Positions 1-64,000 of a DNA stretch of 64,000 bases are shown one piece after another. The stretch comes from Microgenomates group bacterium GW2011_GWC1_46_15 (GTDB taxonomy: Bacteria; Patescibacteriota; Microgenomatia; UBA1400; UBA12028), in the NCBI GenBank assembly GCA_001002285.1, contig LCLX01000002.1, positions 131,827-195,826 of the forward strand. The letters run 5' to 3'. Numbering within the stretch: position 1 is the stretch's first letter; the number at the start of each line of letters is the position of its first letter. Under the pieces are notes generated by a model. It made no database searches, was not told the origin of the DNA, and was given only the letters and a program-made list of their open reading frames with translations. The position numbers and the translations under genes are program-made.

Positions 1-207
1 CGCTTTTTTGACAAACTTCTCATTTTTCTCACAGTTCAGTACCTTGGCGAGAATGCGGGCGCTGCTTGTCTTGCCCGTACCTTTGGAGCCGGCAAAAAGA
101 TACGCGTGCGAAAAACTCCCGCTATCGCGGATACGGCCAAGCGCCTCACGGGAAGCGGGCAAGTTTAGTTCAGAGATCGTTTGCGGACGATAGGTGCGGT
201 ACCACAT
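1..207 (-). CDS. dnaX: DNA polymerase III subunit gamma/tau, N-terminal part (gene continues beyond window start)
   Basis: Minus-strand translation from ATG at 205-207 gives [14 protein letters not shown]...[26 protein letters not shown], i.e. the RPQ box plus Walker A of clamp-loader ATPases; open to position 1. Confidence 0.8.
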
Positions 208-280
208 ACAATATTTCTTTCGGGACAGGAATGCGAACTATTGGCGATGACTATTGCGTACACATGTACTCTACCATGGA

Positions 281-682
281 TTAGTCGTGATGGAATCCTA
301 GCAGATGCATGAGTCCATGTTCAACAAGAAAACAGATTTGCGCGTCCACCATTTTTCCCAACTTGCGTGCTTCTTTGACTGCTTCGGGAAAACACACCAC
401 AATGTCTCCAATGTGTGAAATGGTGTCATCATTTTTGACAGTACGCGGAAACTCTTTTTCGTGTTGTTCAGGATCGTGTTGAGGAAACGACAACACATCG
501 GTGACGCCTTCATGCTTCATCAATCCTTCGTTGAGCTCAATCATGCGGCGGGAACCAACAATGGATACCGAAACTTCAACATCATCCGCGCCATGCTCTT
601 TGAGTGCGCGTTCAACACTCGCGCGAATCGCTTTCCTATTCACAGGATATCTTGAGCCAACACGCACTGATGTAATGATCAT
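281..682 (-). CDS. ybeY: endoribonuclease YbeY (rRNA maturation factor)
   Basis: 133 aa with C-terminal HGLMHLLGFHH zinc-binding motif typical of YbeY/UPF0054. Confidence 0.9.
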   Translation of the reverse strand: MIITSVRVGSRYPVNRKAIRASVERALKEHGADDVEVSVSIVGSRRMIELNEGLMKHEGVTDVLSFPQHDPEQHEKEFPRTVKNDDTISHIGDIVVCFPEAVKEARKLGKMVDAQICFLVEHGLMHLLGFHHD

Positions 683-700
683 GGATCGTTTTACACACCT

Positions 701-919
701 CTATAACGGTTTCTTTGCCTCGCGTATCGCGATATGTGCGTCGCGGTACCTTCTGCGTTCTAACTCTTTTTTGTGTTCTTTCCGCTTGAGTGCGGGTTTC
801 TTGTAAAACTCTTTTTCTCTCAAAAGTGGAAGTGTATTATCGATCACCACGCGCCGCTTGAAGCGACGAATGACGCTCTCTGTTGATTCATCTCGTTTTG
901 CTCGAACAATCGTTGCCAC
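701..919 (-). CDS. rpsU: 30S ribosomal protein S21
   Basis: 72-aa basic protein, VRRFKRRV... and KRKEHKKELERRR tail, typical bS21. Confidence 0.85.
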   Translation of the reverse strand: MATIVRAKRDESTESVIRRFKRRVVIDNTLPLLREKEFYKKPALKRKEHKKELERRRYRDAHIAIREAKKPL

Positions 920-948
920 GTGAACACACCTCCTTCCTCAAAACTATA

Positions 949-1248
949 TTAATGATTCCTATGACGTGTTTTTGCGCCTAAAATTTTTCTCTGCTCCTCT
1001 TTGTATTTTGGACCTGCCTCTATTGTCTCAACTTCCAACGTATTCAAAAATCTTTCATGATATCGTTTAATAAATTCCTCCTTTGTCAAACTTTTTGCTG
1101 CTACCGCTAAAGTAGGTCCTAATATTCCCCTCATCGCTTGGTCATAAAAATTTTCTGGATCATTGATTGCCGCTCCTGGTTCACATCCGATAAATGCGTC
1201 TGCTGTCATATGAGAAGCTATTCTACCCTTCCCTAGGCGTTTTTCCAA
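949..1248 (-). CDS. hypothetical protein
   Basis: 99-aa ORF between the HIT gene and rpsU, same strand; no recognisable motif. Confidence 0.4.
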   Translation of the reverse strand: MEKRLGKGRIASHMTADAFIGCEPGAAINDPENFYDQAMRGILGPTLAVAAKSLTKEEFIKRYHERFLNTLEVETIEAGPKYKEEQRKILGAKTRHRNH

Positions 1249-1263
1249 GCATGAGTTGGTACG

Positions 1264-1746
1264 TTATTTCTTTTCTACAACCGCACGGATTTTTTTTGCA
1301 ATCTCCGCGAGTTTTACATCGTCCATTCTTTTTCCACCATGCGATGAGAGATACCCAGGATATTGGTTAAAATAGAGATCTTGTAATCCGGATGATTCAA
1401 TAGGCTTCCACTCCTTCATATTTCCTGTTCCATGCATTGGAAATAATTTGGTGTGCAGATGATCAACTCCAAACCCCTCGAGGAACATGCCTGTGCGACC
1501 CACGTCAGAAAATGCTTTGGTTAAAAGATTCCCAACCGTCCGCGTAGCCTTCATTAAATCAACATAAATGCGTTCATCATTAGCAAACACATCGCTTGGA
1601 TAGTGTTCTTTCGTTGCAACAATGGTAAAGCCGTCGGTGTTAGGAAAAATGGATAAAAACGCGATATGTTTGTCGTCCTCCCAAACTTTGTGGCTCGGCG
1701 ATTTTCCTTCGGCAATCAAACAAAAAATACAGTGTGGATCTTTCAT
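1264..1746 (-). CDS. HIT-family (histidine triad) nucleotide hydrolase
   Basis: N-terminal CIFC and histidine triad VDHLHTKLFP. Confidence 0.85.
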   Translation of the reverse strand: MKDPHCIFCLIAEGKSPSHKVWEDDKHIAFLSIFPNTDGFTIVATKEHYPSDVFANDERIYVDLMKATRTVGNLLTKAFSDVGRTGMFLEGFGVDHLHTKLFPMHGTGNMKEWKPIESSGLQDLYFNQYPGYLSSHGGKRMDDVKLAEIAKKIRAVVEKK

Positions 1747-1760
1747 ATAACTTTTTCTCC

Positions 1761-2618
1761 TTATATAATATTCTTTGCAATCTCAATAACCTCTTCAAGC
1801 GAAAGTGGCGATGGTTTTTGGCTGATTTTTTGCGAACCATTCAGCACCATATGCCGTCCCTTATGGAAAAACCACGAGCCTTTTGTATCTTTTTTCACAA
1901 TTGCTTCATGAAGTGGTGTCAAATCAATTTCTGGAAGCGGCGCTGCTTTTATCCGGATATTTCCTTGCCGCGGATCTTTTTGAATCACAAGATTAAATCC
2001 TTTCATTTGCGCATACCGCAACACCGCCTGGTTTGAGGTCAGTAATCCAATCCCTTTTCCCCATTTCGTTGAAAACTCAATACCTTCATCCATCACTTCC
2101 ATCGCGCGCTTACGCTCTTTCAATGAAGCATAAATGCCATCCAAACACTTCATACCAAACGCTGTTTGCGAATCATCGTCGTGCAGTTGTGTATACTCCA
2201 GCCCATGCAAAATCCAGCGGAGCGTAAACAGGTAGCGCTCGTGCGATGCTTCCGGCCAAAAGTAATCTTCAAAATGGTCATCTATCACGACATACTCCAC
2301 AACCTGCTGAAGCGCCCAGTCATCTTTTAACTCTGGATGGCGGGCAATGAGATCGTCATACACCAGGCTTGCCGCGCTGATTCGTTGCATTCCTCGGTCG
2401 GCTTGATGGTGGTCAAACTCCCCCTCTCCCGTATCAACGTGCGTGACATCCTGTTCACTCACACTATGTTCCTCGCGGACCACAACCGTTAATTTTTTCC
2501 CCGCGTCTACGAACAGAATTTTTGCATCAGCATACTGCTGGGAATCAAACCGTTTGAGAAGCCACACTGAGGTAATCGCATCAATGTCTGGCGCATGATG
2601 AGTGACAAGAAGTTTCAT
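1761..2618 (-). CDS. DHH-family phosphoesterase-like protein
   Basis: Start at MKLLVTHHAPDIDAITSVWLL (DHH motif I/II region) and later FDHH motif; internal ATG chosen over the longer upstream ORF. Confidence 0.55.
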   Translation of the reverse strand: MKLLVTHHAPDIDAITSVWLLKRFDSQQYADAKILFVDAGKKLTVVVREEHSVSEQDVTHVDTGEGEFDHHQADRGMQRISAASLVYDDLIARHPELKDDWALQQVVEYVVIDDHFEDYFWPEASHERYLFTLRWILHGLEYTQLHDDDSQTAFGMKCLDGIYASLKERKRAMEVMDEGIEFSTKWGKGIGLLTSNQAVLRYAQMKGFNLVIQKDPRQGNIRIKAAPLPEIDLTPLHEAIVKKDTKGSWFFHKGRHMVLNGSQKISQKPSPLSLEEVIEIAKNII

Positions 2619-2683
2619 ATAAATATGATACCAGATAGAGGGGGTGCTTGCGCGCAGAAAAGTCTGGTGTATGATATTCCTGT

Positions 2684-2998
2684 TTGAAAAGGAGAAAGAT
2701 GGTAAACAATGAAACACAGCGCAGTCTTCGAGTTCTTGGATTTATTTACGAAACACCGACAGATGAACGTAACAGGAGTGTTCGGGAATGGTTAGAGGGA
2801 CTCCAAGCCCCGCAAGCACCCGGGACAGGAAACCTTACTATAGCTCATTTGAGAGTACTTGAAACCTTATTGAAAACCCAAAGGTTAAAACGTGGAAACA
2901 TAAGGAAACACGATACTGAAGGAACACACTTCCTTGATATTCTCAATGCAAATGGGCAGCTTGTGGCCAGAGCGTTATTGCAGTTTCTTGCGCAATAA
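2684..2998 (+). CDS. hypothetical small protein
   Basis: 104-aa ORF in the only gap between the DHH gene and glmS; no motif. Confidence 0.3.
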   Translation: MKRRKMVNNETQRSLRVLGFIYETPTDERNRSVREWLEGLQAPQAPGTGNLTIAHLRVLETLLKTQRLKRGNIRKHDTEGTHFLDILNANGQLVARALLQFLAQ

Positions 2999-3000
2999 TT

Positions 3001-4770
3001 CTACTTTACCGTCACGCTTTTTGCCAAGTTCCGTGGCTTATCAATGTCCCTCCCCAACCTAACCGCAGTGTAGTACGCCAACAATTGGCCCACTACAATA
3101 TGCGGAAGGAGCGTTGCTTCTTGTGCATCACCGACCGGTAAAAAGATGTCAAATGTCGAGTTCGGCTTTGATGAAATACCGATCATGACTCCACCCCGCG
3201 CGCGAATTTCCATCGCGTTTGCCACCACCGCATCGTACTCTGCATCATCGGGTGCAAACACAACACATGGTGTCCCTTTTTCGATAAGTGCGATCATGCC
3301 GTGTTTAAGTTCTCCACCCGCAAATCCTTCGGCATGAATGTATGCAATTTCTTTCATCTTTAACGCCGACTCCAGCGCCGTGGGATAGGAAAATCCACGG
3401 CCAATATAGAACATATTTTTCTGTTTGGCCAAGAGTGGAATCACCGGCGCAAGATACCTTTTGTAGTACTGCGGAGTAAGGAGTGTTTCTATGGATTTTT
3501 CAGCTTTTTTTAAGATACCTTGTCCATATACACACTTCCTACCAACCGCAGATGCTAACACAATCAAATGGCTAATCATCGCCGTTAGTGCTTTTGTTGA
3601 AGCAACACAAATCTCGGGGCCCGCGGTAAGCGGGATGGTAGTGTCGGCAAGGCGGGATAGTGCCGATCCCATCACGTTCACGAGCGCATCAACATGCATT
3701 CCGCGTTTTTTCATATCCTTTGCGGGTTCAACAACGTCAATCGTCTCACCGCTTTGAGAGATACATAACGCGGTCATGTTTTTAGTAAGTGCGGGTGAAA
3801 TCGCATGATACTCATTCCCCTGCACCGCACTCCATTGTTTTTGTGCAAAATGCGCAAACAGCGCTGTACCCGCCAATGACGCGTAGTACGCCGAACCGCA
3901 TCCTACAAATACTCCCCGTTCCGCATGTTTTATGTGAGCAACAAGTTCTGTCGTGTTTTTCTGCTGTGCAGATTCAGCAATATGCCGTATGACTCTCGGC
4001 TGTTCGTGCATTTCTTTGAGCATAAAATGCGCGTATCCGCCTTTATCAACTTTTTGTGAAGAAAATAGCGCGTCCGCAGTGGCAAGTTTTAACGTTTTTT
4101 TCTTACCTGAAAGTGTATACAGCCGGACAGTGTTATTGCGCACAACTACCATTTCACCATCTTCCAGTGGTCGGACTTTTTCCGCGATCGTGGAAAGTGA
4201 TGCAAGGTCAGACGAGAAAAGATACTCGCTGTCTTTTGTTCTCCCCAAAATCAGTGGTGATCCTGTTTTGGCTGCAACCAATGTGTGGTCTTCAGCAGAA
4301 AACACGAGCACTGCGTTAAGACCGTGCAAACGTTGGAACGCGTGGCGGACTGTTTCAACAAAAGTATTTTTTTGAAGATTTTCCTCAATCACGTGAATCA
4401 ATACCTCTGTATCTGTTTCCGACCTAAATGTGTGTCGTTTTTTGAGTGATTTTTTCAACTCTTGATAGTTTTCGATGATGCCGTTGTGCACAATCGCAAT
4501 CCGTTTTGTACAATCCAAGTGTGGGTGCGCGTTTGCGTCCGTAACTCCACCGTGCGTTGCCCATCGCGTGTGCCCAAACCCCATTGTGCTTTGTGGCAAA
4601 GAATGTACGCTCGCACCGATTTTTCCGGCATGTTTTTCAACCGCAAACGTGTTATGAGTAACAACCGCAACGCCCCAAGAATCATATCCGCGGTACTCCA
4701 GCTGTTTGAGTCCGTTCAGAACGGTGTCCGCTGCATTTTTTTGTTTCGTCACTGCAAAAATTCCGCACAT
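3001..4770 (-). CDS. glmS: glutamine--fructose-6-phosphate aminotransferase (isomerizing)
   Basis: 589 aa starting MCGIFAV (Ntn catalytic Cys2), two SIS domains, ends ...SVTVK; AAGGAG RBS upstream. Confidence 0.95.
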   Translation of the reverse strand: MCGIFAVTKQKNAADTVLNGLKQLEYRGYDSWGVAVVTHNTFAVEKHAGKIGASVHSLPQSTMGFGHTRWATHGGVTDANAHPHLDCTKRIAIVHNGIIENYQELKKSLKKRHTFRSETDTEVLIHVIEENLQKNTFVETVRHAFQRLHGLNAVLVFSAEDHTLVAAKTGSPLILGRTKDSEYLFSSDLASLSTIAEKVRPLEDGEMVVVRNNTVRLYTLSGKKKTLKLATADALFSSQKVDKGGYAHFMLKEMHEQPRVIRHIAESAQQKNTTELVAHIKHAERGVFVGCGSAYYASLAGTALFAHFAQKQWSAVQGNEYHAISPALTKNMTALCISQSGETIDVVEPAKDMKKRGMHVDALVNVMGSALSRLADTTIPLTAGPEICVASTKALTAMISHLIVLASAVGRKCVYGQGILKKAEKSIETLLTPQYYKRYLAPVIPLLAKQKNMFYIGRGFSYPTALESALKMKEIAYIHAEGFAGGELKHGMIALIEKGTPCVVFAPDDAEYDAVVANAMEIRARGGVMIGISSKPNSTFDIFLPVGDAQEATLLPHIVVGQLLAYYTAVRLGRDIDKPRNLAKSVTVK

Positions 4771-4844
4771 ACAATGCTCCTTTCAAGAGACGCACATATA
4801 TTCGTATAGATGATAAAAGACAGACCGAAGATGGCCTGGACAAC

Positions 4845-5045
4845 CTGCAACTGACTTTGGCCTCCGCGTTTCCACAGAGTTTTAATCAACTGCTTACGGA
4901 TTGTTGTCGTGTCCGGAGGGTTTCCGCTAGATACTGCGCCGCATAGTGCCGGTGCGTCCGATTGCTCTTTCTTCTTGATTGCTCAAGAAGCGAGCCCCCC
5001 TTCCTCGTATCCCTGCTCTTTGGTGTTACAAAGCGAGGGCCACAC
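4845..5045 (-). promoter_or_regulatory. candidate glmS-ribozyme-like structured leader in the 345-nt 5' region of glmS (approximate bounds)
   Basis: Minus-strand RNA contains UACGAGGAAGGGGGG followed by a perfect hairpin CUUCUUGA-GCAA-UCAAGAAG, then ...CGGCG...CCCUCC (can pair with GGGGGG) and CCGUAAG, resembling the GACGAGGA / P2.1 / CCGUAAGG core of glmS ribozymes; not verified by covariance model. Confidence 0.3.
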
Positions 5046-5115
5046 GCTCGATGTTGATGAGAGATGGCCTCCTTTCCTGTATGCCCTATTATGCCACGAA
5101 AACACCACAATGCCA

Positions 5116-5496
5116 CTATGCGCGATATTTCTTTTTTCCTTTATCCGCAACCCCAAATACTGCCCCGCGGATCTGATGAATATCCCGTTCACATGCAGAG
5201 TTAAAAACACGTTGTTCTTCAATAAATGTTCCCACTTTTTGATGAACGGCAAGATGGATTCTGCGTTCTGTTTGCCGAAGTTCTTCTCTCCACTCTGTGG
5301 CAAGCTCCCTGAGGTCTTTTTTGGTTGCACATGTTTTCAGGCCTTCTTTTAAATCTTCTTTCGTGGCAAACTCCCTTCTCAGAGAAGGTAGCAGCACCTC
5401 GTCCCAAAGTTGCCCAAAAGCTTGGAAGAAAAGCCCCACTGTAAGTGGCGCATCTAAATCCATTTTTGAAAGATCGACGTGTTGAAAAGTGGTCAT
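5116..5496 (-). CDS. hypothetical coiled-coil protein with repeated ATKxDL motifs (DUF1640-like)
   Basis: Start MTTFQHVDLSK with AAGGAG RBS 5 nt upstream; repeats FATKEDLKEGL / ATKKDLRELA. Confidence 0.45.
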   Translation of the reverse strand: MTTFQHVDLSKMDLDAPLTVGLFFQAFGQLWDEVLLPSLRREFATKEDLKEGLKTCATKKDLRELATEWREELRQTERRIHLAVHQKVGTFIEEQRVFNSACERDIHQIRGAVFGVADKGKKKYRA

Positions 5497-5640
5497 GTAT
5501 GACTCCTTTGTTAAGACAACGAATAGTGGATAGCTCGCTTCGTGGAAATGGGCGGCGTAGGGTATAAAAAACAACAAAACGCCGGCGAACAGTTCACCCA
5601 TTCAACCAAAAACATCAGGAGAAATCAAGATTCAAATTAT

Positions 5641-6603
5641 TCAGATACTTGGGAGTATTTTATGCATCATCATGTTCCAATATGTTTCATACCGATTCAT
5701 CACTGCGCCCTGAGCTACTACCCGCTGATCAAGTGTATGTGGAACTCCAGGGTCAAAACCGGTTTCAATAATAATGACTGCCTTCGCGGCTGGTTTCTCA
5801 ATTTTTCCACCACGAAAAAAAACACGTGGGGCTGAGATCAACTCATCAACCGATCCATCAACCGCATTTCGTACAACACCGTAAATAATCTTTTCTCCAA
5901 AAGCCGTTTCTCCATCCTGTGCAATCGGCATATCATTCGCATGCAACACGTCAACAACATCTTCAGCAATTCGAACAAGCCCATGTTCTCCATGATAATA
6001 CGTATATGAAGCGCGCGCCTGCGGACTATCTGGTTCTGGAGAAAATTCATCCTCATGATGATCAAAAACAAGTACTGGGGGATGTTGAACACATTGTGTG
6101 AGCGCCCACACTGTAATACATTCCGCGTCAAAAGAAATTGGTTTGCGCGTTCTTGGACCACTTTCAATTTCGTTTAACAATACGTGTTCGGAATCTCCAA
6201 CGCTCGCACCAAAATCTGGATTCCATAGTTCGTTAGGATATCGCCACTTTTTAATATATCCAAGAGGATTTAAAATTGATGTACAAAGAATAGGAATACC
6301 TGCCTCGGCTAACATCAACAGTGTTCTCACGTGCTGCGCGAGCGCATTTGACGGGGCGGGCTCTTCCCCATGCACTCCAACCAATACCCAAAGACCAGGA
6401 TTTTCATGCCATTGAGGACTTATATATCCGTAAACTGGCAACACAACTTTTCTTCCACCACCAGTTTTTCCTTCCTGCACATGAATACGCTGCTGTTCCC
6501 AACCATGGTGTGTGAGTTGTTCCAACGCTCTATACACTTCTTCAATCGGCAGTCTCGAATCTTTTTGAAAAGTTCCAACACGAAGCGGGGTTTCAATGCT
6601 CAT
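5641..6603 (-). CDS. M14-family zinc carboxypeptidase / succinylglutamate desuccinylase-aspartoacylase-like protein
   Basis: VLVGVHGEEP (HxxE zinc site) and downstream FDHHE; start chosen at MSIETPL directly after proS stop. Confidence 0.55.
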   Translation of the reverse strand: MSIETPLRVGTFQKDSRLPIEEVYRALEQLTHHGWEQQRIHVQEGKTGGGRKVVLPVYGYISPQWHENPGLWVLVGVHGEEPAPSNALAQHVRTLLMLAEAGIPILCTSILNPLGYIKKWRYPNELWNPDFGASVGDSEHVLLNEIESGPRTRKPISFDAECITVWALTQCVQHPPVLVFDHHEDEFSPEPDSPQARASYTYYHGEHGLVRIAEDVVDVLHANDMPIAQDGETAFGEKIIYGVVRNAVDGSVDELISAPRVFFRGGKIEKPAAKAVIIIETGFDPGVPHTLDQRVVAQGAVMNRYETYWNMMMHKILPSI

Positions 6604-6604
6604 G

Positions 6605-8101
6605 TTAGTATGCCTGTGCGAATACCCACCGGTGCTTGGCAGGTTTCCCACAGTACACACACTTCCCAATCTCTTCTTTGGCATCCAACGGCAAACACCG
6701 CGTTGAGGCTTTTGTTTCTTCTTTGATTTTTGTTTCGCACGCGGGGTCTTCACACCATAACGCGTGAATAAATCCGCGCTTCTCTTCCATTACTTTTTTG
6801 AACTCATCGTATGAATCGACGGTTGAAGTCATCGCCTGCCGCATCTCTTCCGCTTTCTCAAACATTGCGCCTTGAATTTCGTCCAGCAATTTGGGAAGCG
6901 TTGCATCAAGCGTGGCAATATCCAATGACCGCTTTTCTCCACTATGCCGAATTGCAATTGTTGCAAAACCCGTCTCAACCTCTTTGCGACCTAACTCCAA
7001 TCGAACAGGAACGCCTTTGAGTTCCCAAGCGTTGCGTTTGTACCCAAGAGACATCCCCTCACGCGTATCTACTTTTACTCGTACACCAACACGCTCCAAA
7101 GCAGCGCGTTGCATCTGCGCTTGCTCAATGAGCTGATCGTCGTCGCCGATAGGGATAATGACAACTTGAATAGGTGCAACCTTGGGAGGTAATACCAGCC
7201 CTTGATCATCACCATGTGCCAGTACAAGCGCGCCCAATGACCGCGTGGAGTATCCAAAACTGGTTTGCCAAGCAAAATCTTGCTCTCCTTTGACGTTTTG
7301 AAACGCAATGTTGAATGACTTGGAGAAGTTCTGACCTAAATCATGGCTTGTCGCCCCCTGCAACGCCTTGCCGTCCGGCATCATGAGTTCAACGGTTGTC
7401 GTTACATCTGCGCCCGCAAACTTTTCTGCAGTGCTTTTCGTTCCCTTTAAGGCTGGAATGGCTAAGTATTCTTCGTACACCTCTGCGTACGCATCAAGCG
7501 CGTCCAATACTTGCCGCCAAGACTCATCATGATACGCATGTGCGGTGTGCGCTTCCTGCCATAAAAACTCCATGCCGCGCAGAAAAAAGTATGTGCGCTT
7601 CTCCCATCGCACAACGTTGTTCCATTGATTCAATTTTAAAGGTAGATCGCGGTGCGAGTGGATCCATTTTGCGTACATCGCGTACATGATGGTTTCGGAA
7701 GTTGGGCGAACAATAAGTTTCTCAGCCAGTTGTTCTCCACCGCCAATCGTGACTACTGCTAACTCCGGCGCAAATCCTTCAACGTGTTCTTTTTCTTTTG
7801 TAAGCAAGCTTTCGGGGATAAGTAAAGGAAAATATGTGTTTTCAATCTCCATTTTTTTGAACCGCTCGTTGAGCGCCGCCTGAATGTACTCCCACACCGC
7901 GTAGCCTAATGGCCTGTAGACAATAGAGCCACGTACGGGCGAGTAGTCCGCCATTTCAGACTGCACGATCACGTCGGTATACCACTCGCTGATGTTCTGC
8001 GATTTTGGTGTAACACCGCGTTTTTGAAATGTCGCGGTACCGGATTGCGCTTTGGATTGTGCCTCGGACTTGGTTTTGGTTTGGTGCGTGGGCTGTTTCA
8101 T
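6605..8101 (-). CDS. proS: proline--tRNA ligase, archaeal/eukaryotic type
   Basis: Class II aaRS motifs, C-terminal zinc-binding CVYCGKPAKHRWVFAQAY ending in Tyr; start MKQPTHQ preceded by AAGGGG RBS. Confidence 0.9.
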   Translation of the reverse strand: MKQPTHQTKTKSEAQSKAQSGTATFQKRGVTPKSQNISEWYTDVIVQSEMADYSPVRGSIVYRPLGYAVWEYIQAALNERFKKMEIENTYFPLLIPESLLTKEKEHVEGFAPELAVVTIGGGEQLAEKLIVRPTSETIMYAMYAKWIHSHRDLPLKLNQWNNVVRWEKRTYFFLRGMEFLWQEAHTAHAYHDESWRQVLDALDAYAEVYEEYLAIPALKGTKSTAEKFAGADVTTTVELMMPDGKALQGATSHDLGQNFSKSFNIAFQNVKGEQDFAWQTSFGYSTRSLGALVLAHGDDQGLVLPPKVAPIQVVIIPIGDDDQLIEQAQMQRAALERVGVRVKVDTREGMSLGYKRNAWELKGVPVRLELGRKEVETGFATIAIRHSGEKRSLDIATLDATLPKLLDEIQGAMFEKAEEMRQAMTSTVDSYDEFKKVMEEKRGFIHALWCEDPACETKIKEETKASTRCLPLDAKEEIGKCVYCGKPAKHRWVFAQAY

Positions 8102-8148
8102 ATATCCCCTTAATATACTACACAATCAAATCAGAGAAAAACAGAAAC

Positions 8149-9039
8149 CTAGAGCGCCTTCATCGCGGCCGCAAACACCGGCGCAACAGACAACACGTGG
8201 AGTTTTGAAAATATTTTTCCTTCAACCGAAACGGTGTCAGATACAATCACCTCGTCAACTTGGCTTTGCTCGAGATTACGTGAAGCATCCCCCGCCAACA
8301 ATGCGTGTGTCGCGTAAAAAATCACCCGCTTTGCCCCGTGTTCTTTGAGCACGCGCGCGGACTCGATCATTGTTGAGCCGGTATTAATGACATCATCAAT
8401 CACAACACACGTTTTCCCGTGGACATCGCCTGAGGTAAGCCGCGCCTCAATCTCCCCCGTGGCAAGATCACGCCGTTTATCAATGTTGAGAAAGGGTGCG
8501 TCAAGCGCCGTGGCAAATATACTCGCCCGTTTGAGCCCGCCAAAGTCCGGCGAAATAACAACAACATCTTTCTTGTACATCTTTTTTGCGTGCGCGATAA
8601 ATACACTCCATGCGCTAAGCACCGTGGTTGGCACAGAGAGAAATCCGGCAATGCTGTTGCTATGCAAATCCATCAACATGACACGTTTAATGTGCTGGGC
8701 GGAAATGAGGTCGGCGATAACACGCGCGGCAATGGTTTCTCCGGGCCGGAATACTTTATCCTGCAAGGAGTACCCCATCCACGGCACAATCGCAGTAATC
8801 GAACGGGCGCCCGCGCGGTTCAGCGCGTCAACCAAAAACAAATACTCTAAAATGTGCTCATCAACTGGCGCGGAAAACGACTGCAAAATAAACACATGTT
8901 TGCCCACAACACCATCTTGTATCCAGATACGTTTTTCGTCATTTGCAAACGTTGAAATTTCGGTTTTCCCGAGCGGAATCTTCGCGAGTGATGCGATGCG
9001 TTTTGCGAGAGCGAAGTTTGAGGTACCAGAGAAAAGCAC
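8149..9039 (-). CDS. prs: ribose-phosphate pyrophosphokinase
   Basis: PRPP synthetase signature including VVIDDVINTGSTM PRPP-binding loop. Confidence 0.9.
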   Translation of the reverse strand: MLFSGTSNFALAKRIASLAKIPLGKTEISTFANDEKRIWIQDGVVGKHVFILQSFSAPVDEHILEYLFLVDALNRAGARSITAIVPWMGYSLQDKVFRPGETIAARVIADLISAQHIKRVMLMDLHSNSIAGFLSVPTTVLSAWSVFIAHAKKMYKKDVVVISPDFGGLKRASIFATALDAPFLNIDKRRDLATGEIEARLTSGDVHGKTCVVIDDVINTGSTMIESARVLKEHGAKRVIFYATHALLAGDASRNLEQSQVDEVIVSDTVSVEGKIFSKLHVLSVAPVFAAAMKAL

Positions 9040-9051
9040 AAGCGTATTGTA

Positions 9052-9396
9052 CTACGCCTTTTTGGTTTTTGCTTTTTTGACTGTTTTAATAGCTGTTTTT
9101 GCGGCTACTTTAACGGCTTTTTTTGCGGAAGTAACAACTGGTTTTACCACGGAAGATTCGGCACTCTTCATGAGCTTACTCAGGCTACTTTTCAATCGTG
9201 CCGCCTTATTTTTGTGCAAGATGTTTTTCTTGACTGCGCGGTCGAGCGCGGAAAACGCCTCGGTTAAAAGCTCGGCGGTTGGCGTCTTTTTCATGGCGTC
9301 CACCGTGGACTTGATGCGCGTACGGAACGTACGGTTCAACTCCGTGTGCTTTTTCGCCTGACGCAATGCTTTAAGTGCTGATGATGTGATTGGCAT
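9052..9396 (-). CDS. rpsT: 30S ribosomal protein S20 with Lys/Ala-rich C-terminal tail
   Basis: MPITSSALKALRQAKKH...ILHKNKAARLKSSLSKL matches bS20; the longer ORF uses a TTG, so the ATG at 9396 is preferred. Confidence 0.75.
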   Translation of the reverse strand: MPITSSALKALRQAKKHTELNRTFRTRIKSTVDAMKKTPTAELLTEAFSALDRAVKKNILHKNKAARLKSSLSKLMKSAESSVVKPVVTSAKKAVKVAAKTAIKTVKKAKTKKA

Positions 9397-9435
9397 AGGG
9401 GGAATTGTACCAGAGAGAAAGCGATGACTCAAGCC

Positions 9436-10584
9436 CTACTTTCCCGCAAAGATGGCAAACACATCTTTAATACTAATAAGGACGATCAACGCGAGGAAAA
9501 AGAGCATTCCCGCCTGGTTTGTGTAGTACTCCAGCTTAGCGCGCCGCTTTTTTCCCAAGATGCCTTCTAGAAGGATAAACAGCGCCCGCCCACCGTCGAG
9601 CGGTGGAATCGGCAAAACGTTTACAACTCCAAGGTTAATCGAGATGAGCGCGGCAAAGTTCAGCACAATTTGTGGCCCTTGCTCAAAAAGTTTCTCTTTT
9701 CTTGCAGTGTTGACGATACCAATCGGCCCAGACACCTCGCTCGCCACTCCTTTAAAACGCACAAGATCGCCCACAACCCGTCCCAGCGTTTTTACAATCA
9801 TTCCGGAAAACATATATGAGTCTTTTACCCCCTGCACCATTCCGTAGAACGGCATCTGCCAAGCAGGATAGTGGCGGAACTCGACATCAATCAACATGAT
9901 ACCCAACCCCCCTTGCCCATCGGGCGTTTCTTTTTCTGTGCGGACATATGATGTAAGCGTTGCGTTTTTTCCATCGCGCGCAACAACAACGCTGATCTGT
10001 TGACCACGCACCGTTTGAATGCGCTCAATAAACGCCGCAGAAGTTTTTGTCGCAACTCCATTCAGCGAAATAACTTCATCACCTTTTACAAACCCCGCTT
10101 TTTGCGCCGGCGAATTTGAAATGACTTCGTCCACACGCGGACGCGGCAAGTTCACGGAAACCGCTCCGGCCCAAGTATATAAAAATGCAAAGATGAGTAC
10201 GCCAAATAAAAGATTGATACACGCGCCCGCGAGCACGACAAAAAGCCTATTGATCCGGGAGGCAGAAGAAAATAACCCGACATTTTTTTTCGCTGATTTC
10301 TCCGCTTTACTTGCACCTGTTTTATTTGCACTAGCTTTATCCGCACCAGCCATCTGCTCAAACGACTCCGCGTCATCCCCCGCCAACCGCACAAACCCTC
10401 CGAACGGCAACCAGTTCAGCGTAAACACCGTACCTTTTCGCGTAAACATCGTGAGTGCGCGGGGCGGATACCCAAACCCAAACTCTTCAACGCGTACACC
10501 CGTTTTTTTGGCCGCAATATAATGCCCCCACTCGTGAATGAGGACAAGAAAAGATAAAAGTAAAAATACTCCAAGAATTTCCAT
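9436..10584 (-). CDS. rseP: RIP metalloprotease RseP (site-2 protease, M50)
   Basis: N-terminal HEWGHY zinc motif in TM1, PDZ region, C-terminal TM helices. Confidence 0.85.
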   Translation of the reverse strand: MEILGVFLLLSFLVLIHEWGHYIAAKKTGVRVEEFGFGYPPRALTMFTRKGTVFTLNWLPFGGFVRLAGDDAESFEQMAGADKASANKTGASKAEKSAKKNVGLFSSASRINRLFVVLAGACINLLFGVLIFAFLYTWAGAVSVNLPRPRVDEVISNSPAQKAGFVKGDEVISLNGVATKTSAAFIERIQTVRGQQISVVVARDGKNATLTSYVRTEKETPDGQGGLGIMLIDVEFRHYPAWQMPFYGMVQGVKDSYMFSGMIVKTLGRVVGDLVRFKGVASEVSGPIGIVNTARKEKLFEQGPQIVLNFAALISINLGVVNVLPIPPLDGGRALFILLEGILGKKRRAKLEYYTNQAGMLFFLALIVLISIKDVFAIFAGK

Positions 10585-10586
10585 AT

Positions 10587-11138
10587 CTACATCTGCATCA
10601 ACTCAGTTTCTTTTTCCTGCACAACCTTTTCCAACTTCGCCACATACTCGTCCATTTTTTTCTGGAGTGTTTCCAAATCAGCTGAAATAGTATCTTCCGA
10701 AATACCCGGCTTTCCTTTTTGGTCATCAATCATTTTTTTGTATTTGAGCCGTACGTCGCGCACCATCTGTTTCCCGCTTTCCAGTTTTTGCTTCACCAGC
10801 TTCACCATTTCCTGCCGGCGTTCCTGTGTAAGCGGTGGAATCACAATGCGGATGTGATCACTCTCAACAACGGGATTGATGTTGAGGCCAGCCGACGCAA
10901 TGCCTTTTTCAATCGCCGCAAGATTTCCTTTATCCCATGGATTAATCATGATCATCGTTGTGTCCGGCGCGGAAATCGTGGCAAGCTCCATCAACTTCAT
11001 GCGTGTTCCATACGCTTCGACAGAAACATGTTCGACAAGCGATGGCTTCGCTCGGCCGGTTTTGACCGTCGCCATATCGCCGCCAACGACTTCAAGCACT
11101 TTGTCTGCATCTCTAGAAAATTGTGTGACATCAAACAT
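10587..11138 (-). CDS. frr: ribosome recycling factor
   Basis: MFDVTQ...VEAYGTRMKL...IRIVIPPLTQERRQEM; AGGAGG RBS upstream of the ATG at 11138. Confidence 0.9.
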   Translation of the reverse strand: MFDVTQFSRDADKVLEVVGGDMATVKTGRAKPSLVEHVSVEAYGTRMKLMELATISAPDTTMIMINPWDKGNLAAIEKGIASAGLNINPVVESDHIRIVIPPLTQERRQEMVKLVKQKLESGKQMVRDVRLKYKKMIDDQKGKPGISEDTISADLETLQKKMDEYVAKLEKVVQEKETELMQM

Positions 11139-11217
11139 ACGTCCTCCTGTCGGTATTGTAGTGGAGGCTCGGGTGTTTGACAACGGAAGCATTCGATTCG
11201 TGTATCATTGAGAAAGT

Positions 11218-11946
11218 ATGCGGCTTCCCAAAAAAAGCAACGTGTTCTTTTTCACCGATCTCAACACGTACTATCGTTCTCTTTCGTCGCCCTTCCGTTC
11301 CGTACTGTTTTATGTGCTCAAAGCATACGCAGTATTTTTACTCATCACGCTCATTGTTTTTTCTTTCTTTATTGATTCATACATCCGCACTAACTTGAAC
11401 GCTCTGCCCGAAACGTTTTCTCTTTCGTACACGCACAGCACACTATCCGCAAACGGTATTGCGTTGCCGTACATACTAAAGTTTCCAAACACCATTGGAA
11501 CACTGCAGTTTTATGACACATACATGAAGCAAACATCGGTGGATGGCCAGGAAACACACACTGCATACGTGGACATCGTTCCAAAAGATGTTGAGTTTAC
11601 GGCAAACAAAAAAGATATTGGGGAAATGGGTGTTCCCATGATTCAAATAGGTCTCGGAATTGTCACTATGTCAATCTGGCCGTTTTTTATACTTGCGCGG
11701 ATGATGTGGGCAGCGCTCTATGCGCTATTCGTTACTACAATTGCGCAATGGTTCCGTCGGTCGCTTCCATATACCAGTGTGTATAAGCTGAGCGTCACCA
11801 CGATGGTTACCGCAGAACTTATTCACGGATTGGGATTTGTTCTTTACAGAGGAAATACGCAAGTACCGTTGTTTGATTTGGCGTTTGCCGTCATTATGAT
11901 TGTGGTGTTGAAGACTCTCCCACCGCAAACCGCGCAAGGCGTGTAA
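11218..11946 (+). CDS. hypothetical integral membrane protein
   Basis: 242 aa with several hydrophobic helices; 3' end overlaps tsf stop by about 50 nt. Confidence 0.4.
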   Translation: MRLPKKSNVFFFTDLNTYYRSLSSPFRSVLFYVLKAYAVFLLITLIVFSFFIDSYIRTNLNALPETFSLSYTHSTLSANGIALPYILKFPNTIGTLQFYDTYMKQTSVDGQETHTAYVDIVPKDVEFTANKKDIGEMGVPMIQIGLGIVTMSIWPFFILARMMWAALYALFVTTIAQWFRRSLPYTSVYKLSVTTMVTAELIHGLGFVLYRGNTQVPLFDLAFAVIMIVVLKTLPPQTAQGV

Positions 11947-12391
11947 CGACAATATTTTCGCCCACTTTTCCTGCCACCGACTTCACAAAGTCACGGATCG
12001 AAAGCTTTGGATTGCGGATGTATTCCTGTTTGAGCAGTTCTTCCACAGAGTTTGGATTCATTGAAGCAACTTGCATTGCTAACTCGTGGCCTAAGTCCTG
12101 AAAATCTTGTGTCCGTGCGACAAAATCGGTTTCGCAGTTGAGTTCTACAAGTGTTGAGATGCGGCCGCCCATGTGCGAGTACGTCGCGATCATCCCCTGT
12201 TTTGCTTCACGGTCCGCTTTTTTTTCTGCACGCGCGATGCCTTTGGCAAGAATCCATGCTTCGGCTTTTTTCATGTCACCCCTGGATTCCTCCAACGCTT
12301 TTTTTGCATCCATCACACCAGCGCCTGTTTTTTCACGGAGTTTTTTAATCACGTCCATCGAGATTGTTTGTGTTGAAACTACTTTTGCCAT
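11894..12391 (-). CDS. tsf: elongation factor Ts (short form)
   Basis: ISMDVIKKLREKTGAGVMDAKKALEE (UBA-like N-terminus) and TDFVARTQDF; only 165 aa. Confidence 0.8.
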   Translation of the reverse strand: MAKVVSTQTISMDVIKKLREKTGAGVMDAKKALEESRGDMKKAEAWILAKGIARAEKKADREAKQGMIATYSHMGGRISTLVELNCETDFVARTQDFQDLGHELAMQVASMNPNSVEELLKQEYIRNPKLSIRDFVKSVAGKVGENIVVTRLARFAVGESSTPQS

Positions 12392-13089
12392 GCTGACCTC
12401 CCCTCTTTGTACGCGTTTGCGAGTGTGTGCACAATCAGTGTAATACTGCGCACCGCATCATCGTTCGCGGGAATTGCGTAATCAATGCGCTCTGGATCGG
12501 AGTTTGAATCAACGATACCGACAACCGGCACTTTCTTTGTTATCGCCTCTTTGACTGCGTTGTCTTCTTTTTTCGTATCAACGACAACAATCGCGTCTGG
12601 AATCCCCTTAATATTGGAAATACCGCCAAAGAAACGCTCAAGGCGTGAAATATCTTTATCAATGAGGACGCGCTCGCGTTTTGTGTAGACGTCAAGTTTG
12701 CCGTCCATTTTGTCTTGCTTAAGTCTGTTGAGCTTATCAATGGATTTTTTCACCTGATCCCAGTTCGTGATCGTTCCACCAAGCCAGCGGATCGTGATAT
12801 ATGGAGCACCCGCGGTCACTGCTTCCTCACGCACAATATCTTGCGCCTGGCGCTTGGAACCAATGAAAATAACGGTCTTCCCCTCTTTTGCCAAGGAGTA
12901 GACAAACTGTGCCGCTGCTTCTAGTTTTTTTGCTGTCTGGAAAAGATCGAAAATGTGCACACCGTTGCGCTTCGTGTAGACATACGACGCGATCTTTGGG
13001 TTCCACCGTTGAGCCTGGTGGCCAAAATGGCACCCTGCTTCAAGCAAATCTTTGACATCCACCGCAAAGGATGGTGTTGAATCGGACAT
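12379..13089 (-). CDS. rpsB: 30S ribosomal protein S2
   Basis: LLEAGCHFGHQAQRWNPKIASYVYTKRNGVHIFDL matches the uS2 N-terminus. Confidence 0.9.
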   Translation of the reverse strand: MSDSTPSFAVDVKDLLEAGCHFGHQAQRWNPKIASYVYTKRNGVHIFDLFQTAKKLEAAAQFVYSLAKEGKTVIFIGSKRQAQDIVREEAVTAGAPYITIRWLGGTITNWDQVKKSIDKLNRLKQDKMDGKLDVYTKRERVLIDKDISRLERFFGGISNIKGIPDAIVVVDTKKEDNAVKEAITKKVPVVGIVDSNSDPERIDYAIPANDDAVRSITLIVHTLANAYKEGRSAWQK

Positions 13090-13198
13090 GATTCTCCTTT
13101 CAGCCTCCTACGCGATGTAGATCAAGGAGAGTTCGCGTAGTGTGAATTTATACTTTTTACACTCTGTATACGTTCGCACTTTTTCAAGTACGAGGGGT

Positions 13199-13207
13199 AT
13201 TATAGCA
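13199..13207 (-). promoter_or_regulatory. putative extended -10 (TGcTATAAT) promoter for the rpsB-tsf operon
   Basis: Minus-strand TGCTATAAT about 110 nt upstream of the rpsB ATG. Confidence 0.3.
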
Positions 13208-13224
13208 TAAAATCCGCAGACTAT

Positions 13225-13530
13225 TTAAATAAGCCTTGAGCGCGGAGGACGTCTTATTCTGTGTACAACAGAACTTCTTTTTTTCACTTCTGCTACGATG
13301 CTTTGCGCTGCGAAAGCATAGATAAGGCTTTGCGCTTCATCCGCAAGTCTGTCCATTTCTTCGGGTGATTCATCTAATGTCACTTCACCCGCCTCGACAG
13401 ACTTGAGGTATTCCAATATCGCCACTGCATTGATTCTCCCATCTTTATAAAGAACTCCTTCTGCAATATGCGCCCGATTCGTAAGAAATGAGATCGCTTC
13501 ATTTAATAACGATTCTTGGTTGTATGACAT
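13225..13530 (-). CDS. hypothetical protein
   Basis: 101-aa ORF; no motif. Confidence 0.35.
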   Translation of the reverse strand: MSYNQESLLNEAISFLTNRAHIAEGVLYKDGRINAVAILEYLKSVEAGEVTLDESPEEMDRLADEAQSLIYAFAAQSIVAEVKKRSSVVHRIRRPPRSRLI

Positions 13531-13569
13531 ACAATACTCCTTCTCGGCAGGTATTTATACAGTTGCCAT

Positions 13570-14367
13570 TTATCCTACTCCATCAATCAAATTTTGCAAG
13601 AGACATACGCGGGTCATAGGGCCAACACCACCGGGAACAGGAGAAAGGAATGCGATGAGGTGTTCAAGACCGGCAGGGTCAACTTCTGGTTTTGGGGAAC
13701 CTGCGTCAATGATAATGACGCCATATTTGAGGTTGGCCGCATGCAAAAGGTGTGTTTGACCCGTTGCGGTTATCACAACATCAGCGTGCTTAAGTTCATC
13801 CATGTGATCGGCAATATCTTTACCATATAACAACACGGACCGTGCTTTTCCCTCAAGTACTTTTGCTACGGGTACGCCAACAATATCACTGCGCCCTAAG
13901 ACAACAATATTCAATTTCTTCAAGTCCAGCTTTAACGTTTTTACCGCAGTATCTAAAATCTCAAGAATTGCACGGGCAGTTGCAGGCACCACAGCGCCCT
14001 TCCCCGTTAACCCATCAACATCCTTTTTGGGATCAATCACGGAAACAATTTGAGACCACCACTCCTGAAAAGGAAACAGATGTTTCCCAGGTTTCTGGAC
14101 AATAATGCCTTGGATGTCCGCGCGGGCGTTGGCTTGTGTAATATGCTGAATGATTTCTTTTGCTGGCGTGGCAATCGGCAACATGTCTAACTCATACCCA
14201 ACCCCGATACTTTCCGCATCTTTTTTCTTCAAATGCGCATATATAGTGCTTGGAACATCTTCTTGAAATACCAAGCTATATATTGATAATTGAGGAAGTT
14301 TTTTAACCTTTTCTGCGAGGAGTGTTTTGCGCCGTGTGACCTCCGCGTTGCCATCAAAGATAATCAT
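13570..14367 (-). CDS. folD: bifunctional methylenetetrahydrofolate dehydrogenase/cyclohydrolase
   Basis: MIIFDGN...SIGV...DVDGL...PVPGGVGPMT motifs of FolD; ATG at 14367. Confidence 0.9.
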   Translation of the reverse strand: MIIFDGNAEVTRRKTLLAEKVKKLPQLSIYSLVFQEDVPSTIYAHLKKKDAESIGVGYELDMLPIATPAKEIIQHITQANARADIQGIIVQKPGKHLFPFQEWWSQIVSVIDPKKDVDGLTGKGAVVPATARAILEILDTAVKTLKLDLKKLNIVVLGRSDIVGVPVAKVLEGKARSVLLYGKDIADHMDELKHADVVITATGQTHLLHAANLKYGVIIIDAGSPKPEVDPAGLEHLIAFLSPVPGGVGPMTRVCLLQNLIDGVG

Positions 14368-14386
14368 GGGGATTATTGTACCAGTT

Positions 14387-15220
14387 CTATCCAATAAGGT
14401 CTTTGACAATCGCAATATTTTTCGCATCTGGTCCATCGCCGTTAAATCCTGGGACTTCTAAAATAAGTGGCAAATGGGCAAACTTGGGATTGGTAAGAAA
14501 TTGTTTCATTCTATCTTTGCCAATGCTTCCCTCCCCAACATTTTCGTGCCGATCACGACCACTTTTGAATAAATCGCGCGAGTCATTGAGATGAATGACT
14601 TTGAGTGAGTCCCAAAGATTGAGCGTGGCAATGTCTTTTTCAACAGTTTTTAAATCATATCCCGCACAAAAGGCGTGGCATGTATCAAAACACCACCCAA
14701 GCCGTGGTGAATCAACCGCATCTAAAAGCTCACGGATTTCTTTGAGATCCGAGCAGAGCTTTCCACTCTGCCCCGCGGAGTTTTCAATCAAAAATGTACT
14801 GCTTTTAGGAGTTCCTACCAAAATTTCTTTGAGCGCTTTGACCACCCGCTGCTTACTTACAGCAAATCCTCTCCCTTGGTGACTTCCCAAATGCACAATG
14901 ACTCCGCCGCCGTGAATTCTGGAGTCAAACTCAAGATCATACTTTAAAACACCAATGGATTTTGTGAGAAGATCGGGGTTATCACTCGCCAAGTTGATGA
15001 GATAAAGCGCATGCGTAAAAATTGGACCAAAGTCCTGATCTTTGCAGAACGTAATAAACGTATCGTACGGAAAACTATCAATGGGTTTGCGCGCCCACAC
15101 CCGTGGAGAACCGGAAAAAACCTGCAGGCAGTTCGCGCCCATTGTCATTGCATTCTGCGCTGCCTGAACAAGACCTCCGGCAACGGAAAGATGAGCGCCA
15201 ATTCTTCTTGAGATTTGCAT
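14387..15220 (-). CDS. nfo: deoxyribonuclease IV (AP endonuclease family 2)
   Basis: MQISRRIGAHLS...VIVHLGSH...WCFDTCHAF (xylose-isomerase-like TIM barrel metal ligands). Confidence 0.9.
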   Translation of the reverse strand: MQISRRIGAHLSVAGGLVQAAQNAMTMGANCLQVFSGSPRVWARKPIDSFPYDTFITFCKDQDFGPIFTHALYLINLASDNPDLLTKSIGVLKYDLEFDSRIHGGGVIVHLGSHQGRGFAVSKQRVVKALKEILVGTPKSSTFLIENSAGQSGKLCSDLKEIRELLDAVDSPRLGWCFDTCHAFCAGYDLKTVEKDIATLNLWDSLKVIHLNDSRDLFKSGRDRHENVGEGSIGKDRMKQFLTNPKFAHLPLILEVPGFNGDGPDAKNIAIVKDLIG

Positions 15221-15272
15221 ACTGCTTATTCTAGAGTAGAATATCATTCCGAGCAATTATCTATCTTATAAT

Positions 15273-16178
15273 ATGCAAAAAAATGTCGCTGAATGCATTA
15301 CTCATATAGGCCAGCCCCCATGTTTATCAAAAAAGGATATTCAACGGTTTGGGTTTCTGATTACAGTGTCTTCAGTCCCCGCAATTTCAGAACATCTTAC
15401 GGTTCCGCAAGCAGCTTTAGAATCGTTTATTTCTCACTTTGAAACTGTTTCGCAAACACTTTCTTTTATGTTGCGGTACACAGCAACAAAAAAAGGCATA
15501 CTTCCAAAATTGATGCTGGGAGGAGCTGGTGTAACAAAATTTACAGAAGCACTTGCCCATACATTGGGGTATGCGAATATCAAAGTTGGTACGGAAATGC
15601 GGAGGATTGGAAAATTGTACGGCTTCACTAACGAAAAAGAGTTTGGCGAATTTCTTCAAAACGAAGTGCTCCGTGACCCAACATATGATTATCAACTTGA
15701 CGCCAGTGTTCTTCCACATATTCTTTCGGGAAAAAGGGTTGTTATGGATTCCAAAATATGGGCATTACTACTCGGAAGACCTCAAGCATTTGACCAAAGA
15801 ACTCCATCTTTTGTACACCCCTTTTCTCCATTAAATACTTTCCGCCCCGCACAAATAAACATTGGAGCAACAAACGAGGCACATATAGCGACCAAACGGA
15901 TGTGGAATAGGCAGTTACAGATCGCAACAGAAGCGGGAATCCCTTATGAAAAAAGTCTACATGATGTTGAACAAGAGCAAATGGACCGATGGTTCACTGA
16001 TTTTATTCGCTTTTGGAAAACATATCGTATTCTTTACACACGAGCAAGTTTCATACGCAATTCTCATTATCTTATTAAAACAGATCCGAGTGTTTCTGAA
16101 CTCGCCGATATTGCTCTAGCTCAATTGCGACTTGATTACGGATCTGCTTTTGTAGAGTTTTTACAACAGGTAAGTTAA
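15273..16178 (+). CDS. cytidylate-kinase-like protein with degenerate P-loop (N-terminal extent uncertain)
   Basis: LMLGGAGVTKFTEALAHTLGYANIKVGTEMRRIG aligns with Cmk IDGPAGSGKSTVAKALAEALGY..DTGAMYRA, but the Walker A Gly-Lys-Ser is replaced by VTKF. Confidence 0.4.
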   Translation: MQKNVAECITHIGQPPCLSKKDIQRFGFLITVSSVPAISEHLTVPQAALESFISHFETVSQTLSFMLRYTATKKGILPKLMLGGAGVTKFTEALAHTLGYANIKVGTEMRRIGKLYGFTNEKEFGEFLQNEVLRDPTYDYQLDASVLPHILSGKRVVMDSKIWALLLGRPQAFDQRTPSFVHPFSPLNTFRPAQINIGATNEAHIATKRMWNRQLQIATEAGIPYEKSLHDVEQEQMDRWFTDFIRFWKTYRILYTRASFIRNSHYLIKTDPSVSELADIALAQLRLDYGSAFVEFLQQVS

Positions 16179-17476
16179 AAAGACTTGGATAAAAATGCTT
16201 TAACTTTACTTTTTATAGTCCGAAGGGTTGCACTTTTTTCCATTTCCACACGAAACTTCTTCACAAACTCCCCTCTTTGTTCTTTTTCCTTGGGCATCAC
16301 AAATGGTCGCACAACTTCAACCACTTGCGCAATCCATTCAGCAATTTTTTCCATATCTTTTTCCTTCATTCCAATCGTGGTAACTGCAGGTGTCCCCAAT
16401 CGCACACCAGAGGGATAGAAGGCTGAGTATGGTTCGTTTGGAATCGTGTTTTTGTTTGCATACATACCGACAATCGCCATGGCATACGCGACTTGCGTTC
16501 CACCACCAAACGCCGAGAAATCCATAATCATGAGATGATTTTCCGTTCCCCCACCCATTAATGTAATTCCGTGTTTTTTAAGCGCGTTCGCCAACGCTAC
16601 CGCATTCTTTACCACTTGTTGACCGTACGTTTTAAACTCCGGCGTTGCCGCTTCACCCAGTGCCACCGCGATCCCCGCCGTTACATTATCGTGCGGACCG
16701 CCCTGCAAACCAGGAAACACTGCCTTATCAATTTTCTCGGCTAGCTTGGGATCTTTGCCTAATCCACGTTCCGTGACCAACAGCATCGCTCCACGCGGCC
16801 CACGTAGCGTCTTGTGGGTGGTGGTCATCACAACATCGGCATACGGCACTGGCGATGGATGCACACCCGCAACAATCAAACCGGCAATGTGTGAAATATC
16901 AGCCAACACAAACGCCCCAACCTCATCCGCAATCTCCGCAAACTCTTTGAACGGCAGGATGAATGGATATGCTGTTGTGCCAATAATCATGAGTTTGGGT
17001 TTATGGTGATGTGCCAGCGCCCGCACCTCATCCAGATCAATGCGCGCATGAGCATTCAAGCCAAACTGGATTGTTTTAAAGTACTTTCCACTAAACGTAA
17101 CGCCCGGGTGGCCGTGTGTGAGATGACCACCACTCGCGAGTTTCATTCCCATGATCGTGTCGCCAGCCTCTAGTAATCCAAACAGTACCGCACTATTGGC
17201 AGGACTCCCACTGTATGGCTGGACATTCGCGTGCGGCACTTTAAATAGGGCGCACGCCCGTTTCACCGCCAAGTCCTCAATCTCATCAATAATGTCATTG
17301 CCTTCGTAGTATCGGCGGTGAGGATACCCCTCCGAGTACTTGTTCATGAGTGGTGAACCAACCGCCTTTCGCACATTTTCAGATGCAAAATTTTCAGATG
17401 GAATAAGCTGAACTCCCTCGCGCTGGCGGCGAGTTTCTTTGTCAATCAGCGTAAAAAGAGGATCGTGAGAAATCAT
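16175..17476 (-). CDS. glyA: serine hydroxymethyltransferase
   Basis: LIPSENFASENV...HLTHGH...TTTHKTLRGPRG PLP-lysine region. Confidence 0.95.
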   Translation of the reverse strand: MISHDPLFTLIDKETRRQREGVQLIPSENFASENVRKAVGSPLMNKYSEGYPHRRYYEGNDIIDEIEDLAVKRACALFKVPHANVQPYSGSPANSAVLFGLLEAGDTIMGMKLASGGHLTHGHPGVTFSGKYFKTIQFGLNAHARIDLDEVRALAHHHKPKLMIIGTTAYPFILPFKEFAEIADEVGAFVLADISHIAGLIVAGVHPSPVPYADVVMTTTHKTLRGPRGAMLLVTERGLGKDPKLAEKIDKAVFPGLQGGPHDNVTAGIAVALGEAATPEFKTYGQQVVKNAVALANALKKHGITLMGGGTENHLMIMDFSAFGGGTQVAYAMAIVGMYANKNTIPNEPYSAFYPSGVRLGTPAVTTIGMKEKDMEKIAEWIAQVVEVVRPFVMPKEKEQRGEFVKKFRVEMEKSATLRTIKSKVKAFLSKSF

Positions 17477-17520
17477 GATACTGCGTATTGTACTCTGCCA
17501 GGCGCCTGTTATGCCAACCG

Positions 17521-18261
17521 TTATGCCAACACCGACTCCACATCGGTCGCGACATACGTGCCGATATCTTCACCAAGCACCGCTTTTTTCAAGTTACCAG
17601 ATTTAAACAGTTCAAATACCATGACCGGCATTTTGTTTTCCATACACATCGCCATCGCGCTGTTATCCATCACCGCGATGTTCTCGTCTTTTAGCACATC
17701 CATAAACTTGAGTGTTTTAAACCGCTTCGCATCTTTGTGCTTCGCCGGATTTTTGTCATATACGCCGTCTACTTTTGTTGCTTTCATCACAACGTCGCAG
17801 TGGAGCTCCAACGCATGAAGCGCTGCACCTGTGTCTGTGGTTACATACGGCACGCCCGTTCCTGCAGCTAGGATCACAACGCGGCCTTTTTCGAGGTGCC
17901 GCAATGCACGGCGGCGGACGAACGGCTCCGCAACTGCTGGCATCGTGAGTGCAGACTGCGCACGCGTAGGAACACTAAGTTTTTCCAGTGCATCCTGAAG
18001 TGCAAGCGCATTCATCACCGTTGCGAGCATTCCCATATAGTCAGCCGTTGCGCGGTCAATTCCACCTTTTTCACCGGAAATTCCGCGGAAAATGTTTCCC
18101 CCGCCAATGACCAGCACTACCTGAACGCCGAGATCGTAAATATCCTTGATTTGTTTTGCCACATCCATTACGGCCATTGGGGAAATACCGTACTCGCGGT
18201 CGCCGAGAAGCGACTCGCCGCCAACTTTGAGGAGGACGCGTTTAAATCTCGGGGATGCCAT
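17521..18261 (-). CDS. pyrH: UMP kinase
   Basis: RVLLKVGGESL...VIGGGNIFRG amino-acid-kinase-fold motifs. Confidence 0.9.
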   Translation of the reverse strand: MASPRFKRVLLKVGGESLLGDREYGISPMAVMDVAKQIKDIYDLGVQVVLVIGGGNIFRGISGEKGGIDRATADYMGMLATVMNALALQDALEKLSVPTRAQSALTMPAVAEPFVRRRALRHLEKGRVVILAAGTGVPYVTTDTGAALHALELHCDVVMKATKVDGVYDKNPAKHKDAKRFKTLKFMDVLKDENIAVMDNSAMAMCMENKMPVMVFELFKSGNLKKAVLGEDIGTYVATDVESVLA

Positions 18262-18303
18262 ACAAAAACTCCTTTTCTATTGTCTTAACCAGAGTATATC
18301 ATG

Positions 18304-18933
18304 CTATACGTTCAGTTTTTTCGCAACACCTTTCCACACTTGATCCGCAATCTCATCAATTGTTTTCTCCGCGTCAATTGTTATCCACCGCTTGTGGTCG
18401 TTTTTTTGCGCAAGCGTGAGGTATGCGTCACGGACTTTTTGGTGAAACTCGCGTGTTTCCATATCGAGCCGGTCCATCTTGTCTGTTTGTGCCCGCCTGC
18501 CCAGTCCCACTTCAACTGAAATGTCGAGGAGAAATGTGAGATTGGGATATGTGTCTTTTGTCGAAATCGTGTTGAGCTGCTCGATCACATCCACACCAAA
18601 ACCACGGACAATACCTTGGTAAATCACCGAAGAGTCGCGGGTGCGGTCCATCAATACAACTTTCTGCGCCTCGAGGCTTGGTAATACTAATTCGCGGTAG
18701 AGTTGCGCACGCGCCGCCTGAAACAGCAATACTTCTGTTGTGTACGCAATGCCGACATTTTTTGCGGAAAGCACAACATCGCGGATTTGTTCGGAGATGA
18801 CCGTGCCGCCCGGTTCGCGGAGTACGACAACATCAAATCCTTTTTCTGTAAGGTGATCGCGGAGGCGCTTAATTTGAACCGTTTTTCCGGACCCCTCTCC
18901 CCCTTCAAATGAAATGAGAAAACCTTTTTGCAT
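18304..18933 (-). CDS. tmk: thymidylate kinase
   Basis: FISFEGGEGSGKTVQ P-loop and LREPGGT; DRTRDSS lid. Confidence 0.9.
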   Translation of the reverse strand: MQKGFLISFEGGEGSGKTVQIKRLRDHLTEKGFDVVVLREPGGTVISEQIRDVVLSAKNVGIAYTTEVLLFQAARAQLYRELVLPSLEAQKVVLMDRTRDSSVIYQGIVRGFGVDVIEQLNTISTKDTYPNLTFLLDISVEVGLGRRAQTDKMDRLDMETREFHQKVRDAYLTLAQKNDHKRWITIDAEKTIDEIADQVWKGVAKKLNV

Positions 18934-18938
18934 TGCGG

Positions 18939-19650
18939 TTATTGTACCCTACTTGCGACAACCAATGCGAGAAGTGCTCGTGCAATCTGAGGATCAAGTT
19001 GTGTTAATCCAAGAACATGTTTATCTTTTTCTTCAGGAGAAAGGTGGCGTAGCGGCCGAAGGGTTTGTTCAGTTGAGTAATATCTATCCATAATGCTTCC
19101 CTCGCCTTTTATATTTTGAGGAAGCCGATAATATCGCGTGGGTCTATTTCTTTCGTTCTTTTGTATTGTTGCATCTAATGTAGCCCACAATGACACTGGA
19201 TGAGGAATATGATGATAGATGAGTGACGAAAGATGTCTACCAATATTAAGAACATCACGCGGAGCAGAACGTGGACTCATATTTCCTACCATTCCTGTAA
19301 GCACTTCAATCCCATTTGAGGCTCCACCGCTTCCATTAACATTGTGTTGGAGTATATGCGGATCAAGATCTAGGGGTCGCTGACGATAAAAATCACCTTT
19401 AACTAATGTTGTGTAAAGTAAAACAAACCACCATACATCAGCAAACTCTTTTGTAGTTTCTTATTGAAACCAACTCCCTAAAGACTGTTGAATTTTCCGT
19501 GGATCTTCTGGCGTAAACAACGGCATATATGCCAGCCTATCTTTTTTAACCAGCGAACGTCAACGAGTACTTTCTGTATCAAACACTAGTTGCGGTGGAG
19601 TAAAACGAAGAAAAACACTGCGGATAGTATGTTGCGCGGTTAGCTCCGTC
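18939..19650 (-). pseudogene. decayed C-terminal lobe of a Hanks-type Ser/Thr protein kinase
   Basis: Minus-strand frame reads ...ADVWWFVLLYTTLVKGDFYRQRP (subdomain IX DVWS.G..LYEL..G..PF) ... SPRSAPRDVLNIGRHLSSLIYHHIPHPVSLW (subdomain XI DP.kR...evL.HPw); a TAA sits immediately upstream of the DVWW motif, a degenerate AYMPLFTPE (APE-like) lies in another frame, and no room or sequence remains for the N-lobe, HRD or DFG. Confidence 0.3.
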
Positions 19651-19655
19651 GCTTG

Positions 19656-21293
19656 TTACGCGGGGTCTTGTGTGTACGATCTTCCGGCACGAATTGCCTC
19701 TTCTGCTTTTTGCAGTTCCAATCCAATGTACATCATGTGCCCAGGCTCAAGAATGTAGTCCCAATCGGTAATTTGCCACGCAACTTCTTGCGCGGTACGC
19801 CCCTCAAAAATCTTGATCGCCGGTCCGCTGTCCGGCTCAAACAGCGTCGCACGGATAAGGCGGCCAGTATTTTTTGGCATTGTCGGTAATGTTTTTGCCA
19901 CTGCGTACGGAATCGACTGCGTTTTGTATTTTTGTGCAAATGCCGGCCATACATACGCTTCGCTTTCTTTAATCACTTCGACAATGACGTTCCCGCGCGG
20001 GTCAAATCCAAAATGCACCGCGGGTGTATACCCCAACTCTTTTTCGTAGTGCTCCATCAACAAATTATCAACCAATCCAAAATCATCGGCATACATGTGC
20101 GCCGAGTGCGTAATCATCGTGAGCGGGCCCATCTTCATCCCAGCAGAGTCGGCGATATCTTTTTGGAGTTTGCGCAGGGCAAACGTGTTGCGCGGCCACC
20201 CATGCACCATGTCCTGCGACCGGAAGTGCGCGGTAAAGAAAAACTTGTTGTCCTGCACCGAACCCAACACCATCACTAAACACGGTGTGTCACCTTTATT
20301 GACTTCGTTCCAATCACGTTTTGGATCCATGGTGGTTGCGACCATTTTTTTGCTGTCCTGGCGGGTTTTGAGCAACTCTTTCATCGCCAAAATTTGATCA
20401 ACTCCAAGATCCACGCGCATACGTTTTCCATAGTTGTATGCAACCCCAGGAATCTGGCGACTCGTGAGTATTTCCGCGTAGTACGCTTCCAACTCAACGC
20501 GCGTAAATGGCAGATACTCGGGAAAATAAATATCGTCAGGATTTTCGTCAGTAATCACCGCGGTCAAGTTTAAAATTTCTTTGAGTGAGTTGTCCTGGCT
20601 GTACCGCGTGTGTTTTGGCCGCCCATATTTTTGAATTTCATTCAACAGATTAAGCCAAGTTTTTGCAACTTTTGGCGCGCTCACACGGAAACCTGTTTGT
20701 TCCGACGGCATCGTACGCACTGTTACGCCCGCCTTTGGAAATGTGCGTGTTTTTGCCGAAAACGGTTCAATTGGAGTCGCAGAAAGTTCTTTGACTTTGG
20801 CGACAAAATCTGTTGCTTGCCTGCCACGCATATCCACCACATCCACAACTTTGCGGAACTCTTCCAACATATCATCCGGAATTTCTTTTTCGATTTCACC
20901 GCGCGCCGCGACAATCTTGCGTGATGTTTCATCAACGCCCTTTTGTTTGAGCATGAGAAGCGAGTGGCCAGAAAGCGACATTTCCGCACCCCATAGGATA
21001 ATGACACGAATATGCGGGTTGGCGAAAATGTTCCGAATCATCGCGTTAATCCCCTGCCCACTGTAGAGATTACCAACCGTGTTATACTCCACATCTTTGA
21101 GCAGTGTTTCAATCACCTGCCGTTCGGTCCACAAACAACACACCGCAACGTGGTGGCGTGGATTCTTGACTTTGAGAATGTCTTTATAGAGGAGGGGCCA
21201 ATTGGAAAGATCAATCGCCAATGATACGGACCGTTTTGATTTTGCTGATTTAGACTGTTTTTTCGGAAGTTTCGTCTTTTTCACATTCGGCAT
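19656..21293 (-). CDS. thyA: thymidylate-synthase (ThyA)-family protein with about 200-aa N-terminal extension
   Basis: C-terminal 340 aa align with ThyA landmarks: YGKRMR (YGKQWR), DQILAMKELLKTRQDSKKMV (DQI..V...LK.DP.SRRII), PCLVMV (PCH nucleophile), FRSQDMVHGWPRNTFALRKL ([21 protein letters not shown]), HSAHMY (GDAHLY); the N-terminal Lys-rich segment plus unknown domain (aa 1-205) has no DHFR motifs. Confidence 0.7.
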   Translation of the reverse strand: MPNVKKTKLPKKQSKSAKSKRSVSLAIDLSNWPLLYKDILKVKNPRHHVAVCCLWTERQVIETLLKDVEYNTVGNLYSGQGINAMIRNIFANPHIRVIILWGAEMSLSGHSLLMLKQKGVDETSRKIVAARGEIEKEIPDDMLEEFRKVVDVVDMRGRQATDFVAKVKELSATPIEPFSAKTRTFPKAGVTVRTMPSEQTGFRVSAPKVAKTWLNLLNEIQKYGRPKHTRYSQDNSLKEILNLTAVITDENPDDIYFPEYLPFTRVELEAYYAEILTSRQIPGVAYNYGKRMRVDLGVDQILAMKELLKTRQDSKKMVATTMDPKRDWNEVNKGDTPCLVMVLGSVQDNKFFFTAHFRSQDMVHGWPRNTFALRKLQKDIADSAGMKMGPLTMITHSAHMYADDFGLVDNLLMEHYEKELGYTPAVHFGFDPRGNVIVEVIKESEAYVWPAFAQKYKTQSIPYAVAKTLPTMPKNTGRLIRATLFEPDSGPAIKIFEGRTAQEVAWQITDWDYILEPGHMMYIGLELQKAEEAIRAGRSYTQDPA

Positions 21294-21445
21294 ACGCTAG
21301 AGCATAGCGGAAGAGAGAAAAACGATCAAGTGCTGGTTATTGATTTTTCTCCGCAAAAAGCTCAAGAATTATATAGACATATGTTCATGTTTGATCTTCT
21401 TTGTTATCTTGCCCAAAAAAGAAAGCGCGGTATAGTAGATAAACC

Positions 21446-21793
21446 ATGCTCACCCCTCAGGACCTCAATGATATTCGCCAGATTGTAACCCCGATCGTAA
21501 CTGAACAAGTCGGATTGTCAGAGAATCGGCTTCGAAAGGATATTGTTTCCTCGATTGCTTCTTCTGAAGGAAAACTGCATAAAGAGATTGTTGCTTCCGA
21601 AGAGAAACTTCGAGGCGCAATTGTTGCTTCCGAAGTTAAACTCCGTAAGGAAATTGTTTCTAAAATCCGATCGGAACATCAAAGAACCAGAACAACAATC
21701 AATGAAGTAACTGGGTTTTTTGACAGGATCGTAGTTGGGCACGACACAAAGTTTAAGAAACTTGAGCACTATCTTGGGATTTCATTGTCTTAG
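21446..21793 (+). CDS. hypothetical protein with three 11-aa amphipathic repeats
   Basis: EGKLHKEIVAS / EEKLRGAIVAS / EVKLRKEIVSK encoded by 33-bp tandem repeats. Confidence 0.4.
   Translation: MLTPQDLNDIRQIVTPIVTEQVGLSENRLRKDIVSSIASSEGKLHKEIVASEEKLRGAIVASEVKLRKEIVSKIRSEHQRTRTTINEVTGFFDRIVVGHDTKFKKLEHYLGISLS
21566..21664 (+). repeat. 3 x 33-bp tandem repeat inside the CDS (coordinates +/-2)
   Basis: gaaggaaaactgcataaagagattgttgcttcc / gaagagaaacttcgaggcgcaattgttgcttcc / gaagttaaactccgtaaggaaattgtttctaaa. Confidence 0.7.
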
Positions 21794-21805
21794 TTTCACT
21801 TCCTA

Positions 21806-22366
21806 TTACTTTTCAAAATCCATCCAAATTTTGGATGGCGTTGGCGGATCCTGATCCTGGTATTTGTTTGAAGATTTCGCGTAATTCACATCAACCGGCG
21901 AACTCATCTGCAAAAAGGCGATCTGTGCGACCCGCATGCCCGCGTAAATTTTAATCGGGATATTACTGATGTTACTCATTTCAAACGTGAGGTATCCGGA
22001 AAATCCAGGTTGTACAAAACTCGCGGTGGCGTGAATGATCAACCCAATGCGGCCAAGCGAAGAACGACCTTCCAACAAACCGATCAAATCATTGGGAAGC
22101 GTGATTACCTCCCCCGTTGAACCAAGCACGAATTCGCGTGGATGAATCACGATGGACCCGTCTTTTGCACTTGCCTTCACAAGCTCTGTCACATCAAATG
22201 GAACTTTCACATCAATATGTGTGTGAGAGTTATTACGGAACACGCGGAAGTTTTCGTGGAGCGTGAGATCAATCGCCGCAGGGCGGATATGCTCGTCTTT
22301 AAGCGGATTAATAACAATTTTTTTCTGATTGAGATACGCACGGATGTCGCGGTCGGAAAGAACCAT
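21806..22366 (-). CDS. dcd: dCTP deaminase
   Basis: MVLSDRDI...PAAIDLTL...dUTPase-fold motifs GRSSLGRIGL and GFSGYLTFE. Confidence 0.85.
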   Translation of the reverse strand: MVLSDRDIRAYLNQKKIVINPLKDEHIRPAAIDLTLHENFRVFRNNSHTHIDVKVPFDVTELVKASAKDGSIVIHPREFVLGSTGEVITLPNDLIGLLEGRSSLGRIGLIIHATASFVQPGFSGYLTFEMSNISNIPIKIYAGMRVAQIAFLQMSSPVDVNYAKSSNKYQDQDPPTPSKIWMDFEK

Positions 22367-22423
22367 AGGGGCATAGTACCAAGGGCGTACGCGAAAAGCA
22401 ACGGAAGATTGTGCCATGAAAAA

Positions 22424-24508
22424 TTATATCTTTTCTTGCTGTTCCACTTCGCCCTCTTGCACAGAATCAGCTGATTCTTTTGTTGGCGTAAGCACCGGCG
22501 TTAGCGTATCGCCACCCGGCAACTCAGGCTTTTTCCAACTCGCAAAACTGCATTCCGGATAGCGGGAGCATCCATAAAAAGGAATTCCCTTGCGCGTACG
22601 TTTGATGACGATATCACCCTCATGACATGTAGGACACTTCATGTCGCCAAGTTTCTCAACAAGTTTCGCGGTGTACTTACACTCCGGAAAACGCGAGCAA
22701 CTGATAAACCGACCGAATCTTCCTGAGCGGATCACTAACTTCCCTTCTTTGCACTCGGGGCAACTTTCGCCCGTTTCTTCAACGGGAACCTGTGTGCGTT
22801 CCGCGTCTTTTGTTACTTCTTTCACATTTTTTTGGAACGGAGTAAAAAACGCACGGACAATCGCTTTCCATTTTTTCTCACCACGCGCAATTGCATCCAA
22901 GTCGTCTTCCATATCGGCCGTAAATTGATAGTCCAACTCTTTTGGAAAGTTCTTCACGAGAAAATCACTCACCGTCGTGCCAATTGCGCTGGGGATAAAC
23001 GCTTTTTCTTTGCGTTCAACGTATCCACGATCAAGAATCACGCTGATAATGCTGGCGTATGTACTCGGACGGCCGATCCCCAACTTCTCGAGTGTTTTCA
23101 CTAAGGAAGCATCGTTGTACCGTGCCGGCGGCTCGGTAAACTTTTGGAGCGCCTGCACATCTTTGTACTCCAACTTCTGGCCATCTTTAACATCCGGCAG
23201 TTGTGTATCGCCGTCGTTTGGAAACAACTTCATCCATCCATCAAACTGTAGTACCGAACCCGAAGTGCGCAATGTGTAGTCGTCGTCTCCTTTTACAGTC
23301 ACCGTTGTTTGGCTATAAATCGCCGCTTCCATTTGCGATGCAACAAATCGTTTCCAAATTAGCTCATATAACTTTTGATGTTTGGGGTCGGCGGCACTTC
23401 CCTCGTTTGGAGTTCGGATAGAAGCATCGGTTGGGCGAATTGCCTCGTGTGCCTCTTGTGCATTTTTGCTTGTTTTTTTGAAGACTCTTGGCTCATTGGG
23501 CAGATATTTTTTACCAAACTCCGTTGTAATGAGACCGCGCGCCATCTCGACTGCTTGTGTGGAAAGTATGACCGCGTCTGTTCTGTGGTACGTGATAAAT
23601 CCTTCTTCGTAGAGTTGCTGCGCGATCATCATTGTTTGCTTTGCGCTCCACCCCAAGCGGTTGGCGGCAGCTTGCTGGAGGGTTGAGGTGGTAAACGGCG
23701 CCAAACTTACACGCGTGCGCTCTGTTTGCTCAACAGCGGACACTGTATACGCGGCTTTTTTTAACCCCTCTAGCACGTGGTCAACATCTTTTTTCGATGT
23801 TGGCTCGTATGGTTTTCCTTTCACTTCTGTAAGGCGGAGCGAAAGATCTTTACTGTCGCTTGTTTGCGCCAGCACAGTAACTTCCCAATACTCTTCCGGC
23901 TTAAACGCAAGAATTTCTTTCTCACGTTCAACAATAAGGCGCAAAGCTACTGACTGTACGCGTCCTGCAGAAAGTCCGCGGCGCACTTTTTTCCACAATA
24001 CCGGCGACAACATGTATCCAACAAGCCGATCGACAACACGCCGTGCCTGCTGGGCATCAACAAGGTCCATGTTAATCGTTCCGGAATGTTCGATCGCCAC
24101 ATCTACCGCACTCTTTGTGATTTCATGGAATGTGGATCGGACAAACTCTGGGCCTTTTTTCTTCGTTGTCGTTTTTGTTGTTTTTGGTGGATTTTTTGTC
24201 GAACTTTTTGCTGATCCATGGAGCAAAAATTGCAAATGCCAAGCAATGGCTTCACCTTCGCGGTCGGGGTCTGTCGCGAGATACACTTTATCGGCAGATG
24301 CAACCAGTTTTTTTAACTTTGCAACAATCGCTGTTTTTCCTTCGCTGATTTCGTACTTTGGTTCAAAATCCGCGTCAACATCAACACCGAGTGTAGACTT
24401 TGGCAAATCGCGGACGTGGCCCATACTTGCTTCCACGGAAAAATCCTTCCCCAAAAATTGGGAAAGTTTTTTTGCTTTGGTTGGAGACTCAACAAGAACG
24501 AGATGCAT
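22424..24508 (-). CDS. topA: DNA topoisomerase I
   Basis: TOPRIM start MHLVLVESPTKAKKL, catalytic-Tyr region and C-terminal C4 zinc ribbons (CPECKEGK..., CPTCHEGD...). Confidence 0.95.
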   Translation of the reverse strand: MHLVLVESPTKAKKLSQFLGKDFSVEASMGHVRDLPKSTLGVDVDADFEPKYEISEGKTAIVAKLKKLVASADKVYLATDPDREGEAIAWHLQFLLHGSAKSSTKNPPKTTKTTTKKKGPEFVRSTFHEITKSAVDVAIEHSGTINMDLVDAQQARRVVDRLVGYMLSPVLWKKVRRGLSAGRVQSVALRLIVEREKEILAFKPEEYWEVTVLAQTSDSKDLSLRLTEVKGKPYEPTSKKDVDHVLEGLKKAAYTVSAVEQTERTRVSLAPFTTSTLQQAAANRLGWSAKQTMMIAQQLYEEGFITYHRTDAVILSTQAVEMARGLITTEFGKKYLPNEPRVFKKTSKNAQEAHEAIRPTDASIRTPNEGSAADPKHQKLYELIWKRFVASQMEAAIYSQTTVTVKGDDDYTLRTSGSVLQFDGWMKLFPNDGDTQLPDVKDGQKLEYKDVQALQKFTEPPARYNDASLVKTLEKLGIGRPSTYASIISVILDRGYVERKEKAFIPSAIGTTVSDFLVKNFPKELDYQFTADMEDDLDAIARGEKKWKAIVRAFFTPFQKNVKEVTKDAERTQVPVEETGESCPECKEGKLVIRSGRFGRFISCSRFPECKYTAKLVEKLGDMKCPTCHEGDIVIKRTRKGIPFYGCSRYPECSFASWKKPELPGGDTLTPVLTPTKESADSVQEGEVEQQEKI

Positions 24509-24577
24509 AGTCCGAATGTGTTCCAGTGTATATCACGCAAACCGCAATTGTACACAGTTCATTTTTATATTGATGTT

Positions 24578-25492
24578 TTAGCGTCCGCGCATCATATACT
24601 GCCCACCGCTTACTCTATCTATAATCCCCTCAAGTTCGAGTTCACCAACGAAGCGTTGAACTTCGGATAGTGAAAGGGTGCTTTGCTCGACAATAGCATC
24701 AATATCTATGAGGGTAGACTGCTGAATGATTTCAACGATGCGCGCTTTTGGATTTGCTTGTTGTGTGCCGGTAAACAAGCGTTGTTGCTCTCTGTTTTGA
24801 TCTGCCGTCTTTTCTGCTGAAATCGTGGTGTACTCTACTGGGAGATCTTCTAAAATATCCTGTACCGTTGTTACAAGTTTTGCGCCGGTGTTTACCAACG
24901 CTTTAATGCCATCAGCGTATGGACTGGTAATCGGACCCGACACCGCAAACACCGACCGGCCATACTCTGCGGCAAAACCTGCGGTAATGTGCGTACCCGA
25001 ACGCTCCCCCGCCTCAATCACAAGAACGCCAAGCGAAAGACCCGCGATAATGCGGTTTCTCCGCCGGAATCTGTGTTTAAGCGGTGGTGTTCCGCGCGGA
25101 AACTCGGAAACAAGTGTGCCGCCGAAAGATATGATCTTTTGCGCGAGTGGAATATGTGTGGCGGGCTGGATTTGATTAAGTCCACCCGCTAATACACCAA
25201 TTGTTTTTCCACCATACTTGAGCGCGGCTTCGTGCGCGCGACCATCAACTCCTAATGCTAGGCCTGACACGATGCAAAAACCGCACGCAATGAGTCCGCG
25301 GACAAAATAATCGGTTGCGTACGCGCCATATGCTGTCATGTTCCGCGTACCAATCACCGCGATTGGTTTAGGAAACGATGAAGGATGAGCTCCTTGCCAG
25401 AACAAGCGCCGCGGGTGGTCATTAAGCGGAACCAGTAAAGCAGGATATTCACGGCTACCACTCGCAACATACCACTCGTTTGCTACCAACAT
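24578..25492 (-). CDS. dprA: DNA-processing protein DprA (Smf)
   Basis: Rossmann-like DprA core: IVSGLALGVDGRAHEAAL...GTPPLKHRFRRRNRIIAGLS...VIEAGERSG. Confidence 0.85.
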   Translation of the reverse strand: MLVANEWYVASGSREYPALLVPLNDHPRRLFWQGAHPSSFPKPIAVIGTRNMTAYGAYATDYFVRGLIACGFCIVSGLALGVDGRAHEAALKYGGKTIGVLAGGLNQIQPATHIPLAQKIISFGGTLVSEFPRGTPPLKHRFRRRNRIIAGLSLGVLVIEAGERSGTHITAGFAAEYGRSVFAVSGPITSPYADGIKALVNTGAKLVTTVQDILEDLPVEYTTISAEKTADQNREQQRLFTGTQQANPKARIVEIIQQSTLIDIDAIVEQSTLSLSEVQRFVGELELEGIIDRVSGGQYMMRGR

Positions 25493-25568
25493 ATAGAAAG
25501 AAGTGTACGTGCGGAATCAAACAATCAGCGAACGAAAAGGAAACTGCTTTAGGAACTTCGAAAGGTTT

Positions 25569-27203
25569 TTACTTCTTCCTCCCAAACCACTCCATCAATA
25601 ACGCCTTCGCAATCGGCCCAGCGTCGCGCGACCCTTCCTGAAACTGCACGTCCTCATTGCTTTCCACCAACACCGTTACCACAATCTCGGGGTTCTTCGA
25701 CGGCGCCATCACGGTTAACCACCCATGTGTCTTGCGCCTCCCCTGCTCATCTTTTGCTCCAACCTCGGAAGTCCCCGTTTTGCACGCCGCCATCACTGGC
25801 TTGCCGTCAAAAAATGGAAACGCTGTTCCGCCGGAGGCACACGCCGCTTTCATTCCATCCAAAACTAATCGCAGCGCCGTTGAATCAATATCCAAATCAG
25901 TACACTGTTTTTTTGTCGTCTTGAGCAGATGTGGAACACACCACACACCGCCATTCGCCAGTGCGGCGGTCATTTGATTCAGCTGAATTGGTGTGACCGA
26001 CACGTCGCCCTGTCCAATTCCCATGTGATATGTGTCCCCTAAGTACCATTTCTCACCAAGGCTGCTTTCTTTCCATTGCGGGTCGGGAATAAGCCCGGCA
26101 GACTCTCCATATAGCTCGATGCCTGTTGGCACACCAAGATGAAATATCCGGGCCATGCGGGCAATGTCTTCCGCCCCCGTCCACTCTGCGGTTTTGTAGA
26201 AAAAAATATCGTTGCTTCTTTGCAACGCGCGGACAATATTAAGCTCACCCTCTTTGCGTCCATACTGCCGGAAGTACCAGTTGCCAAACGTTGATCCACC
26301 AACCAACAACTCTCCCTCATCGTCAACGAGTGTGTCTTCTTTCACAACACCTTTGATCAAACCCGCCAGCGCAGTCATCAGCTTAAACGTTGAACCTGGA
26401 GGATACGTTCCATTGATTGCGCGGTTTAGCATCGGCGATGCCTCATCTTTAACCGCTTCCGCAAGTTTTGTTGGATCAAACGACGGGCTACTCACCAACA
26501 CTAGTACTTCACCCGTCCGTGGGTCAGAAGCAACAACCGCCCCCTTTTTCCCAGCCAAGAGTTCGTACACTTTTGCAGAGAGGCTCGCGTCAATTGTTAA
26601 AGTAGTATCGTATCCAGCAATGGGTTTTTCAGTATAAATGGAGCGCAGAATGTTTCCTTTTGCATCCATCTCAAACACTTCTTTCCCCCAGGTTCCAGCA
26701 AGAGCGTTTTGTAACACGCGTTCAAGTCCAAGTTTGCCGACACTTTCACCGATAAACCACTCTGGGTGGCTGGCTAAATCCTCCTGCGTAACTTCGCCAA
26801 TGTATCCCAACACACTAGAAAGCGCGGGACCATACGGATACGTTCGTTGCTGATCCAAGTACACATTTTTTTCGTCGTGCGCGAGCGAAGCGAGCGCGAT
26901 GCGTTCATCAATCGGTTCAAATGTAGGATATACACTGGACGCGGTTTCTGGCGTCGCGCGTTTATATACAGAAGTATTGCGGACTAATGAAACGCCAGTT
27001 CTGTCGAAAAATATCCCACGGGGAGCAGGAAGATTGCGGGTAAAAAAGCGGTTTTGATCGGCAAGGTCGCGAAACTCCCTGCCGCGAAGCACTTGCAACT
27101 CAAACAAACGTAAAACATACACCGCTGTCACGGAACATAACGCAACCGCAAGCACAAAATAAAGGATCTGCCATCGCCGTCCGGATATGTGCAGATCACC
27201 CAT
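25569..27203 (-). CDS. penicillin-binding protein 2-type transpeptidase (FtsI/MrdA family)
   Basis: N-terminal TM anchor, STFK (SxxK) and KTGT motifs of class B PBPs. Confidence 0.85.
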   Translation of the reverse strand: MGDLHISGRRWQILYFVLAVALCSVTAVYVLRLFELQVLRGREFRDLADQNRFFTRNLPAPRGIFFDRTGVSLVRNTSVYKRATPETASSVYPTFEPIDERIALASLAHDEKNVYLDQQRTYPYGPALSSVLGYIGEVTQEDLASHPEWFIGESVGKLGLERVLQNALAGTWGKEVFEMDAKGNILRSIYTEKPIAGYDTTLTIDASLSAKVYELLAGKKGAVVASDPRTGEVLVLVSSPSFDPTKLAEAVKDEASPMLNRAINGTYPPGSTFKLMTALAGLIKGVVKEDTLVDDEGELLVGGSTFGNWYFRQYGRKEGELNIVRALQRSNDIFFYKTAEWTGAEDIARMARIFHLGVPTGIELYGESAGLIPDPQWKESSLGEKWYLGDTYHMGIGQGDVSVTPIQLNQMTAALANGGVWCVPHLLKTTKKQCTDLDIDSTALRLVLDGMKAACASGGTAFPFFDGKPVMAACKTGTSEVGAKDEQGRRKTHGWLTVMAPSKNPEIVVTVLVESNEDVQFQEGSRDAGPIAKALLMEWFGRKK

Positions 27204-27221
27204 ACGCTCTCCTTTTTACAT

Positions 27222-28409
27222 TTACACAAACTTTCCGGAAACGCGGATGTGCTTGAGTAATGCGGGATTTTCCAACGCAATGCCGCACCCGCGCGCCACC
27301 GCCAAGTACGGTTCTGTCGCGGTCCATACCGGCATGTGCGACTCTTCCGCAAGCCGTTCTTCCAACCCGCGGAGCTGCGCACTCCCACCTGCTAACACAA
27401 TCCCATGTTTAAGAATATCCGCAACCAACTCGGGCGGCGTTTCTTCTAATGTCTCCATCACGCCAGTAATAATTTGTTGAATCACGGGTGAAAGTGCCTC
27501 GCGCAGTTCCCCACTCTGTACTTTGACCGACCGCGGCAATCCAGACTCTACATCACGGCCACGTACCACATGTTGATACATTAATTTTTCTGCGGCTTTT
27601 TTTTCTGCTATCTGTTTTGCTTCAGACCGCTTGCGTTTCTCCAAAACTCCCTTCATTTTTTCTGCGTCACCCTGCTTTACACCACCATCCTCTTCGGCCT
27701 GACCTTGCTCGAACGGGTACGCGCTTCCAATCGCAATCTTTGTCTGCTCCGCGGTTGTCTCACCAATGATCACGCCATACCGCGTACGCACAAACGAGGC
27801 CACCGTTTCATCCAACGCGTCGCCCGCCATGTGTAAAGATTTGCTCAATACAATCCCGCCAAGCGAAATCACTGCAATCTCGGTTGTCCCACCGCCAATA
27901 TCCACCACCATTCTTCCCTCTGGCTCAAGTACATTCAACCCTGCGCCAACCGCCGCAGCCATCGGCTCCTCAATGAGCCAAGCCTGTCCCGCGCCGGAAC
28001 CAACCGCCGCGGACTGCACCGCGCGCCGTTCTACTTCGGTAATACCGGATGGAATGCCAATCACAACTTTTGGTTTTGTTAAAAATGACAACGGATATGT
28101 ATCGCAGATGCGGTGAATATACACATCCAGCATCGCCTCCGCCGCTTCAAGGTCCGCGATTACTCCGTTACGCAGGGGCCGGATCACTTCAATTGCGTGC
28201 GGCGCTTTGCCAATCATCCGTTTTGCCTCACTGCCAACCGCCAAAATATCCCGTGTTTTGCGGCTGCGCGCGACAACCGACGGCTCCTGGAACAGGATCC
28301 CTCTGCCACGCACATACACCACGGTGTTTGCCGTGCCAAGATCAATGCCAATATCGGGTGGAATCAATGAAAAAAGTGACCGCGCGATCTCATGGACGTG
28401 TGTTTCCAT
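27222..28409 (-). CDS. mreB: rod shape-determining protein MreB with about 45-aa charged insertion
   Basis: DIGIDLGTANTVVYV...DIGGGTTE actin-fold motifs; extra EEDGGVKQGDAEKMKGVLEKRKRSEAKQIAEKKAAEK segment between conserved AYPFEQ and VVRGRDVESGLPR blocks. Confidence 0.9.
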   Translation of the reverse strand: METHVHEIARSLFSLIPPDIGIDLGTANTVVYVRGRGILFQEPSVVARSRKTRDILAVGSEAKRMIGKAPHAIEVIRPLRNGVIADLEAAEAMLDVYIHRICDTYPLSFLTKPKVVIGIPSGITEVERRAVQSAAVGSGAGQAWLIEEPMAAAVGAGLNVLEPEGRMVVDIGGGTTEIAVISLGGIVLSKSLHMAGDALDETVASFVRTRYGVIIGETTAEQTKIAIGSAYPFEQGQAEEDGGVKQGDAEKMKGVLEKRKRSEAKQIAEKKAAEKLMYQHVVRGRDVESGLPRSVKVQSGELREALSPVIQQIITGVMETLEETPPELVADILKHGIVLAGGSAQLRGLEERLAEESHMPVWTATEPYLAVARGCGIALENPALLKHIRVSGKFV

Positions 28410-28428
28410 ACTGTATAGTATAAACATT

Positions 28429-30438
28429 ATGGACTTGCGGAAAACCACCATCTTTCTTTTTCATCTTCTCGTTATCTTTATTCCTCTTTTCTTCTATGCA
28501 AAAACAGACGAACTGTTCGAGTTCAATAAAATCATGCTGACGTATGTGTTTGCCGTTGGCATTGTCGGGGTGTGGGTTGCGCGAATGATTATAGAAAAAC
28601 GTGTGATATGGAAAAAAACACCATTCGATATTCCGCTTGCGGTATTTCTGATCTCACAAATCCTTTCAACGATGTTCTCTGTGCATATGCGAACGTCTTG
28701 GTTTGGGTACTACTCAAGATTTAACGGCGGATTGCTTTCCATTCTTACCTATATCTCGCTCTACTATGCGTTCATCAACACATTCAAAAAAGAGGAGGTA
28801 TTTGCGTTTCTCCGCACAGTATTATACGGCGGTCTTATGGTGTGTTTGTATGCAATTCCAGAACATTTTGGCCACTCGCCGAGCTGTTTGTTTATTACAA
28901 ACAAGTTTGACGTGCAGTGCTGGGTGCAAGACGTGCAGTCGCGCGTGTTCGCAACGTTCGGCCAACCAAATTGGCTTGCCGCATACCTTATTATGCTGAT
29001 TCCACTCGCGTTTGGCTTTTTGATTGATGGATGGAAAAATTGGAGTCATAGACTTATATATAGTGCGCTCATTATTGTGTTTTTTGCGACGTTGCTTTTT
29101 ACCGCCTCACGATCGGGACTGCTCGCGCTCGCCATTGGTGTCATTTTGGGCGGCGTATTATTTTTCGCATGCACTCTTTTTTCAAGATCCGCGCAAGGAC
29201 TCATGCGCACCATGTGGAAACCACTTACACTCACAACCATCGTATGTGCCGTATTATTTTTTGTGTTTGGCAAACCATTTGTTCCATCACTCGAAAAATT
29301 TTGGAAAACTATTACACCAGTAACAAACAATACGGCATCACAATCCGCTACTCCCGTCCAACAATCCGGAACACAGCTTGAATCTGGTGGAACAGAGTCT
29401 GGTGTTATCCGTTCTATTGTATGGAAAGGCGCAATGCAAGTGTGGAAACGGTATCCCATATTTGGGTCAGGCGTAGAAACGTTTGCGTACAGTTACTATG
29501 CTGATCGCCCCATGGAACACAACTTGGTTTCTGAGTGGGATTTTTTGTATAACAAAGCACACAACGAGTTTTTGAACTATCTTGCGACAACCGGCGCGTT
29601 TGGATTTCTCAGTTATCTTTTGCTGATCGGGTGGGTATATGTGTGCGCTTTCCGATATATGTACGCTTCATCGTCTCCCCGTTCCACGCTTTTTACCGTG
29701 CTCATTCTTTCTGGTTTTACCGCGCTTCATGTCTCAAACTTTTTCGGCTTCTCTACCGTATTTGTAAGTATTTTGTTTTATCTCACACCAGCGTGGATTG
29801 TTATGCTTTTTTCCGAGGATGAGGGTTATCAAAAGAAAAGGCGCGAAGGACTTTCGTTGTATCAATGGATCGGACTCATTTCGCTTCTCATTTTTGCAGG
29901 TTATCTGTGGAGATCGGTCTGGCGGTTGTGGCAAGCCGATATTGCATACAGCTTAGGAAAACAATATACCGCAGCACAAGCAGCAACCCCCGCGTTTCAA
30001 TCACTCCAAAAAGCAATTGATCTTTCTCCAAACGAAGCGCTGTTCCATGATGAACTTTCTTCACTCACCGCAACATTGGCTGTGTCCGCATCAACACAAA
30101 AACAAGCATCGCTTTCTGCCCAACTTATGCAGCTTGCGCTCGCGGAATCAAATACAACGCTGAGTTTGAATGCAGTACATCTCAATTTTTACAAAACGCG
30201 CGCGCGTGTACTCATTACACTCTCGCAGCTAAACCCCAAATATTTGGATGAAGTAAAACTTGTGTTAGAAAAAGCGCATGAACTCGCGCCAACCGATCCC
30301 AAGCTCGTATTTAATCTTGCGGTCATTGCCGAGTCGCAGGGAGATAAAGCGAAAGCAAAACAGTTATATGAAACGGCGATACAGATGAAACCGGATTATG
30401 GCTCAGCAAAAGATAGACTTAAGGGGTTGGAAAAGTAA
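28429..30438 (+). CDS. O-antigen-ligase (Wzy_C)-family polytopic membrane protein with C-terminal TPR repeats
   Basis: About 12 TM helices incl. ...TASRSGLLALAIGVILGG... typical of the O-antigen ligase family; the C-terminal soluble part has TPR-like AKQLYETAIQMKPDYGSAKDRL; divergent from mreB. Confidence 0.55.
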   Translation: MDLRKTTIFLFHLLVIFIPLFFYAKTDELFEFNKIMLTYVFAVGIVGVWVARMIIEKRVIWKKTPFDIPLAVFLISQILSTMFSVHMRTSWFGYYSRFNGGLLSILTYISLYYAFINTFKKEEVFAFLRTVLYGGLMVCLYAIPEHFGHSPSCLFITNKFDVQCWVQDVQSRVFATFGQPNWLAAYLIMLIPLAFGFLIDGWKNWSHRLIYSALIIVFFATLLFTASRSGLLALAIGVILGGVLFFACTLFSRSAQGLMRTMWKPLTLTTIVCAVLFFVFGKPFVPSLEKFWKTITPVTNNTASQSATPVQQSGTQLESGGTESGVIRSIVWKGAMQVWKRYPIFGSGVETFAYSYYADRPMEHNLVSEWDFLYNKAHNEFLNYLATTGAFGFLSYLLLIGWVYVCAFRYMYASSSPRSTLFTVLILSGFTALHVSNFFGFSTVFVSILFYLTPAWIVMLFSEDEGYQKKRREGLSLYQWIGLISLLIFAGYLWRSVWRLWQADIAYSLGKQYTAAQAATPAFQSLQKAIDLSPNEALFHDELSSLTATLAVSASTQKQASLSAQLMQLALAESNTTLSLNAVHLNFYKTRARVLITLSQLNPKYLDEVKLVLEKAHELAPTDPKLVFNLAVIAESQGDKAKAKQLYETAIQMKPDYGSAKDRLKGLEK

Positions 30439-30440
30439 GA

Positions 30441-30671
30441 TTACTGCAAAATTCTTCCCGCAAAATACCTTTGAAGTGTTTTGGGAATATTTCTTTTTCC
30501 GGTATTTTTTATATCATCTTTAATGAACTGGACAACATCCACAAGTTCCTCCCGAGACATCGAGCTAAGATGCTCATTGAGAACCGCTCTTTCTGTTTCC
30601 GTGAAATCGTGAAGTAATTCGATCTCTGCTTGAAAATCTAGCATATTTTCCCCATGGTACAATACCACCAT
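30441..30671 (-). CDS. hypothetical small protein (doubtful)
   Basis: 76-aa ORF from the internal Met; the longer TTG-started ORF overlaps def. Confidence 0.2.
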   Translation of the reverse strand: MVVLYHGENMLDFQAEIELLHDFTETERAVLNEHLSSMSREELVDVVQFIKDDIKNTGKRNIPKTLQRYFAGRILQ

Positions 30672-31284
30672 GCGAAAATCTATACTCTCTGTCCCCAATC
30701 CCATCCTCCGCGCAAAAAGCATTGCCGTTGATCCCAAAAAAGATGCTAGTCTCATTAAAAAATACAGTGCAGACCTTGAAGAAACGCTTTCCAAAAAAAA
30801 TAAACCCAAGGGTGTTGGACTTTCTATGCCTCAAATCGGCAAAAATGTGCGGATTTTTTCTACACTTCTCCCGCCATCTATTAACGTTGCAGATAGTGGC
30901 CGGCCGCCAAAAGACGACAGTGACGACGTAGAGGGAGAATCTGTACTTACCACATATCTCAACCCCGTTATTCTTGAAACATCAAAAGAATTTACGTTTG
31001 GTCCCAATCCAAAAGAACCGTTACTCGAGGGGTGTTTGTCTATTCCTTCGATCTATGGCCCAGTACCGCGGTATACTTGGGTGCGACTTTTTTATCTTAC
31101 GCCAGATTTTAAAACCCAAGAAGGAATATTTCATGGCTTTTTTGGCCGTGTGATTCAACATGAATTTGACCACTTAGAAGGTATTTTATTTACCGACTAC
31201 GTGCTCAAACACAAACTTCCGCTCTATGAAATGCATGGTAAAACAATGAAAGAAATCGATCCCAATATCGCAAAGTCGTTTTAA
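30670..31284 (+). CDS. def: peptide deformylase
   Basis: GVGLSMPQIG, EGCLSIP and HEFDHLEG motifs. Confidence 0.85.
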   Translation: MRKSILSVPNPILRAKSIAVDPKKDASLIKKYSADLEETLSKKNKPKGVGLSMPQIGKNVRIFSTLLPPSINVADSGRPPKDDSDDVEGESVLTTYLNPVILETSKEFTFGPNPKEPLLEGCLSIPSIYGPVPRYTWVRLFYLTPDFKTQEGIFHGFFGRVIQHEFDHLEGILFTDYVLKHKLPLYEMHGKTMKEIDPNIAKSF

Positions 31285-31285
31285 T

Positions 31286-32206
31286 ATGGCAAACATTCTT
31301 CTTGCTGGAACGCCGCAGACCACAATTACTGTTGCACAAGCGTTGATGAACGCTGGACATATATTGGTTGGTGTTATCTGTCCGTTTCCAAAACAAATTG
31401 GACGAAAACAGATTGTTACGCCGTGCGAACTGGAAATTTGGGCAGTTCAACACCATACTCCGGTGTTTCATGTGGATCGTACGATTTTACAAAACAAAGC
31501 TTTGGAGTTACCACCCGCCGATATGCTGGTTGTCGCTGATTTTGGCTTCCTCATTCCCGCCTGGCTTCTTCATCATCCATCACATGGTGCATTAAACCTT
31601 CACCCATCGCTGTTGCCACGGTGGCGCGGAGCAGTTCCCGTTCCGCTTACGATCTTAGCGGGCGATACAGAAACCGGCATCACCATTATGAAGATGAATG
31701 AAAAGTTTGATGAAGGCGCGGTTGTTGCACAAAAACATGTTGAAGTACTGCCGGACGACACAACTCCGACTTTGCTCACTCGCGCGTTTGAGGTTGGTGC
31801 ACAACTACTCATTGAGATTTTGCCGAAATACCTGACAGGCACACTGCAAGAAACTCCTCAACCAAAAGACTCGCTTACCCCGACCACCTTCCGGTTTACT
31901 CGAGAGGACGGATTTGTGCCACTAGAGATGCTTAAAACAGCAATAAACGGTAAAAAACTGGTCGGAACACTTCCCCTCCTTGAGAAATATCACATTCCAC
32001 TCACGGTTGAAACACTCGAGCGCATGGTTCGCGCGCTCACCCCATGGCCAGGAGTATGGACTAAACTACCAGACAGAAAACGGGTAAAGATTTTGGAAAC
32101 GAGAATCGAGGGAAACCAGCTAAAGCTCAAAATGATCCAATTTGAGGGAAAAACCACGGAGCGCATAACCAACCACCATTCCTTATGGAGTGGGCGGGGT
32201 TCCTGA
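31286..32206 (+). CDS. fmt: methionyl-tRNA formyltransferase
   Basis: Formyltransferase N domain with LNLHPSLLPRWRGAVP; follows def by 1 nt (def-fmt operon). Confidence 0.9.
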   Translation: MANILLAGTPQTTITVAQALMNAGHILVGVICPFPKQIGRKQIVTPCELEIWAVQHHTPVFHVDRTILQNKALELPPADMLVVADFGFLIPAWLLHHPSHGALNLHPSLLPRWRGAVPVPLTILAGDTETGITIMKMNEKFDEGAVVAQKHVEVLPDDTTPTLLTRAFEVGAQLLIEILPKYLTGTLQETPQPKDSLTPTTFRFTREDGFVPLEMLKTAINGKKLVGTLPLLEKYHIPLTVETLERMVRALTPWPGVWTKLPDRKRVKILETRIEGNQLKLKMIQFEGKTTERITNHHSLWSGRGS

Positions 32207-33295
32207 TTGATTCCCTCGTGCAACGTATCGTCCAAGGCCTGTAACACGCGATAGAGCTGTTTCTGCAGTGTTTTGTACTTGTCCCAATTTTTGCAGAACC
32301 GCCAACAGAATGGAACTTACATCACGCATTTTCTCATCAACTTTGCTAAACCCCGTATCAACTTTTTTCGCCAGTTCAGCTTGATTTTGTGCGATGCCCC
32401 TAACTCCTTCTTCCACCCGATTGACTATTTCTTTCGTTCTCCGCAACTCTCCCTCTCTTGCCTGTGTATCACGCATTGCCCTCATATCTCTCGCATGTAT
32501 TGCCGCTAATGCCTCCGTTGTGAGTATTATTCCCATTCCTAGTAAAGAGAATACCGTAATGCCTGTTTCCGCCAGTAGTCTGATTCCAGAAAGGAGATGA
32601 TGACTTAATTCTAAGTTTTCCATATCATTACTCTTTCTCCTTCTGTATGCCGTAAGTAGTAACGCAGTGACCAATGTTATTGCCATTCTCCAACGGGCAA
32701 GCGCCGTGGCAACTCTCGCCTTTTCAGCCAAAGCTTCTGGTAGTTGAATTGTAAAAATGTTCGAAATACCCGCAAAATACTCTTTATATGTAGCTTTTGG
32801 CGCTTCATCATACTGGCCAAGATTTGCTAGTACACACGCGGCAACAACATCCGCCTCTGCCCGCCGATCTTCTTCCGAAAGAAGTACTTCATCTTGCCAA
32901 GAAATGTGCCCCCAAAGCCATGTATTCTCCCCGTATGGGGGGAAAAGCGAAAGACTCATCTCTGTTTGGACAGATGACAGCGGAATTCCGGGAGGAATGG
33001 TCAATATCCATGGAGGAATTGATAACTCTGTTCCTTTAAACATCTGCAAAACATCATCGGGAAGTTCCACTTGTTGCTGACATCCCTCCGCAGAGTATGT
33101 AATGCGCGGTCTTCCATCTGGAGAACCATCCGAAGAAGGTTTTGCGATAAATCTTTGTAAGCTATCCGCCGAGGGAGTACATGCCACAGTGGCAACAGCT
33201 GTTGCTAAAGCTGCAGAAAGCAGGTGGCGTATGTGACGAAGTTTAGGTCTCGGGTTATTATCTGGTGTTTGTACCATAAAGCCTTTTCGAATCAA
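32183..33295 (-). CDS. hypothetical lipoprotein-like membrane protein with C-terminal coiled coil
   Basis: N-terminal AALATAVATVAC (signal/lipobox-like), central TM segments, then ELRRTKEIVNRVEEGVRGIAQNQAELAKKVD coiled coil. Confidence 0.45.
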   Translation of the reverse strand: MIRKGFMVQTPDNNPRPKLRHIRHLLSAALATAVATVACTPSADSLQRFIAKPSSDGSPDGRPRITYSAEGCQQQVELPDDVLQMFKGTELSIPPWILTIPPGIPLSSVQTEMSLSLFPPYGENTWLWGHISWQDEVLLSEEDRRAEADVVAACVLANLGQYDEAPKATYKEYFAGISNIFTIQLPEALAEKARVATALARWRMAITLVTALLLTAYRRRKSNDMENLELSHHLLSGIRLLAETGITVFSLLGMGIILTTEALAAIHARDMRAMRDTQAREGELRRTKEIVNRVEEGVRGIAQNQAELAKKVDTGFSKVDEKMRDVSSILLAVLQKLGQVQNTAETALSRVTGLGRYVARGNQSGTPPTP

Positions 33296-33372
33296 TAAGG
33301 CCTATAATTGTATCATAAAGGATCTTGAGAGTACATTATTGTTATCTTTAATCTCCTAAAAATTCTTAGCCA

Positions 33373-34275
33373 CTATTCTTCATCAGGAAACAGTTCTTCC
33401 CCTTCTCCTTCGTCTTCGTGTGTATCCCCATTTTTTCCCTGATTTCGAAGAGTAAATTTTCCTTCAACTACCTCACCACCAGCTACAGGGTGTTTTCCAT
33501 GCCATGCTGAAGTTGCACCGTAACCAATCGCGCCAAAGAAACTTCCTATTCCTTCTCCTGTTTCATGTGCCATATCATTAAATGTTCCCCCTAACAATGC
33601 TCCAAAGAACGCACCCGCACTTCTTCCCCATTTCGCACCGGCTTGAATAAATGCAGCATCATTGAGAATTCTGATTTGGGCCGCTCGTCGAGCGTTTGCA
33701 AGTGCATTGGGAGTAGCAAGACCATCAGCTGTAATGTCTGCTGTCAAGATGATTATCCTCTCCGCTGCTTGACGAATCGGGTGTGGAACGGCCTTCCACG
33801 CTGCAGTTCCACGAATTTGAATCGCCGCCATGACTTCTCTTTGCGCCTGTTGAGCTAAATCAAGACCTCCCAACAGCATAATAACTCGTTCAACTTCAAC
33901 GTACCTGTTTAATAACATACGCGCCACAACTAAAGACTTTTCAAGTCCATCTGGTCCGTTAACATCCATTCCGCGTTCTTGAAAAAATTTTTGTAAATGA
34001 CTGGCAAAATTAATAGGTTCAGTAAGCTGTGTTTCATTGACCGCAGCGGCAGCTATCTCTTTGAGAAGACTCAACACCGCCGGAGCATCCTCTCTGTATT
34101 CAATAGGTGTCCCAGAGGGTGTAATAACTTTTACTCTCTTTTCTCTTGTGGTTGGATCGACAAAAAATTCAACGCGTGTTCTTCCCAATTTTTCTACCGG
34201 GGCAACTGGGACAAGCGCGCTTTCCTTTTTATCATCTTTCCCCCTCAGTGTTTCTGTTGTGTTTGCGGGTGGCAT
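33373..34275 (-). CDS. hypothetical protein with Gly-rich C-terminal region
   Basis: 300-aa ORF with AGGAGG RBS; C-terminus GAFFGALLGGTFNDMAHETGEGIGSFFGAIGYGATSAWHG. Confidence 0.45.
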   Translation of the reverse strand: MPPANTTETLRGKDDKKESALVPVAPVEKLGRTRVEFFVDPTTREKRVKVITPSGTPIEYREDAPAVLSLLKEIAAAAVNETQLTEPINFASHLQKFFQERGMDVNGPDGLEKSLVVARMLLNRYVEVERVIMLLGGLDLAQQAQREVMAAIQIRGTAAWKAVPHPIRQAAERIIILTADITADGLATPNALANARRAAQIRILNDAAFIQAGAKWGRSAGAFFGALLGGTFNDMAHETGEGIGSFFGAIGYGATSAWHGKHPVAGGEVVEGKFTLRNQGKNGDTHEDEGEGEELFPDEE

Positions 34276-34665
34276 TTTTCCTCCTTTATGTTTAGTACAC
34301 TATATTCGACGTGAATTATATGCCAACCTGTCAAATAATGCGATACTTGAAACAAATTTGAGGATTAGTGTGCTGTTTTCTTTATGGATGGAGAAAGAAA
34401 TTATTTTGCGGAAGTCTTTGTGGGAGTCTTTTTCGCATGTGCTATACGAATACACGTCGTGCAAAGAAGAACACGGATTTTCACCCCATTCACCATCATG
34501 TGTGCATGATGTAGGTTTGGTTTGCGCATGTGCGCGTGGCGGTTCTTGGCATGAGATACCAAATGGCCAAAATCAGCTGTTTTATGGCAGGTGTAGCAGG
34601 TGTTCATAGAGGGGAATTGTATCAGATCAATCCAGACATGAAAAGAGGCATGCTAGAATGCGTAC

Positions 34666-35283
34666 ATGCTTCCCACCATCCTCTCCGACCCCCTCTTCTT
34701 CCTGTTTACCGCCGTTGCGCTGGTCGTTGCTATTACCATGCATGAGTTCGCACACGCCTGGATGGCTGATCGGCTCGGTGATCCCACTCCTCGAGTACAG
34801 GGCCGCCTCACCCTCAACCCCCTCCGCCACCTGGATCCCCTAGGAACGCTCATGCTGCTGGTTACCCGCTTTGGCTGGGGAAAACCGGTTGAGTTTGACC
34901 CATACAACCTCAAACACCCCCGCAGGGATTCGGCAACCATCGCGCTGGCAGGTCCCGCAAGCAACTTGGTAACCGCCGGCGCACTTTCGCTCCTCCTCCA
35001 CATCGTAACTTTGCCCGCAATCCTCGAGTTTTTCTTTACTACGCTTATTCTGTTTAGCGTGACGCTGGCAATTTTTAATCTGATTCCTATTCACCCGCTT
35101 GACGGCGGGAAAATCGCTGTTGGTTTTCTGCCAAAAAACATTGCGTACGAGTGGGATATGACCATGCATAAATATGGCGTGTTTATTCTGATTTTCATGC
35201 TTCTGCCGTTTGGGAACAGTCAGTCGCCAATCAGCTATCTTCTTCTACCAGTTGTGGATGGGATACTCAAGCTTTTGCTATAG
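34666..35283 (+). CDS. small site-2-protease-family (M50-like) zinc metalloprotease
   Basis: HEFAHAWMAD HExxH in first TM helix, LNPLRHLDPLG, multiple TMs; 205 aa. Confidence 0.6.
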   Translation: MLPTILSDPLFFLFTAVALVVAITMHEFAHAWMADRLGDPTPRVQGRLTLNPLRHLDPLGTLMLLVTRFGWGKPVEFDPYNLKHPRRDSATIALAGPASNLVTAGALSLLLHIVTLPAILEFFFTTLILFSVTLAIFNLIPIHPLDGGKIAVGFLPKNIAYEWDMTMHKYGVFILIFMLLPFGNSQSPISYLLLPVVDGILKLLL

Positions 35284-35310
35284 TGTATGGGCGTGATATA
35301 ATTCCCTCCT

Positions 35311-35541
35311 ATGTTAGAAATGATGGCTCCATCAACCAAAGAAGTGGTTTGGCGCACAATCCACATGGAGGGTTTACCAAATGGCGTGACGGTGTTTTCA
35401 GATGGACAAGGAAATGTTTGTGTCACTTTTAATACATATCCTTCTGGAGAGGGGCATCGTCTCAATTTCTCTCAACGGGAAGCAACGGTTGCAAATATTA
35501 ATGCCCAATTAAAGGCTTTTAACATTCGGCCGCATATATAA
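35311..35541 (+). CDS. hypothetical small protein
   Basis: 76-aa ORF; no motif. Confidence 0.3.
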   Translation: MLEMMAPSTKEVVWRTIHMEGLPNGVTVFSDGQGNVCVTFNTYPSGEGHRLNFSQREATVANINAQLKAFNIRPHI

Positions 35542-35544
35542 CGT

Positions 35545-35862
35545 GTGTATACTGTAGACGTGCCAATCACTACGCTTCTTTTTGATCTTGCCCACGTTCT
35601 TCTTTTCCCAAAAGATAAAACGTACACGGAAAAGTTGAGTACACTCCATAAAACAGTAAAACATACTTCGTCATATCGTTTCTCCGATTTTTTCGAGTTT
35701 AATACAGGACTCAATAAAAAAGACCCGTAATCTTATCTTGTTATTGTGAAAAATCTTAATCTACCACCACAGGAAATTTTTTTCACCGACGACACACAAA
35801 CCAATGTTGACGCAGCAAACACCGCTGGACTGCATGCAGTGCTGTACGAAAACAACATATAA
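35545..35862 (+). pseudogene. HAD-superfamily hydrolase remnant with in-frame TAA and internal deletion
   Basis: One frame reads MYTVDVPITTLLFDLAHVLL (degenerate motif I, DxDGT -> DLAHV) ... KKDP-TAA-SYLVIVKNLNLPPQEIFFTDDTQTNVDAANTAGLHAVLY (motif IV); cap and motifs II/III absent. Confidence 0.4.
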
Positions 35863-36059
35863 CTTATGCAAGAAATCATCCGTTGTATTGCGTAGTGTTG
35901 CAATACGCCGCTATTTTACCCCTTGAGTGCTTTGCAGAACTCCATAATGAATCGGCTTGTCCAGATTCAAACATTGTCTACCTGCCCATCAAAATTTTCC
36001 TCGAGAAAAAACACAATTTCTCTCTCGATTTTTGGTGGAGGAAATGATACTATATCGCT

Positions 36060-36266
36060 ATGTATAATTGGTCAGTACATACACCACGACTCAAAAAAAA
36101 TCCTCGAGCATACAACACATTCGTACTCGAACAACGTATTAATTTTGGTCTCAATGGAAAGAAACTTTCACGTAGTTTGCTCAAGAAGTACTGGAATGAG
36201 CTTGTGATTGATCCGCACAAACGAACATTCCTCGAGAAGATTATATGGACACAACCCTCACTCTAA
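36060..36266 (+). CDS. small ORF overlapping the toxin start; possible remnant or minimal cognate antitoxin (AbiEi position)
   Basis: 68-aa ORF whose stop overlaps the AbiEii ATG by 22 nt; no wHTH recognisable; surrounding 35.9-36.06 kb shows broken frames. Confidence 0.2.
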   Translation: MYNWSVHTPRLKKNPRAYNTFVLEQRINFGLNGKKLSRSLLKKYWNELVIDPHKRTFLEKIIWTQPSL

Positions 36267-36901
36267 GACAAAGAAAAGCGTTGAAATGCATCGCACGAAC
36301 AAATCTGGCAAAACAATTCTACTTTACCGGTGGAACGGCATTGGCGCATGTCTATCTTCACCATCGCAAATCTGAAGATTTAGACTTTTTTAACGAGCAA
36401 GAATTTGATCCTCAACAAGTGACGAGTACACTCAAAACATTTCAGCGCGCACTCGGATTTATTTCGTTTGATTACCAACAGAGTTTTAATCGCAACATCT
36501 ACATGCTTCGATTCGATCAAAGCAAATTCTTGAAACTAGAGTTTACGTTTTTTCCATTTCATCAGATAGAAAAACCATCAGAAAAAGAAGGTTTACTTGT
36601 TGATAGCATCCTTGACATTGCAACGAACAAACTCTTTACTATTGCCCAAAATCCTCGAGGAAGAGATTATTTTGATCTATATTGCATTGTACAAAAGTAT
36701 CACTATACCGTGGAAAGTTTGCGGATGTTTGCTAAACAAAAGTTTGACTGGCATGTTGATCCTCTTCAATTAGGATCGCGATTCCATGAAGTTGCGCAAC
36801 ATCTTGACGACCCGATTCTTGTAACATATGTTGAACATGCTTTGGTTGTGAAATTTTTTCAGGACGAAGCGATGAAGTTTACATCGCAAATTATCGGGTG
36901 A
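36245..36901 (+). CDS. AbiEii/AbiGii-family nucleotidyltransferase toxin (type IV TA / abortive infection)
   Basis: FTGGTALAHVYLHHRKSEDLDFF (motif I) and DSILDIATNKLFTIAQNPRGRDYFDLYCIV (RDxxDL motif) of DUF1814 nucleotidyltransferases. Confidence 0.75.
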   Translation: MDTTLTLRQRKALKCIARTNLAKQFYFTGGTALAHVYLHHRKSEDLDFFNEQEFDPQQVTSTLKTFQRALGFISFDYQQSFNRNIYMLRFDQSKFLKLEFTFFPFHQIEKPSEKEGLLVDSILDIATNKLFTIAQNPRGRDYFDLYCIVQKYHYTVESLRMFAKQKFDWHVDPLQLGSRFHEVAQHLDDPILVTYVEHALVVKFFQDEAMKFTSQIIG

Positions 36902-36986
36902 TGACGAATAATTCATCTAACACACAAGCCAATAAGGTAATTTTTCATACACCTTTTAAATATTTTTCGGTGCTCCTCATCCGCTC

Positions 36987-37127
36987 CTACCCTTTGAGTG
37001 CTTTGCGGAACTCACGGATTGCTTCGCCAATGCCGCGAACCAACTCGGGGATTTTCTTTCCGCCGAACAGGACCAACAGCACTACAGCGATGATAACAAT
37101 CTCGGTAGATCCAATGTTTTTAAACAT
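36987..37127 (-). CDS. tatA: twin-arginine translocase subunit TatA/E, copy 1 (46 aa; not in ORF track)
   Basis: MFKNIGSTEIVIIAVVLLVLFGGKKIPELVRGIGEAIREFRKALKG with AGGAG RBS; about 85% nt identical to copy at 54822. Confidence 0.7.
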   Translation of the reverse strand: MFKNIGSTEIVIIAVVLLVLFGGKKIPELVRGIGEAIREFRKALKG

Positions 37128-37138
37128 AGTGTCTCCTT

Positions 37139-37321
37139 TTATGCCTTTTTCTTTTCATCCTCGTCCAGAAGGGCTTCTTTCAAATCCTTACTGGCTTTTT
37201 TGAGCTCGCGGCCAGACTCTCCAAGGCCACGTGCAAAATCCGGCAACTTCTTCGCTCCAAACAGAAGCAAGAGGATGGCGGCAATAATAAGTATTTCGGG
37301 TGTCCCGATATTTTGAAACAT
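37139..37321 (-). CDS. tatA: twin-arginine translocase subunit TatA/E, copy 2
   Basis: MFQNIGTPEILIIAAILLLLFGAKKLPDFARGLGESGRELKKASKDLK...; AGGAG RBS. Confidence 0.8.
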   Translation of the reverse strand: MFQNIGTPEILIIAAILLLLFGAKKLPDFARGLGESGRELKKASKDLKEALLDEDEKKKA

Positions 37322-37516
37322 ACCACTCCTTTCTTTTCTTTATATGCGTACAGGCAGGGTCGTACTTCATTCATCCTACCCCACACCCTGATGAAAAAAC
37401 AAGGGGCAGGTCATTGTCCGCGCAAAAAAGAGCAAAATCTATACATATACATATTGACAAACTGCCCATATCTTTTTTACTGTAAGAAATACATACTATT
37501 GGATACCACCTCGTTT

Positions 37517-38587
37517 ATGATGAAAACCATTCTTTCTTTTTATAAAAATCTTCTCGTTATGCATGTTCTTATTTTGCTCATCGCTGTTGGCGCGACATTT
37601 GCGTCTTGGAAAATTGTTACTCTAACCATTCACGCGGAAAAACAACGTGTATTTAACCAGGAAAAAGATCAGGCGGCGCAGTGGCTTACGGAAAAGTTTT
37701 CATTATATTATTCTGTGTTAAGAAGTTTTCGGGCGTTTTGGTATAGCAATCCCCACGTTTCACAAAGTCAGTGGGAAAAATTTGTGAAAGATTCGGGAGT
37801 AATCAGTGAGTATCCTGGAATCTCATCGGTGTTTATGATCAAACGAGTACAACAGGAAGGCGCGCGCCCCTTAGAACAAGATATGCGGCGTATTTCCAAT
37901 CCTGCGTATAAAAAATACACTATCCATCCGGTAAAAAAGGATGCAGAGTACTATCTTGGATTCTATATTTATCCCACCGAAGGTCGGGAAACGGCGTTAG
38001 GCCTCGATCACCTCTCTATTCAAGACCGGCAAGAAAAACTTTTTCAGGCACGAGATACCGGAAATATTATGAACACGAGAGAAACACTGCTTTTGAATAC
38101 TGGACGACCAGGATTTTTTCTTGTCGCCCCACTGTACGACAATGCGGTACCACACGACACTGTTGACGGAAGAAGAAAAGCGTTCTGGGGATTTTCCGCC
38201 ATTTCTTTCCGGAGCAACGAGCTTTTTTCTTCTATTTATGGCAACGAAGACCCGTTCCCATTCCTCGACTTTGAGATATACGATGGAACACAAGTAACGC
38301 CGGAAAATTTACTCTATGACCATGACCGATCTCTCTCTGCTGTTACTCTTTCAAATGCATCCAAAATGACATATCAACAGGAACTCAAGCTTGACGACAA
38401 TCGTTGGACGATTGTTTTTGCAACGAAACCAAACTTTACGTTAGGCAAGTTTCAAGAAATTTTGCCGTGGATTGTGCTTGGGATTGGCGGAGTGTTTTCA
38501 GCATTTGTTATGTTTAATCTTATTCAATATGTTTTACAGATGAAAAAAATACGACAAACGAAAGAAAAAGAGGTTCTGAAAAATTAG
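37517..38587 (+). CDS. membrane protein with periplasmic CHASE-like sensor domain (TM-domain-TM, no output domain)
   Basis: N-terminal TM, about 290-aa extracytoplasmic region with ...ETALGLDHLSIQDRQEKLFQARDTGNIMNTRETLLLNTGRPGFFLVAPLY resembling the CHASE consensus, C-terminal TM; start at MMKTIL. Confidence 0.45.
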   Translation: MMKTILSFYKNLLVMHVLILLIAVGATFASWKIVTLTIHAEKQRVFNQEKDQAAQWLTEKFSLYYSVLRSFRAFWYSNPHVSQSQWEKFVKDSGVISEYPGISSVFMIKRVQQEGARPLEQDMRRISNPAYKKYTIHPVKKDAEYYLGFYIYPTEGRETALGLDHLSIQDRQEKLFQARDTGNIMNTRETLLLNTGRPGFFLVAPLYDNAVPHDTVDGRRKAFWGFSAISFRSNELFSSIYGNEDPFPFLDFEIYDGTQVTPENLLYDHDRSLSAVTLSNASKMTYQQELKLDDNRWTIVFATKPNFTLGKFQEILPWIVLGIGGVFSAFVMFNLIQYVLQMKKIRQTKEKEVLKN

Positions 38588-38691
38588 TATTGGTGAGTTC
38601 ATCGCAAATCACCAAACTTTTTTGACTCTTAATATATTCTACGTAGGTATGAGCAAATATGGCCGCCACCTTTCAATGGTAAGATTTTAAT

Positions 38692-40389
38692 ATGGCAGCT
38701 ATTGTTGTCCAACCTTTTGTCAGCAGATTTGAAACTCCCAGAGTGAAAATTAGTAATGAAGCTTTCGAAAATTCTGGCATTGAAATTTTTAGCTCCGAAC
38801 GGATACCTTTTTCGGACCGAACCGGGCCTAAAATTGCCCAAAACCTAACCAAAATGTTTGTCTCACGTGTACAAAACTTACAAAAAAGTAGTCATGACTT
38901 CCATATTTATGAGCTAGGAGCGGGTACTGGAATCTTGGCAAAAAGAATGCTTGATCTACTTAAAACCAACTATCCAAATATCTATTCCCAAACCAAGCTC
39001 CATCTTTCAGATATCTCCATGCCAGCGCTTACCCAGCTTAAAATGTTGAAAGATCTTAAGACACACAGCAGTCATATTTTATTTGAGGTTATAGACGCTC
39101 TAAATCCTAAATTCTCCCATAAACCGCTCCTAGTATATTTCACAAATCTCATTGACGCACTCCCCCACAACCGCCAAATTTTGGTCAAAAACGGTCAGAT
39201 TTTCGAATTTCAGGTTCAAACTACGCTTAAAAAGGATACCCAAATTGTTGACGCCACCTCTTATCCACCAAAAATTCTCGAAGGAAATAAAATCACCGAC
39301 CTTTTCTCTCCAAATAACATTAAAAGGAGAATAATTCTAGCACCTCAAATTCTTCAATCCTTGGAAGAAAAATCTCGATTCGTTCCTGTCGACGAAGTAT
39401 CAAATATGACTGAAAAAGAACGGGGAGATCTAAAAAACTTAGTAAAATCCAAGGACAACGGCGCTCCTTTTGTGTTTAATTATAACTATCCGGCCCGGCT
39501 GGCAATCATAAAAATGATTCGGGAATTGGAAAAGGGGGGGTTTATCTTTTTCTCGGACTTCGGCATTGCTGAAGGAACACTCGAAGAGGGTCTGCATCTG
39601 GAATGCGGTTTAACGATTTTTTTTACTGTAGACTTCCCTTCCTTTAAACAAATAGCACATACTGAGGGAGCATCTTGTTTTTTAACTTCCTATCTTCCGG
39701 GCTACCCGCAAGAAATGGTCATAGATACACTCCGTAATGATCTGACAATGGCAAATCTATTCCAAAAAGCTTCTATAGATTATCTTCAAGGCGAAGTAAG
39801 CGCTTTTTTGGAAAATGTTAAAACTGTTCTTTCCAATAGCCAAATGGCTAAAAATCAAAAATCAAAAAGGATTCACCATCTTTATAATTCTTTGTCTGTC
39901 GATGTAAGCCATAACTATCAACTGTTAAGTGATCTGCCTTATTTCTTCCTCCAGGCAGGTTTTTACAAAGATGCAGATTTTTATGCGGACATTCTCTATA
40001 ACCAGTATGGTCATTCTGTGGGAGTTTATTACGACATAATCAAAGGTAAGGTGCGGCAAGAAGAAGGCAATTTTAAAACCGCCGAGAAATTTTTTAAAGA
40101 GGCGGCCGAAAGCCACAAGGGATTTATAGCTTATGCGTATCTGGCCGAACTTTATTGGCAACATAAGCGCTACCCTGACTACGTTGAAGCTATTAAAAAG
40201 TATCTGAAATTCACCAGAAAAAGAGATCACCTAACAAGCCTGCTCTCAATCGCTTCAGCACAGGAGAAATATCTTGGTCCAGAAAAGGCCAAAAAAACTT
40301 TGGCGATTTTTATTAGTTTTGGGAAAAAATTAAAAAATCTTTCTTTATCAGAAAAAACATCTCTGGAACAAGCCCGCAGATTATTGTAA
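38692..40389 (+). CDS. class I SAM-dependent methyltransferase-like protein (MidA/DUF185-like) with helical C-terminal domain
   Basis: HIYELGAGTGILAKRMLDLL (motif I GxGxG), followed by DUF185-like architecture and a TPR-like C-terminus. Confidence 0.4.
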   Translation: MAAIVVQPFVSRFETPRVKISNEAFENSGIEIFSSERIPFSDRTGPKIAQNLTKMFVSRVQNLQKSSHDFHIYELGAGTGILAKRMLDLLKTNYPNIYSQTKLHLSDISMPALTQLKMLKDLKTHSSHILFEVIDALNPKFSHKPLLVYFTNLIDALPHNRQILVKNGQIFEFQVQTTLKKDTQIVDATSYPPKILEGNKITDLFSPNNIKRRIILAPQILQSLEEKSRFVPVDEVSNMTEKERGDLKNLVKSKDNGAPFVFNYNYPARLAIIKMIRELEKGGFIFFSDFGIAEGTLEEGLHLECGLTIFFTVDFPSFKQIAHTEGASCFLTSYLPGYPQEMVIDTLRNDLTMANLFQKASIDYLQGEVSAFLENVKTVLSNSQMAKNQKSKRIHHLYNSLSVDVSHNYQLLSDLPYFFLQAGFYKDADFYADILYNQYGHSVGVYYDIIKGKVRQEEGNFKTAEKFFKEAAESHKGFIAYAYLAELYWQHKRYPDYVEAIKKYLKFTRKRDHLTSLLSIASAQEKYLGPEKAKKTLAIFISFGKKLKNLSLSEKTSLEQARRLL

Positions 40390-40398
40390 GCTAAAAAT

Positions 40399-43065
40399 AT
40401 GGCGGGTACATTTTCTACCGATCTGACACCTATCAAAGCAGCGGAAGCGACCGCCGATTATTCTTTAGTCGGCACTTTAAAAAGCGCCATGGCGCTTAAT
40501 GACGACTATAAACTTGAAAGTACCAACTGCATCACTTGCGGTGTCAGCAGCGCCACTGGTACTGGTACCGCTAGCATACTGGCCTTGACTCCTTCTGCAA
40601 ATCTAAATCTAACTGGTGCAGGATACCATTTTTTTATGTGGATCAAAGGTATCGCTTGGCCGTCAATGGCCATAAGAGCGTCTGGAGGACTTGGTATGTC
40701 CATATCTTCAGATGCCCCACCAACGGCAGTTATTTCTGTTTTGTCAGCGGTTGTTGTCAATGGTGGAACTTCGGGGACATATGCAGTCAGTGACGTCTTA
40801 ACCGTTGTCGGAGGAACTGGTACCGCCGCAACACTTACGGTTACAGGAGTTAGCGCAGGCAAAGTGACGACCGTAATTCCTACTGCCTCCACCCGGGGAG
40901 CATATACAACCTTTCCCACAAACCCTGTTTCTGTTACAGGGGGTGGTGGTACAGGAGCCACTTTTACCCTCACTTCCATTAACACCACCACCAACACTAA
41001 ACAATGGTTTGTCGGAGGTAGTAATACAGATTCCGTCGTGGGCTGGACAAACTATGTGGTTGATATAGACGGTACACCGGATATTTCCATAGGTACTCCC
41101 GCTATGAACTCGGTTGACAGAATGGGTTTTCGTATGACAGCTACCGCAGTTGTGAAAGTAGCTAACTTCATTTTTGACGTTAGCCGGTATGGGAAAGGAA
41201 GTACTATAAATGACGGGACTGGTAGTGTTCCTGTCACCCTGGCCGATTACCAAGTATATGACAATGCCAATGCCCGCTCCTGGGGCGTTGTTACTACCCA
41301 AAATGGTATTTATTTTATCTGCGGAAAACTTAATATCGGAACGGTTGCCCAAAGCGCAGAGACGGTATTTAAGGAGCAAGCTAACGTCATCGTCTACCAG
41401 GATTTTCCCGTTGCATCAACTTTTTATGAAATTCTAGTTGTGGGAGCGAGCGCCCAAAAAACTACTTTTCAGCTAGGAAGTTATGACCCCGCTTCGGGAT
41501 TAACTTCAGGCGGGTGTACTATCAAAGGTTCTGGTAATGTCAACAGCTCGTCTCGAACTGATGGCACGGTAGGAATCGCCCACTCCGTTTGGACTCTTAC
41601 GGCCAGCGACGCCAACCAGGTAACCAAACTATACGCTTCAACCTTTTCCGAAATGCTTAGCGCGGCCTTAGCATACAACGCAGTTTCTATTGAACTGACC
41701 ACTAACTGCACCACCAATGGAACCGTCACGCTTGTGACATCCGACAGTTATGATACGTCCGGAATTGTGATCGGAATGAAAGTAACCGGCACAAATATCG
41801 ATGCCAATACTTACGTTTCGTCCATTGAAAGCGCTACTTCTTTAACTATGGATAAAGCCGCCACAGGTTCAGGGTCTTCACTCACCATGACCTTTACCCA
41901 CAACAACGAAATAAGGGGTTGTACTTTCTCAAATTTCGGCACCATCACAACCAACGGGTGTGTTATAGATAGTTGCACATTTCAAGACGTCAAAACCGGA
42001 GCGCCAATCAGTGCTACTTATGCGTTGATTGTGAACTCCACTACAGAAATGGGCAGGATCACTAACTCCAAATTTATTAACTGCAACCGCGCAATCAAAA
42101 TTACTACTGCGGGTGATTATACTTTTACCGGCAACACCTTCTCTGGAAACACGTACGATATCGAAAACTCGGCCGCCGGTGCCAATGTCACCGATATCTA
42201 TTCAGAAAGCAATTCCGATGGCACCATTGCACTCAACGACTCTACAATCGGAGTTTCTCAGTCGTTTACTGGCGATGGAAATAAATTGGCCAACGCTGTT
42301 TTCTACTTAAGCAAAACGAATGCTCCATCTGGGAATGCTGTCGCGAAAGTGTATGCGCATTCTGGTACTTTTGCTTCTAGTTCGCTTCCCACTGGAACTG
42401 CTTTGGCTACAAGTCGAAATGTTGACGTTACCGCTCTCACTGGTTCGCTTGCTCTCACTACTTTTTATTTTGGCGATCAGGGTCAAAACATTACCCTTAC
42501 AAACGGCACAAAATATGTTGTTACCATTGAATATAGTAGTGGAACTTCAAGCAATACTGTTAACGTTGGCCGTGATGCGAGTAGTGCTACAGCAGCCGGT
42601 AGCTGCGCAACCTTGGTCGGCACAACTTGGACTTCAACCGCAACTACTACCGACGCCTGCTTTTACGTACGTACTGGTGGCGTTGTTACAATCACTCTCG
42701 CTAGCGGATCAAATCCCTCCGCAAATAAGGTTTTGAACAGTAACGCTATTCCGGGCGCTATTACAATAAATACAGGTGTAAATATAACGGTCCATGTGCA
42801 AGATTCAAGTCAAGTCAATATAACAGGAGCCGGGGTTCAAATATTTCAGACTTCAACTCCAACGAATATTATCGCGAACACAACAACAGATGGCTCTGGT
42901 AACATCGTTGGAAGTACTACACTCTCCGTAGGGACAGGTCTTACTATTAGAGTCCGCAAATCTTCTAGTGGCACTCGATATGTCCCCGCAGAAACCACAA
43001 CCACCGTTCCTTCTGTAGACTCCACCATCACGGTTGTTCTTACTGTAGACACGATTGCCGCGTAG
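40399..43065 (+). CDS. giant Thr/Ser/Gly/Asn-rich protein with right-handed beta-helix repeats (tail-fibre/adhesin-like), no signal peptide
   Basis: 888 aa, no hydrophobic N-terminus; runs of GTGTA/TTTNT and pectate-lyase-like repeats ...NSTTEMGRITNSKFINCNRAIKITTAGDYTFTGNTFSGNTYDIENSAAG... Confidence 0.6.
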   Translation: MAGTFSTDLTPIKAAEATADYSLVGTLKSAMALNDDYKLESTNCITCGVSSATGTGTASILALTPSANLNLTGAGYHFFMWIKGIAWPSMAIRASGGLGMSISSDAPPTAVISVLSAVVVNGGTSGTYAVSDVLTVVGGTGTAATLTVTGVSAGKVTTVIPTASTRGAYTTFPTNPVSVTGGGGTGATFTLTSINTTTNTKQWFVGGSNTDSVVGWTNYVVDIDGTPDISIGTPAMNSVDRMGFRMTATAVVKVANFIFDVSRYGKGSTINDGTGSVPVTLADYQVYDNANARSWGVVTTQNGIYFICGKLNIGTVAQSAETVFKEQANVIVYQDFPVASTFYEILVVGASAQKTTFQLGSYDPASGLTSGGCTIKGSGNVNSSSRTDGTVGIAHSVWTLTASDANQVTKLYASTFSEMLSAALAYNAVSIELTTNCTTNGTVTLVTSDSYDTSGIVIGMKVTGTNIDANTYVSSIESATSLTMDKAATGSGSSLTMTFTHNNEIRGCTFSNFGTITTNGCVIDSCTFQDVKTGAPISATYALIVNSTTEMGRITNSKFINCNRAIKITTAGDYTFTGNTFSGNTYDIENSAAGANVTDIYSESNSDGTIALNDSTIGVSQSFTGDGNKLANAVFYLSKTNAPSGNAVAKVYAHSGTFASSSLPTGTALATSRNVDVTALTGSLALTTFYFGDQGQNITLTNGTKYVVTIEYSSGTSSNTVNVGRDASSATAAGSCATLVGTTWTSTATTTDACFYVRTGGVVTITLASGSNPSANKVLNSNAIPGAITINTGVNITVHVQDSSQVNITGAGVQIFQTSTPTNIIANTTTDGSGNIVGSTTLSVGTGLTIRVRKSSSGTRYVPAETTTTVPSVDSTITVVLTVDTIAA

Positions 43066-43107
43066 AAATGTGATGATATCGTTTTATAATCCTGCTATAC
43101 TCGCACT

Positions 43108-43620
43108 ATGCAAATCGTTGATATTAACGGAACAGAACGCACATGTTTAAAGGCGTTCCCTGACCCCGCATACCCTGGATATATGCGCGTTGAGTTCAGA
43201 ACTCACCATGAATGGTTCACGCTCAAAGAGTTTCTTTTTTTTAACCCCACGCTGAAAAACTTAATGGCTGGTGCTCCCAATCTTCCTGCCGATGATCTTG
43301 GAGTCGTTACATCATCCGGAAAAAACTTTATCAGAGATGCAAAGAAAAACTGGAAAGAAAACAGTTATATTGATTTCACGATTTGGATCTCGCGGGGGCT
43401 TGGTGAGGGACAAACACGAAGGGTGATGAGGAATACACGAAACACGGTCTATACCAATACACCTTGGAATACCAAACCAAATAAAACTTCTCAGTATTTA
43501 ATTTCACATGATATTCACGATGTGAAAGCGTTTGGAAATGTTCTTCCACAAATTGAACAGGCCGAATACGAAAGACGCGCTAAAGAAATGGATAAAAAGA
43601 AAGCACCACAAAAAAATTAA
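43108..43620 (+). CDS. hypothetical protein
   Basis: 170-aa ORF with Lys-rich C-terminus; no motif. Confidence 0.4.
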   Translation: MQIVDINGTERTCLKAFPDPAYPGYMRVEFRTHHEWFTLKEFLFFNPTLKNLMAGAPNLPADDLGVVTSSGKNFIRDAKKNWKENSYIDFTIWISRGLGEGQTRRVMRNTRNTVYTNTPWNTKPNKTSQYLISHDIHDVKAFGNVLPQIEQAEYERRAKEMDKKKAPQKN

Positions 43621-43631
43621 AAATATATACT

Positions 43632-44105
43632 ATGAAACTCGCAAAAGAATATCAGTTCCTCGTTATTATCAGCCTCTTTATTTTTGCGTACGTGCTCGAA
43701 GCGCTCGTGAATCCTCTGCAAATCAATCTTATTACTCCATACAGCTACCTTAACCCACAAATTCTTGCGAAGTACCCGTTTACAACCGCAATTATTGCGA
43801 TTAAAAGTATCGCGATCTTTTGGACCCCACTATTTCTTTTTTCTTTTATCCAGAAAGCATACGCCGCAAAGGGAAGCATTTTCCTTGTATTAGCCGGACT
43901 TCTCCAGTTATACTCACTCCAAGAAATCGCAACCGGTGCCCAAATTGTGCCACTGGAGTGGTCACTCGCGCTTTCTGTTGCGGGAATACTCCTTCTTATC
44001 CCAACCAGTCTTTTTTTCCTTCAGCATAGTTTTCATACAATGCGTGCGAAAATCCACTCGCCTACTCCTCCACCCATTGCTTCTCCACAAAAATCCACTC
44101 CTTGA
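43632..44105 (+). CDS. hypothetical membrane protein (about 4 TM)
   Basis: 157 aa, hydrophobic helices, Pro-rich C-terminus. Confidence 0.4.
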   Translation: MKLAKEYQFLVIISLFIFAYVLEALVNPLQINLITPYSYLNPQILAKYPFTTAIIAIKSIAIFWTPLFLFSFIQKAYAAKGSIFLVLAGLLQLYSLQEIATGAQIVPLEWSLALSVAGILLLIPTSLFFLQHSFHTMRAKIHSPTPPPIASPQKSTP

Positions 44106-44136
44106 CGCTGACCCTTCCTCTTACTACTATTGATGT

Positions 44137-44499
44137 ATGCACAAGCAATTTTTCGTGCTGGCTGACTACAGAGAAAAAAGCATACATTGGAAAGCGGGAA
44201 ATATTGTACTCGTGGATCCTGATATTGCAGTTCCATTTATTGGAACGATTCTTACCCCACTGTACTCTGCCATCAAAGCAGGTCTGTATCCACCGGCTCC
44301 GCAAGAGCCGCTTGCCATAAAAATGATGAAAAAGATGAAAGAAAATGTGAAAGAAATTGTTGGTATGCCGCCAGAATCATCAAAAAATCCTCCGCCCTCC
44401 TCACTTGGCTCAATCCTTGCGAAGAAAAAGTTTTTACAAAACGATATCCGAGCAAAAATTCAGGCAAAGAAAGCTGAACGCGCGCAAGGAAAGAGTTAG
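44137..44499 (+). CDS. hypothetical protein
   Basis: 120-aa ORF; Lys-rich C-terminus. Confidence 0.35.
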   Translation: MHKQFFVLADYREKSIHWKAGNIVLVDPDIAVPFIGTILTPLYSAIKAGLYPPAPQEPLAIKMMKKMKENVKEIVGMPPESSKNPPPSSLGSILAKKKFLQNDIRAKIQAKKAERAQGKS

Positions 44500-44573
44500 C
44501 TCTTGTAACTTTGTAGTGTATACATAATACTAAAACTTGATTATTGTGGAAGTAATGGCATAAAGAAACATAT

Positions 44574-47222
44574 ATGGCAATAGCAAATGATTGGCGCATA
44601 GACTATACAAATAAACTCATTGTTCATGCAACGAGTGAGCTTGCGTACCAAACGCAAACCGTAAATTATACTGTTGGTGATCTTATTACCCAAGCAGTTT
44701 CTGGAGCAACAGCGGTTATCGTTGCTGATGTTGATGGTGGTGCTACGGGAACACTCCATATCGCGTACGTTACCGGAACGTTTAACAACACCAATACGAT
44801 TACGGATCAGCATACTGGTTCCGCTGCGCCGAACATCCCAACTGGGCTTGTTACAAAAACCGCAACATATACGACCCGCGCACTGTACTCATACATTCAA
44901 GACACGTTTGACGAGCTTGTTCAGCTTGACGATACCGTTCCAATGTCCGCCCAGACGCCTACTGAGTTTACACTTATTAACGGGTGGTTTATTGACGATA
45001 ACTCGGTCAAGTTCCTATACGGCGGAGCACTTCAAACATCTGGCTATGATGCTGTAATCCAGATGATAGCTTTTGGCGGAACATATACCCCGGCAATTAA
45101 TTCTGATATCGGAAAGATGGTGAACGACGATACTGTTGATAGCGGTAATCTCCTCCATTTCAACAATACAACGAAAAAATGGTGGGTTCGTTGGGGAACC
45201 CAAATCGCTTCCGGTTCAGCTATGACACTAGATGGTTCGGGTACTGGTGCCGGAACAACAAATGTTAACGGAGACATTACTGGTGAAGATTTGTACGCGA
45301 ACGTCTATACCTTGGGAAGCATCGCAACAAATCCAAATCCGCAAACATATATTTTCCAGAACTCCGCCTCCATTACACCGTGGTGGGGTCGTGGAGACGT
45401 AAACGCTGCTATTGACGTCCTCATTAAGGTAAAAGAACTTGGAAGCGAAATTGATGGTGCAAATATTACCGTGTATGTCCGCCATTACGGCGACTTATAC
45501 GACCACTTTGCCATTGATCTTACAAACGGAGGACGCAACGCCGTTCCTCTCTCCTCTGCTACAGACTTGAACAATAATACACTGGGTGAAGCGTATCTTT
45601 TATACGATGGTCAAGGAGCAACAAACTTTACGGCAGGTCTCATCCTCACCAATGCCGGTGGCACCGCAACCGCTGAGATCATCGCTGATACAGATAACGG
45701 TGCGAATGGATATTTAACCTTAGGGAATGTCAAAGGTACTTTTGCAGATGGTGAAATTATTACCGATACTTCCACAGGATCGGCAACAGTCAATGGAAGT
45801 GTTGGCGACACTGTTCTCAACTTTGATACCGAAACCGCGGCATTTGTCGCACTTGATCAAATCGTTACAGGCGGCACTTCTCTTGCACAACGACAACTCA
45901 AAGGTATTCAGGATGATGCGGGAGCAACCGGAAGGCTTGTCTTAAAGGTGAGCGACACCGCCGATGCTGATCACTTTAAAACATTCTCTGACAATGAAAT
46001 TATTACTGGGGCAACAAATGGAAGCGCTTCTGCTAATGGTGCTTCTACTACAGCCGCCGCAGGGTTTGCAAATATCAAAACTTGGTTTGTAAACGTCGAG
46101 GTAGACTTTGCAAGCAAAACGGGATCGGTACCGGCGGGAAGTACGGTGACCGGAGCAACCTCTGGAGCGATAGGAGTGTTTTTAGGGGAAAAAGACGCAA
46201 ACACACTCACCATTGGGAACTGGAACGGAATAAATTTTACTGCAAGTGAACAACTTCGAGTAGATGTGTCAAACTACTACGCGCTTCATGCAACACTCAA
46301 TCAAACATCCGCTTTTACAATGAACAAGGCGTTCACCCAAGGAACAAATAATCCGTACTCTATTATTGTGGACTGTGCAAACCGCTCACTCTCTCAAGTT
46401 TACGAATGGCTTAAGTACATTACACGCGATGGTGCCAACTCAAGCCAAGTTTATCGCCAAATTATGTACCCCGTTATCTCTTCAACCGTTGTCCAACAAG
46501 ATGGCGAAGAATACATCGCAGCCCGCGTTCTCCCTGATACTGCGTTCACACCAGTCAAAGCTTCCCCATTTGGGACCTTTGCTGGAGGTAAACTCTTCGG
46601 TGCCCAAGGTGTTTGGGTGCAAAACATGGTAAGCACCGATGTTCAATCATTCCAGCTTATTGACAGTAACGGAGCTACCCGTACTCCGCCGAACTTCCAA
46701 TCGCTTACCGTCACCGGTGTCATTTCTGGAGATAAGGTTGCAGTATTCCGCACCACAGGAGGTACAACAATTAATAAAGCCGTATTTACACTTGCCGCAG
46801 GAAACAATGCTGGGAATAGCACGATCGTTGTAAATGAAGCAATCCCAACCGATACTCCTTCTCCGACCGGTGTTATTCGGTTAGTTGATACGTCAGACAC
46901 GAGTATTAATCGTGAAACAAAGTACACGTATACGAGTTGGGATGGCGGCACAAAAACATTCTCTGGCGTATCTCCCGTCCTAGATAGAAATTACACATTA
47001 ACGGATGACACAGCCTACGTTCCATACATTGATACCACAGCATCTGGCACGAGCGTTACCGTTTCGGTTATTTACCCAAGTGCTGACCGCACGGTGCTCG
47101 CCCGTGTCCGCCGGTATAACGGTGTAGGTGACTCTATTCTTCCTTTCGAAACAACCGGAACATACAGCTCTACCGGGTACTCTACTGCTGCTATCCGTAC
47201 ATCCGACTCCATCGTTCTATAG
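44574..47222 (+). CDS. giant Thr/Gly/Asn-rich protein with four internal about 65-aa repeats (tail-fibre/adhesin-like), no signal peptide
   Basis: 882 aa; repeats of form G(A/T)TSGATxxV...D..A.GTL.L..V.GTF..(N/G)E.IT (e.g. VSGATAVIVADVDGGATGTLHIAYVTGTF; GGTATAEIIADTDNGANGYLTLGNVKGTF; GATNGSASANGAS; VTGATSGAIGVFLG). Confidence 0.6.
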   Translation: MAIANDWRIDYTNKLIVHATSELAYQTQTVNYTVGDLITQAVSGATAVIVADVDGGATGTLHIAYVTGTFNNTNTITDQHTGSAAPNIPTGLVTKTATYTTRALYSYIQDTFDELVQLDDTVPMSAQTPTEFTLINGWFIDDNSVKFLYGGALQTSGYDAVIQMIAFGGTYTPAINSDIGKMVNDDTVDSGNLLHFNNTTKKWWVRWGTQIASGSAMTLDGSGTGAGTTNVNGDITGEDLYANVYTLGSIATNPNPQTYIFQNSASITPWWGRGDVNAAIDVLIKVKELGSEIDGANITVYVRHYGDLYDHFAIDLTNGGRNAVPLSSATDLNNNTLGEAYLLYDGQGATNFTAGLILTNAGGTATAEIIADTDNGANGYLTLGNVKGTFADGEIITDTSTGSATVNGSVGDTVLNFDTETAAFVALDQIVTGGTSLAQRQLKGIQDDAGATGRLVLKVSDTADADHFKTFSDNEIITGATNGSASANGASTTAAAGFANIKTWFVNVEVDFASKTGSVPAGSTVTGATSGAIGVFLGEKDANTLTIGNWNGINFTASEQLRVDVSNYYALHATLNQTSAFTMNKAFTQGTNNPYSIIVDCANRSLSQVYEWLKYITRDGANSSQVYRQIMYPVISSTVVQQDGEEYIAARVLPDTAFTPVKASPFGTFAGGKLFGAQGVWVQNMVSTDVQSFQLIDSNGATRTPPNFQSLTVTGVISGDKVAVFRTTGGTTINKAVFTLAAGNNAGNSTIVVNEAIPTDTPSPTGVIRLVDTSDTSINRETKYTYTSWDGGTKTFSGVSPVLDRNYTLTDDTAYVPYIDTTASGTSVTVSVIYPSADRTVLARVRRYNGVGDSILPFETTGTYSSTGYSTAAIRTSDSIVL

Positions 47223-47243
47223 TTCTCTTGCTATAATGTCCCC

Positions 47244-47771
47244 ATGGCATACGTTTTCAACTTTTACACACAGATTATTGACATAACAAATCCGCAGACA
47301 ACCGTGGTGATTCAAGACTTGATTAACGAGATCCGCACCCAGGAATCTTCGGCTACCGGTATGGCATATCCAAAAATCGCCGATGCAGGAGGAAAGGATA
47401 ATCTTGGAGGCGGAGTGAGTACAGGCATAACCATCACACTCTACCCAGACTGGCAGCTCCGTTTTTGGGCAGGAAGCTACATTGCCGATATCACCGGCGG
47501 CAACCTTGTGGGAGGTTTGGGTGGCAATCCATTTGCATATGTTGCGGGCGTACAAATCAAAGTTATTCAGTCTGCCGCTTCAACTATTGTTACCAGTGGC
47601 GGTTCTGCACTCACAACAGCAGAACACGATAAACTCATGTCCGGTCTCGATGCCACCATTCCCCCAGCCGTGTGGGAAGAGCTTCTTGCAAGCCACCAGA
47701 CGGCGGGAACAATGGGCAAAGCGCTCAAAGATATCAAAACAAAAGCAACGCTTGGCGCGATTAGTAAATAG
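47244..47771 (+). CDS. Gly-rich hypothetical protein (tail-fibre-like small partner)
   Basis: 175 aa, NLGGGVSTGITITLY...GGNLVGGLGGNPFAYVAGV; no signal peptide. Confidence 0.5.
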   Translation: MAYVFNFYTQIIDITNPQTTVVIQDLINEIRTQESSATGMAYPKIADAGGKDNLGGGVSTGITITLYPDWQLRFWAGSYIADITGGNLVGGLGGNPFAYVAGVQIKVIQSAASTIVTSGGSALTTAEHDKLMSGLDATIPPAVWEELLASHQTAGTMGKALKDIKTKATLGAISK

Positions 47772-47863
47772 TATAATTTTTTCTTCAAGACGTCTCTTGT
47801 TTTTCTCCTCTAATCTGCTTATGATGAATATCAGATTGTTGTATAGGAAAAAAGGAGGAAGAT

Positions 47864-48034
47864 ATGTTCCAAAATATCGGCACAACGGAAGTTGCCATTG
47901 TCGCGGTGCTTCTTTTGCTCTTGTTCGGAGGAAAAAAACTTCCAGAGCTTGGCAAAGGATTGGGTGAGGCAGCGCGTGAAATCCGCAAAGCGTTTACCGA
48001 GGACGATGCGTCTGAGAAGAAAAAGAAGTCATAA
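47864..48034 (+). CDS. tatA: twin-arginine translocase subunit TatA/E, copy 3 (56 aa; not in ORF track)
   Basis: MFQNIGTTEVAIVAVLLLLLFGGKKLPELGKGLGEAAREIRKAF...; AAGGAGG RBS. Confidence 0.8.
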   Translation: MFQNIGTTEVAIVAVLLLLLFGGKKLPELGKGLGEAAREIRKAFTEDDASEKKKKS

Positions 48035-48048
48035 AGAAAGGACTCGAT

Positions 48049-48189
48049 ATGTTTGCAAATATTGGCTTGAGAGAAATTCTCGTTTTGGTGTTGATCGCCG
48101 TGCTCCTGTTCAAAGGAGGAGAGTTGCTCCCAAGACTCATTCGCGGACTGGGTGATGCGGTACGCGAGTTCCGTAAATCATCCCGGTAA
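48049..48189 (+). CDS. tatA: twin-arginine translocase subunit TatA/E-like, copy 4 (46 aa, divergent)
   Basis: MFANIGLREILVLVLIAVLLFKGGELLPRLIRGLGDAVREFRKSSR. Confidence 0.65.
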   Translation: MFANIGLREILVLVLIAVLLFKGGELLPRLIRGLGDAVREFRKSSR

Positions 48190-48233
48190 CAATATAAAGG
48201 GGACGCGACCCATAGGGGATGTAACTTACCCGC

Positions 48234-50873
48234 ATGCAACATACTGCCGTAGCTATTAGGCGTTGGGTGATTGCTTTCGTTTGCAGTGTTTTGTTGTTCT
48301 CTCTTCTCTTTTTCTCCTCATCTCCAGTTCGCGCTATTAGTGCGGAGTATCAACAATGCCCCGTCAATACCAGTTGTACCGTTGGCGAGTTCTTATATGC
48401 CGATGACTACTCGCCCATTGCCGGTGCCACATGCACATACACCGCGCGCAAACCCGATGGAACGTTGTTTTTAAACGCCGTTGCCATGTCCGAAAGTTCG
48501 GATGGATGGTACGCATATAGCGTGAACGCCACAGGCGCGGTTTCTGGTCTCTACCGCGGAACCATCTGTTGTACTCCACCCGCCGACGCCCAAGTGTGTT
48601 TGGAAAAAAGTTTTGTTGTTGGCCCAGCGGACATGACCGCTACGGATGTCGCAAACGCGGTGTGGGATGCAACGCGCAGTTCACATACGACAACCGGTAG
48701 TTTTGGTGAAAATCTCCAGAACGCTACATCAATTACCGCCGCCGATGTTTGGAATTACTCGAGTAGAACGCTTTCTGGATTTGGCACACTGGCGAGCGAT
48801 GTGTGGGCAAACTCCACCCGCACGCTTTCTGGATTTGGTGATTTGGTATCGAGTATAACATCAAGCATTTGGGGAAATTCTTCAAGAACACTCACCAGCG
48901 GAACACTGAGCAATAGCGAATCGCTCGTAACTTCCTCGAGCACCACACAAAACATTACCGTTACCTACAACACCATTTCGCAACAACTCACCGAAACGCG
49001 GAGTTTGCTTGAGCGAGTCATTAATCAGCCCACTATTCAGTCATTTATTGATGATAAACCAACCGAAAGTCTTGAGTCTAAACTGCAAAAAACCGAGTCT
49101 ATGCTCCTTCAGGTGCAAGAACAGTCTACGCGAGCAATGAACACTATTGACCTCCTTGGTTTAACATGGTCAAGCGTCCAGCCAGATCAACTCACCCAAA
49201 AACTGTCCGATACTACAAAACTTTTAGGAACAAATCCTGATGATCCACACCCAGAAACGATGCTTGACAATGCACACATCCTCGCGTCACTCTGGAATAG
49301 CCTTGTCTTATCAAGCCTTTCGGATCAAACACAAGCAGCGCTGGTTTCTGCAAAGTCTGCGGAACAACAAGCGAAAAGCTCCGGAAAATCGTCTGCTACG
49401 CGCCAATCCCTTCAGGAAACATCAAAATTCCTCACTACGTTGACGCAACTCCTCGGTACCCCCGAAGATGCGTATACAAAACCAACTGCGTTTGGGTATC
49501 TTCATGATCTTCAACGAAAAGCACAGGCGTTACACGAGCAGGAACAGTCCGCACAAAACCTTCTTTCGGACTGGAAATCTATTGACACAAAAAACAGAAG
49601 CCAGTTGCTTGCCACACTATCCAAAGAAGTGTTTGCGATTAATGCCATTCCGCAAGGAATAGTGCTAACAACTCCCGCAAAGGTAGCACATAGTCCAGAA
49701 ATCAGCCAAAAGAACCAGGCGCTCGGCCTACAAGCGCTCATTTCCGCAAACAAACAGCTTCTCGCGCAAAATGCCAACGATCCGCTTAACTCGTACTGGC
49801 TTGAAGAAGGAAGTGTTATTTTCCGTTTCCTCCTCACCAATCCATCTTCAACCATTCGGCAAGATGTTCCCGTGAAATACTATCTCCCTCCAGAAGTGAT
49901 GAAGGAACACATTCTTACTATTGATACAGGGTTGACTATTGAGTATGACGCGGAAAAAAATACGTATTTTGCTTCTGGAACGTACTCCCTTGCCTCCCAG
50001 GAAACAAAAACAATCTCCATAGAAGTTGAGGATATCTGGGTTATTCAGGATTCGGATCTTCAAGCCATCAAAAAACAGGCCGAGGACCTGCTCAAACCAC
50101 TCCAAAAGACTTCGTACTATGCGCAAGGGGCTCTTTTGAAGTCCGATATTGATGTGGCAGTAGATAAAATCTCCGCAAATCAAAGCAAAGACCGCACACC
50201 AGACGCCCGTATCCGCGCATATCGGGAAAATGAAATCGAGCTGGTTGGTATTAAACAAAACATGAGCGCGCTTAAAAACATTGTTGCATCCGCAAGTTCA
50301 ACGGGCTCCATTTTTGGATTTGTGGGGAGTGTACAGGTTGTTGCTGTATGGGGCATTATCATCGTTCTCCTGGCGGGACTCACATATCTTGCGCTGTACA
50401 TGAAAGCTCTCCGGACAAAAATTGATATGCCAGAAAACTTAGAAAGTGCTTTACAGGGTGCCAATATTCCAACAAAAAGATACTATGAAAAACCCATTCC
50501 TGGCTGGAAGAAGGGCGTGTTTGTTCTTTTGTTTTTCCTTCTTACAGGAACAATTACTTCGGCTGTTTCTTCAGCATTCCTTGTGCAGTCAGACCAACAG
50601 AGTACAAAACAAATCGCTAGCACGACACGGGAAGAAAAACTGACGGTGCTTGGTGCGACAACAAAGGTACAACGTGCTACGTTACAAGGAAAAGTTCAAC
50701 CCGTTCCTATCTATACTTCTCCATCCTCCGAAAGCGAGATGTTGCATAGAATACCGGAAGATATTATCGTACAGATCAAAGGAAAGAAGTTTAATTGGAT
50801 ACAAATTCAATACACTTGGGGCGCGGGTGTATACATTGGCTGGGTACAAGATAACACGTTGAAAAAAGAGTAA
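48234..50873 (+). CDS. large secreted/membrane-anchored protein with RR-containing signal peptide, WxNxSxRTLSGFG repeats, coiled coils, 2 TM and C-terminal SH3b domain
   Basis: MQHTAVAIRRWVIAFVCSVLLFSLLFFSSSPVRA|ISAE signal; three about 19-aa repeats (VWNYSSRTLSGFG / VWANSTRTLSGFG / IWGNSSRTLTSG); TM helices near aa 690-760; C-terminal KFNWIQIQYTWGAGVYIGWVQ (SH3b-like). Confidence 0.6.
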   Translation: MQHTAVAIRRWVIAFVCSVLLFSLLFFSSSPVRAISAEYQQCPVNTSCTVGEFLYADDYSPIAGATCTYTARKPDGTLFLNAVAMSESSDGWYAYSVNATGAVSGLYRGTICCTPPADAQVCLEKSFVVGPADMTATDVANAVWDATRSSHTTTGSFGENLQNATSITAADVWNYSSRTLSGFGTLASDVWANSTRTLSGFGDLVSSITSSIWGNSSRTLTSGTLSNSESLVTSSSTTQNITVTYNTISQQLTETRSLLERVINQPTIQSFIDDKPTESLESKLQKTESMLLQVQEQSTRAMNTIDLLGLTWSSVQPDQLTQKLSDTTKLLGTNPDDPHPETMLDNAHILASLWNSLVLSSLSDQTQAALVSAKSAEQQAKSSGKSSATRQSLQETSKFLTTLTQLLGTPEDAYTKPTAFGYLHDLQRKAQALHEQEQSAQNLLSDWKSIDTKNRSQLLATLSKEVFAINAIPQGIVLTTPAKVAHSPEISQKNQALGLQALISANKQLLAQNANDPLNSYWLEEGSVIFRFLLTNPSSTIRQDVPVKYYLPPEVMKEHILTIDTGLTIEYDAEKNTYFASGTYSLASQETKTISIEVEDIWVIQDSDLQAIKKQAEDLLKPLQKTSYYAQGALLKSDIDVAVDKISANQSKDRTPDARIRAYRENEIELVGIKQNMSALKNIVASASSTGSIFGFVGSVQVVAVWGIIIVLLAGLTYLALYMKALRTKIDMPENLESALQGANIPTKRYYEKPIPGWKKGVFVLLFFLLTGTITSAVSSAFLVQSDQQSTKQIASTTREEKLTVLGATTKVQRATLQGKVQPVPIYTSPSSESEMLHRIPEDIIVQIKGKKFNWIQIQYTWGAGVYIGWVQDNTLKKE

Positions 50874-50881
50874 GAAGGCGA

Positions 50882-51316
50882 CTACTGCCAAACTCCCTGC
50901 CCTGCAACAACATTAAACAAGAAATGTATAAGCATTGCTCCTACTAGTCCCACAAACACCCACTTTCCTTTATTTGCGATACCAAGCCCCACCGCACCCA
51001 TTGTTACCGCGTGCATGGGTACTGTAAGGAATAGCCTGAAGAGGAGGGGCTCAAGCGATCCAAATTGAATGGCGCTCGGTAAAAAAAGCAGACTCTCAGA
51101 TAGGCCAAAAACTGCTCCAAAAAGGAGGGGGCGGTATGCCTTTCCCTCTGTATTTGTCCATCCAATTACCCGTAGCATGCCATACTTTGCAAACTCTTCA
51201 ACAAACCAAGGAACTGGAATGATGAACTCAAAAGGTACTGCAAATACAGGCAACATGACGGCAAACAGCGTTTGGGAGATAACTTGAGGAATGTTTGGTG
51301 TACGCCGGGCTGGCAT
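50882..51316 (-). CDS. CPBP-family intramembrane glutamic endopeptidase (CAAX protease/Abi-like)
   Basis: VEEFAKYGMLR (EExxxR), FGAVFGLSESLLF, MLIHFLFNVVAG (HxxxN) motifs; start at MPARR (the longer ORF may add 40 aa). Confidence 0.55.
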   Translation of the reverse strand: MPARRTPNIPQVISQTLFAVMLPVFAVPFEFIIPVPWFVEEFAKYGMLRVIGWTNTEGKAYRPLLFGAVFGLSESLLFLPSAIQFGSLEPLLFRLFLTVPMHAVTMGAVGLGIANKGKWVFVGLVGAMLIHFLFNVVAGQGVWQ

Positions 51317-51547
51317 ATATACAGTATACCCAATAACACAACTCTTTTCCTTTACACTCAACTCGTGCAAATATGCTCTCCGCAACTCTTTGGTTTTCTT
51401 TCGTCTATTTTTAACCTGAGTATGTATTGTGCTCAATTTTGGCCTCTTTTTGGTGATTTTTACTACCTTGCCGCGTGAAAACTTATACTCTTTGGTGTTC
51501 TCTCTTTAAACGAGATATCATACATATAAAACCCGTAGAAACTGTTT

Positions 51548-51728
51548 TTACAACTCTTTGCAACTTCTTACAATGCCCGGCCTTCTCCCCAAATCGCGGA
51601 AAATTTTTGCGTTTGATATATTTTTCCTTTTTTCCACACAACCGCCTATTTCCAGAGAAATATGTATTGACAACGGTTGTTTTTTTAGAGTAGTCTGAAG
51701 TTGTACAAAGTTGTAAGAATTTGTAAAG
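51548..51728 (+). promoter_or_regulatory. two sets of triple direct repeats at 10-bp phasing upstream of the HTH gene (putative operator/promoter)
   Basis: TTACAAC-tct-TTGCAAC-ttc-TTACAAT (51548-51575) and TTGTACAAAG-TTGTAAGAAT-TTGTAAAG (51701-51728), with TTGACA at about 51668 between them. Confidence 0.35.
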
Positions 51729-51736
51729 CATCAGAT

Positions 51737-52285
51737 ATGAATGAAATGTATACCGTCAAACAAGTTGCCGACATTCTTGGATTTTCCACGAACACAGTCT
51801 ACAAATATCTCAATGCTGGGATCATTCATACTTCACGCCCAGGACAGATGAAAAGTCGGTTTCGCATTTCAAAAAAGGCTTTGGAAGACTACCTTGGTGT
51901 TCCAATAGATGAATATAAGAGTGAAAAGCACGCGCGCGTTGAGCCTCTTTTTTCACAAGAGCACAGTTCTTCACAATCTCCGATAGAAACAGTGATCGTT
52001 GATGCAAACGCCCAAAAAATGGGCATTCCTGAGCCTCCTCTCGAGGTAAAGTCTGCTCATGAAGCTGGTACAGAAGACCATGAGGAGCACAATATTGCCC
52101 CATCTTTTGCTCTACGCACCACACGCGCTCTTCTTTTTATTACTTTAATTGGCGTCACATTAAACCTCGCTTTTTTTAGCCTTCCACATCCCATTACGCT
52201 TTTGTCGCAACTCCTGATTCTTTTTGTATTCTTGCTCTTGGCATACCAATATGGCGGAATGCACAAGAAAAAGGCAGTGGTATGA
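51737..52285 (+). CDS. membrane-anchored helix-turn-helix (excisionase/MerR-like HTH_17) DNA-binding protein
   Basis: MNEMYTVKQVADILGFSTNTVYKYLNAGII HTH; C-terminal TM helix LLFITLIGVTLNLAFF...; ATG preferred over the upstream TTG. Confidence 0.5.
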   Translation: MNEMYTVKQVADILGFSTNTVYKYLNAGIIHTSRPGQMKSRFRISKKALEDYLGVPIDEYKSEKHARVEPLFSQEHSSSQSPIETVIVDANAQKMGIPEPPLEVKSAHEAGTEDHEEHNIAPSFALRTTRALLFITLIGVTLNLAFFSLPHPITLLSQLLILFVFLLLAYQYGGMHKKKAVV

Positions 52286-52965
52286 AAAAAATTTCACCAG
52301 TTCTCCAGCGTTTTTTCCACCAATGGCAAATATTTTCCCCCGAGAAACAGTTTTCTCTTCTTTCCTCTGTTCTGGGGACATGCGTCGTGGTGATATCTGT
52401 TCTCTCTGTAGGTGTGTTGGCTCAACAGTATAAAATTCACCGCCTCACTACTCAACACATTGCGCTTCTCGAGAAACTCGGCGTTGTATCAACAACAATG
52501 GACGGTATTGCGCGCGATGGAAAATCCGCGATGGTCGCGCAGGAACTCCGCGCACTCCGCGACGAGGTTATTAAGTACCGCGCGGAACAGCAAGGAAGAG
52601 ATCAAATACTTGGCCTTTCTACCGGTCTTAATCTGCCGACACTCACCGATCCTCTTCAATCGCTCTCGAACACGCTCTCGACGCTTGAGGAAGCAACGAT
52701 TGAACCAACACTTACAATACCTCCTACGCAAACGACAAACCAACAAAATACTGGTGCGCACTTGGGAACTGTTTCTCTTCTCGAGGGAAAATCGTGGACA
52801 TCGGTTGACGCATTTGACCAAGCGCTTGCGTCTTCAAAAATTGTTGGCCAACTCGTTGTCCGCGTTTCTTACCCCTACTATGCAAAAGAGAACGGGTGGT
52901 ACCAAGTTGAACTCTCAAATGGGAAAAGAGGGTGGGTTCAAGAACAATTTGTGAAGGAGGACTAG
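52282..52965 (+). CDS. single-pass membrane protein with C-terminal SH3b-like domain
   Basis: TM helix SVLGTCVVVISVLSVGVLA; C-terminus VSYPYYAKENGWYQVELSNGKRGWVQ; ATGA overlap with the upstream gene. Confidence 0.5.
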   Translation: MKKISPVLQRFFHQWQIFSPEKQFSLLSSVLGTCVVVISVLSVGVLAQQYKIHRLTTQHIALLEKLGVVSTTMDGIARDGKSAMVAQELRALRDEVIKYRAEQQGRDQILGLSTGLNLPTLTDPLQSLSNTLSTLEEATIEPTLTIPPTQTTNQQNTGAHLGTVSLLEGKSWTSVDAFDQALASSKIVGQLVVRVSYPYYAKENGWYQVELSNGKRGWVQEQFVKED

Positions 52966-53378
52966 TGCGCCTGTACTCGCTTGCCCGCGCGATCGACCGC
53001 CTTTTTGTGTACTATGCGGTGATTTTTCTCGCCTTTTTTGTGTTTTTGTCATTCAGATCTGGGGTTTCTCCAACACAGTTCCTCATTTTTGTTCTTTTAC
53101 TCCCCGTTATATTTTATTTTTCGCACGCGTTTTGGAAGTACATTTATGGCATTGCTTCCAAAAAGCGTGGAGGGTGGGCGTTTTCATGGAAACACTTTTT
53201 TCTTCAAGACAGCGCACTATTTCTCTTAAGTATTTCTTTGTTTTCTATCGCGGTCAGCATCGCGTTTGTCCGCGTTACAGGTTCGTTTTTCCATACCCTC
53301 CAGGTTGAAGCCATTCAAACACCACAAACAACATCGGCCAAAACATCATTGCAACCGCCAGCAGAGGAAACGCCATGA
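52932..53378 (+). CDS. hypothetical membrane protein (GTG start; alternative GTG at 52966)
   Basis: 148 aa, 3-4 TM helices; overlaps neighbours on both sides. Confidence 0.35.
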   Translation: MGSRTICEGGLVRLYSLARAIDRLFVYYAVIFLAFFVFLSFRSGVSPTQFLIFVLLLPVIFYFSHAFWKYIYGIASKKRGGWAFSWKHFFLQDSALFLLSISLFSIAVSIAFVRVTGSFFHTLQVEAIQTPQTTSAKTSLQPPAEETP

Positions 53379-54058
53379 CAGGAATGGTTCTTCAGCTCTA
53401 TAGCTTTGTTGTCCTCACGAGTTTAGGCGTATGGATGCTAGAAAAAGCTCAATCTGGCGGAGATGTTTTTCTTGCATCGCTCTTTTTTCCGTTATCAATA
53501 TATCTGGCATTGCGGGTGTTTCACCGCATTGGCGGCGCGTTTGTTTCCCAGCCAAGCCATATCCCACGCGCGAATCCACATCATGAAACACAATTCCACC
53601 CTGCTGAGGGAAATAGCACGCAAACAATACCCACAGAACTCATTCAAGAACTTGAGCCCGACAAGGTTCCCATTGATATTGACCGCCGATTATTCTTAAA
53701 AATGATTGGCTCCGCGGGACTTGGTCTTTTTTTCGTGTCGATTTTCACAGAAAAAACACACGCCGCATTTTTTGGCAGCCTTCCTGGTACTTCTGGTATT
53801 CAGGTTAAAAATAAGCTTGGAGAAAAGATTGACCCCGCAGAAAAATACCCCACAGACGGATACACGATTACTGAAATTGACGATGCGACCTACCCCGCAT
53901 ACTACGGCTTTTTGCATACTTCCGGCGGATGGTACATCACTAAAGAAGCAAGCGACGGATCGTATCGGTATGCAAAGGGAGCATCTGCGTTTTCAACAAG
54001 TTGGGCTCTCCGTAATACAACCGTCACATATGGATATTACGACGCGGTGTTCTCGTAG
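53375..54058 (+). CDS. protein with internal twin-arginine (Tat) signal-like segment; N-terminal 2 TM, C-terminal about 110-aa beta-rich domain
   Basis: aa 100-135: PIDIDRRLFLKMIGSAGLGLFFVSIFTEKTHAAFF = S/T-RRxFLK consensus + h-region + AxA-like site, but located 100 aa into the ORF; immediately upstream of tatC. Confidence 0.5.
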   Translation: MTGMVLQLYSFVVLTSLGVWMLEKAQSGGDVFLASLFFPLSIYLALRVFHRIGGAFVSQPSHIPRANPHHETQFHPAEGNSTQTIPTELIQELEPDKVPIDIDRRLFLKMIGSAGLGLFFVSIFTEKTHAAFFGSLPGTSGIQVKNKLGEKIDPAEKYPTDGYTITEIDDATYPAYYGFLHTSGGWYITKEASDGSYRYAKGASAFSTSWALRNTTVTYGYYDAVFS

Positions 54059-54073
54059 TGTTTGAAGGAATAT

Positions 54074-54805
54074 ATGGCAGAAGAACACTCTCCCGAACAA
54101 ACCGCAGACCTCCTCCGACAAAACATGGTGAAGTATCTCCCCTATCTGCGAGAAGCACAAAAAAGAATGTGGATTACGATTGGTATTTTTATTATTGGTG
54201 GAACGCTCGGATTTTTTGGAAACCAACAGATTTTGGGTTTTGTGATGAAGCGGTTAAACCTCGTTGGGATTAACCTTGTGTTTACCTCTCCAACACAGTT
54301 TATTGATTTGGCATTTCAAACCGGCTTCATTATAGGAGCTCTTCTCGCAATCCCCTATCTTATCTACTGTGTTTTGAGTTTTGTTCTTCCCGCCCTGCGA
54401 AAAAAAGAACGCAGTATTATTCTTTCCCTTCTCCCTCTGAGCCTTGCGCTCACCGTGATCGGATTTGCGTTCGGCGTGTGGATTCAGCAGTTTGTGATCA
54501 CTATTTATTCCCAGACAACAACGAGTTTTAATATCAGCAATATGTGGGATGTTGGCCGTTTTTTCTCTCAGTTTGTGCTCATGGGACTTTCCATGGCACT
54601 TGTTTTCCAGCTTCCTATTGTGTTATCCATTCTCCTCCGCCTTGGGGTCATAAAACGGTCAGTATTGACATCGCGGAGAAGAATTGTGTATGCCGCCATC
54701 ATTATTTTTGCGACGATTCTACCGCCAACCGATATTCTTTCACTTACGCTTATCGTCCTTCCCCTTGTGTTTTTGTTTGAAGGAGCGCTACTATTGAATA
54801 AGTAG
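54074..54805 (+). CDS. tatC: twin-arginine translocase subunit TatC
   Basis: Six-TM TatC architecture, ...LREAQKRMWITIGIFIIGGTLGFF... and FQLPIVLSILLRLGVI; ATG at 54074 preferred over TTG at 54062. Confidence 0.85.
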   Translation: MAEEHSPEQTADLLRQNMVKYLPYLREAQKRMWITIGIFIIGGTLGFFGNQQILGFVMKRLNLVGINLVFTSPTQFIDLAFQTGFIIGALLAIPYLIYCVLSFVLPALRKKERSIILSLLPLSLALTVIGFAFGVWIQQFVITIYSQTTTSFNISNMWDVGRFFSQFVLMGLSMALVFQLPIVLSILLRLGVIKRSVLTSRRRIVYAAIIIFATILPPTDILSLTLIVLPLVFLFEGALLLNK

Positions 54806-54821
54806 TAAAGAAAGGAGCGAC

Positions 54822-54968
54822 ATGTTTCAAAATATTGGGACACCCGAGATTGTTATTGTTGCTCTCGTCCTCCTAGTCCTGTTCGGCGGAAAGAAAATCC
54901 CCGAGTTGGTCCGTGGGATTGGCGAGTCTATCCGCGAGTTCCGCAAAGGACTCAAGGACGAAAAGTAG
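54822..54968 (+). CDS. tatA: twin-arginine translocase subunit TatA/E, copy 5 (48 aa; not in ORF track)
   Basis: MFQNIGTPEIVIVALVLLVLFGGKKIPELVRGIGESIREFRKGLKDEK; AAGGAG RBS; 16 nt after tatC. Confidence 0.8.
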   Translation: MFQNIGTPEIVIVALVLLVLFGGKKIPELVRGIGESIREFRKGLKDEK

Positions 54969-54977
54969 TCGCACATC

Positions 54978-55655
54978 ATGACACACGCACCGAAAAAACG
55001 CCCGGAAACGACGTTGTTTCTTTCTGTTTCCGTGGACGGACGCATTACAAGCCACGACTCTGACCCGTTTGATACGGATAAAACATGGAAAGACCAGCCG
55101 GGTGTGCGCGCGATTCTTCAACGGTTTTATGATTTTTCTGACCCACACACGTGCTCCCTCACAACGGGTTTAGCAATGAAAAAAGCGGGAGTCAATTTTC
55201 GCGTTGAAACACCACAGAAAATGAACGTTCCATTGATTGTATTTGACGCAGAAAAAGATCTTACTCCGCGAGGCATGTTGTATCTCTCACAGTGTGTAAA
55301 ACATTTGTATATTATCGGATATTCTTCTGTCTACAAAAAACTCAAGAAAAAACCCAAGAATCTGATATGGATTCCATATGAAAAACGCGCACCATTACTC
55401 GAGGTTATGCAGCAGTTGCATACACGCGGCGTACGGGCTGTTGTGATGCACTCCGCCGGGCTATTAAACGCACGGTGGATTGCCGAAGGTTTGGTCGATC
55501 ATTTGACCGTGATTGTCGCGCCGTTATTGGTCGGAAAAAATGGGACATCCATGCTGATGGATACCATTCCGTTTTCTGTCCGCCCGCTCACACTTGTGGA
55601 AACGCGCGCAATTAGTGACTCGTACCTTTTTTTGCGGTATGACGTGGAGAAATAA
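54978..55655 (+). CDS. dihydrofolate-reductase-family protein (RibD C-terminal domain-like)
   Basis: LFLSVSVDGRI near the N-terminus and DHLTVIVAPLLVGKNGTSML near the C-terminus, as in the RibD_C/YwjB family. Confidence 0.55.
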   Translation: MTHAPKKRPETTLFLSVSVDGRITSHDSDPFDTDKTWKDQPGVRAILQRFYDFSDPHTCSLTTGLAMKKAGVNFRVETPQKMNVPLIVFDAEKDLTPRGMLYLSQCVKHLYIIGYSSVYKKLKKKPKNLIWIPYEKRAPLLEVMQQLHTRGVRAVVMHSAGLLNARWIAEGLVDHLTVIVAPLLVGKNGTSMLMDTIPFSVRPLTLVETRAISDSYLFLRYDVEK

Positions 55656-55683
55656 TATGGAGACTCGTGGGTAATGTTGAAAT

Positions 55684-56886
55684 TTATTTGATAAAACCAC
55701 CCCATAAAAATTTAGAAAAAGTAGCCGAAGGTTCTTTTCCAATAATCCGACATTGAGTAATACCAAGTTTTTCCGCCCGCCTCACGAGGGTAAAGTAATC
55801 AACTGCAGTTGGTGTTTCTTTCACCTCAAAAGCCCCACGTTCTTTGCCATTGTCAAATATAAAATCAATTTCTCCATCTCTATCAGAAAAATAACTTAAT
55901 TTCCCATCCCAAAAGGACAACTGATGGTGAATTGTGTTTTCAAATTTACTTCCGCTTGAAAGATCAGTATTTACGTTAGCGATTCCTGTATCGACAAAAT
56001 ATAGTTTCTTTTGTAATCGTGTTTGGACATCTGAAGATTTTGAATACGCGGGAACTGTAGCAATTAAGTACGTTTGCTCCAAAAATTCAATATAGTTATC
56101 AACAGTGATCCTACTCAATCCGGTAATATTAGCAATTTCCGTAACATTTAACTTACTACCAATGCGCGCTGCTAGTAGTTTAATAACTCTACGTAGATGA
56201 TTTGTGGATTTAAAATCTGCTAATGCTTGAACATCAATATTGATATATGAACTAAAAATTTCTTCAAGAAGGATCTTTTTGCGATTCACATCGGGTGTCA
56301 GCACTATCCTTGGTAAGCCACCATATTCTACATATTCTTGATAATAAGTATGGAGTTGGTGATATGCGACTTCTGAGAACTCAACCATCCAAGGGAAATC
56401 ATCGCCAAGCATGTAGGGAAATTCTCGAAAATTAAGAAACTCTTGAAAACTCAATGGGAGCATTTCATAAATCACTTTTCTCCCCGCCATTGATTCAGAA
56501 AAACGATTTTTAATATAGTATGAACTTGATCCAGTAAGCAAAAACTTGATGCGGTGGTGGTCGTACAAATACTTCACAATACTGGGAATATTCTCAAGAA
56601 GTTGAATTTCATCTAATGCGATGTATAGTTTCTCTTTTATCGACAATCCTCGTTTTTGAAACTCGTTAATAAGTGAGTTGTAATTTTTGGTTTCAAACAT
56701 TTCTCGATCAACCAAATTCTCTAAGTCAAAGTACTGTTTGTTTTTTGATGGAATCTGATCAAGTAACCAATGGAGTGTTGTTGTTTTACCTACTTGCCGA
56801 GGACCTGTAATCACAACAACTTCATCTGTAGAAAGCTCTTTTACTAAAGTAGGCCAGATACGACGTTGCATAACACTACTATACAA
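55684..56886 (-). CDS. AAA+ superfamily ATPase (AAA_14/DUF4143 type)
   Basis: VVVITGPRQVGKTTTL Walker A, LDEIQLL Walker B, C-terminal DUF4143-like region; TTG start at 56886 or ATG at 56871. Confidence 0.7.
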   Translation of the reverse strand: MYSSVMQRRIWPTLVKELSTDEVVVITGPRQVGKTTTLHWLLDQIPSKNKQYFDLENLVDREMFETKNYNSLINEFQKRGLSIKEKLYIALDEIQLLENIPSIVKYLYDHHRIKFLLTGSSSYYIKNRFSESMAGRKVIYEMLPLSFQEFLNFREFPYMLGDDFPWMVEFSEVAYHQLHTYYQEYVEYGGLPRIVLTPDVNRKKILLEEIFSSYINIDVQALADFKSTNHLRRVIKLLAARIGSKLNVTEIANITGLSRITVDNYIEFLEQTYLIATVPAYSKSSDVQTRLQKKLYFVDTGIANVNTDLSSGSKFENTIHHQLSFWDGKLSYFSDRDGEIDFIFDNGKERGAFEVKETPTAVDYFTLVRRAEKLGITQCRIIGKEPSATFSKFLWGGFIK

Positions 56887-56917
56887 TAAACGTCGTTATT
56901 TGTATAGTATGCGTTTG

Positions 56918-56991
56918 CGGGGCTGCCAGGGCTCGAACCTGGAAACTAACGCTTTTGGAGAGCGCTGTGCTACCAATTACACCACAGCCCC
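56918..56991 (-). tRNA. tRNA-Trp (anticodon CCA)
   Basis: Cloverleaf GGGGCTG...CAGCCCC acceptor, D-arm GTGT/AATTGGTA/GCAC, anticodon loop CTCCAAA, T-arm CCAGG-TTCGAGC-CCTGG. Confidence 0.85.
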
Positions 56992-57049
56992 AAGACATCT
57001 AGTATTCTATCGTGTTTTTCTTCAAAATCCAATCTGCTACACTACACGC

Positions 57050-58417
57050 ATGCCCAACACACTTCTCGACTCCCAACTTGACACACTTCTCGCGCAAGAC
57101 AGGCGATTCATTGAGTCCACCGAGTTCCCCATCGTCACTGTTTCTTCATCGTTCCGCGAAGATCTTAAACAGTTTTACGGCATGGAACATGACCCAAATA
57201 TGCGTGATGTTGTGTTTTCCCGCGCGCATTTTTCGATGGCATTTGCCATGGCAGTTGAAGCATGGCTTCCACAAAAAGACCGCCAGCATCTCGAAAAGTA
57301 CATCGCTCCTCAACCAAACGCAAAACGGGCGTGGTTCATTGATCCAACAAACTACGTGCAGTCCAAAGACTGGTCAAAAATCCAAACAATTGAGTACATT
57401 GGGCGAAAACTTGCGCGGAATAGTTTTTTGAAATGGGTAAAAGACCGTATTGATACATTCGCCCGCAACCGCCTTCCCATTACAACCGCTATCACCCCTC
57501 CCCTTCTCCATCTTTTTCAACACGTTCACCGACCGATTATTTCTCTCCATTACGAGGTTGGAAATATTTTGGCAGGCGTTGGTAAACACGTAGTGCAAGT
57601 TGTAACAGATCCGCACGTGCGCGACCAATACCTCGATCATGCCGATCTGCCAAACATCAAGTTTTGTGTATTTGATGAGAAAACCAAGAGTGATTTTTTG
57701 GAGAAAGCCGCGCTTTTTGGCAAACACGTTGATGAAAAACGTGTGATTGTGACGGGACCGCCAGTCTGTCCACGTGTTGTCGGAGCACGGAAGAAAAAAT
57801 CGATCCATGACCTCCGCCGCAGACCTTTGCGCATCTGTATCACCACCGGCGGTTTGGGAACAAATAAGGAAGAAGTGCGAAAAATCCTTTCAGAATTGCT
57901 TGATCTTGTTCGCAAGCGTCCGGAACCCATTCACATTCTCTGTTACGCTGGCACACAACACGACTTCACACTCATGATTCAAGACATTGCGAAAAAAGAA
58001 CACATTACCATTGAACCGCTTGAGAACGAAAACGCAAAGTTCCGCCTCATTCACGGCAAACACATTGTGGAACTCAATGAACAACTCATTCAGTACGCGT
58101 TTCCTTGGGCCGATGTATTTATCACGAAACCGTCCGGCGACATGGCGTATGACGCTGCTGCGGCCGGGTGTTCCCTCCTCTTTTTAACACCGTGGGGAGA
58201 GTGGGAAAAGAACATTCAAGAGGTATTTGAACAGCAAGGTGTTGGGAGAAAAGCAGAAATCGAGCATATCAAAACACAGGTCAACGTATTAAGCGTGCGC
58301 GCACTCCACAACAACGAGTCGTGGTTTGAACACGCAAAAGAAAAAGCGCTAAACTTGCCAGCGCTGTTTTTGCATGGTTCAGAAAACATTTTGAACATCG
58401 CAAAAGAGTGGAAATAG
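57050..58417 (+). CDS. MGDG-synthase/UgtP-like glycosyltransferase (GT28 family)
   Basis: ATG downstream of the tRNA (the longer TTG ORF overlaps tRNA-Trp); ICITTGGLGTN and FITKPSGDMAYDAAAAGCSLLFL resemble the GT28 C-terminal domain. Confidence 0.5.
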   Translation: MPNTLLDSQLDTLLAQDRRFIESTEFPIVTVSSSFREDLKQFYGMEHDPNMRDVVFSRAHFSMAFAMAVEAWLPQKDRQHLEKYIAPQPNAKRAWFIDPTNYVQSKDWSKIQTIEYIGRKLARNSFLKWVKDRIDTFARNRLPITTAITPPLLHLFQHVHRPIISLHYEVGNILAGVGKHVVQVVTDPHVRDQYLDHADLPNIKFCVFDEKTKSDFLEKAALFGKHVDEKRVIVTGPPVCPRVVGARKKKSIHDLRRRPLRICITTGGLGTNKEEVRKILSELLDLVRKRPEPIHILCYAGTQHDFTLMIQDIAKKEHITIEPLENENAKFRLIHGKHIVELNEQLIQYAFPWADVFITKPSGDMAYDAAAAGCSLLFLTPWGEWEKNIQEVFEQQGVGRKAEIEHIKTQVNVLSVRALHNNESWFEHAKEKALNLPALFLHGSENILNIAKEWK

Positions 58418-58451
58418 TTTTCCAGTGTTTTTGCGCGCAAAAAGTGGAGTT

Positions 58452-58631
58452 CTACTTGAGTTTGCTTGACTCTTTATGCTCGGTCACTTTTCTGCAGTGT
58501 TTGCAGTATTTATTGAGCTTTAATTTATCCGGCGTGTTGAGTTTATTGCGTTGGGTAATATAGTTGAACATGCCACACACGCCACACTTCAATCCGAATG
58601 CTTGTCGTGGACCCTTTTTCGCTTTTGGCAT
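58452..58631 (-). CDS. rpmG: 50S ribosomal protein L33 (not in ORF track)
   Basis: MPKAKKGPRQAFGLKCGVCGMFNYITQRNKLNTPDKLKLNKYCKHCRKVTEHKE with the C4 zinc ribbon of bL33. Confidence 0.75.
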   Translation of the reverse strand: MPKAKKGPRQAFGLKCGVCGMFNYITQRNKLNTPDKLKLNKYCKHCRKVTEHKESSKLK

Positions 58632-58669
58632 AGATACTCCCCTATTTTTATTCTGTTTTACACATTCTG

Positions 58670-58741
58670 AGCCATCTCAGGGATTCGAACCCTGGACCTG
58701 CTGTTTACAAAACAGCTGCTCTACCGCTGAGCTAAGATGGC
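58670..58741 (-). tRNA. tRNA-Thr (anticodon TGT)
   Basis: GCCATCT acceptor paired with AGATGGC, anticodon loop TTTGTAA, T-arm CAGGG-TTCGAAT-CCCTG. Confidence 0.85.
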
Positions 58742-58743
58742 GA

Positions 58744-59895
58744 TTATATCACGTATTGTACCAGATGCGCACCTCGGCGGGAGCGGGTAATTTTCTTTTT
58801 GGGGGTTGGGGTGTTTTTTGCCTTTTTCTGCTTCAAAAACCGATCCATGCATGACTGTACAATGTACTCAACAACATCCGCAAACGTCATTCCGGCAGCT
58901 AAAAATGATGTGCTGAGCGCACAGTCTTCATCAGCTCCAAGACCGGGATTTGTGTTTGCTTCTAACACAAAAATCTCACTATTGTTACGCACGCGGATGT
59001 CCACCCGCGTATAGTCGCGGAACTTCAACGCGGAAAATGCGCGCGTGCTTACGTCACGCAACGCAGTATCTAACTTTGCGGGAAGCTTTGCGGGTACAAC
59101 GCGCGACTGCGCGTATTCGGGATGCTTTTCATCCCATCGGCTATCGTATGTTAAAAACGCATCGGTTCCGCGCACATCAAATTGAATTTCTGCAATTGGC
59201 AACACAACCGATACACCATTTTTTTCTAACACCGTCACATGAAACTCCCGTCCATCAACAAACTCTTCAGCGAACACGGGCTGTTTAAATGACAGTATTT
59301 GACGGTGTATAACAGCACGCAGTTCATTTGCCGTATGCACCACGGAAGAACGTGTTAAACCGATACTACAATGCTCTAAGCACGGCTTTACAATCACTGG
59401 AAATACAAAATCTTTACGAATCAACTCATTTCCCGTTTTAAATGACTGCCACCGCGCCGTTGGAATGTGTTCCGCGTCAAATATTTTTTTCATCACGCGT
59501 TTATCCACGTTCATAAAATAATTTTGTTTTGACGCACCAGTAAATGGAATACCATGTTTTTCTAATTTTTCTAATATTGTGAATGCGCGTTGAGAATATT
59601 TTAAATCAACACCCGTCCATTCAATCACATTAAATATGTAGTCAGCATGAATATATTGAATATCATTAATAGTGCGCGTTGTAATAGGATGAAGTGTTGA
59701 TGTATGTCCTTTTTCTTGTAGTACTCGATGTATTTGGCGTGCGGAACTCGCTGTATCTTCGTCTGTTGCGGCATATGACGAATGTTTCATGCGCGCTGTT
59801 GGAACGCTGTATATCACCGCAATATGAAGTTTTGAACGATGATGTGATGTGTAACGATGTTTTTTCATAAACGTATTTTCAGATGTGTAAAACAA
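58744..59895 (-). CDS. D-alanine--D-alanine ligase-family ATP-grasp enzyme, paralog 1
   Basis: IAVIYSVP... N-domain, ATP-grasp core, EANTNPGL (cf. Ddl EVNTxPGMT); true start may be the internal MKKHR. Confidence 0.6.
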   Translation of the reverse strand: MFYTSENTFMKKHRYTSHHRSKLHIAVIYSVPTARMKHSSYAATDEDTASSARQIHRVLQEKGHTSTLHPITTRTINDIQYIHADYIFNVIEWTGVDLKYSQRAFTILEKLEKHGIPFTGASKQNYFMNVDKRVMKKIFDAEHIPTARWQSFKTGNELIRKDFVFPVIVKPCLEHCSIGLTRSSVVHTANELRAVIHRQILSFKQPVFAEEFVDGREFHVTVLEKNGVSVVLPIAEIQFDVRGTDAFLTYDSRWDEKHPEYAQSRVVPAKLPAKLDTALRDVSTRAFSALKFRDYTRVDIRVRNNSEIFVLEANTNPGLGADEDCALSTSFLAAGMTFADVVEYIVQSCMDRFLKQKKAKNTPTPKKKITRSRRGAHLVQYVI

Positions 59896-59913
59896 AATAT
59901 AGAGAACTCGCTA

Positions 59914-59945
59914 TTGACAAATGGTCCATAAGTATTTTGTATGAT
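59914..59945 (+). promoter_or_regulatory. AT-rich divergent promoter region (TTGACA ... TGTATGAT) between the two Ddl-like genes
   Basis: TTGACA at about 59914 and TATGAT at about 59940; the spacing is non-ideal, so this is weak. Confidence 0.2.
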
Positions 59946-60068
59946 AGTTATCACATATTTTTTTGCAATGTGCAAAGATAAAAAAAGAAAAAGAAATATG
60001 TGAGAAAAATAAAAAAGGAAAAAAGAAATATAGTGTCACGAACTTAAAAAACTTTTTACAACTGCCAC

Positions 60069-61067
60069 ATGCACGTTACCGTCATTTACAACCCTCCAGA
60101 CAAATCCAACGAAGAGATCGCCGCAACAGAAGACCACATTGAGAAGATCGCTGCGACTGTTGCCGAATCATTAAAAAAGCGCGGCCTTGCGGTTGACGTG
60201 CATCAGGTTTCAGAAAAAAATTTATACTCACTGATTAAACAAAAAAAGACTGATGTATTTTTTAACATTTGCGACAGCGAGCATTTGTACATGCGCGTTG
60301 TGCGTCAGTTGGAAAAACACGGCCGCGTATTTACTGGTCCCGGCCCGCGCGTCATGTCGTTGACCGTTGATAAAATCGCGACAAAGAAAATTTTTGGTGA
60401 GATCGGCGTTCCAACACCACAGTGGCAGTTGTTTAAAACAGGAAAAGAAAAAATCCATGTAAGCTTGCGATTCCCGCTTATCGTAAAGCCACAAAAAGAA
60501 GACTGCAGTATTGGTATTAGTGAAGATTCAATCGTTCACAATAAAAAACAGTTGCGTGCGCGGCTTGAACACATGTGCGCGACATACCATCAACCCATTC
60601 TGGCCGAACGTTTTATTTCTGGCATTGAGTTGCACTGCACGGTTGTTGGCAACGAAACCGATGCGATTGCGTTCCCACTGGCCGAGCTCCGCACCCCGAG
60701 CGGCGATACCGATAACGAGTTTATTTACGATTTTGAAGCAAAGTGGATGGAAGACTCAGAAAAATTTAAATGCTACTTCGTCTCCCCCGCTCCTAGCATT
60801 GATGCGCGCACCACAAAAAAGATTCAGAAAGCCGCGCGGCAGGCATTTCTTGCGCTGGAAATGAAAGATTACGGCCGGTTTGACATTCGCTACAACCAAA
60901 AAACAAAACGGTGGTACTTTTTGGAGGCTAATGCAAACCCCTGTTTGGAAAACAAAGACACTGAAGCATTGATTGCCGCCGCCAACGCAAGCGGATATCA
61001 CTACGAGAAGTTCATTAACCGCATTTTCGATGCGTGCGTATCACGGCACGCGATTGCGCTATCGTAA
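60069..61067 (+). CDS. D-alanine--D-alanine ligase-family ATP-grasp enzyme, paralog 2
   Basis: VTVIYNPP... N-domain, LIVKPQKEDCSIGIS, EANANPCL; collinear motif-for-motif with paralog 1 but highly diverged. Confidence 0.6.
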   Translation: MHVTVIYNPPDKSNEEIAATEDHIEKIAATVAESLKKRGLAVDVHQVSEKNLYSLIKQKKTDVFFNICDSEHLYMRVVRQLEKHGRVFTGPGPRVMSLTVDKIATKKIFGEIGVPTPQWQLFKTGKEKIHVSLRFPLIVKPQKEDCSIGISEDSIVHNKKQLRARLEHMCATYHQPILAERFISGIELHCTVVGNETDAIAFPLAELRTPSGDTDNEFIYDFEAKWMEDSEKFKCYFVSPAPSIDARTTKKIQKAARQAFLALEMKDYGRFDIRYNQKTKRWYFLEANANPCLENKDTEALIAAANASGYHYEKFINRIFDACVSRHAIALS

Positions 61068-61075
61068 AAAAACAA

Positions 61076-61441
61076 ATGACACAAAATTCACAACTAGGAA
61101 AAGAAGGTGCAAAAATAGAAACTGCGGTTCAACCTGTTTCTTCTGCAGTTTCACCTTCAGTAGCAGAGGGGGTCATTATTGATTCGACCACACAGGAATA
61201 TCTTCGTTTACTCCAAATGGAGGGTTTCGAAGCGGCAAATAATTATGCAGAGTTGATGAACTATACCCCTCCGCCTGGTATAAAGACGCGGCGAGAGAAA
61301 CCAAAACAGATAGCGTCACCTCCAGCAGAACTGGTAAGTCCCGAAGAGTCTCATGTAAATAAATGGAAGTTCTCTTTGTTTGTGCCAGGTGTAGGACTCG
61401 AATCCCCCTGCGGAGGATTCTTTCGTTGTCTTACTTTCTAG
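61076..61441 (+). CDS. hypothetical protein whose 3' end runs into a duplicated tRNA-Tyr fragment
   Basis: ATG at 61076 (MTQNSQL...); the last about 20 codons are encoded by the 21-nt tRNA 3'-end repeat. Confidence 0.3.
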   Translation: MTQNSQLGKEGAKIETAVQPVSSAVSPSVAEGVIIDSTTQEYLRLLQMEGFEAANNYAELMNYTPPPGIKTRREKPKQIASPPAELVSPEESHVNKWKFSLFVPGVGLESPCGGFFRCLTF

Positions 61442-61461
61442 TGCCAGGTGTAGGACTCGAA
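61382..61461. repeat. 21-nt direct repeat gtgccaggtgtaggactcgaa (61382-61402 and 61441-61461) = duplicated 3' end (T-arm + acceptor) of tRNA-Tyr
   Basis: The second copy is the genuine tRNA 3' end; the first copy cannot form a T-stem (GGGGG vs CCTAC). Confidence 0.6.
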
Positions 61462-61524
61462 CCTACGTAGGCTTAAGCCACCTCTTTTACAGAGAGGTCT
61501 CGTTGACCGCTTGAGTAACCTGGC
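61442..61524 (-). tRNA. tRNA-Tyr (anticodon GTA), type II with long variable arm
   Basis: GCCAGGT/ACCTGGC acceptor, 3-bp D-stem, anticodon loop CTGTAAA, variable hairpin GGCTTAAGCC, T-arm GTAGG-TTCGAGT-CCTAC. Confidence 0.85.
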
Positions 61525-61566
61525 GTCGCAAGTATTGTATCATGATAGAATCAAGATCAAAACCAG

Positions 61567-62184
61567 ATGAAAAATAATCATAAACCTTCAAAAAACACTC
61601 TTCTTTCTCTCTATAAAGAGGGTAAATCTATGGTTGATATAGCAAAACTACTCAAATGTTCTGAACACAAAATCGTGTACTGGATGATGAAATACCACAT
61701 TGCGCGCAGATCAAGAAGTGAGGCCTCTTATGTCCAACAAAATCCAAACGGAGATCCATTCAATATACAAACATCACTTTCTCCCGAAGAACAAAAAATA
61801 TTTTGGTTAGCTTTAGGGATCTATTGGGGAGAGGGTAATAAAGTTTCTCCACATGTTGTAAAAGTAACAAATACAGATCCCGATCTACTACGTATATTTC
61901 AAAGTTTCCTGACCAAAATTTGCCACATTTCTCCCGAAAAAATTTCATATAGTATTGTCGCTTTTCATGACAACAATTCCACTGTTGTGCGGTCGTATTG
62001 GGCAAATCAGCTACAGATTTCTCCAGAAAAATTTGGTAAAATCGTTCAGATTCCAACACAAGGCCGTGGAACATACAAGAAAAAATCGATGTATGGCGTG
62101 TGCATGATTTCTGTGAGCAACATCAAATTAAAAGCTTGGATATTGAAACAGCTTCAAAATTTGAAAAATGCCTGGGTAGTTTAG
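61567..62184 (+). CDS. HTH + LAGLIDADG-like homing-endonuclease-like protein
   Basis: N-terminal HTH (LLSLYKEGKSMVDIAKLLKCSEHKIVYW) then FWLALGIYWGEGNK (LAGLIDADG-like) and TNTDPDLLRIFQSFL; stop codon lies 13 nt inside the tRNA-Thr gene. Confidence 0.35.
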   Translation: MKNNHKPSKNTLLSLYKEGKSMVDIAKLLKCSEHKIVYWMMKYHIARRSRSEASYVQQNPNGDPFNIQTSLSPEEQKIFWLALGIYWGEGNKVSPHVVKVTNTDPDLLRIFQSFLTKICHISPEKISYSIVAFHDNNSTVVRSYWANQLQISPEKFGKIVQIPTQGRGTYKKKSMYGVCMISVSNIKLKAWILKQLQNLKNAWVV

Positions 62185-62241
62185 TGGCAAAACAAGCCCT
62201 TGGTAAGGGCTAGAGCGCGGGTCCGATTCCCGCTCCAGGCT
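62170..62241 (+). tRNA. tRNA-Thr (anticodon GGT)
   Basis: GCCTGGG/TCCAGGC acceptor (one G-U), D-arm GTTT/AGTGGCA/AAAC, anticodon loop TTGGTAA, T-arm GCGGG-TCCGATT-CCCGC. Confidence 0.85.
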
Positions 62242-62260
62242 CAGTAAAAACTTTTTTATA

Positions 62261-62638
62261 CTACTTTCCTTCTGCAATTTTCATCTTCTTAAACGCAATA
62301 ATGCGCGCGATAATATACGCATCAAACTCCTTGATATCTGCAAACTTCCGTGTTTTCTTGATTTTTTTTCCATCTTCCACTTCTTCTTCTATGACGGTTG
62401 GAATTCTTCCATTGACAAGTTCTGTAGACCATCGTTCCGTTTCACTTTCTAAAATTCCATAATTTTGCTTAAGAGAAATGGTTGAGATTTTAAACAATGT
62501 ATTTGTCAGTATCGAATTGGTGTCTGCTAACGAACCCCAGTCGGTGTGTTCGCCTGTTTCTGGAGGATTTCCTTGCTTCCCCTTCTTTCTTCCAGGTGTT
62601 TCTCTTAATGGTTGAGTTTCAAAACCGTATCTCGTCAT
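62261..62638 (-). CDS. hypothetical protein (doubtful)
   Basis: 125-aa ORF from the internal ATG; the longer GTG ORF is translated through the terminator hairpins; no room for its own promoter. Confidence 0.25.
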   Translation of the reverse strand: MTRYGFETQPLRETPGRKKGKQGNPPETGEHTDWGSLADTNSILTNTLFKISTISLKQNYGILESETERWSTELVNGRIPTVIEEEVEDGKKIKKTRKFADIKEFDAYIIARIIAFKKMKIAEGK

Positions 62639-62653
62639 AAGGAACGCATTATA

Positions 62654-62680
62654 CACAAAAAGTCCTCCTCTAAGGAGGAC
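62654..62680 (-). terminator. rho-independent terminator (minus strand) GTCCTCC-TTAGA-GGAGGAC-TTTTTGTG
   Basis: 7-bp GC-rich stem plus U-tract; near-duplicate of the next one. Confidence 0.5.
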
Positions 62681-62692
62681 CCTCCTAGATCG

Positions 62693-62715
62693 CACAAAAA
62701 GTCCCCTTCGGGGAC
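62693..62715 (-). terminator. rho-independent terminator (minus strand) GTCCCC-GAAG-GGGGAC-TTTTTGTG
   Basis: 6-bp stem with GAAG loop followed by U-tract; lies about 280 nt downstream of the galU stop. Confidence 0.55.
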
Positions 62716-62994
62716 TCTCCTAAGATTGCAATAAAAGCCCCACGGCAGAACGAATAAAGAGGAAGTGTTCCCCCAAAATACTAGGGTGGAAGAGTGCTGA
62801 CTATCCCACGGGATAGCCGGACAACTCAATCCGTAGAACAAATCTTGTAGAGGAAAAAACTCCTCTTCTGACCGTCCTGCTGTAGGGCACATTCACTATC
62901 TCAAACTGGTGTAAACGTGTCAATAACAGTAGCACGAGAATATTTCTCGGGCGAATACAGTTCACTCAAGACTCCTTCATATGTGGTGAGGTTT

Positions 62995-64000
62995 TTAGGC
63001 AGTTTTCTCGAGGATTCTCACCCACTCGGGAATTTTTTTGCCGTATTTTTCATTTGCCATCACATACTTCAAGTGCGCTATAAAGTAGTTTTCCGGATCG
63101 CCGGTGGTCACCCACTCACCTTTTGTGTGTTCGACCAGCACTGTTTTCCCTTTCGCGATCTTTGTAATGGCATCAACTGTCCACAACTCGCCGTCTTTGC
63201 CAACGCTTTGCGCGTTTAAGTACTGAAAGATTGATGGCTTGAGGAGATACCGCCCATACGACGCGAGGCGGCTTGGCTCTTTTCCTTTTTCCGGCTTTTC
63301 AATAATGTTGTCGAGTACAGTCGTTGTTCCCTGCTGGCCCCCTTGTTTAGGGACAATGATTCCATATTTATCAACAACATCCGGCGAAACTTCCTGCGCC
63401 ATGATAATTCCCTCAACGTCTGGGTGCTGGGCGTACAAATCAACCATCACCTTTGCGTCACCCATCTCGCCAAACACAACGTCATCGCTGTACATTACTA
63501 AAAACGCTTCTTCTGTTTCAACAAACTTTTGTGCCGAAACAACCGGCGATCCATTGCCATACGGCAAACTTGGATCCTGCACGATCACGATAATTTTGGG
63601 ATAGTTAAGGACATGCTGAACCAGCTCGTATCTGTCTCCCTTGCCTTGCGCAACGAGCTGTTTACGGATGTGATTGACATTATTGTTGAAATAATCTTCG
63701 TAAATCGGTTTGCCCTCGGGAGTTGACACGAGCACAATTTCTTCAATCCCCGCCTGTACACATTCTTCAACCATAAACTGCATAATCGGCCGGTTACCAA
63801 GTGGAAGCATTGCTTTTGGAATTGTTTTTGTGATGGGAAGATAGCGGCTTGCGAATCCCGCGTCTGTAATGATTGCTTTGCGGATACGCTTTGAGGATGA
63901 CGGGGGTGTTGCTGATGCTGCGGGTGCTGTGGGCGCTGGAGACGGTGTTGGTACTACTGGAGTTGCTGGAGTTACTTGTGCTACGGGTGCTGCTGGTGTT
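62995..64000 (-). CDS. galU: UTP--glucose-1-phosphate uridylyltransferase with Pro/Ala/Thr-rich N-terminal extension (5' end beyond window)
   Basis: ...KAIITDAGFASRYLPITKTIPKAMLPLGNRPIMQF (GalU N-terminal motif) continues upstream of the ORF-track Met; further upstream the frame encodes PAAPVAQVTPATPVVPTPSPAPTAPAAS... to the window edge. Confidence 0.8.
   Translation of the reverse strand, partial: TPAAPVAQVTPATPVVPTPSPAPTAPAASATPPSSSKRIRKAIITDAGFASRYLPITKTIPKAMLPLGNRPIMQFMVEECVQAGIEEIVLVSTPEGKPIYEDYFNNNVNHIRKQLVAQGKGDRYELVQHVLNYPKIIVIVQDPSLPYGNGSPVVSAQKFVETEEAFLVMYSDDVVFGEMGDAKVMVDLYAQHPDVEGIIMAQEVSPDVVDKYGIIVPKQGGQQGTTTVLDNIIEKPEKGKEPSRLASYGRYLLKPSIFQYLNAQSVGKDGELWTVDAITKIAKGKTVLVEHTKGEWVTTGDPENYFIAHLKYVMANEKYGKKIPEWVRILEKTA

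Follow-up and report, generated by a model that had tools for sequence, protein, structure and literature searches.

A complete gene in the 64-kb window (the whole stretch of DNA that was analysed) very probably encodes a dTMP-forming thymidylate synthase (TS) whose small catalytic core lies between two conserved extra domains (Table 1). As judged from its sequence, the open reading frame is real and intact, and the predicted product carries an MtrA-like domain, a ThyA core and DUF4346, in this order. We attribute the dTMP-forming activity to the gene because the catalytic residues are intact, because it belongs to a dcd-TS-tmk-pyrH-glyA cluster and because relatives are fused to dCMP deaminase or thymidylate kinase.

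Table 1. Features of the three-domain TS gene and its neighbours. Positions count from the first nucleotide of the window and residues refer to the 545-aa protein.
Feature	Position	Strand	Basis or remark
Three-domain thymidylate synthase gene, complete	19656..21293	-	545 aa; stop codon 19656-19658
Lys/Ser-rich N-terminal tail, residues 1-27	21213..21293	-	pLDDT ~35; probably disordered
MtrA-like Rossmann domain, residues 30-175	20769..21206	-	PF04208, NF002126, 5LAA, 5L8X
Linker, residues 176-204	20682..20768	-	conserved P196-S-E-x-x-G-F motif leading into TS core
Minimal archaeal-type ThyA catalytic domain, residues 205-420	20034..20681	-	TIGR03283, PF00303, hhalign, Foldseek
Cys338 codon, predicted catalytic nucleophile	20280..20282	-	translation TPCLV; aligns with E. 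coli Cys146
DUF4346 domain, residues 429-545	19659..20009	-	PF14251
Two-helix insertion in DUF4346, residues 443-475	19869..19967	-	mean pairwise identity 0.38
dcd, dCTP deaminase	21806..22417	-	PF22769 DCD, E=6.8e-46; directly upstream of TS; supplies dUMP precursor
tmk, thymidylate kinase	18304..18933	-	PF02223, E=2.8e-42; downstream of TS; consumes dTMP
pyrH-like UMP kinase	17521..18261	-	PF00696 AA_kinase, E=3.5e-34; pyrH name is a reading of the sequence
glyA, serine hydroxymethyltransferase	16175..17476	-	PF00464 SHMT, E=7.2e-141; source of 5,10-methylene-tetrahydrofolate

Architecture and distribution of the three-domain protein

The gene reads as one unbroken 545-aa frame from an ATG start, with an in-frame stop 2 codons upstream. 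Its product is 100% identical to a protein of a Candidatus Pacebacteria MAG, is found as an identical copy on 12 contigs and has all three Pfam domains in common with its best 120 homologues. The original prediction of a TS fused to extra, non-DHFR sequence describes a genuine fusion: the protein has no DHFR_1 match at E<=1, neither a frameshift nor a stop separates an upstream gene from the TS part, and hundreds of full-length homologues have the same arrangement. The chance of an assembly or annotation artefact, in which an overlooked stop or a sequencing error would have joined two or three distinct genes, is practically negligible given the uninterrupted frame, the identical protein on 12 contigs and the recurrence of the three-domain order in hundreds of genomes and viral contigs that were assembled independently; the intact frame and the conserved full-length architecture rule out a frameshift or merged genes. 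The prediction's two-part picture, with the TS at the C-terminus behind a domain of unknown function, had to be redrawn. The TS domain is central (residues ~205-420), the N-terminal domain is of the MtrA-type Rossmann class (PF04208, 51.2 bits against a threshold of 25, E=1.5e-13, residues 30-173) and a further conserved domain at the C-terminus had been missed (PF14251, PterinBD-DUF4346, 51.7 bits against a threshold of 29.6, E=1.5e-13, residues 431-543).

Two N-terminal features that the original prediction pointed out are present but poorly conserved, and a functional role for them is not supported. The Lys-rich stretch (MPNVKKTKLPKKQSKSAKSKRS, residues 1-22) belongs to a tail (residues 1-27) with a mean pairwise identity of 0.15-0.23 that is specific to the closest relatives: it occurs in only 5 of 22 close homologues, is absent from the distant ones and is missing from most homologues overall. 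The Cys/His segment HHVAVCCLW (residues 47-55) is beta-strand 1 of the N-terminal domain, and its Cys pair varies outside the closest relatives; we therefore rejected it as a metal site. The linker that precedes the core is predicted with low confidence at residues 189-199 (pLDDT <50), and its P196 is conserved at 0.86. With such low-confidence linkers, the full-length model (pTM 0.55) leaves the relative placement of the domains uncertain. A promoter and terminator scan at the gene gave background levels, and an Rfam search of its upstream region for a ligand-naming riboswitch returned no match even at E<=1.

Clusters with the three-domain architecture number at least 264 at E<=1e-30, and the architecture was found in no fewer than 591 species genomes and on 104 contigs of uncultured viruses; the carriers are ultra-small CPR/Patescibacteria and DPANN archaea, many Chloroflexota and some of their uncultured viruses. 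Full-length copies on the viral contigs stand beside genes for class I RNR and dCMP deaminase, and a tblastn search with a viral representative gave no match in 50,697 GenBank phage records. DUF4346 was present in all 32 of a set of diverse members and the MtrA domain in 29. Mean pairwise identity is 0.33 for the MtrA-like domain and 0.34 for DUF4346, against 0.35 for the core, a level of conservation that sets the N-terminal region apart from a mere linker. The flanking domains are predicted to be obligatory in the family. Our literature search found no paper that describes the three-domain protein or relevantly pairs MtrA with thymidylate synthase.

A minimal ThyA-type catalytic core

The TS motifs and profile matches of the central domain are far beyond chance. 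Its best match was the methanogen-type short archaeal TS family (NCBIfam TIGR03283; E=2.1e-35, residues 205-405, 122.1 bits, below the cut-off of 174.55), which we take to be the M. jannaschii MJ0757 type. The core also matched PF00303 Thymidylat_synt (43.4 bits, gathering score 24.3, E=3e-11, residues 288-414) and, at 29.7 bits, below the cut-off of 108.35, the canonical ThyA equivalog TIGR03284; the 545-aa protein reaches the curated cut-off of none of the NCBIfam TS equivalogs. The TIGR03283 type shares its minimal fold and its catalytic residues with our core, but its members are standalone proteins of ~200 aa, whereas our protein has two extra conserved domains. A bona fide member in a related locus (L015) scored 200 bits. 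The biochemistry and C1 donor of archaeal-type TS are poorly known (PMC9931769, PMC9012536).

Conservation of individual residues was read across 456 family sequences (Neff 181). The ThyA catalytic set, aligned to E. coli ThyA, is conserved at 0.92-0.99 and comprises the predicted nucleophile C338 (E. coli C146; conserved at 0.99), the general-base Tyr Y288 (Y94), R358 and S359 for dUMP phosphate binding (R166 and S167), the pterin- and N3-contacting D361 (D169), the uracil-specifying N369 (N177) and the 3'-OH contacts H399 and Y401 (H207 and Y209); C338, Y288, D361 and N369 stand at 0.94-0.99. Canonical ThyA (PF00303, TIGR03284) has the fold and these residues in common with our protein but carries PCH and R126/R127 where we find PCL and K315/K316, the latter two positions being Arg in 0.70 and 0.58 of the family. 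The equivalent of R21 was not alignable; K227 (K in 53% of the family) is a candidate. The motifs quoted in the original prediction were recovered in the core, among them the RS-D loop (HFRSQDM, residues 356-362) and the helix motif (VDQI...DSKK, residues 298-316). Its PC(H) nucleophile motif was right about the Cys (TPCL, residues 336-339) but not about the His, and its HSAHMY, present at residues 396-401, is not C-terminal but lies 145 residues before the protein end.

The core is predicted to end shortly after the H-x-Y motif and to be without the elements that serve folate binding and closure at the two ends of canonical ThyA. The TIGR03283 profile, which is 201 positions long, extends to residue 405, and the standalone short TS in L015 ends directly after SAHIY. 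In an hhalign comparison with E. coli ThyA (probability 97.4) only E. coli residues 87-239 aligned; the E. coli ThyA and FolA references used here behaved as expected, being 49% and 41% identical to clear orthologues. No counterpart was detectable in our protein for the helix region that binds the folate tail at the N-terminus of canonical ThyA or for its C-terminal closing tail. Protozoan and plant DHFR-TS enzymes (PDB 2H2Q) are of similar length and also carry the TS behind an N-terminal ~200-aa alpha/beta domain. Their chains in the PDB match our protein only through the TS part (residues 283-403), however, and their N-terminal domain is DHFR, whereas ours has no PF00186 match and is joined by a third, C-terminal domain. 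As originally claimed, Pfam and NCBIfam searches of the N-terminal region found no GRKT, DHFR or dCMP-hydroxymethylase signatures.

Gene neighbourhood and the predicted reaction product

On its minus strand the window carries glyA, pyrH, tmk, the TS gene and dcd, and the three-domain gene is its only TS homologue. The neighbours within 300 bp on the same strand in 80 related loci included 13 DCD ORFs (DCD_N, 8 ORFs), 12 thymidylate kinases, 10 dUTPases and 3 thymidine kinases. The three-domain protein is fused to dCMP deaminase in one relative (P0179) and to thymidylate kinase in another (L066). A second TS-type gene lies within 6 kb in 6 of the 80 loci, of types that include canonical ThyA with FolA, a ThyX-like fusion, a bona fide short TS and divergent paralogues. 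For an ordinary ThyA, such redundancy would be odd in genomes of ~1 Mb.

The top structural neighbours of the core raise the question of a different pyrimidine-C5 enzyme, such as a dUMP hydroxymethylase. By Foldseek these are a dCMP hydroxylase and the CMP hydroxymethylase MilA, with PDB 9IQU as the top match (E=2e-13, TM(target) 0.79). The closest solved structures, the phage dCMP hydroxylase AfhB and an FAD-bound monooxygenase (9IQU, 9IQC), have a small TS fold at ~20% identity but use a flavin to act on dCMP, whereas our protein retains the Asn that specifies uracil and the Cys, Tyr and Asp of ThyA. No paper describing AfhB or dCMP hydroxylase was found in our literature search. Phage TS homologues often make modified bases, and a C5 enzyme would fit both the 104 relatives on viral contigs and the scores under every TS equivalog cut-off; it would also explain the coexistence with ThyA or ThyX in the 6 loci with other TS-type genes. 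The position that specifies uracil argues against it, with Asn369 conserved at 0.98, whereas cytosine-specific TS relatives have Asp at the equivalent position. The thymidylate kinase fusion and the pervasive adjacency of tmk point to a dTMP product instead, the gene is the sole TS homologue in the window, and we know of no hydroxymethyl-uracil DNA in CPR or Chloroflexi. We regard such an enzyme as decidedly improbable and retain the dTMP-forming TS as the predicted activity.

FolA adjoins the locus in both cases with a canonical thyA and in none of the 78 with the three-domain gene alone, as read in the window and in flanks of 6-10 kb of the related loci, the scope used for folA, thyA and thyX alike. 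No DHFR-like or ThyX-like sequence occurs within the 64-kb window. More broadly, folA was detected in 54.8% of 4,581 CPR genomes (PMC11974145). Two further observations count against reading the enzyme as a plain ThyA: the absence of FolA beside the three-domain gene alone and the scores below the TS equivalog cut-offs. Our protein would share its metabolic role with ThyX, an enzyme which shows that a TS need not release dihydrofolate. The ThyX fold is unrelated, however, and neither the protein nor the window has a ThyX signature.

The flanking domains

The N-terminal domain is homologous along its full length to the Rossmann-type domain of MtrA and its cytoplasmic homologues (PF04208; 5LAA, 5L8X, 8Q3V). 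It matched NCBIfam NF002126 (E=3.4e-21), the family profile matched the cobalamin-bound PDB 5LAA chain (E=4.7e-23) and Foldseek superposed the domain on 5L8X with a TM(target) of 0.74; the score against TIGR01111 was 46-50 bits, below the cut-off of 249.15. Its conserved positions are W55, Y77, G81, R87, N88, D/E104 and R147, among which G81 and N88 are the retained counterparts of G57 and N64, the MtrA residues for nucleotide-tail binding. In MtrA the cobalt is ligated by His84, which has Glu54 as hydrogen-bond partner, and a meander carries the motif GAIPF[YF]xEN (PMC4915002). His84 falls inside a 2-residue insertion that is absent from the TS-fusion family, and the meander carries a 2-residue deletion. 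Glu54 aligns with S78 when our protein itself is compared (Ser in 69% of the family) and falls on a variable position when the family profile is used. We considered His110 (SLSGHSL) as a substitute cobalt ligand and rejected it, because only 3% of the family have a His there and two close homologues have Q; no other conserved His was found in the domain across the 456 sequences. Where MtrA has a transmembrane helix behind the domain, our protein has the TS core, and its gene neighbours are dcd, tmk, pyrH and glyA rather than an mtrA-H operon.

The C-terminal domain has a conserved polar cluster (D431, H519, E526, Q542 and D543) and was modelled with a pLDDT of 89.7 and a pTM of 0.83. A Foldseek search of the PDB for a relative of solved fold gave a best E of 0.38, and a profile search of PDB sequences gave nothing better than E=1. 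The alternative that the domain is a diverged C-terminal subdomain of ThyA was dismissed (hhalign probability 0.1). The insertion at residues 443-475 occurs only in close Pacebacteria/Microgenomates-type relatives (>=60% identity) and is absent from distant homologues. Segments resembling DUF4346 recur in NF002128, 390-aa proteins named 'MtrA' that combine an MtrA-like segment (profile positions 112-261) with a DUF4346-like one (317-370), and at the C-terminus of the archaeal DHPS-like TIGR00284 (positions 437-494 of 497), which ties the domain to pterin and C1 proteins. Neither family has a TS, whereas in our protein the TS stands between the modules. Pterin binding by the domain would be implied by the Pfam name PterinBD-DUF4346, which is only a label. 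A literature search for the names DUF4346, PterinBD, MJ0757, MJ0107 and slr0651 found no paper.

The kinship with MtrA invites a corrinoid-dependent reaction in which a His-off cobamide on the MtrA-like domain would methylate the Cys-activated C5 of dUMP, with neither hydride transfer nor dihydrofolate formation. The domain is a true MtrA homologue, as its match to cobalamin-bound 5LAA indicates, and the equivalents of the tail-binding G57 and N64 are conserved. DUF4346, moreover, otherwise accompanies MtrA-like and DHPS/MtrH-fold (pterin-barrel) proteins, which are partners in corrinoid methyltransferase systems, and His-off corrinoid proteins exist (PMC4915002). This mechanism nevertheless appears very improbable: the Co ligand His84 is deleted, Glu54 is replaced, the meander is shortened and no conserved alternative His is available. 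A methyl-pterin:corrinoid methyltransferase domain is missing from the protein, the clustered SHMT makes the methylene rather than the methyl level, and the TS site retains the pterin-contacting Asp361. An Rfam search found no cobalamin riboswitch near the gene, and the 25 Pfam families most frequent in neighbouring genes include none related to B12.

Proposed function

The explanation that in our view accounts best for the protein as a whole, with about an even chance of being right, is a ThyA-type TS with a flanking cofactor-handling module. Cys338 would attack C6 of dUMP in a ThyA-type conversion to dTMP, while a reduced pterin one-carbon donor would bind beside Asp361. We infer that the donor would most likely be 5,10-methylene-tetrahydrofolate from the SHMT encoded 2.2 kb downstream, and the enzyme would operate inside the dcd-to-TS-to-tmk pathway cluster. 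The MtrA-like domain and DUF4346 could form a joint module that binds the pterin donor, or the donor tail, and positions it over the active site, in place of the elements that canonical ThyA has and the core lacks; a corrinoid with a His ligand would no longer be held in the MtrA-derived pocket. A role of the flanking domains in cofactor binding, as opposed to a new chemistry, is a tentative proposal, to which we give somewhat less than even weight. They may not be strictly needed for the fold, because short archaeal TS enzymes that stand alone apparently function in their absence. The want of a solved structural relative for DUF4346 counts against the cofactor module.

The same conserved pocket, which corresponds to the MtrA site for the nucleotide loop of the corrinoid, could instead sense nucleotides such as dTTP or dCTP, and the flanking domains could tune the TS as allosteric appendages or mediate its oligomerisation. 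The modelled flexible linkers would fit mobile regulatory domains. Among the pathway neighbours are dCTP and dCMP deaminases, enzymes with a classic regulation by dTTP and dCTP. Flanks conserved like the core from bacteria and archaea to viruses would be unusual for purely regulatory modules, however, and phages keep all three domains, which makes a regulatory role improbable. The bifunctional or regulatory arrangement put forward in the original prediction retains the standing of a hypothesis.

A further alternative is a self-contained thymidylate cycle, in which the MtrA-like Rossmann domain together with DUF4346 would supply reducing equivalents and no FolA would be needed. It could take two forms, a non-homologous reductase that returns dihydrofolate to tetrahydrofolate or a ThyX-like reduction of the exocyclic methylene. 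The layout recalls DHFR-TS, with a ~200-aa alpha/beta domain before the TS and ~520 aa in total, and the conserved W55, Y77, R87, N88, D104 and R147 of the pocket would suit a dinucleotide or flavin; DUF4346 adds a conserved Asp/His/Glu cluster. The gene cluster has SHMT and TS, and the window no DHFR-like sequence; the pattern of FolA adjacency (none of 78 against both of 2 loci) and the partial presence of folA in CPR genomes (PMC11974145) point the same way. The closest structural neighbours of the core, 9IQC and 9IQU, were deposited with FAD, so the TS fold can hold flavin, although the likeness to 9IQC may reflect only the small size that the TS cores have in common. Alignments reveal neither a GxGxxG nor a flavodoxin-type phosphate loop after strand 1, Pfam and NCBIfam give no reductase signal, DUF4346 has no reductase-like structural match, and the absence of folA is read from 64 kb and flanks of ~6 kb rather than from whole genomes. 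We consider such a cycle unlikely, and prefer the ThyA-type enzyme with a cofactor-handling module.

Broader still is the possibility of a third mechanistic class of TS, in which obligatory flanks would give a ThyA-fold core a cofactor chemistry unlike that of ThyA and ThyX. The enzyme could itself re-reduce the pterin, with no need for FolA, or take a methyl group from a cofactor that it binds, e.g., a His-off corrinoid. Such a class, of which we are doubtful, would explain the lack of folA pairing, the presence of ThyA or ThyX alongside it in some of the genomes, and the resistance of minimal archaeal ThyA to biochemical characterisation.

Significance

Thymidylate synthesis is essential for DNA, and ThyA and ThyX, to our knowledge the only classes of thymidylate synthase, are both drug targets. 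The three-domain variant appears to be the TS of a very large slice of uncultivated life. In metagenome surveys its MtrA-like domain could pass for the methanogenesis marker mtrA, an annotation hazard. The variant also bears on the question of which cofactor the minimal archaeal ThyA core uses (PMC9931769, PMC9012536). The flanking domains make up two thirds of the conserved protein and are conserved like the core, and a role for them, predicted here, would be the first function for DUF4346. It would also show how tiny, cofactor-scavenging organisms run their folate and thymidylate cycle, including whether they need DHFR.

Three Conserved Domains in a Single Reading Frame

The thymidylate synthase (TS) gene is a single uninterrupted reading frame with an ATG start, and a stop codon lying in frame two codons upstream of the ATG prevents its further extension. 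The 545-aa product matches a Candidatus Pacebacteria MAG protein at 100% identity and was seen on 12 contigs under the names "hypothetical protein" or "Thymidylate synthase." Thus, the gene is real rather than an accident of assembly, and the undetected frameshift or stop entertained in the original prediction is not borne out. All of the peptide motifs quoted there were found in the protein, and positions 20274-20288 (-) translate to TPCLV, the predicted nucleophile motif. The layout differs, however, from the proposed two parts (an N-terminal domain of unknown function and a C-terminal ThyA part), because Pfam and NCBIfam identify three domains: an MtrA-like N-terminal domain, a central TS core whose HSAHMY motif (396-401) lies 145 residues before the C-terminus, and a previously overlooked C-terminal DUF4346 domain. 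Nor is the Lys-rich tail a conserved feature, as only 5 of 22 close homologues have it. The predicted absence of dihydrofolate reductase (DHFR) from the N-terminal region did hold: the protein has no DHFR domain and is, therefore, not a DHFR-TS. Hence, the initial observation is partly confirmed and its interpretation partly supported.

Features of the TS gene region and its product (nucleotide positions refer to the window, residues to the 545-aa protein).
Feature	Position	Strand	Description
AP_endonuc_2 gene	14387-15256	-	xylose-isomerase-like TIM barrel
301-aa ORF	15273-16178	+	between AP_endonuc_2 gene and glyA
glyA/SHMT	16175-17476
UMP-kinase-type gene	17521-18261
tmk	18304-18933
121-aa ORF	18939-19304	-	GTG start; in 720-bp gap between TS gene and tmk
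Three-domain TS gene	19656-21293	-	545 aa
115-aa ORF	21446-21793	+	opposite strand, in 510-bp gap between dcd and TS gene
dcd	21806-22417
tRNA gene	56918-56991	-
tRNA gene	58670-58741	-
tRNA gene	61442-61524	-
tRNA gene	62170-62241	+
MtrA-like domain	residues 30-173		PF04208, E=1.5e-13
TS domain	residues 288-414		Pfam PF00303, E=3e-11
TS domain	residues 205-405		NCBIfam TIGR03283, methanogen type, E=2.1e-35, 122 bits (cut-off 174.55)
DUF4346 domain	residues 431-543		PF14251 PterinBD-DUF4346, E=1.5e-13
E. coli ThyA Y94	Y288		profile alignment
E. coli ThyA R126/R127	K315/K316		profile alignment
E. coli ThyA C146	C338		profile alignment
E. coli ThyA R166	R358		profile alignment
E. coli ThyA S167	S359		profile alignment
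E. coli ThyA D169	D361		profile alignment
E. coli ThyA N177	N369		profile alignment
E. coli ThyA H207	H399		profile alignment
E. coli ThyA Y209	Y401		profile alignment

The full-length AlphaFold2 model (mean pLDDT 77, pTM 0.55) comprises three folded units separated by low-confidence linkers (189-199 and 423-427) and preceded by a disordered tail (1-24). Foldseek matched the core to TS-fold enzymes, with two small proteins from phages, 9IQU and 9IQC, as the best hits (E=2e-13, TM(target) 0.79), and the N-domain to Methanocaldococcus jannaschii MtrA (5L8X, TM(target) 0.74). Scanned exhaustively with HMMER, 1.84 billion cluster representatives yielded 1,951 matches at E<=0.001, of which 264 reached E<=1e-30; the best 150 are mostly 450-530 aa long and span the MtrA-like and TS parts. 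The same fusion recurs in related genomes, with relatives in at least 591 species genomes (one genome per species scanned). The best 80 of these belong to CPR/Patescibacteria (Microgenomates, Gottesman-, Woyke-, Kerfeld-, Wolfe- and Paceibacteria, Saccharibacteria), DPANN archaea (Woese-, Nano-, Aenigm-, Micr- and Pacearchaeota), Chloroflexota and one Planctomycetota MAG. Among 32 diverse representatives (26-57% identity), Pfam detected DUF4346 and TS in all 32 and MtrA in 29. Within the diverse set, the N-domain (0.33) and the DUF4346 core (0.34) are about as conserved by mean pairwise identity as the TS core (0.35), so the flanking domains are integral parts of the protein and not the long linker once considered. 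Two long family members, P0225 (837 aa) and P0232 (786 aa), match DUF4346 twice, at separate sites, and lack a Pfam match to MtrA; duplication or rearrangement of the architecture may have given rise to them.

Evidence for dTMP Synthesis

The protein missed both curated TS equivalog cut-offs. It aligned by profile to E. coli ThyA with a probability of 97.4. In a 456-sequence alignment (Neff 181), the mapped catalytic positions are 92-99% conserved, those of R126/R127 being mostly Arg, and E239, the likely equivalent of E58, is 93% conserved. Asn at the ThyA N177 position points to uracil rather than cytosine as the substrate, as is established for the family. The enzyme very probably converts dUMP to dTMP; that it carries out a different C5 modification is very unlikely. 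Formation of dTMP would proceed by ThyA-type catalysis with a methylene-pterin donor, most likely methylene-tetrahydrofolate supplied by the co-clustered serine hydroxymethyltransferase (SHMT).

The gene context fits this assignment. In the window, a co-directional array contains glyA, the UMP-kinase-type gene, tmk, the TS gene and dcd, followed by topA and dprA; searches of the 64 kb for another TS homologue, a ThyX-like or a DHFR-like sequence found none. Across 80 related genomic loci, the 88 same-strand ORFs within 300 bp of the three-domain gene included dCTP deaminase-like proteins (DCD in 13 ORFs, DCD_N in 8), thymidylate kinases (12), dUTPases (10), thymidine kinases (3) and deoxynucleoside kinases (2). 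Especially telling are two natural fusions of the three-domain protein to the enzymes just upstream and just downstream in the pathway, dCMP deaminase (protein P0179) and thymidylate kinase (locus L066), respectively.

Other composite genes occur beside the three-domain gene. A Woesearchaeota MAG (JAAOYC010000003.1; L034:4254-6071) encodes a 605-aa protein in which DHFR (residues 4-156; 33% identical to E. coli FolA) is joined to a complete SHMT, an unusual union of two steps of the three-step thymidylate cycle; its gene is flanked by a canonical thyA and the three-domain gene, which is followed by tmk. Adjoining genes at other loci encode a 763-aa Tmk and ThyX-like protein (L057:2388-4679), a 451-aa tandem Tmk-Tmk (L073:6785-8140) and proteins of ~370 aa with an N-terminal domain of ~150 aa ahead of Tmk (L002:3954-5075 and L003:6175-7278). 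Two divergent TS-like paralogues, 402 and 317 aa long (L048:486-1694 and L059:7823-8776), score 70-78 bits against TIGR03283, far under its cut-off.

The MtrA-Like and DUF4346 Domains

Homology of the N-domain to MtrA is certain; its closest NCBIfam model is the 186-position MtrA subfamily NF002126 (E=3.4e-21). In MtrA, cobalt is bound through a network of three elements, the beta3-alpha3 loop residue His84, Glu54 as its partner and the meander 109-GAIPF[YF]xEN; D17, K52, T53, G57 and N64 hold the nucleotide tail (Wagner et al., PMC4915002). The three-domain protein departs from these defining cobalt-ligand features. His84 falls in a two-residue insertion absent from the family, Glu54 aligns with S78 of the query (Ser in 69% of the family) or, in the family-profile alignment, with a variable position, and the meander has a two-residue deletion. 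Near the lost His84 site, the query has His110, a residue shared by just 3% of members. By contrast, the equivalents of G57 and N64, G81 (0.98) and N88 (0.89), belong with W55, Y77, R87, D/E104 and R147 to the best conserved positions. The pocket used for the corrinoid in MtrA is thus kept as a predicted ligand site from which His-on cobalt ligation is gone. Methyl transfer from a cobamide on this domain is chemically attractive but extremely unlikely, given the loss of His84 and Glu54, the SHMT in the gene context, the failure to find a B12 riboswitch near the TS gene and the fact that none of the commonest families encoded nearby is B12-related.

Modelled alone from 34 sequences, DUF4346 forms a small alpha/beta unit (pLDDT 89.7, pTM 0.83), with a two-helix insertion (443-475) specific to close relatives of the query. 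Neither sequence profiles (best E-value 1) nor Foldseek (best E=0.38, TM <0.3) found a relative in the PDB. Profile comparison ruled out a diverged ThyA C-terminus. The near-invariant residues are polar: D431 (0.99), H519 (0.97), E526 (0.87), Q542 (0.93) and D543 (0.86). The archaeal DHPS-like family TIGR00284 also ends in a DUF4346-type domain. Furthermore, NF002128, a 390-position NCBIfam model named "MtrA," matches both DUF4346 and the MtrA-like segment, indicating that the two recur as a pair without TS; in the query, the TS core sits between them. This tie to pterin and C1 proteins is suggestive and falls short of evidence for pterin binding by DUF4346.

Possible Roles of the Flanking Domains

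The core is minimal: the N- and C-terminal elements with which canonical ThyA binds folate are missing. The TIGR03283 profile stops at residue 405, and the standalone short TS at locus L015 stops right after SAHIY. We tentatively propose that the flanking domains may be cofactor handlers that would grip the donor and hold it in place above the core. This role fits poorly with the existence of standalone short TS proteins devoid of both domains. It also sits uneasily with the second TS-type gene found within 6 kb at 6 of the 80 loci: canonical ThyA with FolA (L047), canonical ThyA with the SHMT-fused FolA (L034), a Tmk-ThyX-like fusion (L057), the bona fide short TS (L015) and divergent TS paralogues (L048, L059). 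Awkward, too, is that FolA adjoins both loci with a canonical thyA (2/2) and none with the three-domain gene alone (0/78). The same three observations leave room for domains that spare the cell a DHFR, via pterin re-reduction or hydride supply, which we regard as unlikely; a purely regulatory role for them is less likely still. Our preferred reading is cofactor handling.

Viral Copies and Other Features of the Window

Relatives were also found in IMG/VR viral contigs (104, nearly all full length at 443-541 aa) but in none of 50,697 GenBank phage records. The viral genes adjoin class I ribonucleotide reductase, dCMP deaminase and replication genes, and NCBIfam still detects the MtrA-like part of one copy. 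The contigs, from uncultured viruses, reach 200 kb, some being of jumbo-phage size. DNA polymerase III beta clamp and Mu-type portal genes also lie near the viral TS genes, as do IS605/Cas12f-like TnpB genes in two loci.

In the window, the 115-, 121- and 301-aa ORFs have no Pfam match. The first, whose status as a gene is doubtful, contains an internal ~11-residue repeat (KLRKDIVSSIA / KLHKEIVASEE / KLRGAIVASEV / KLRKEIVSKI); apart from the second, the 720-bp gap is unannotated. Four tRNA genes cluster within ~5 kb (56918-62241).

Significance

Public pipelines already label members "thymidylate synthase" or "DUF4346 domain-containing protein," so the sequence family is not new. Among 8 million open-access texts, no paper named DUF4346 or tied MtrA to thymidylate synthase. 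According to recent work, archaeal thymidylate synthases are still experimentally uncharacterised, and it is unclear which cofactor they use (PMC9931769, PMC9012536). The family represents a very widespread three-domain form of ThyA. Its role in the cell is ordinary; its obligatory and equally conserved accessory domains could hide new cofactor chemistry.

Follow-up and report, generated by a model that had tools for sequence, protein, structure and literature searches.

Minimal TatAC translocases of the Gram-positive type may include several TatA proteins, as in Bacillus subtilis with TatAd-Cd, TatAy-Cy, and TatAc. Phage tail machines have been domesticated as tailocins (pyocins), type VI secretion, and extracellular contractile injection systems, and HybOC and DmsAB are examples of Tat hitchhikers. 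Hitchhiker export of signal-less partners has also been established for PaoABC (PMC4273604). Dual Sec-Tat proteins have been described with basic residues following the h-region (PMC5449189). In Microgenomatia, the Tat system is reported to consist of TatA and TatC (PMC9166423).

The locus described here lies in a 64,000-nucleotide stretch of the Microgenomates contig LCLX01000002.1, referred to below as the window and derived from a very small bacterium that has not been cultured. Judged by sequence comparison, one gene cluster has been conserved throughout Microgenomatia-type Patescibacteria (CPR), and the segment represents its form in Candidatus Pacebacteria. The locus resembles the Gram-positive-type translocases in combining TatC with TatA members and no recognisable separate TatB, in placing a cognate substrate gene next to the translocase genes, and in its canonical RRxFLK motif. 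It differs from them in that one TatC is accompanied by two to eight TatA paralogs belonging to old orthogroups, giant proteins of phage derivation take the place of cofactor enzymes or phosphatases as neighbours, and the sole signal lies inside a membrane protein. As in tailocins, type VI secretion, and contractile injection systems, tail-region genes have been kept by cells under selection without head or packaging genes. In contrast to those machines, only a fibre/tailspike-like subset is present, homologs of tube, sheath, tape-measure, or baseplate-hub proteins were not recognised, and coupling is to a translocase instead of to lysis or contraction. As a whole, the locus is best explained as a tail or fibre module of phage origin that has been domesticated and linked with a dedicated multi-TatA translocase, a reading to which we assign a probability of about 0.5.

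Gene Content and Conservation of the Tat-Linked Cluster

The features are as follows (coordinates and strand within the window):

35917..35942 (-): relic of a tatA1-like gene, 3' end only, encoding ...EFCKALKG-stop (translation and blastn)
36987..37127 (-): tatA1, 46 aa; PF02416, 57.8 bits; orthogroup '26', as tatA5
37139..37321 (-): tatA2, 60 aa; PF02416, 60.2 bits; orthogroup '18' (...GESGRELKKASKE)
37313..38587 (+): membrane CHASE sensor without output domain; PF03924, E 1.6e-34
38692..40389 (+): MidA-like (Methyltransf_28) methyltransferase, 565 aa; PF02636, E 1.3e-17; ends 9 nt before G1
40399..43065 (+): G1, 888 aa, Thr/Ser/Gly-rich, no signal peptide
43108..43620 (+): p170, soluble protein; 19/75 genome loci
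43632..44105 (+): p157, cell-specific four-helix membrane protein; 25/75 genome loci, 0 viral loci
44137..44499 (+): p120, small, Lys/Pro-rich; closest relatives only
44574..47222 (+): G2, 882 aa, all-beta, multi-domain, no signal peptide
47244..47771 (+): p175, short form of a tailspike-like protein
47864..48034 (+): tatA3, 56 aa; PF02416, 53.2 bits; Shine-Dalgarno sequence upstream
48049..48189 (+): tatA4, 46 aa; PF02416, 31.3 bits; local HMM E 3e-14
48234..50873 (+): G3, 879 aa, signal peptide; weak Pfam match to SH3_4
50882..51436 (-): p184, PrsW-family intramembrane metalloprotease; called by gene callers as 144 aa, 50882-51316
51701..52285 (+): HTH_17 regulator, two C-terminal membrane helices; PF12728, E 1.6e-11
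52282..52965 (+): membrane protein with C-terminal SH3b domain; PF08239, E 6.8e-7; ATGA overlap with the HTH gene
52965..53378 (+): p148/p137, small membrane protein (gene calls); start-stop overlaps on both sides
53375..54058 (+): p227, the cluster's twin-arginine protein, with a ~95-aa beta domain
54062..54805 (+): tatC (gene calls); PF00902, 133.8 bits; TIGR00945 and TIGR01912, E ~2e-32
54822..54968 (+): tatA5, 48 aa; PF02416, 56.1 bits; orthogroup '26'; inverted partner of tatA1

The original prediction for this DNA, made from the letters alone, was borne out in part. All five predicted tatA products score 31-60 bits against a PF02416 cut-off of 21 bits, a six-frame HMM scan across the entire window returned exactly these five TatA/E genes, and the single tatC was recovered, with a likely start at the ATG at 54074 that gives a protein of 243 aa. 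The most divergent copy is tatA4, in which FKGGELLP replaces FGGKKLP. The HTH_17 and SH3_3 domains were found in Pfam searches, as were those of the CHASE-like sensor and the MidA-like methyltransferase, and the RR-motif protein, p227, proved to be real and the key gene of the cluster. The proposed six-gene operon (HTH-SH3-p148-p227-tatC-tatA5) is compact: start and stop codons overlap (ATGA/TAGTG) at three junctions, and the other junctions have spacers of 9-16 nt containing Shine-Dalgarno sequences. Its first product is a membrane-tethered transcription factor, and the HTH gene also stands at the head of the cluster in L088, L090, L092, L094-096, and L146.

Other claims required revision. 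G1, G2, and G3 had been grouped as giant beta-helix proteins lacking signal peptides. That lack holds for G1 and G2, both rich in Thr, Gly, and Ser, but the model of G2 (pLDDT 89) shows a row of beta-sandwich-type domains and no beta-helix, and G3 is an unrelated protein with a signal peptide that had been missed. In G3, the N-terminal signal peptide and an N-domain containing Cys are accompanied by W-x-N-S-x-R-T-L repeats and an extended helical region, and the C-terminal part holds two membrane helices and SH3b. The assignment of p184 as a CPBP protease was rejected: 12 of 15 family members match PF13367 (PrsW; best E 5e-9), and EExxK, H, and HxxxN are invariant in the family. p184 always adjoins G3.

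The cluster (HTH, p227, p170, p157, sometimes G1, G2, p175, a variable number of tatA genes, tatC, p184, and G3) occurs in more than 60 Patescibacteria loci, and its recurring gene order includes a complete Beckwithbacteria genome (L146). Within 10 kb of G2, tatC is encoded in 46 of 75 genome loci, one to six tatA genes in 45, G3 in 31, and p184 in 28. Anchoring on TatC instead, among the 15 metagenome loci flanked by 5 kb or more on either side, p175 was present in 15, G2 in 13, G3 and p184 in 14, and at least two tatA genes in 15 (73/80 TatC-anchored loci overall); the TatC loci used are the closest relatives of the cluster TatCs, so this reverse linkage describes this TatC clade and not every CPR Tat system. 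Clusters elsewhere carry two to eight tatA paralogs, compared to five here, and these fall into orthogroups common to up to 35 loci (22 for orthogroup '18', the tatA2 type). The two-way linkage of tatA/tatC to G2, p175, G3, and p184 across Patescibacteria, together with a conserved twin-arginine protein encoded within the cluster, strengthens the earlier proposal that the Tat system is dedicated to a local gene set. We found no description in the literature of this combination of Tat and phage-tail genes.

Relatives in Phage Tail Modules

On present sequence evidence, phage tail modules are the only other setting in which the large proteins beside the Tat genes occur. Relatives of G1, G2, p175, the p170 N-terminus, and, more weakly, the p227 C-domain occur in uncultured viral contigs, where the genes follow one another in the order seen here and have terminase, portal, and tail genes alongside. 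The shared order is c3 (p227 C-domain), c2 (p170 N-domain), G1-type, G2-type, and p175-type. Terminase and portal genes lie upstream of the module in L035, a Mu-type portal is present in L005, and "Tail protein" PHROGs adjoin the module in L058 (6.4e-48) and L009 (1e-11). These modules of uncultured phages in IMG/VR (e.g., L035, L058, and L009) are often adjoined by glycosyltransferases. In contrast to the cellular clusters, their c3-type protein has neither membrane anchor nor Tat signal, and tat, G3, p184, and p157 neighbours are absent.

G2, with 84 relatives in viral contigs, is the core of the phage-derived module. Structure matches were to baseplate, tailspike, and Dit domains, for G2 at the domain level only (TM-score about 0.1). 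G1 has no match in Pfam, PHROG, or PDB; its viral kin is the protein encoded directly upstream of the G2-type gene, and tblastn matched 42 of 80 viral loci (best 34 % over 387 aa, E 2e-44). The N-terminal ~60 aa of p170 align with phage c2, a ~70-aa protein encoded just 5' of the G1-type gene (hhalign probability 97.6 %, E 4.5e-12). p175 retains a conserved N-terminal ~115-aa domain and a C-terminal tail, between which most relatives (~431 aa) carry a right-handed beta-helix; the L006 homolog contains PF13229/PF05048. Homologs of p175 were found in 59/80 viral loci, 55/75 genome loci, and all 15 well-flanked TatC loci.

The C-domain of p227 appears weakly related to the C-terminal domain of the phage c3 protein, with a modest hhalign match (probability 84.8 %, E 6.5e-6, 56 aligned columns) and a model of moderate confidence only (pLDDT ~60-80). 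The c3 protein has collagen repeats in some phages, and one member gave a Collagen Pfam match. When all viral ORFs were compared to the Tat-linked loci (1.57 Mb), matches came only from the G and p175 families (plus c3 and c4 in two loci). Tat, G3, p157, and p227 had no tblastn match in the 80 viral loci.

Origin and Stability of the Arrangement

The inverted tatA copies, originally put at about 85% identity, were measured as a 134-nt match at 83 % (I1; 84 % at the protein level) between tatA1 and tatA5. An invertible or mobile block bounded by these copies, or an assembly artefact that created them, is scarcely credible, even though the repeat lies at both ends, the gene order is unlike that of the closest contiguous clusters (L088, L090, and L092), and the relic at 35917-35942 shows that tatA genes were touched by past rearrangement (with the 3' end of tatA1 it forms direct repeat D5, 26 nt and 92 % identical, around an AbiEii cassette). 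The repeat, 17 % diverged, ends where the coding sequence ends, which indicates paralogy rather than a mobile-element boundary. Each copy has its own ribosome-binding site, with a Shine-Dalgarno sequence 5' of tatA1, and both belong to an old orthogroup seen in 35 loci. The same arrangement recurs in four independent assemblies and in a second Pacebacteria species, and hence is not an assembly artefact. No inversion isomer occurred among the four assemblies and 23 contigs compared, no recombinase or transposase among the proteins scanned in the window and its neighbours, and the housekeeping genes flanking the block are syntenic in a related species. Of the original reading, the tie between Tat and local genes and the contrast with a classical prophage stand; the hint of a bracketed mobile block does not.

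A degraded or cryptic prophage lying beside Tat genes by chance would account for the phage kin of G1, G2, and p175, for the slightly lower GC at the left end of the region, and for the AbiEii toxin gene nearby. It is nonetheless very improbable: over 60 divergent loci have these non-phage neighbours in common, a related species is syntenic, and the window neighbours are housekeeping genes. Terminase, portal, and capsid homologs are absent from the window and from 128 Tat-linked loci, no window protein tested matched a PHROG, and no integrase domain was detected in the proteins scanned. The original prediction had set phage structural homologs combined with hidden head genes against its own reading; such homologs exist, in tail modules, but head genes are not nearby, which argues for domestication and not for a degraded prophage. 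Domestication could also be read in reverse, with G1, G2, and p175 as ancient Patescibacteria surface proteins captured by phages, for example as receptor-binding modules, and a cell cluster that is not phage-derived. Sequence conservation is highest among the cellular copies, and viral and Tat-linked clades are interleaved in the neighbour-joining tree of G2, which therefore does not fix the direction or number of transfers. This reversal is unlikely, however, given that Tat-less relatives occur in viral or binned contigs labelled Dehalococcoidia, Archaeoglobales, Woesearchaeota, Desulfarculales, Planctomycetes, and Nitrososphaerota, that five families keep the phage gene order among tail genes, and that the proteins lack a secretion signal, as expected of virion proteins.

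p227 and the Proposed Route of Export

The sole conserved Tat signal of the cluster lies inside p227, behind two membrane helices, and p227 is the only RR family present in all cluster loci. Two membrane helices at its N-terminus lead through a disordered linker to an internal DRRLFLK with h-region and THA|A, and the beta domain follows (AF2 topology). The Tat motif is present in 20/20 locus homologs; its RRxFLK has RR in 53 of 56 members and KR in the remaining 3, and R105 is invariant. Within 10 kb, p227 was found in only 20/75 G2-anchored and 2/15 TatC-anchored loci, low counts that may reflect giant genes filling the flank and that do not imply universality of p227. As in dual Sec-Tat proteins (PMC5449189), upstream membrane helices precede a last helix directly after the twin-arginine motif, and basic residues follow the h-region (consensus FTKKAxAA). 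Unlike in those proteins, an AxA signal-peptidase-like site follows the helix, the Tat-dependent helix is no less hydrophobic than the upstream helices (Kyte-Doolittle 2.02 vs 2.10), and the exported domain has no conserved Cys or His ligands, so that no cofactor is indicated.

These data suggest that phage-derived fibres reach the cell surface by way of Tat. The cluster has three linked parts: a minimal translocase of TatC and several TatA paralogs of old standing; tail/fibre descendants in phage order (p227 C-domain, p170 N-domain, G1, G2, and p175); and cell-specific envelope genes (G3 with SH3b, PrsW-like p184, p157, and the membrane-tethered HTH regulator). Sec/YidC would insert the first two helices of p227, after which Tat would recognise the internal RRxFLK and, as with dual Sec-Tat proteins, translocate the C-terminal domain in folded form. 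G1, G2, and p175 carry no export signal, and their ancestors were virion proteins, a class that reaches its folded and assembled state in the cytoplasm. In this scheme, they too would pass through the Tat system in folded form, with carriage on p227 by a hitchhiker mechanism as the simplest route; for G1 and G2 in particular, we infer export through Tat. As with PaoABC, signal-less proteins are encoded beside the sole protein with a twin-arginine signal; in contrast to PaoABC, the cargo would be non-enzymatic, at ~95 kDa each, and the carrier is membrane-tethered. Extra TatA copies might provide pore capacity or specificity for such cargo. Once exported, the assembly would be anchored to the envelope by G3/SH3b and could act as an adhesin or fibre, possibly for host-cell attachment.

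Alternatively, Tat may serve p227 alone, perhaps with unlinked substrates, leaving G1, G2, and p175 in the cytoplasm or released through lysis, vesicles, or a p157-using pathway; the linkage would then reflect co-regulated envelope and phage-interaction genes without a shared export route. This explanation, doubtful but deserving serious attention, is favoured by the restriction of the signal to p227, since no twin-arginine signal was found in any G1, G2, or p175 homolog of any locus. It also gains from G3, which is cell-specific (0 viral loci) and equally tightly Tat-linked, yet whose orthologs have Sec-type N-termini with no conserved RR, so that tat linkage alone does not imply Tat export. 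Against it, tatA or tatC directly follows p175 in more than 40 loci, p175 accompanies every well-flanked TatC, and p227 itself apparently comes from the same phage module, with its position kept. Moreover, CPR genomes are not known to encode the cofactor enzymes for which a Tat system is usually needed.

Two neighbours are less regular members of the cluster. The CHASE gene, given here as the longest ORF (gene callers start at 37391 or 37517), recurs occasionally (L089, L092, L146, and L175), and the Methyltransf_28 gene does so rarely, its order directly before G1 being repeated elsewhere only in L147.

A conserved gene cluster around the Tat genes

The window belongs to a metagenome-assembled genome of Candidatus Pacebacteria (Microgenomates/Patescibacteria). 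A six-frame HMM scan identified exactly five TatA-type genes in its 64 kb, each encoding the N-terminal membrane helix, FG hinge and amphipathic helix by which TatA/B/E membership was tested (PF02416); tatC was recognized by its Pfam match.

Tat genes in the window
36987-37127, minus strand: tatA1, PF02416 above cut-off
37139-37321, minus strand: tatA2, PF02416 above cut-off
47864-48034, plus strand: tatA3, PF02416 above cut-off
48049-48189, plus strand: tatA4, PF02416 above cut-off
54822-54968, plus strand: tatA5, PF02416 above cut-off
54062/54074-54805: tatC, PF00902, 133.8 bits against a cut-off of 25.1

TatC also matches TIGR00945 and TIGR01912 (E ~2e-32), yet falls under both equivalog cut-offs; its start in databases is the ATG at 54074, as against a 247-aa ORF in the window. 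With a TatC homolog, TatA/B/E subunits and a signal-bearing substrate all present, the genes are predicted to encode a TatAC-type translocase. tatA1 and tatA5 are inverted, share 83% identity across 134 nt, and each has a ribosome-binding site of its own. The genes for HTH, SH3b, p148, p227, tatC and tatA5 are separated by start-stop overlaps or 9-16-nt spacers. The Tat locus described in the original prediction, with five tatA genes, tatC, an inverted tatA1/tatA5 pair and a compact operon, is thus real as judged by HMM scan, Pfam matches, repeat and gene spacing.

The protein G2 (44574-47222), one of three of about 880 aa in the cluster, has at least 593 relatives; at 882 aa, it is identical to a GenBank entry of the Pacebacteria organism itself. 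When neighbors were counted within 10 kb in 75 loci of species-representative genomes encoding a G2 relative, tatC was present in 46 and tatA, in one to six copies, in 45; G3 (48234-50873) was found in 31, the PrsW-like p184 in 28, and the smaller proteins p157, p227 and p170 in 25, 20 and 19, respectively. The recurring order is HTH, (SH3), p227, (CHASE), p170, p157, (giants), G2, p175, tatA×N, tatC, tatA, p184, G3, (tatA), and it occurs in Shapiro-, Roizman-, Woese-, Levy- and Beckwithbacteria (the last including one complete 1.05-Mb genome) and in WWE3. A second set of 80 metagenome loci was anchored on the closest relatives of the cluster TatCs, and its counts describe this TatC clade. Among the 15 of these loci with at least 5 kb on each side, p175 was present in 15, G2 in 13, and G3 and p184 in 14; two or more tatA genes were found in all 15, and in 73 of the 80 overall. 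The TatA paralogs fall into orthogroups common to many loci (the tatA1/tatA5 type in 35, the 60-aa tatA2 type in 22), which argues that TatA multiplicity is old. Co-divergence of G2 and TatC was dropped as evidence (Spearman 0.39, a moderate value from non-independent pairs).

Many relatives carry, upstream of G2, a giant of 2100-3650 aa with G2-type domains (L006/L100, 1295-9736; L101, L119, L125, L127, L129), which indicates that the module can grow to very large proteins. A Patescibacteria-type cluster also occurs in many metagenome-assembled genomes whose record titles read 'uncultured Pseudomonadales' or 'Gammaproteobacteria' (L088, L089, L092-L096 and others); their cluster proteins are 45-70% identical to those of the window, and the taxon labels look unreliable.

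The inverted tatA copies had been noted to bracket the segment, with a hint of a mobile block, and an invertible segment or composite element was considered. The limits of the tatA1/tatA5 match are those of the coding sequences, with mismatches scattered along both genes; the window proteins that were scanned contain no recombinase, integrase or transposase domain; and no inversion isomer of the segment appeared, a single orientation being present across all assemblies. An invertible or composite element was rejected on these grounds. Contigs from ENA, NCBI (two assemblies) and JGI share a stretch of 22.6 kb that is identical at every base. A second Pacebacteria species (G2 83%, p227 87% identity) shows this arrangement too, flanked by the same housekeeping genes, a synteny that, with the repeat confined to coding sequence and the lack of a recombinase, also speaks against the bracket reading. 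What the window contains here is a conserved cluster rather than a mobile island. It is rearranged relative to the contiguous form seen in three comparison loci (L088, L090, L092), and a tatA 3'-end relic of 26 nt (35917-35942) indicates that past rearrangements touched tatA genes; such traces are history rather than present-day mobility.

This relic (…EFCKALKG-stop) forms a 92% identical, 26-nt direct repeat with the tatA1 3' end (36988-37013). The repeat flanks about 1 kb with an AbiEii toxin gene at 36245-36901 (PF08843, 5e-21), apparently a toxin-antitoxin cassette that was inserted at a tatA gene end or duplicated along with it. Three of four assemblies of the locus are identical; relative to L001, the fourth (L003, GCA_003524785.1) lacks 147, 68 and 52 bp at locus positions 13335-13481, 16120-16187 and 21040-21091 (window 47908-48054, 50693-50760 and 55613-55664). 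The first deletion fuses tatA3 and tatA4 into a 42-aa hybrid, and G3 is shortened; the deletions reflect either true variation within the population or a fault of that assembly. Downstream of the cluster lie tRNA genes for Trp (56917-56991), Thr (58669-58741), Tyr (61441-61524) and Thr (62170-62242), the nearest about 1.9 kb past the block. Because the longest ORF at 56900-58417 includes tRNA-Trp, the true gene start lies further downstream (gene callers give 455-502 aa). Two divergently oriented genes of the D-Ala-D-Ala-ligase family are neighbors of each other (58744-59895, minus; 60069-61067, plus), and the pair is present in a related species (L243) as well.

The p227 signal and the giant proteins

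A scan of the window for twin-arginine signals returned two candidates, in p227 (53375-54058) and G3. The p227 signal is canonical, with DRRLFLK, the h-region MIGSAGLGLFFVSIF and TEKTHA|A, and so contains the elements by which Tat substrates were recognized (S/T-R-R-x-F-L-K, a hydrophobic region and an AxA site); no family other than p227 has a motif of this kind in every cluster locus. In an alignment of 56 members, R105 never varies, conservation of R104, F107, L108 and K109 is 90% or higher, and the motif reads RR in 53 members and KR in 3. The motif is internal: a conserved membrane-helix pair and a disordered linker precede it, and the AxA site and a conserved beta domain of about 95 aa follow. 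The AF2 model predicts helices at 2-24, 28-56 and 102-124, with the arginines at 104-105; the last helix thus directly follows the Tat motif with other helices upstream, a layout conserved in homologs. After the h-region the consensus is FTKKAxAA, and the 14 residues at or after the end of this region contain on average 1.7 K/R. On the Kyte-Doolittle scale the Tat-dependent helix averages 2.02 against 2.10 for the upstream helices (PMC5449189 uses the deltaG-app scale). No invariant Cys or His (alignment A3) and no Pfam domain, the marks of a cofactor domain, were found in the C-domain. G3 was rejected as a Tat substrate: the window copy reads AIRRWVIAF, but in 30 orthologs the signal is of Sec type, rich in Lys, and contains no RR.

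Several descriptions of the giants and their neighbors required revision. G2, previously called a beta-helix protein, is modeled as a chain of small beta domains (pLDDT 89, pTM 0.80). G3 had been counted as the third signal-less giant; it combines a signal peptide and a long helical region with two C-terminal membrane helices and an SH3b domain, and it has nothing in common with G1 (40399-43065) or G2. The supposed CPBP protease, p184, was reassigned to the PrsW family. In its family 12 of 15 members match PF13367 (best E 5e-9), the window copy scoring 20.2 bits, below the cut-off of 23.5; the invariant residues E80, E81, K84, H142, H171 and N175 supply the PrsW-family motifs EExxK/R, H and HxxxN/D. 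Searches of G1, G2, p170, p157, p120, p175 and p227 against Pfam, NCBIfam, PHROGs and PADLOC returned nothing informative, and G1 and G2 matched no PDB sequence, either as single sequences or with a 56-sequence G2 profile. The families of G2, p227 (447 members, all unnamed and all CPR wherever the source is named), p175 and G3 carried no annotation in the libraries searched and are now placed in a defined genomic context.

Within G3, tandem 54-nt repeats at 48743-48838 encode D-V-W-x-x-S-x-R-T-L-S-G-F-G units, at least three D-V-W-type units following a Cys-containing N-domain. A MidA/NDUFAF7-like methyltransferase gene (38692-40389; 565 aa with a long helical C-terminal extension) stops 9 nt before G1, a pairing that recurs in a Roizmanbacteria genome (L147), and the enzyme may modify G1.

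Phage relatives of the cluster proteins

G2 has 84 relatives in IMG/VR viral contigs. Across 80 viral loci, a G1-type gene lies just upstream of the G2-type gene in 42 and a p175-type gene just downstream in 59; Tat, G3, p157, p170 and p227 gave no tblastn match in these loci. One viral contig (L035) has terminase and portal genes upstream of the module and a glycosyltransferase adjoining, another (L005) has a Mu-type portal, and module neighbors match 'tail protein' PHROGs (6.4e-48 in L058, 1e-11 in L009). Profile-profile comparison relates the N-terminal 60 aa of p170 to the viral cluster c2 (about 70 aa, preceding the G1-type gene; 97.6%, E 4.5e-12) and, more weakly, the p227 C-domain to the C-terminal domain of cluster c3 (84.8%, E 6.5e-6), some members of which contain collagen repeats. 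The phage order c3, c2, (c4), G1, G2, p175 is also the cellular order p227, p170, (p157), G1, G2, p175. Relatives of p175 are mostly of about 431 aa with a right-handed beta-helix, tailspike-like; the window copy is without the helix. On sequence comparison, G1, G2 and p175 are derived from phage tail modules, and the N-terminus of p170 is likewise of phage ancestry. As tblastn of G2 against GenBank phages gave no match, metagenomic viral contigs are the only known source of these phage relatives.

A decaying prophage was weighed against domestication. Structural genes with phage homologs are present: G1, G2 and p175 have homologs in viral contigs beside genes for terminase, portal and tail proteins. 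No gene for the head or for packaging (terminase, portal, capsid) was found in or near the block; PHROGs gave no match to it, and its flanks are housekeeping genes. The proteins scanned include no integrase domain, and in the second species both the cluster and its flanks are syntenic. A comparison of every ORF from the viral loci against 128 Tat-linked loci (1.57 Mb) showed only the families G and p175 to be shared, plus c3 and c4 in two loci; the viral terminase and portal clusters had no match there. The cellular module is therefore best seen as domesticated rather than as a decaying prophage. In a neighbor-joining tree of G2, the cellular sequences do not form one single clade.

Nucleotide-sugar epimerase, aminotransferase and glycosyltransferase genes flank the viral G1-G2-p175 module, and in one Microgenomates genome four glycosyltransferases lie between p175 and tatC.

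Sugar- or glycosyltransferase-type genes near the module
L041: 3473-4531, 17450-18559, 19611-20510
L035: 6855-8039
L058: 16305-17609
L007: 13216-19621

The placement of glycosyltransferases beside the module in phages and in one cell locus suggests that glycosylation of the Thr-rich proteins may occur in both settings.

Possible routes of export

Based on these data, the overall reading is that a phage-tail-derived module was domesticated and tied to a dedicated multi-TatA translocase, with a probability of about 0.5. Virion proteins fold and assemble in the cytoplasm, and a cell needing such proteins outside therefore needs an exporter of folded proteins; Tat is the only general route of this kind that is known. 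In the proposed mechanism, Sec/YidC would insert p227 and Tat would then take over its C-domain, and the signal-less G1, G2 and p175 would, by analogy, be co-exported while bound to p227 or to one another. The extra TatA paralogs would provide capacity or specificity, and G3 (Sec-exported, with SH3b), the PrsW-like protease, p157, the membrane-tethered HTH protein and the CHASE sensor would serve anchoring and regulation of the assembly.

That G1, G2 and p175 cross the membrane through Tat is a tentative proposal. Equally speculative is the fuller picture, in which Microgenomatia-type CPR would show a domesticated tail-fibre/tailspike module on their own surface as a host-attachment organelle, exported folded and probably oligomeric by the multi-TatA Tat, with the signal-less ~95-kDa G1, G2 and p175 riding p227, itself conceivably a phage fibre-knob relative. 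The main rival, which we consider less likely than the overall reading, is that Tat exports p227 alone, the protein with the twin-arginine signal, and that the giants act elsewhere. In hitchhiker complexes, signal-less partners are co-exported (PMC4273604); for G1, G2, p175 and p227, gene adjacency and shared phage ancestry are suggestive of a putative complex of this kind. Dual Sec-Tat membrane proteins, the actinobacterial Rieske protein and others, have basic residues after the last helix (PMC3471235, PMC5449189). p227 shares this layout, including the basic residues, but its exported domain lacks cofactor ligands, and the simple Kyte-Doolittle scale did not show the low hydrophobicity expected of the last helix; without a cofactor domain, it is described as working like this class and is not filed as a member.

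Each part is of a known kind, whether TatAC translocase, dual Sec-Tat topology or phage tail genes domesticated by cells. As a combination they have not been described; for Microgenomatia, Tat is on record only as 'TatA plus TatC present' (PMC9166423), and no literature on this cluster, or on Tat-linked phage-like proteins in CPR, was found.

More generally, CPR have very small genomes and, as far as we know, few cofactor enzymes, given which the purpose of retaining Tat had been puzzling. The almost invariable linkage of Tat genes in a large CPR clade to phage-derived giants and one conserved twin-arginine protein offers a concrete, testable job for the pathway. If the giants are Tat cargo, the pathway reaches large non-enzymatic structural proteins, and TatA multiplication is explained; if the surface-display reading is true, the cargo would form a new class for Tat, and the exaptation from phage to cell would be of a new kind. 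The phage-derived giants and p227 would be candidate molecules for the attachment of Microgenomates to partners or surfaces.

In or near the cluster lie the PrsW-family (site-1-type) protease (50882-51436, minus), a membrane-tethered HTH_17 protein (51701-52285, plus) and an M50 (site-2-type) peptidase (34666-35283, plus), which could form a regulated-intramembrane-proteolysis switch for the cluster.

What the first reader, a model, noticed from the sequence alone, without database searches (positions are those of the whole stretch)
40399..47771. Three signal-peptide-less, low-complexity T/S/G/N-rich proteins with beta-helix and tandem about 65-aa repeats
The 40399-43065 protein carries pectate-lyase-like parallel beta-helix repeats (NxxGxxI rungs, e.g. 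TEMGRITNSKFINCNRAIKITTAGDYTFTGNTFSGN). The 44574-47222 protein has four repeats of the form G(A/T)TSGATxxV...GTL.L..V.GTF..xE.IT. The 175-aa partner (47244-47771) is Gly-rich. All three start with MA... and lack hydrophobic N-termini, which is the usual look of phage tail fibres or tailspikes and of some non-classically exported adhesins. They sit between the tatA pairs, and in a small-genome organism they occupy about 9% of this window.
Basis: seen in the sequence. Interest (0 to 1): 0.7.

Follow-up and report, generated by a model that had tools for sequence, protein, structure and literature searches.

The report
Phage tail-spike genes beside Tat genes
Three large unannotated genes in this tiny-genome (CPR) bacterium are copies of a tail-spike/fibre gene set normally found in tailed phages, and two of them are kept, well conserved and with no phage head genes nearby, right next to the Tat protein-export genes in many related CPR bacteria, which suggests the cell now uses them itself.

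The parts
40399..43065 (+). p1, 888 aa: tailspike-like protein. The N-terminal region is conserved in its family. Residues 119-193 form a ~75-aa module also found in PF11134 phage proteins. A right-handed parallel beta-helix spans about residues 298-590. The C-terminal beta domains are modelled with lower confidence.
41290..42168 (+). Beta-helix region of p1 (about residues 298-590).
   Evidence: Runs of 3-5-residue strands in the model. 200-260 residues aligned to beta-helix enzymes and tailspikes. Motif position.
40753..40977 (+). p1 residues 119-193: the 'GGT..VLTVVGGTGTAATLTV..PTNPVSVTGGGGTGATFTL' module, shared with PF11134-bearing phage proteins.
43108..43620 (+). g170, 170 aa: conserved cluster partner. 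Its N-terminal ~60 residues match a ~75-aa protein (viral cluster c6) encoded beside the trio in phage loci.
   Evidence: Found in 18 of 56 genome loci. hhalign probability 96.9%, E=1.5e-10 against viral cluster c6.
43632..44105 (+). g157, 157 aa: hydrophobic, probably a membrane protein (judged from the sequence by eye). A conserved partner in the CPR cluster only.
   Evidence: 20 of 56 loci. Absent from viral loci.
44137..44499 (+). g120, 120 aa: small protein immediately upstream of p2 in the closest relatives.
   Evidence: 7 loci.
44574..47222 (+). p2, 882 aa: the conserved centrepiece of the module. The core is about residues 96-335 plus 580-882. Variable numbers of ~70-aa beta repeat domains are inserted into it.
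   Evidence: More than 593 homologs. 2,511 cluster representatives. 55 invariant columns. AF2 pLDDT 88.6, pTM 0.79. No global PDB match. Present in 80 viral loci.
44631..44837 (+). p2 repeat R1 (residues 20-88).
   Evidence: model strands 21-78.
45585..46298 (+). p2 repeats R2-R4 (residues 338-575, tandem). The R2 unit is 49% identical to a unit in the 'neck protein' of Rhizobium phage RHph_I3_18.
47244..47771 (+). p3, 175 aa: the conserved N-terminal domain (about residues 1-118) of the module's spike protein, followed by the C-terminal 'VWEE..H..G.MG' motif. The ~250-aa beta-helix of the long forms is absent here.
   Evidence: 104 homologs. Alignment with long viral and CPR forms. Natural p2-p3-beta-helix fusions P0018-P0023. 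Follows p2 in 40 of 56 genome loci and 62 of 80 viral loci.
36987..37321 (-). tatA pair (46 and 60 aa) upstream of the cluster.
   Evidence: PF02416; sequences.
47864..48189 (+). tatA pair (56 and 46 aa), starting 92 nt after the p3 stop codon on the same strand.
   Evidence: PF02416. tat genes follow p2-p3 in 25 of 28 informative chromosomal loci.
48234..50873 (+). g879, 879 aa: envelope protein with a signal peptide and a weak C-terminal SH3 match. By eye it also has a Cys-rich N-domain and a hydrophobic segment near the C-terminus. It carries 'VW..(H/R)T..G' repeats like those in p3-family fibres.
   Evidence: Found in 18 of 56 loci. Homologs have Sec-type signals, with RR in only 1 of 18. 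Motif hit at 48639-48791.
50882..51316 (-). g144: membrane protein with EExxK and HxxxN motifs, PrsW-like.
   Evidence: Found in 16 of 56 loci. The homolog in L141 has a weak PF13367 hit. The motifs were seen by eye in the sequence.
51746..54058 (+). HTH_17 protein, SH3-domain protein (227 aa), g137 and g227b: further conserved members of the CPR cluster. In relatives they usually lie upstream of g170/g157.
54074..54968 (+). tatC (243 aa) and a fifth tatA (48 aa).
   Evidence: PF00902 and PF02416. tatC found in 32 of 56 loci.
38692..40389 (+). Methyltransf_28 + TPR protein (565 aa), ending 9 nt before the p1 start. The same pairing with a p1 homolog occurs in a Roizmanbacteria genome.
   Evidence: PF02636, 1.3e-17; L141.

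Best explanation
Shown:
- p1, p2 and p3 are homologs of a contiguous gene set (p1, then p2, then p3) that in many uncultivated tailed phages lies a few kb from the portal and major-head genes. I saw no tape-measure, tube or sheath genes among the annotated neighbours, so these look like short-tailed (podovirus-like) phages.
- The p1 model is a beta-helix of the tailspike type.
- p2 is the conserved centrepiece, decorated with a variable number of small beta repeat domains.
- p3 carries the conserved N-terminal domain of the module's second spike. Natural p2-p3-beta-helix fusions show that p2 and p3 work as one assembly.
- In this Pacebacteria chromosome, and across Microgenomates-group and some Saccharibacteria CPR genomes, p2-p3 (with p1 only in some lineages) have no head or packaging genes nearby.
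- There they sit in a conserved, co-directional cluster: HTH protein, membrane proteins g227b/g157, g170, p2, p3, two to five tatA genes, tatC, a PrsW-like protease and an ~880-aa SH3 envelope protein.
- p2 and p3 evolve more slowly than TatC.

Inferred:
- The phage spike module has been domesticated.
- p2 oligomers with p3 docked on them (plus p1 where present) form a fibre or spike displayed at the cell envelope. It binds, and in lineages with beta-helices possibly cuts, a polysaccharide on a partner cell or on the cell's own envelope.
- The neighbouring envelope and Tat genes support its placement.
- The export route is not established, since none of the three has a Sec or Tat signal.
For: - Viral context: (order p1-p2-p3; p1 in 38 of 80 loci, p3 in 62 of 80). 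(major head, portal, terminase, head protease nearby).
- p2-p3 coupling: fusions P0018-P0023, and adjacency in 40 of 56 genome loci and 62 of 80 viral loci.
- A fourth shared piece: the g170 N-domain matches viral c6.
- Not a prophage: only p1, p2 and p3 (plus a short motif in g879) are shared between the window and 1,414 viral ORFs. Pfam lists for flanking genes show housekeeping and envelope genes.
- Conserved Tat-linked cluster. tatC lies 0.8-7.8 kb downstream of p2 in 25 of 28 chromosomal loci, against 0 of 6 binned-phage loci and 0 of 80 viral loci.
- Purifying selection: p2 70% and p3 68% identity, against TatC 51%, g170 59% and HTH 30% in L035. All ORFs intact; the cluster is 100% identical across three assemblies.
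- Envelope context: Sec-signal SH3 protein g879, PrsW-like g144, and glycosyltransferases plus a methyltransferase next to the p1 homolog.
- Precedent for a bacterium displaying phage-fibre-like adhesins: Bdellovibrio MAT fibres (PMC10769870).
Against: - No signal peptide is present or possible in p1, p2 or p3.
- No conserved twin-arginine protein family exists in the clusters that could carry them out by hitchhiking.
- The one RR-type N-terminus in the window (g879) is not conserved.
- Surface location, oligomeric state and any enzymatic activity are untested.
- The window's p3 lacks the beta-helix, and p1 is absent from the closest relatives, so the functional tip differs between lineages.
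- In a rough NJ tree the Tat-linked copies are not one clade. Repeated exchange with phages, rather than one ancient domestication, is therefore possible.
- The genome survey depended on two peptide patterns, so how common the cluster is across CPR remains unknown.
Confidence: 0.55

Rival explanations
1. The direction of transfer is the reverse. p2/p3 (and p1) are native CPR cell-surface proteins of a Tat-associated envelope cluster, for example an adhesin or S-layer-like structure. Phages captured them and reused them as receptor-binding appendages.
Against: Viral copies are more diverse. They include contigs binned with archaea, Planctomycetes, Desulfarculales and Bacteroidales, and they sit in head-tail structural modules. 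The beta-helix spike architecture and the docking N-domain are typical phage designs. The S-layer hits have TM-scores of 0.1 or less. There are no signal peptides.
Confidence: 0.15
2. The genes are inert leftovers of a decayed prophage that happened to integrate near the tat genes. They have no present function.
For: No head or packaging genes remain. p1 is patchy among relatives. An AbiEii toxin gene lies nearby. Tat-linked copies are not monophyletic in the NJ tree.
Against: p2 and p3 are intact and more conserved than TatC across deep CPR divergences. The same gene order recurs in 25 of 28 loci from many lineages. Small reduced genomes rarely keep 5.8 kb of dead DNA.
Confidence: 0.08
3. The genes act as an anti-phage device. 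Chromosomal copies of phage tail proteins poison the tail assembly of incoming related phages, or block their receptor (superinfection exclusion).
For: The closest viral relatives (L060-L074) are probably phages of related hosts. An AbiE-family toxin lies nearby.
Against: There is no PADLOC match. The slow, TatC-beating conservation is the opposite of the arms-race divergence expected. The Tat and envelope linkage is left unexplained.
Confidence: 0.07
4. The region is part of an active prophage or phage genome mis-assembled into the MAG.
For: All three genes have phage homologs. Some MAG 'genome' loci are really phage contigs, for example L015, which is the same contig as IMG/VR locus L070.
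Against: The same arrangement appears on contigs of 193 kb, 49 kb and 33 kb from separate assemblies, flanked by ribosomal protein L28, M50 peptidase, tatC and RibD_C genes, with tRNA genes further along the window. Complete-size CPR genomes of 0.8-0.95 Mb show the cluster next to tRNA synthetase and acetyl-CoA synthetase genes. No head or terminase relatives are in the window.
Confidence: 0.03

Closest known systems
Podovirus tailspikes and depolymerases with a right-handed parallel beta-helix (P22 gp9 type; cyanophage Pam1 tailspike 7eea, CBA120 TSP2 6w4q, Klebsiella phage depolymerases)
   Different: No sequence-level match to any Pfam, PHROG, NCBIfam or PDB entry. Here the genes are chromosomal, have no virion genes around them, and are slowly evolving. 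The window's p3 has lost the beta-helix.
Branched tailspike systems, in which one tail protein provides docking sites for other spikes (as described for phages G7C and CBA120; from my own knowledge, not tested here)
   Same: p2 is the conserved piece and p3's conserved N-domain is always encoded next to it or fused to it. This is the pattern expected of an adaptor and its docked spike.
   Different: The p2 core has no detectable structural or sequence relative among solved tail proteins. Docking was not modelled.
Bdellovibrio MAT fibres: phage-tail-fibre-like adhesins displayed by a predatory bacterium (PMC10769870)
   Same: A cell that depends on other cells uses phage-fibre-like proteins encoded in its chromosome. 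Beta-helical fibre parts resemble the P22 tailspike.
   Different: MAT proteins have signal peptides followed by a conserved ~130-aa domain, and many end in an S74 chaperone-protease. p1, p2 and p3 have no signal peptide, and no S74 match was found. No Tat linkage came up in the passages I read.
Phage-tail-derived cellular machines (R- and F-type tailocins, eCIS/PVC, T6SS, gene transfer agents)
   Same: Phage structural genes kept by a cell for its own use.
   Different: Those retain a tube, sheath or tape measure, or a whole head. Here only the spike/fibre module is kept.
Tat export of signal-less proteins by hitchhiking on a twin-arginine partner (e.g. E. coli hydrogenase-2 HybC with HybO; from my own knowledge)
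   Same: Folded, oligomeric, signal-less proteins are encoded next to tat genes.
   Different: No twin-arginine partner is conserved in the cluster. Export by Tat is therefore only a hypothesis.

Membership tests
Phage tailspike / depolymerase (pectin-lyase-fold receptor-binding protein) - p1 | Right-handed parallel beta-helix domain | tested here: met
Phage tailspike / depolymerase (pectin-lyase-fold receptor-binding protein) - p1 | Encoded in a virion structural module | tested here: inconclusive
   Met for homologs in 38 of 80 viral loci next to head genes. Not met for the window copy, which has no virion genes around it.
Phage tailspike / depolymerase (pectin-lyase-fold receptor-binding protein) - p1 | Homotrimer; catalytic or glycan-binding groove | not testable with these tools
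   Only monomer prediction was available, and no active-site analysis was possible.
Pfam Beta_helix (PF13229) / NosD (PF05048) | Sequence match above the Pfam threshold | tested here: not met
   p1, p2 and p3 have no Pfam family above threshold. Long p3 homologs (L004 431 aa, L141 443 aa, P0018) do carry PF13229 or PF05048.
Prophage | Capsid, portal, terminase or integrase genes contiguous with the tail genes | tested here: not met
   tblastn of 1,414 viral-locus ORFs finds only p1, p2 and p3 (plus a short motif in g879) in the 64-kb window. Pfam list for the flanking 20 kb. PHROGs hits none for the neighbours.
Tat substrate | N-terminal twin-arginine signal peptide (RR followed by a hydrophobic stretch) | tested here: not met
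   No RR and no hydrophobic N-terminus in p1, p2 or p3. No conserved RR family in the clusters. The RR in g879 is seen in only 1 of 18 homologs.
Sec-exported surface protein / S-layer protein | Cleavable Sec signal peptide or a known anchoring domain | tested here: not met
   No hydrophobic N-terminus, and no upstream start is possible. No SLH or other anchor domain in Pfam.
Tailocin / extracellular contractile injection system | Tail tube plus sheath or tape-measure and baseplate genes | tested here: not met
   None among the called genes and their Pfam hits in the window or in L004/L141.
Bdellovibrio MAT fibre family | Signal peptide followed by a conserved ~130-aa beta-rich domain; often a C-terminal S74 peptidase | tested here: not met
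   No signal peptide and no S74 Pfam hit. Features taken from PMC10769870. No direct sequence comparison with MAT proteins was made.
PF11134 (carried by P0156 and P0157, distant hits of p1) | Match to the PF11134 profile | tested here: not met
   p1 has no PF11134 hit. It shares only the ~75-aa module at residues 119-193 with the PF11134 proteins P0156/P0157.
Known anti-phage defence systems (PADLOC) | Match to a defence-system protein model | tested here: not met
   No credible hit for any cluster protein.

The most novel reading that the evidence does not exclude
Microgenomates-group CPR bacteria have turned a podophage tail-spike complex (p2 with p3, plus p1 or giant p2-bearing proteins in some lineages) into a cell-surface organelle for attaching to, or cutting the glycans of, their partner cells. 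The unusually multiplied TatA/TatC system encoded immediately downstream is its dedicated exporter, moving the pre-folded oligomeric spike across the membrane without a canonical twin-arginine signal.
Probability: 0.15. Interest if true: 0.85.

Novelty: new variant of a known kind. Interest (0 to 1): 0.6.

Why it matters
- How CPR/Patescibacteria cells recognise and hold on to their hosts is largely unknown, and most of their large surface proteins have no annotation.
- This work gives a first handle on one large family. p2 has 2,511 cluster representatives, no Pfam, PHROG or NCBIfam model, and no solved structure. It belongs to a phage tail-appendage module.
- CPR chromosomes keep that module under strong constraint in a fixed position beside the Tat translocase and envelope genes.
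- If the module is displayed on the cell, it would be a case of a cell keeping only the spike part of a phage, a candidate host-attachment device, and a possible reason for CPR to retain and multiply Tat components.
- For phage biology, it defines a conserved p1-p2-p3 (+c6) tail module. That module could be used to recognise structural regions in uncultivated phages, including likely CPR phages.

Tried and rejected
- Family and sequence searches. Pfam, PHROGs, NCBIfam and PADLOC scans of the trio and its neighbours gave nothing for p1, p2 or p3. Single-sequence and profile searches of PDB sequences also gave nothing.
- Global fold search. Foldseek of the p2 model against the PDB gave only meaningless global alignments, TM 0.1 or less.
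- Deposited phages (INPHARED). Only one p2 repeat unit matched, to the 'neck protein' of a Rhizobium phage. The p2 core, p1 and p3 had no match.
- g879 as the Tat substrate or carrier. I raised this because the window copy starts 'AIRRWVIAF...'. I rejected it because the homologs have ordinary Sec-type signals and RR occurs in only 1 of 18.
- Any conserved twin-arginine family in the CPR clusters. None was found.
- Hypervariability. Rejected.
- Prophage. Rejected.
- Promoter and terminator scan. Counts were at chance level and uninformative.
- Remote homology between phage flanking genes and g157, g120, g144, g227b, g137, HTH or SH3 proteins. Only g170 matched, to c6.
- Literature searches for a described Tat-linked phage-fibre cluster in CPR. 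Nothing found. The Roizmanbacteria phage paper (PMC6509639) gives only background.
- NJ tree. It has no support values and is midpoint-rooted, so I use it only as a hint that there has been more than one transfer.


Full report
**Origin of the window.** p2 is 100% identical to a hypothetical protein of a 'Candidatus Pacebacteria bacterium' MAG. The same 22-kb stretch occurs on contigs of 193, 49 and 33 kb from three assemblies. The window is therefore chromosomal DNA of a CPR/Patescibacteria bacterium of the Microgenomates group.

**The observation.**
- ORFs of 888 aa (p1, 40399-43065), 882 aa (p2, 44574-47222) and 175 aa (p3, 47244-47771) are present on the + strand.
- The ORF listing starts each ORF at the first start codon after a stop, so none can be extended upstream.
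- The N-termini (MAGTF, MAIAN, MAYVF) are not hydrophobic and are conserved in homologs. A hidden signal peptide is excluded.
- T+S+G+N is 44.7%, 38.0% and 32.6%, against 23.4% in neighbouring proteins. Local sequence entropy is almost normal.
- AlphaFold models of p1 and p2 are confident (p2 pLDDT 88.6, pTM 0.79; p1 pLDDT 77.4). 'Compositionally biased' is accurate; 'low-complexity' is not.
- p2 contains four related units of about 70 aa: residues 20-88, 338-410, 411-492 and 500-575. Alignment z-scores against shuffles are 13.2 (R1/R2), 7.1 (R2/R3), 4.3 (R1/R3) and 4.2 (R1/R4). R4 is weak, and R1 is separated from the tandem R2-R4 by about 250 residues.
- The genes lie between two tatA pairs. 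tatC and a fifth tatA follow at 54 kb.

**What the proteins are.**
- None matches Pfam, PHROGs, NCBIfam, PADLOC or PDB sequences, whether queried singly or as family profiles.
- A profile search of 1.84 billion cluster representatives finds 2,511 p2 relatives at E<=1e-3 and 547 at E<=1e-30, including giants of 2,000-4,263 aa.
- One repeat unit is 49% identical to a unit in the 'neck protein' of Rhizobium phage RHph_I3_18. Nothing else in that protein matches. The repeat is therefore a mobile decoration domain, not the family's signature.
- p3: its first ~118 residues are a domain shared with longer proteins (~400-520 aa) that continue into a beta-helix (PF13229/PF05048 in L004, L141 and P0018) and end in a 'VWDE..H..G(S/T)xG' motif. 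The window's p3 keeps the N-domain and the terminal motif but has no beta-helix.
- Several proteins of ~1,396 aa are natural fusions of p2, p3 N-domain, beta-helix and motif. This argues that p2 and p3 act together.

**Viral context.**
- A pattern-plus-tblastn scan of IMG/VR found 99 viral contigs with p2 relatives. In the 80 fetched, p1-like genes lie just upstream in 38 and p3-like genes just downstream in 62, always on the same strand. None of the window's other genes is present.
- Recurrent neighbours are HK97-type major head proteins (phrog_2522 at 1e-77; PF25209), portal, large terminase, head maturation protease and head-morphogenesis proteins.
- A typical order is: portal-sized gene, scaffold-sized gene, major head, two ~220-aa genes, p1-like, p2-like, a small gene, p3-like.
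- I saw no tape-measure, tube or sheath genes among the annotated neighbours. This is a tail-appendage module of short-tailed phages.
- The non-CPR 'genome' hits (contigs binned with Archaeoglobales, Woesearchaeota, Desulfarculales, Planctomycetes and others) carry p1-p2(-p3) and no tat. At least one is the same contig as an IMG/VR entry (L015 = L070). A capsid cluster hits L014 and L015, and L045 carries an M15 endolysin.

**Chromosomal context.**
- tblastn of all 1,414 ORFs from the viral loci against the window finds only p1, p2 and p3, plus a short p3-like motif inside g879. There is no prophage.
- Instead, p2 relatives in CPR genomes sit in a recurrent cluster: HTH_17 protein, SH3 protein, membrane protein g227b, g157, g170, sometimes g120, sometimes p1 or a giant protein, then p2, p3 (often the long beta-helix form), two to five tatA, tatC, a PrsW-like membrane protein (g144) and an ~880-aa SH3 envelope protein (g879).
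- The lineages include Pace-, Roizman-, Shapiro-, Davies-, Collier- and Amesbacteria, and some contigs titled Saccharibacteria.
- Of 28 chromosomal-type loci with at least 6 kb downstream of p2, 25 have tatC 0.8-7.8 kb downstream (median about 2 kb). The figure is 0 of 6 for binned-phage loci and 0 of 80 for viral loci.
- In two ~0.8-0.95-Mb genomes the cluster is bordered by acetyl-CoA synthetase, thioredoxin and a tRNA synthetase gene.
- The N-terminal ~60 residues of g170 match a ~75-aa protein (c6) encoded beside the trio in phages (hhalign 96.9%, E=1.5e-10). At least four cluster genes therefore have phage counterparts.
- p1 is accessory, present in 14 of 56 loci. In the closest relatives the order is CHASE-g170-g157-g120-p2. 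The window has Methyltransf_28 plus p1 inserted, and that pairing recurs in a Roizmanbacteria genome next to glycosyltransferases.

**Rate of change.**
- Against the nearest relative (L035), p2 is 70% and p3 68% identical. TatC is 51%, g170 59%, g120 45%, HTH_17 30% and CHASE 28%.
- The three assemblies of this population are 100% identical in DNA across the whole cluster, except for a structural variant in L003 at tatA_c/tatA_d and the 5' end of g879.
p2 and p3 behave as constrained structural parts.

**The Tat question.**
- The linkage suggests that the Tat system, which moves folded proteins, could export these signal-less proteins. I tested the obvious predictions.
- p1, p2 and p3 have no twin-arginine motif.
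- g879 in the window begins with an RR-type signal, but its homologs have ordinary Sec-type signals, and RR occurs in only 1 of 18.
- No protein family in the clusters has a conserved RR signal.
- The linkage is therefore real and unexplained. Tat-dependent export remains a hypothesis without direct support.

**Evolution.** A rough neighbour-joining tree of the p2 core puts most Tat-linked copies, including the window's, in one large clade. A second Tat-linked group (L012, L013, L028, L033) sits beside viral sequences, and the Saccharibacteria-titled copies are distant. With no support values, this suggests only that exchange between phages and CPR chromosomes happened more than once.

**Interpretation.**
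- Shown: homology of the trio to a phage tail-appendage module; the beta-helix fold of the p1 model; p2-p3 coupling; absence of a prophage; conserved, constrained, Tat-adjacent placement in CPR.
- Inferred: the module has been domesticated as an envelope fibre or spike, possibly glycan-binding or glycan-cutting, that works with the adjacent envelope proteins.
- Rivals are capture by phages of a native CPR surface protein, an inert remnant, an anti-phage decoy, and a mis-assembled phage. All are weaker for the reasons given under each.
- The nearest functional precedent I found is the Bdellovibrio MAT fibre family (PMC10769870). It differs in having signal peptides and S74 domains.
- I found no description of a Tat-linked phage-spike cluster in CPR, but the literature search was limited to the held library.

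Noticed in passing
window 36987-54968: Five tatA paralogs (46-60 aa) and one tatC lie within 18 kb of a small genome. Relatives carry two to five tatA copies in the same cluster. The reason for this multiplication is unknown.
   Followed up: partly
L003 about 13300-13600, compared with window 47864-48420: One of three otherwise identical assemblies has a ~211-nt difference that merges or deletes tatA_c/tatA_d and changes the 5' end of g879 (846 aa instead of 879 aa). This could be recombination between tatA paralogs or an assembly artefact.
   Followed up: no
window 48600-48900 (g879, about residues 125-220): g879 carries repeats of the form 'VWDATRSSHTTTGSFG', 'DVWNYSSRTLSGFG' and 'DVWANSTRTLSGFG'. 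They resemble the C-terminal motif of p3 and repeats in long p3-family phage fibres (P0263, P0269). A viral ORF hits this stretch at E=2e-7.
   Followed up: partly
window 50882-51316 (- strand): g144 has 'VEEFAKYG' (EExxK) and 'HFLFN' (HxxxN) motifs typical of PrsW/CPBP-type intramembrane proteases. Its Roizmanbacteria homolog has a weak PF13367 hit. It is conserved next to tatC/tatA.
   Followed up: partly
window 36245-36901, with small ORFs at 36060-36266: An AbiEii-type nucleotidyltransferase toxin gene (PF08843, 5e-21) is preceded by a 68-aa ORF that overlaps its start. This may be a toxin-antitoxin pair. It is not conserved in related loci.
   Followed up: no
window 38692-40389; L141 8273-9976: A Methyltransf_28 + TPR protein sits directly upstream of p1 both here and in a Roizmanbacteria genome, where glycosyltransferases precede it. 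It might modify the Thr/Ser-rich spike proteins.
   Followed up: partly
L004 1295-9736; P0290, P0365, P0370: Giant proteins of 2,800-4,263 aa occupy the p1 position upstream of p2 in Shapirobacteria, or contain a full p2 core themselves.
   Followed up: no
L015, L045, L050, L052, L014, L055 (genome contigs): Contigs binned into Archaeoglobales, Woesearchaeota, Desulfarculales, Nitrososphaerota and Planctomycetes MAGs carry the p1-p2(-p3) module without tat. L014 and L015 also match viral capsid clusters, and L045 carries an M15 endolysin. L015 is the same 24,094-bp contig as IMG/VR locus L070, and L050 groups tightly with viral L089. These are probably phage contigs, so the host labels are unreliable.
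   Followed up: partly
L006, L007, L010-L013, L022, L025, L026 and others (genome contigs): Many contigs titled 'uncultured Pseudomonadales' or 'Gammaproteobacteria' (TPA MAGs) carry the full CPR-type cluster, including the same g170/g157/tat arrangement. Their titles probably do not reflect their true taxonomy.
   Followed up: no
p1 residues 119-193 (window 40753-40977); P0156, P0157: A ~75-aa Gly/Thr-rich module ('VLTVVGGTGTAATLTV...PVSVTGGTGTGATFTL') occurs once in p1 and twice in PF11134-bearing phage proteins. Like the p2 repeat, it has no Pfam model.
   Followed up: partly
window 56917-62242: Four tRNA genes (Trp, Thr-TGT, Tyr, Thr-GGT) lie downstream of the cluster. This is ordinary chromosomal context.
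   Followed up: no
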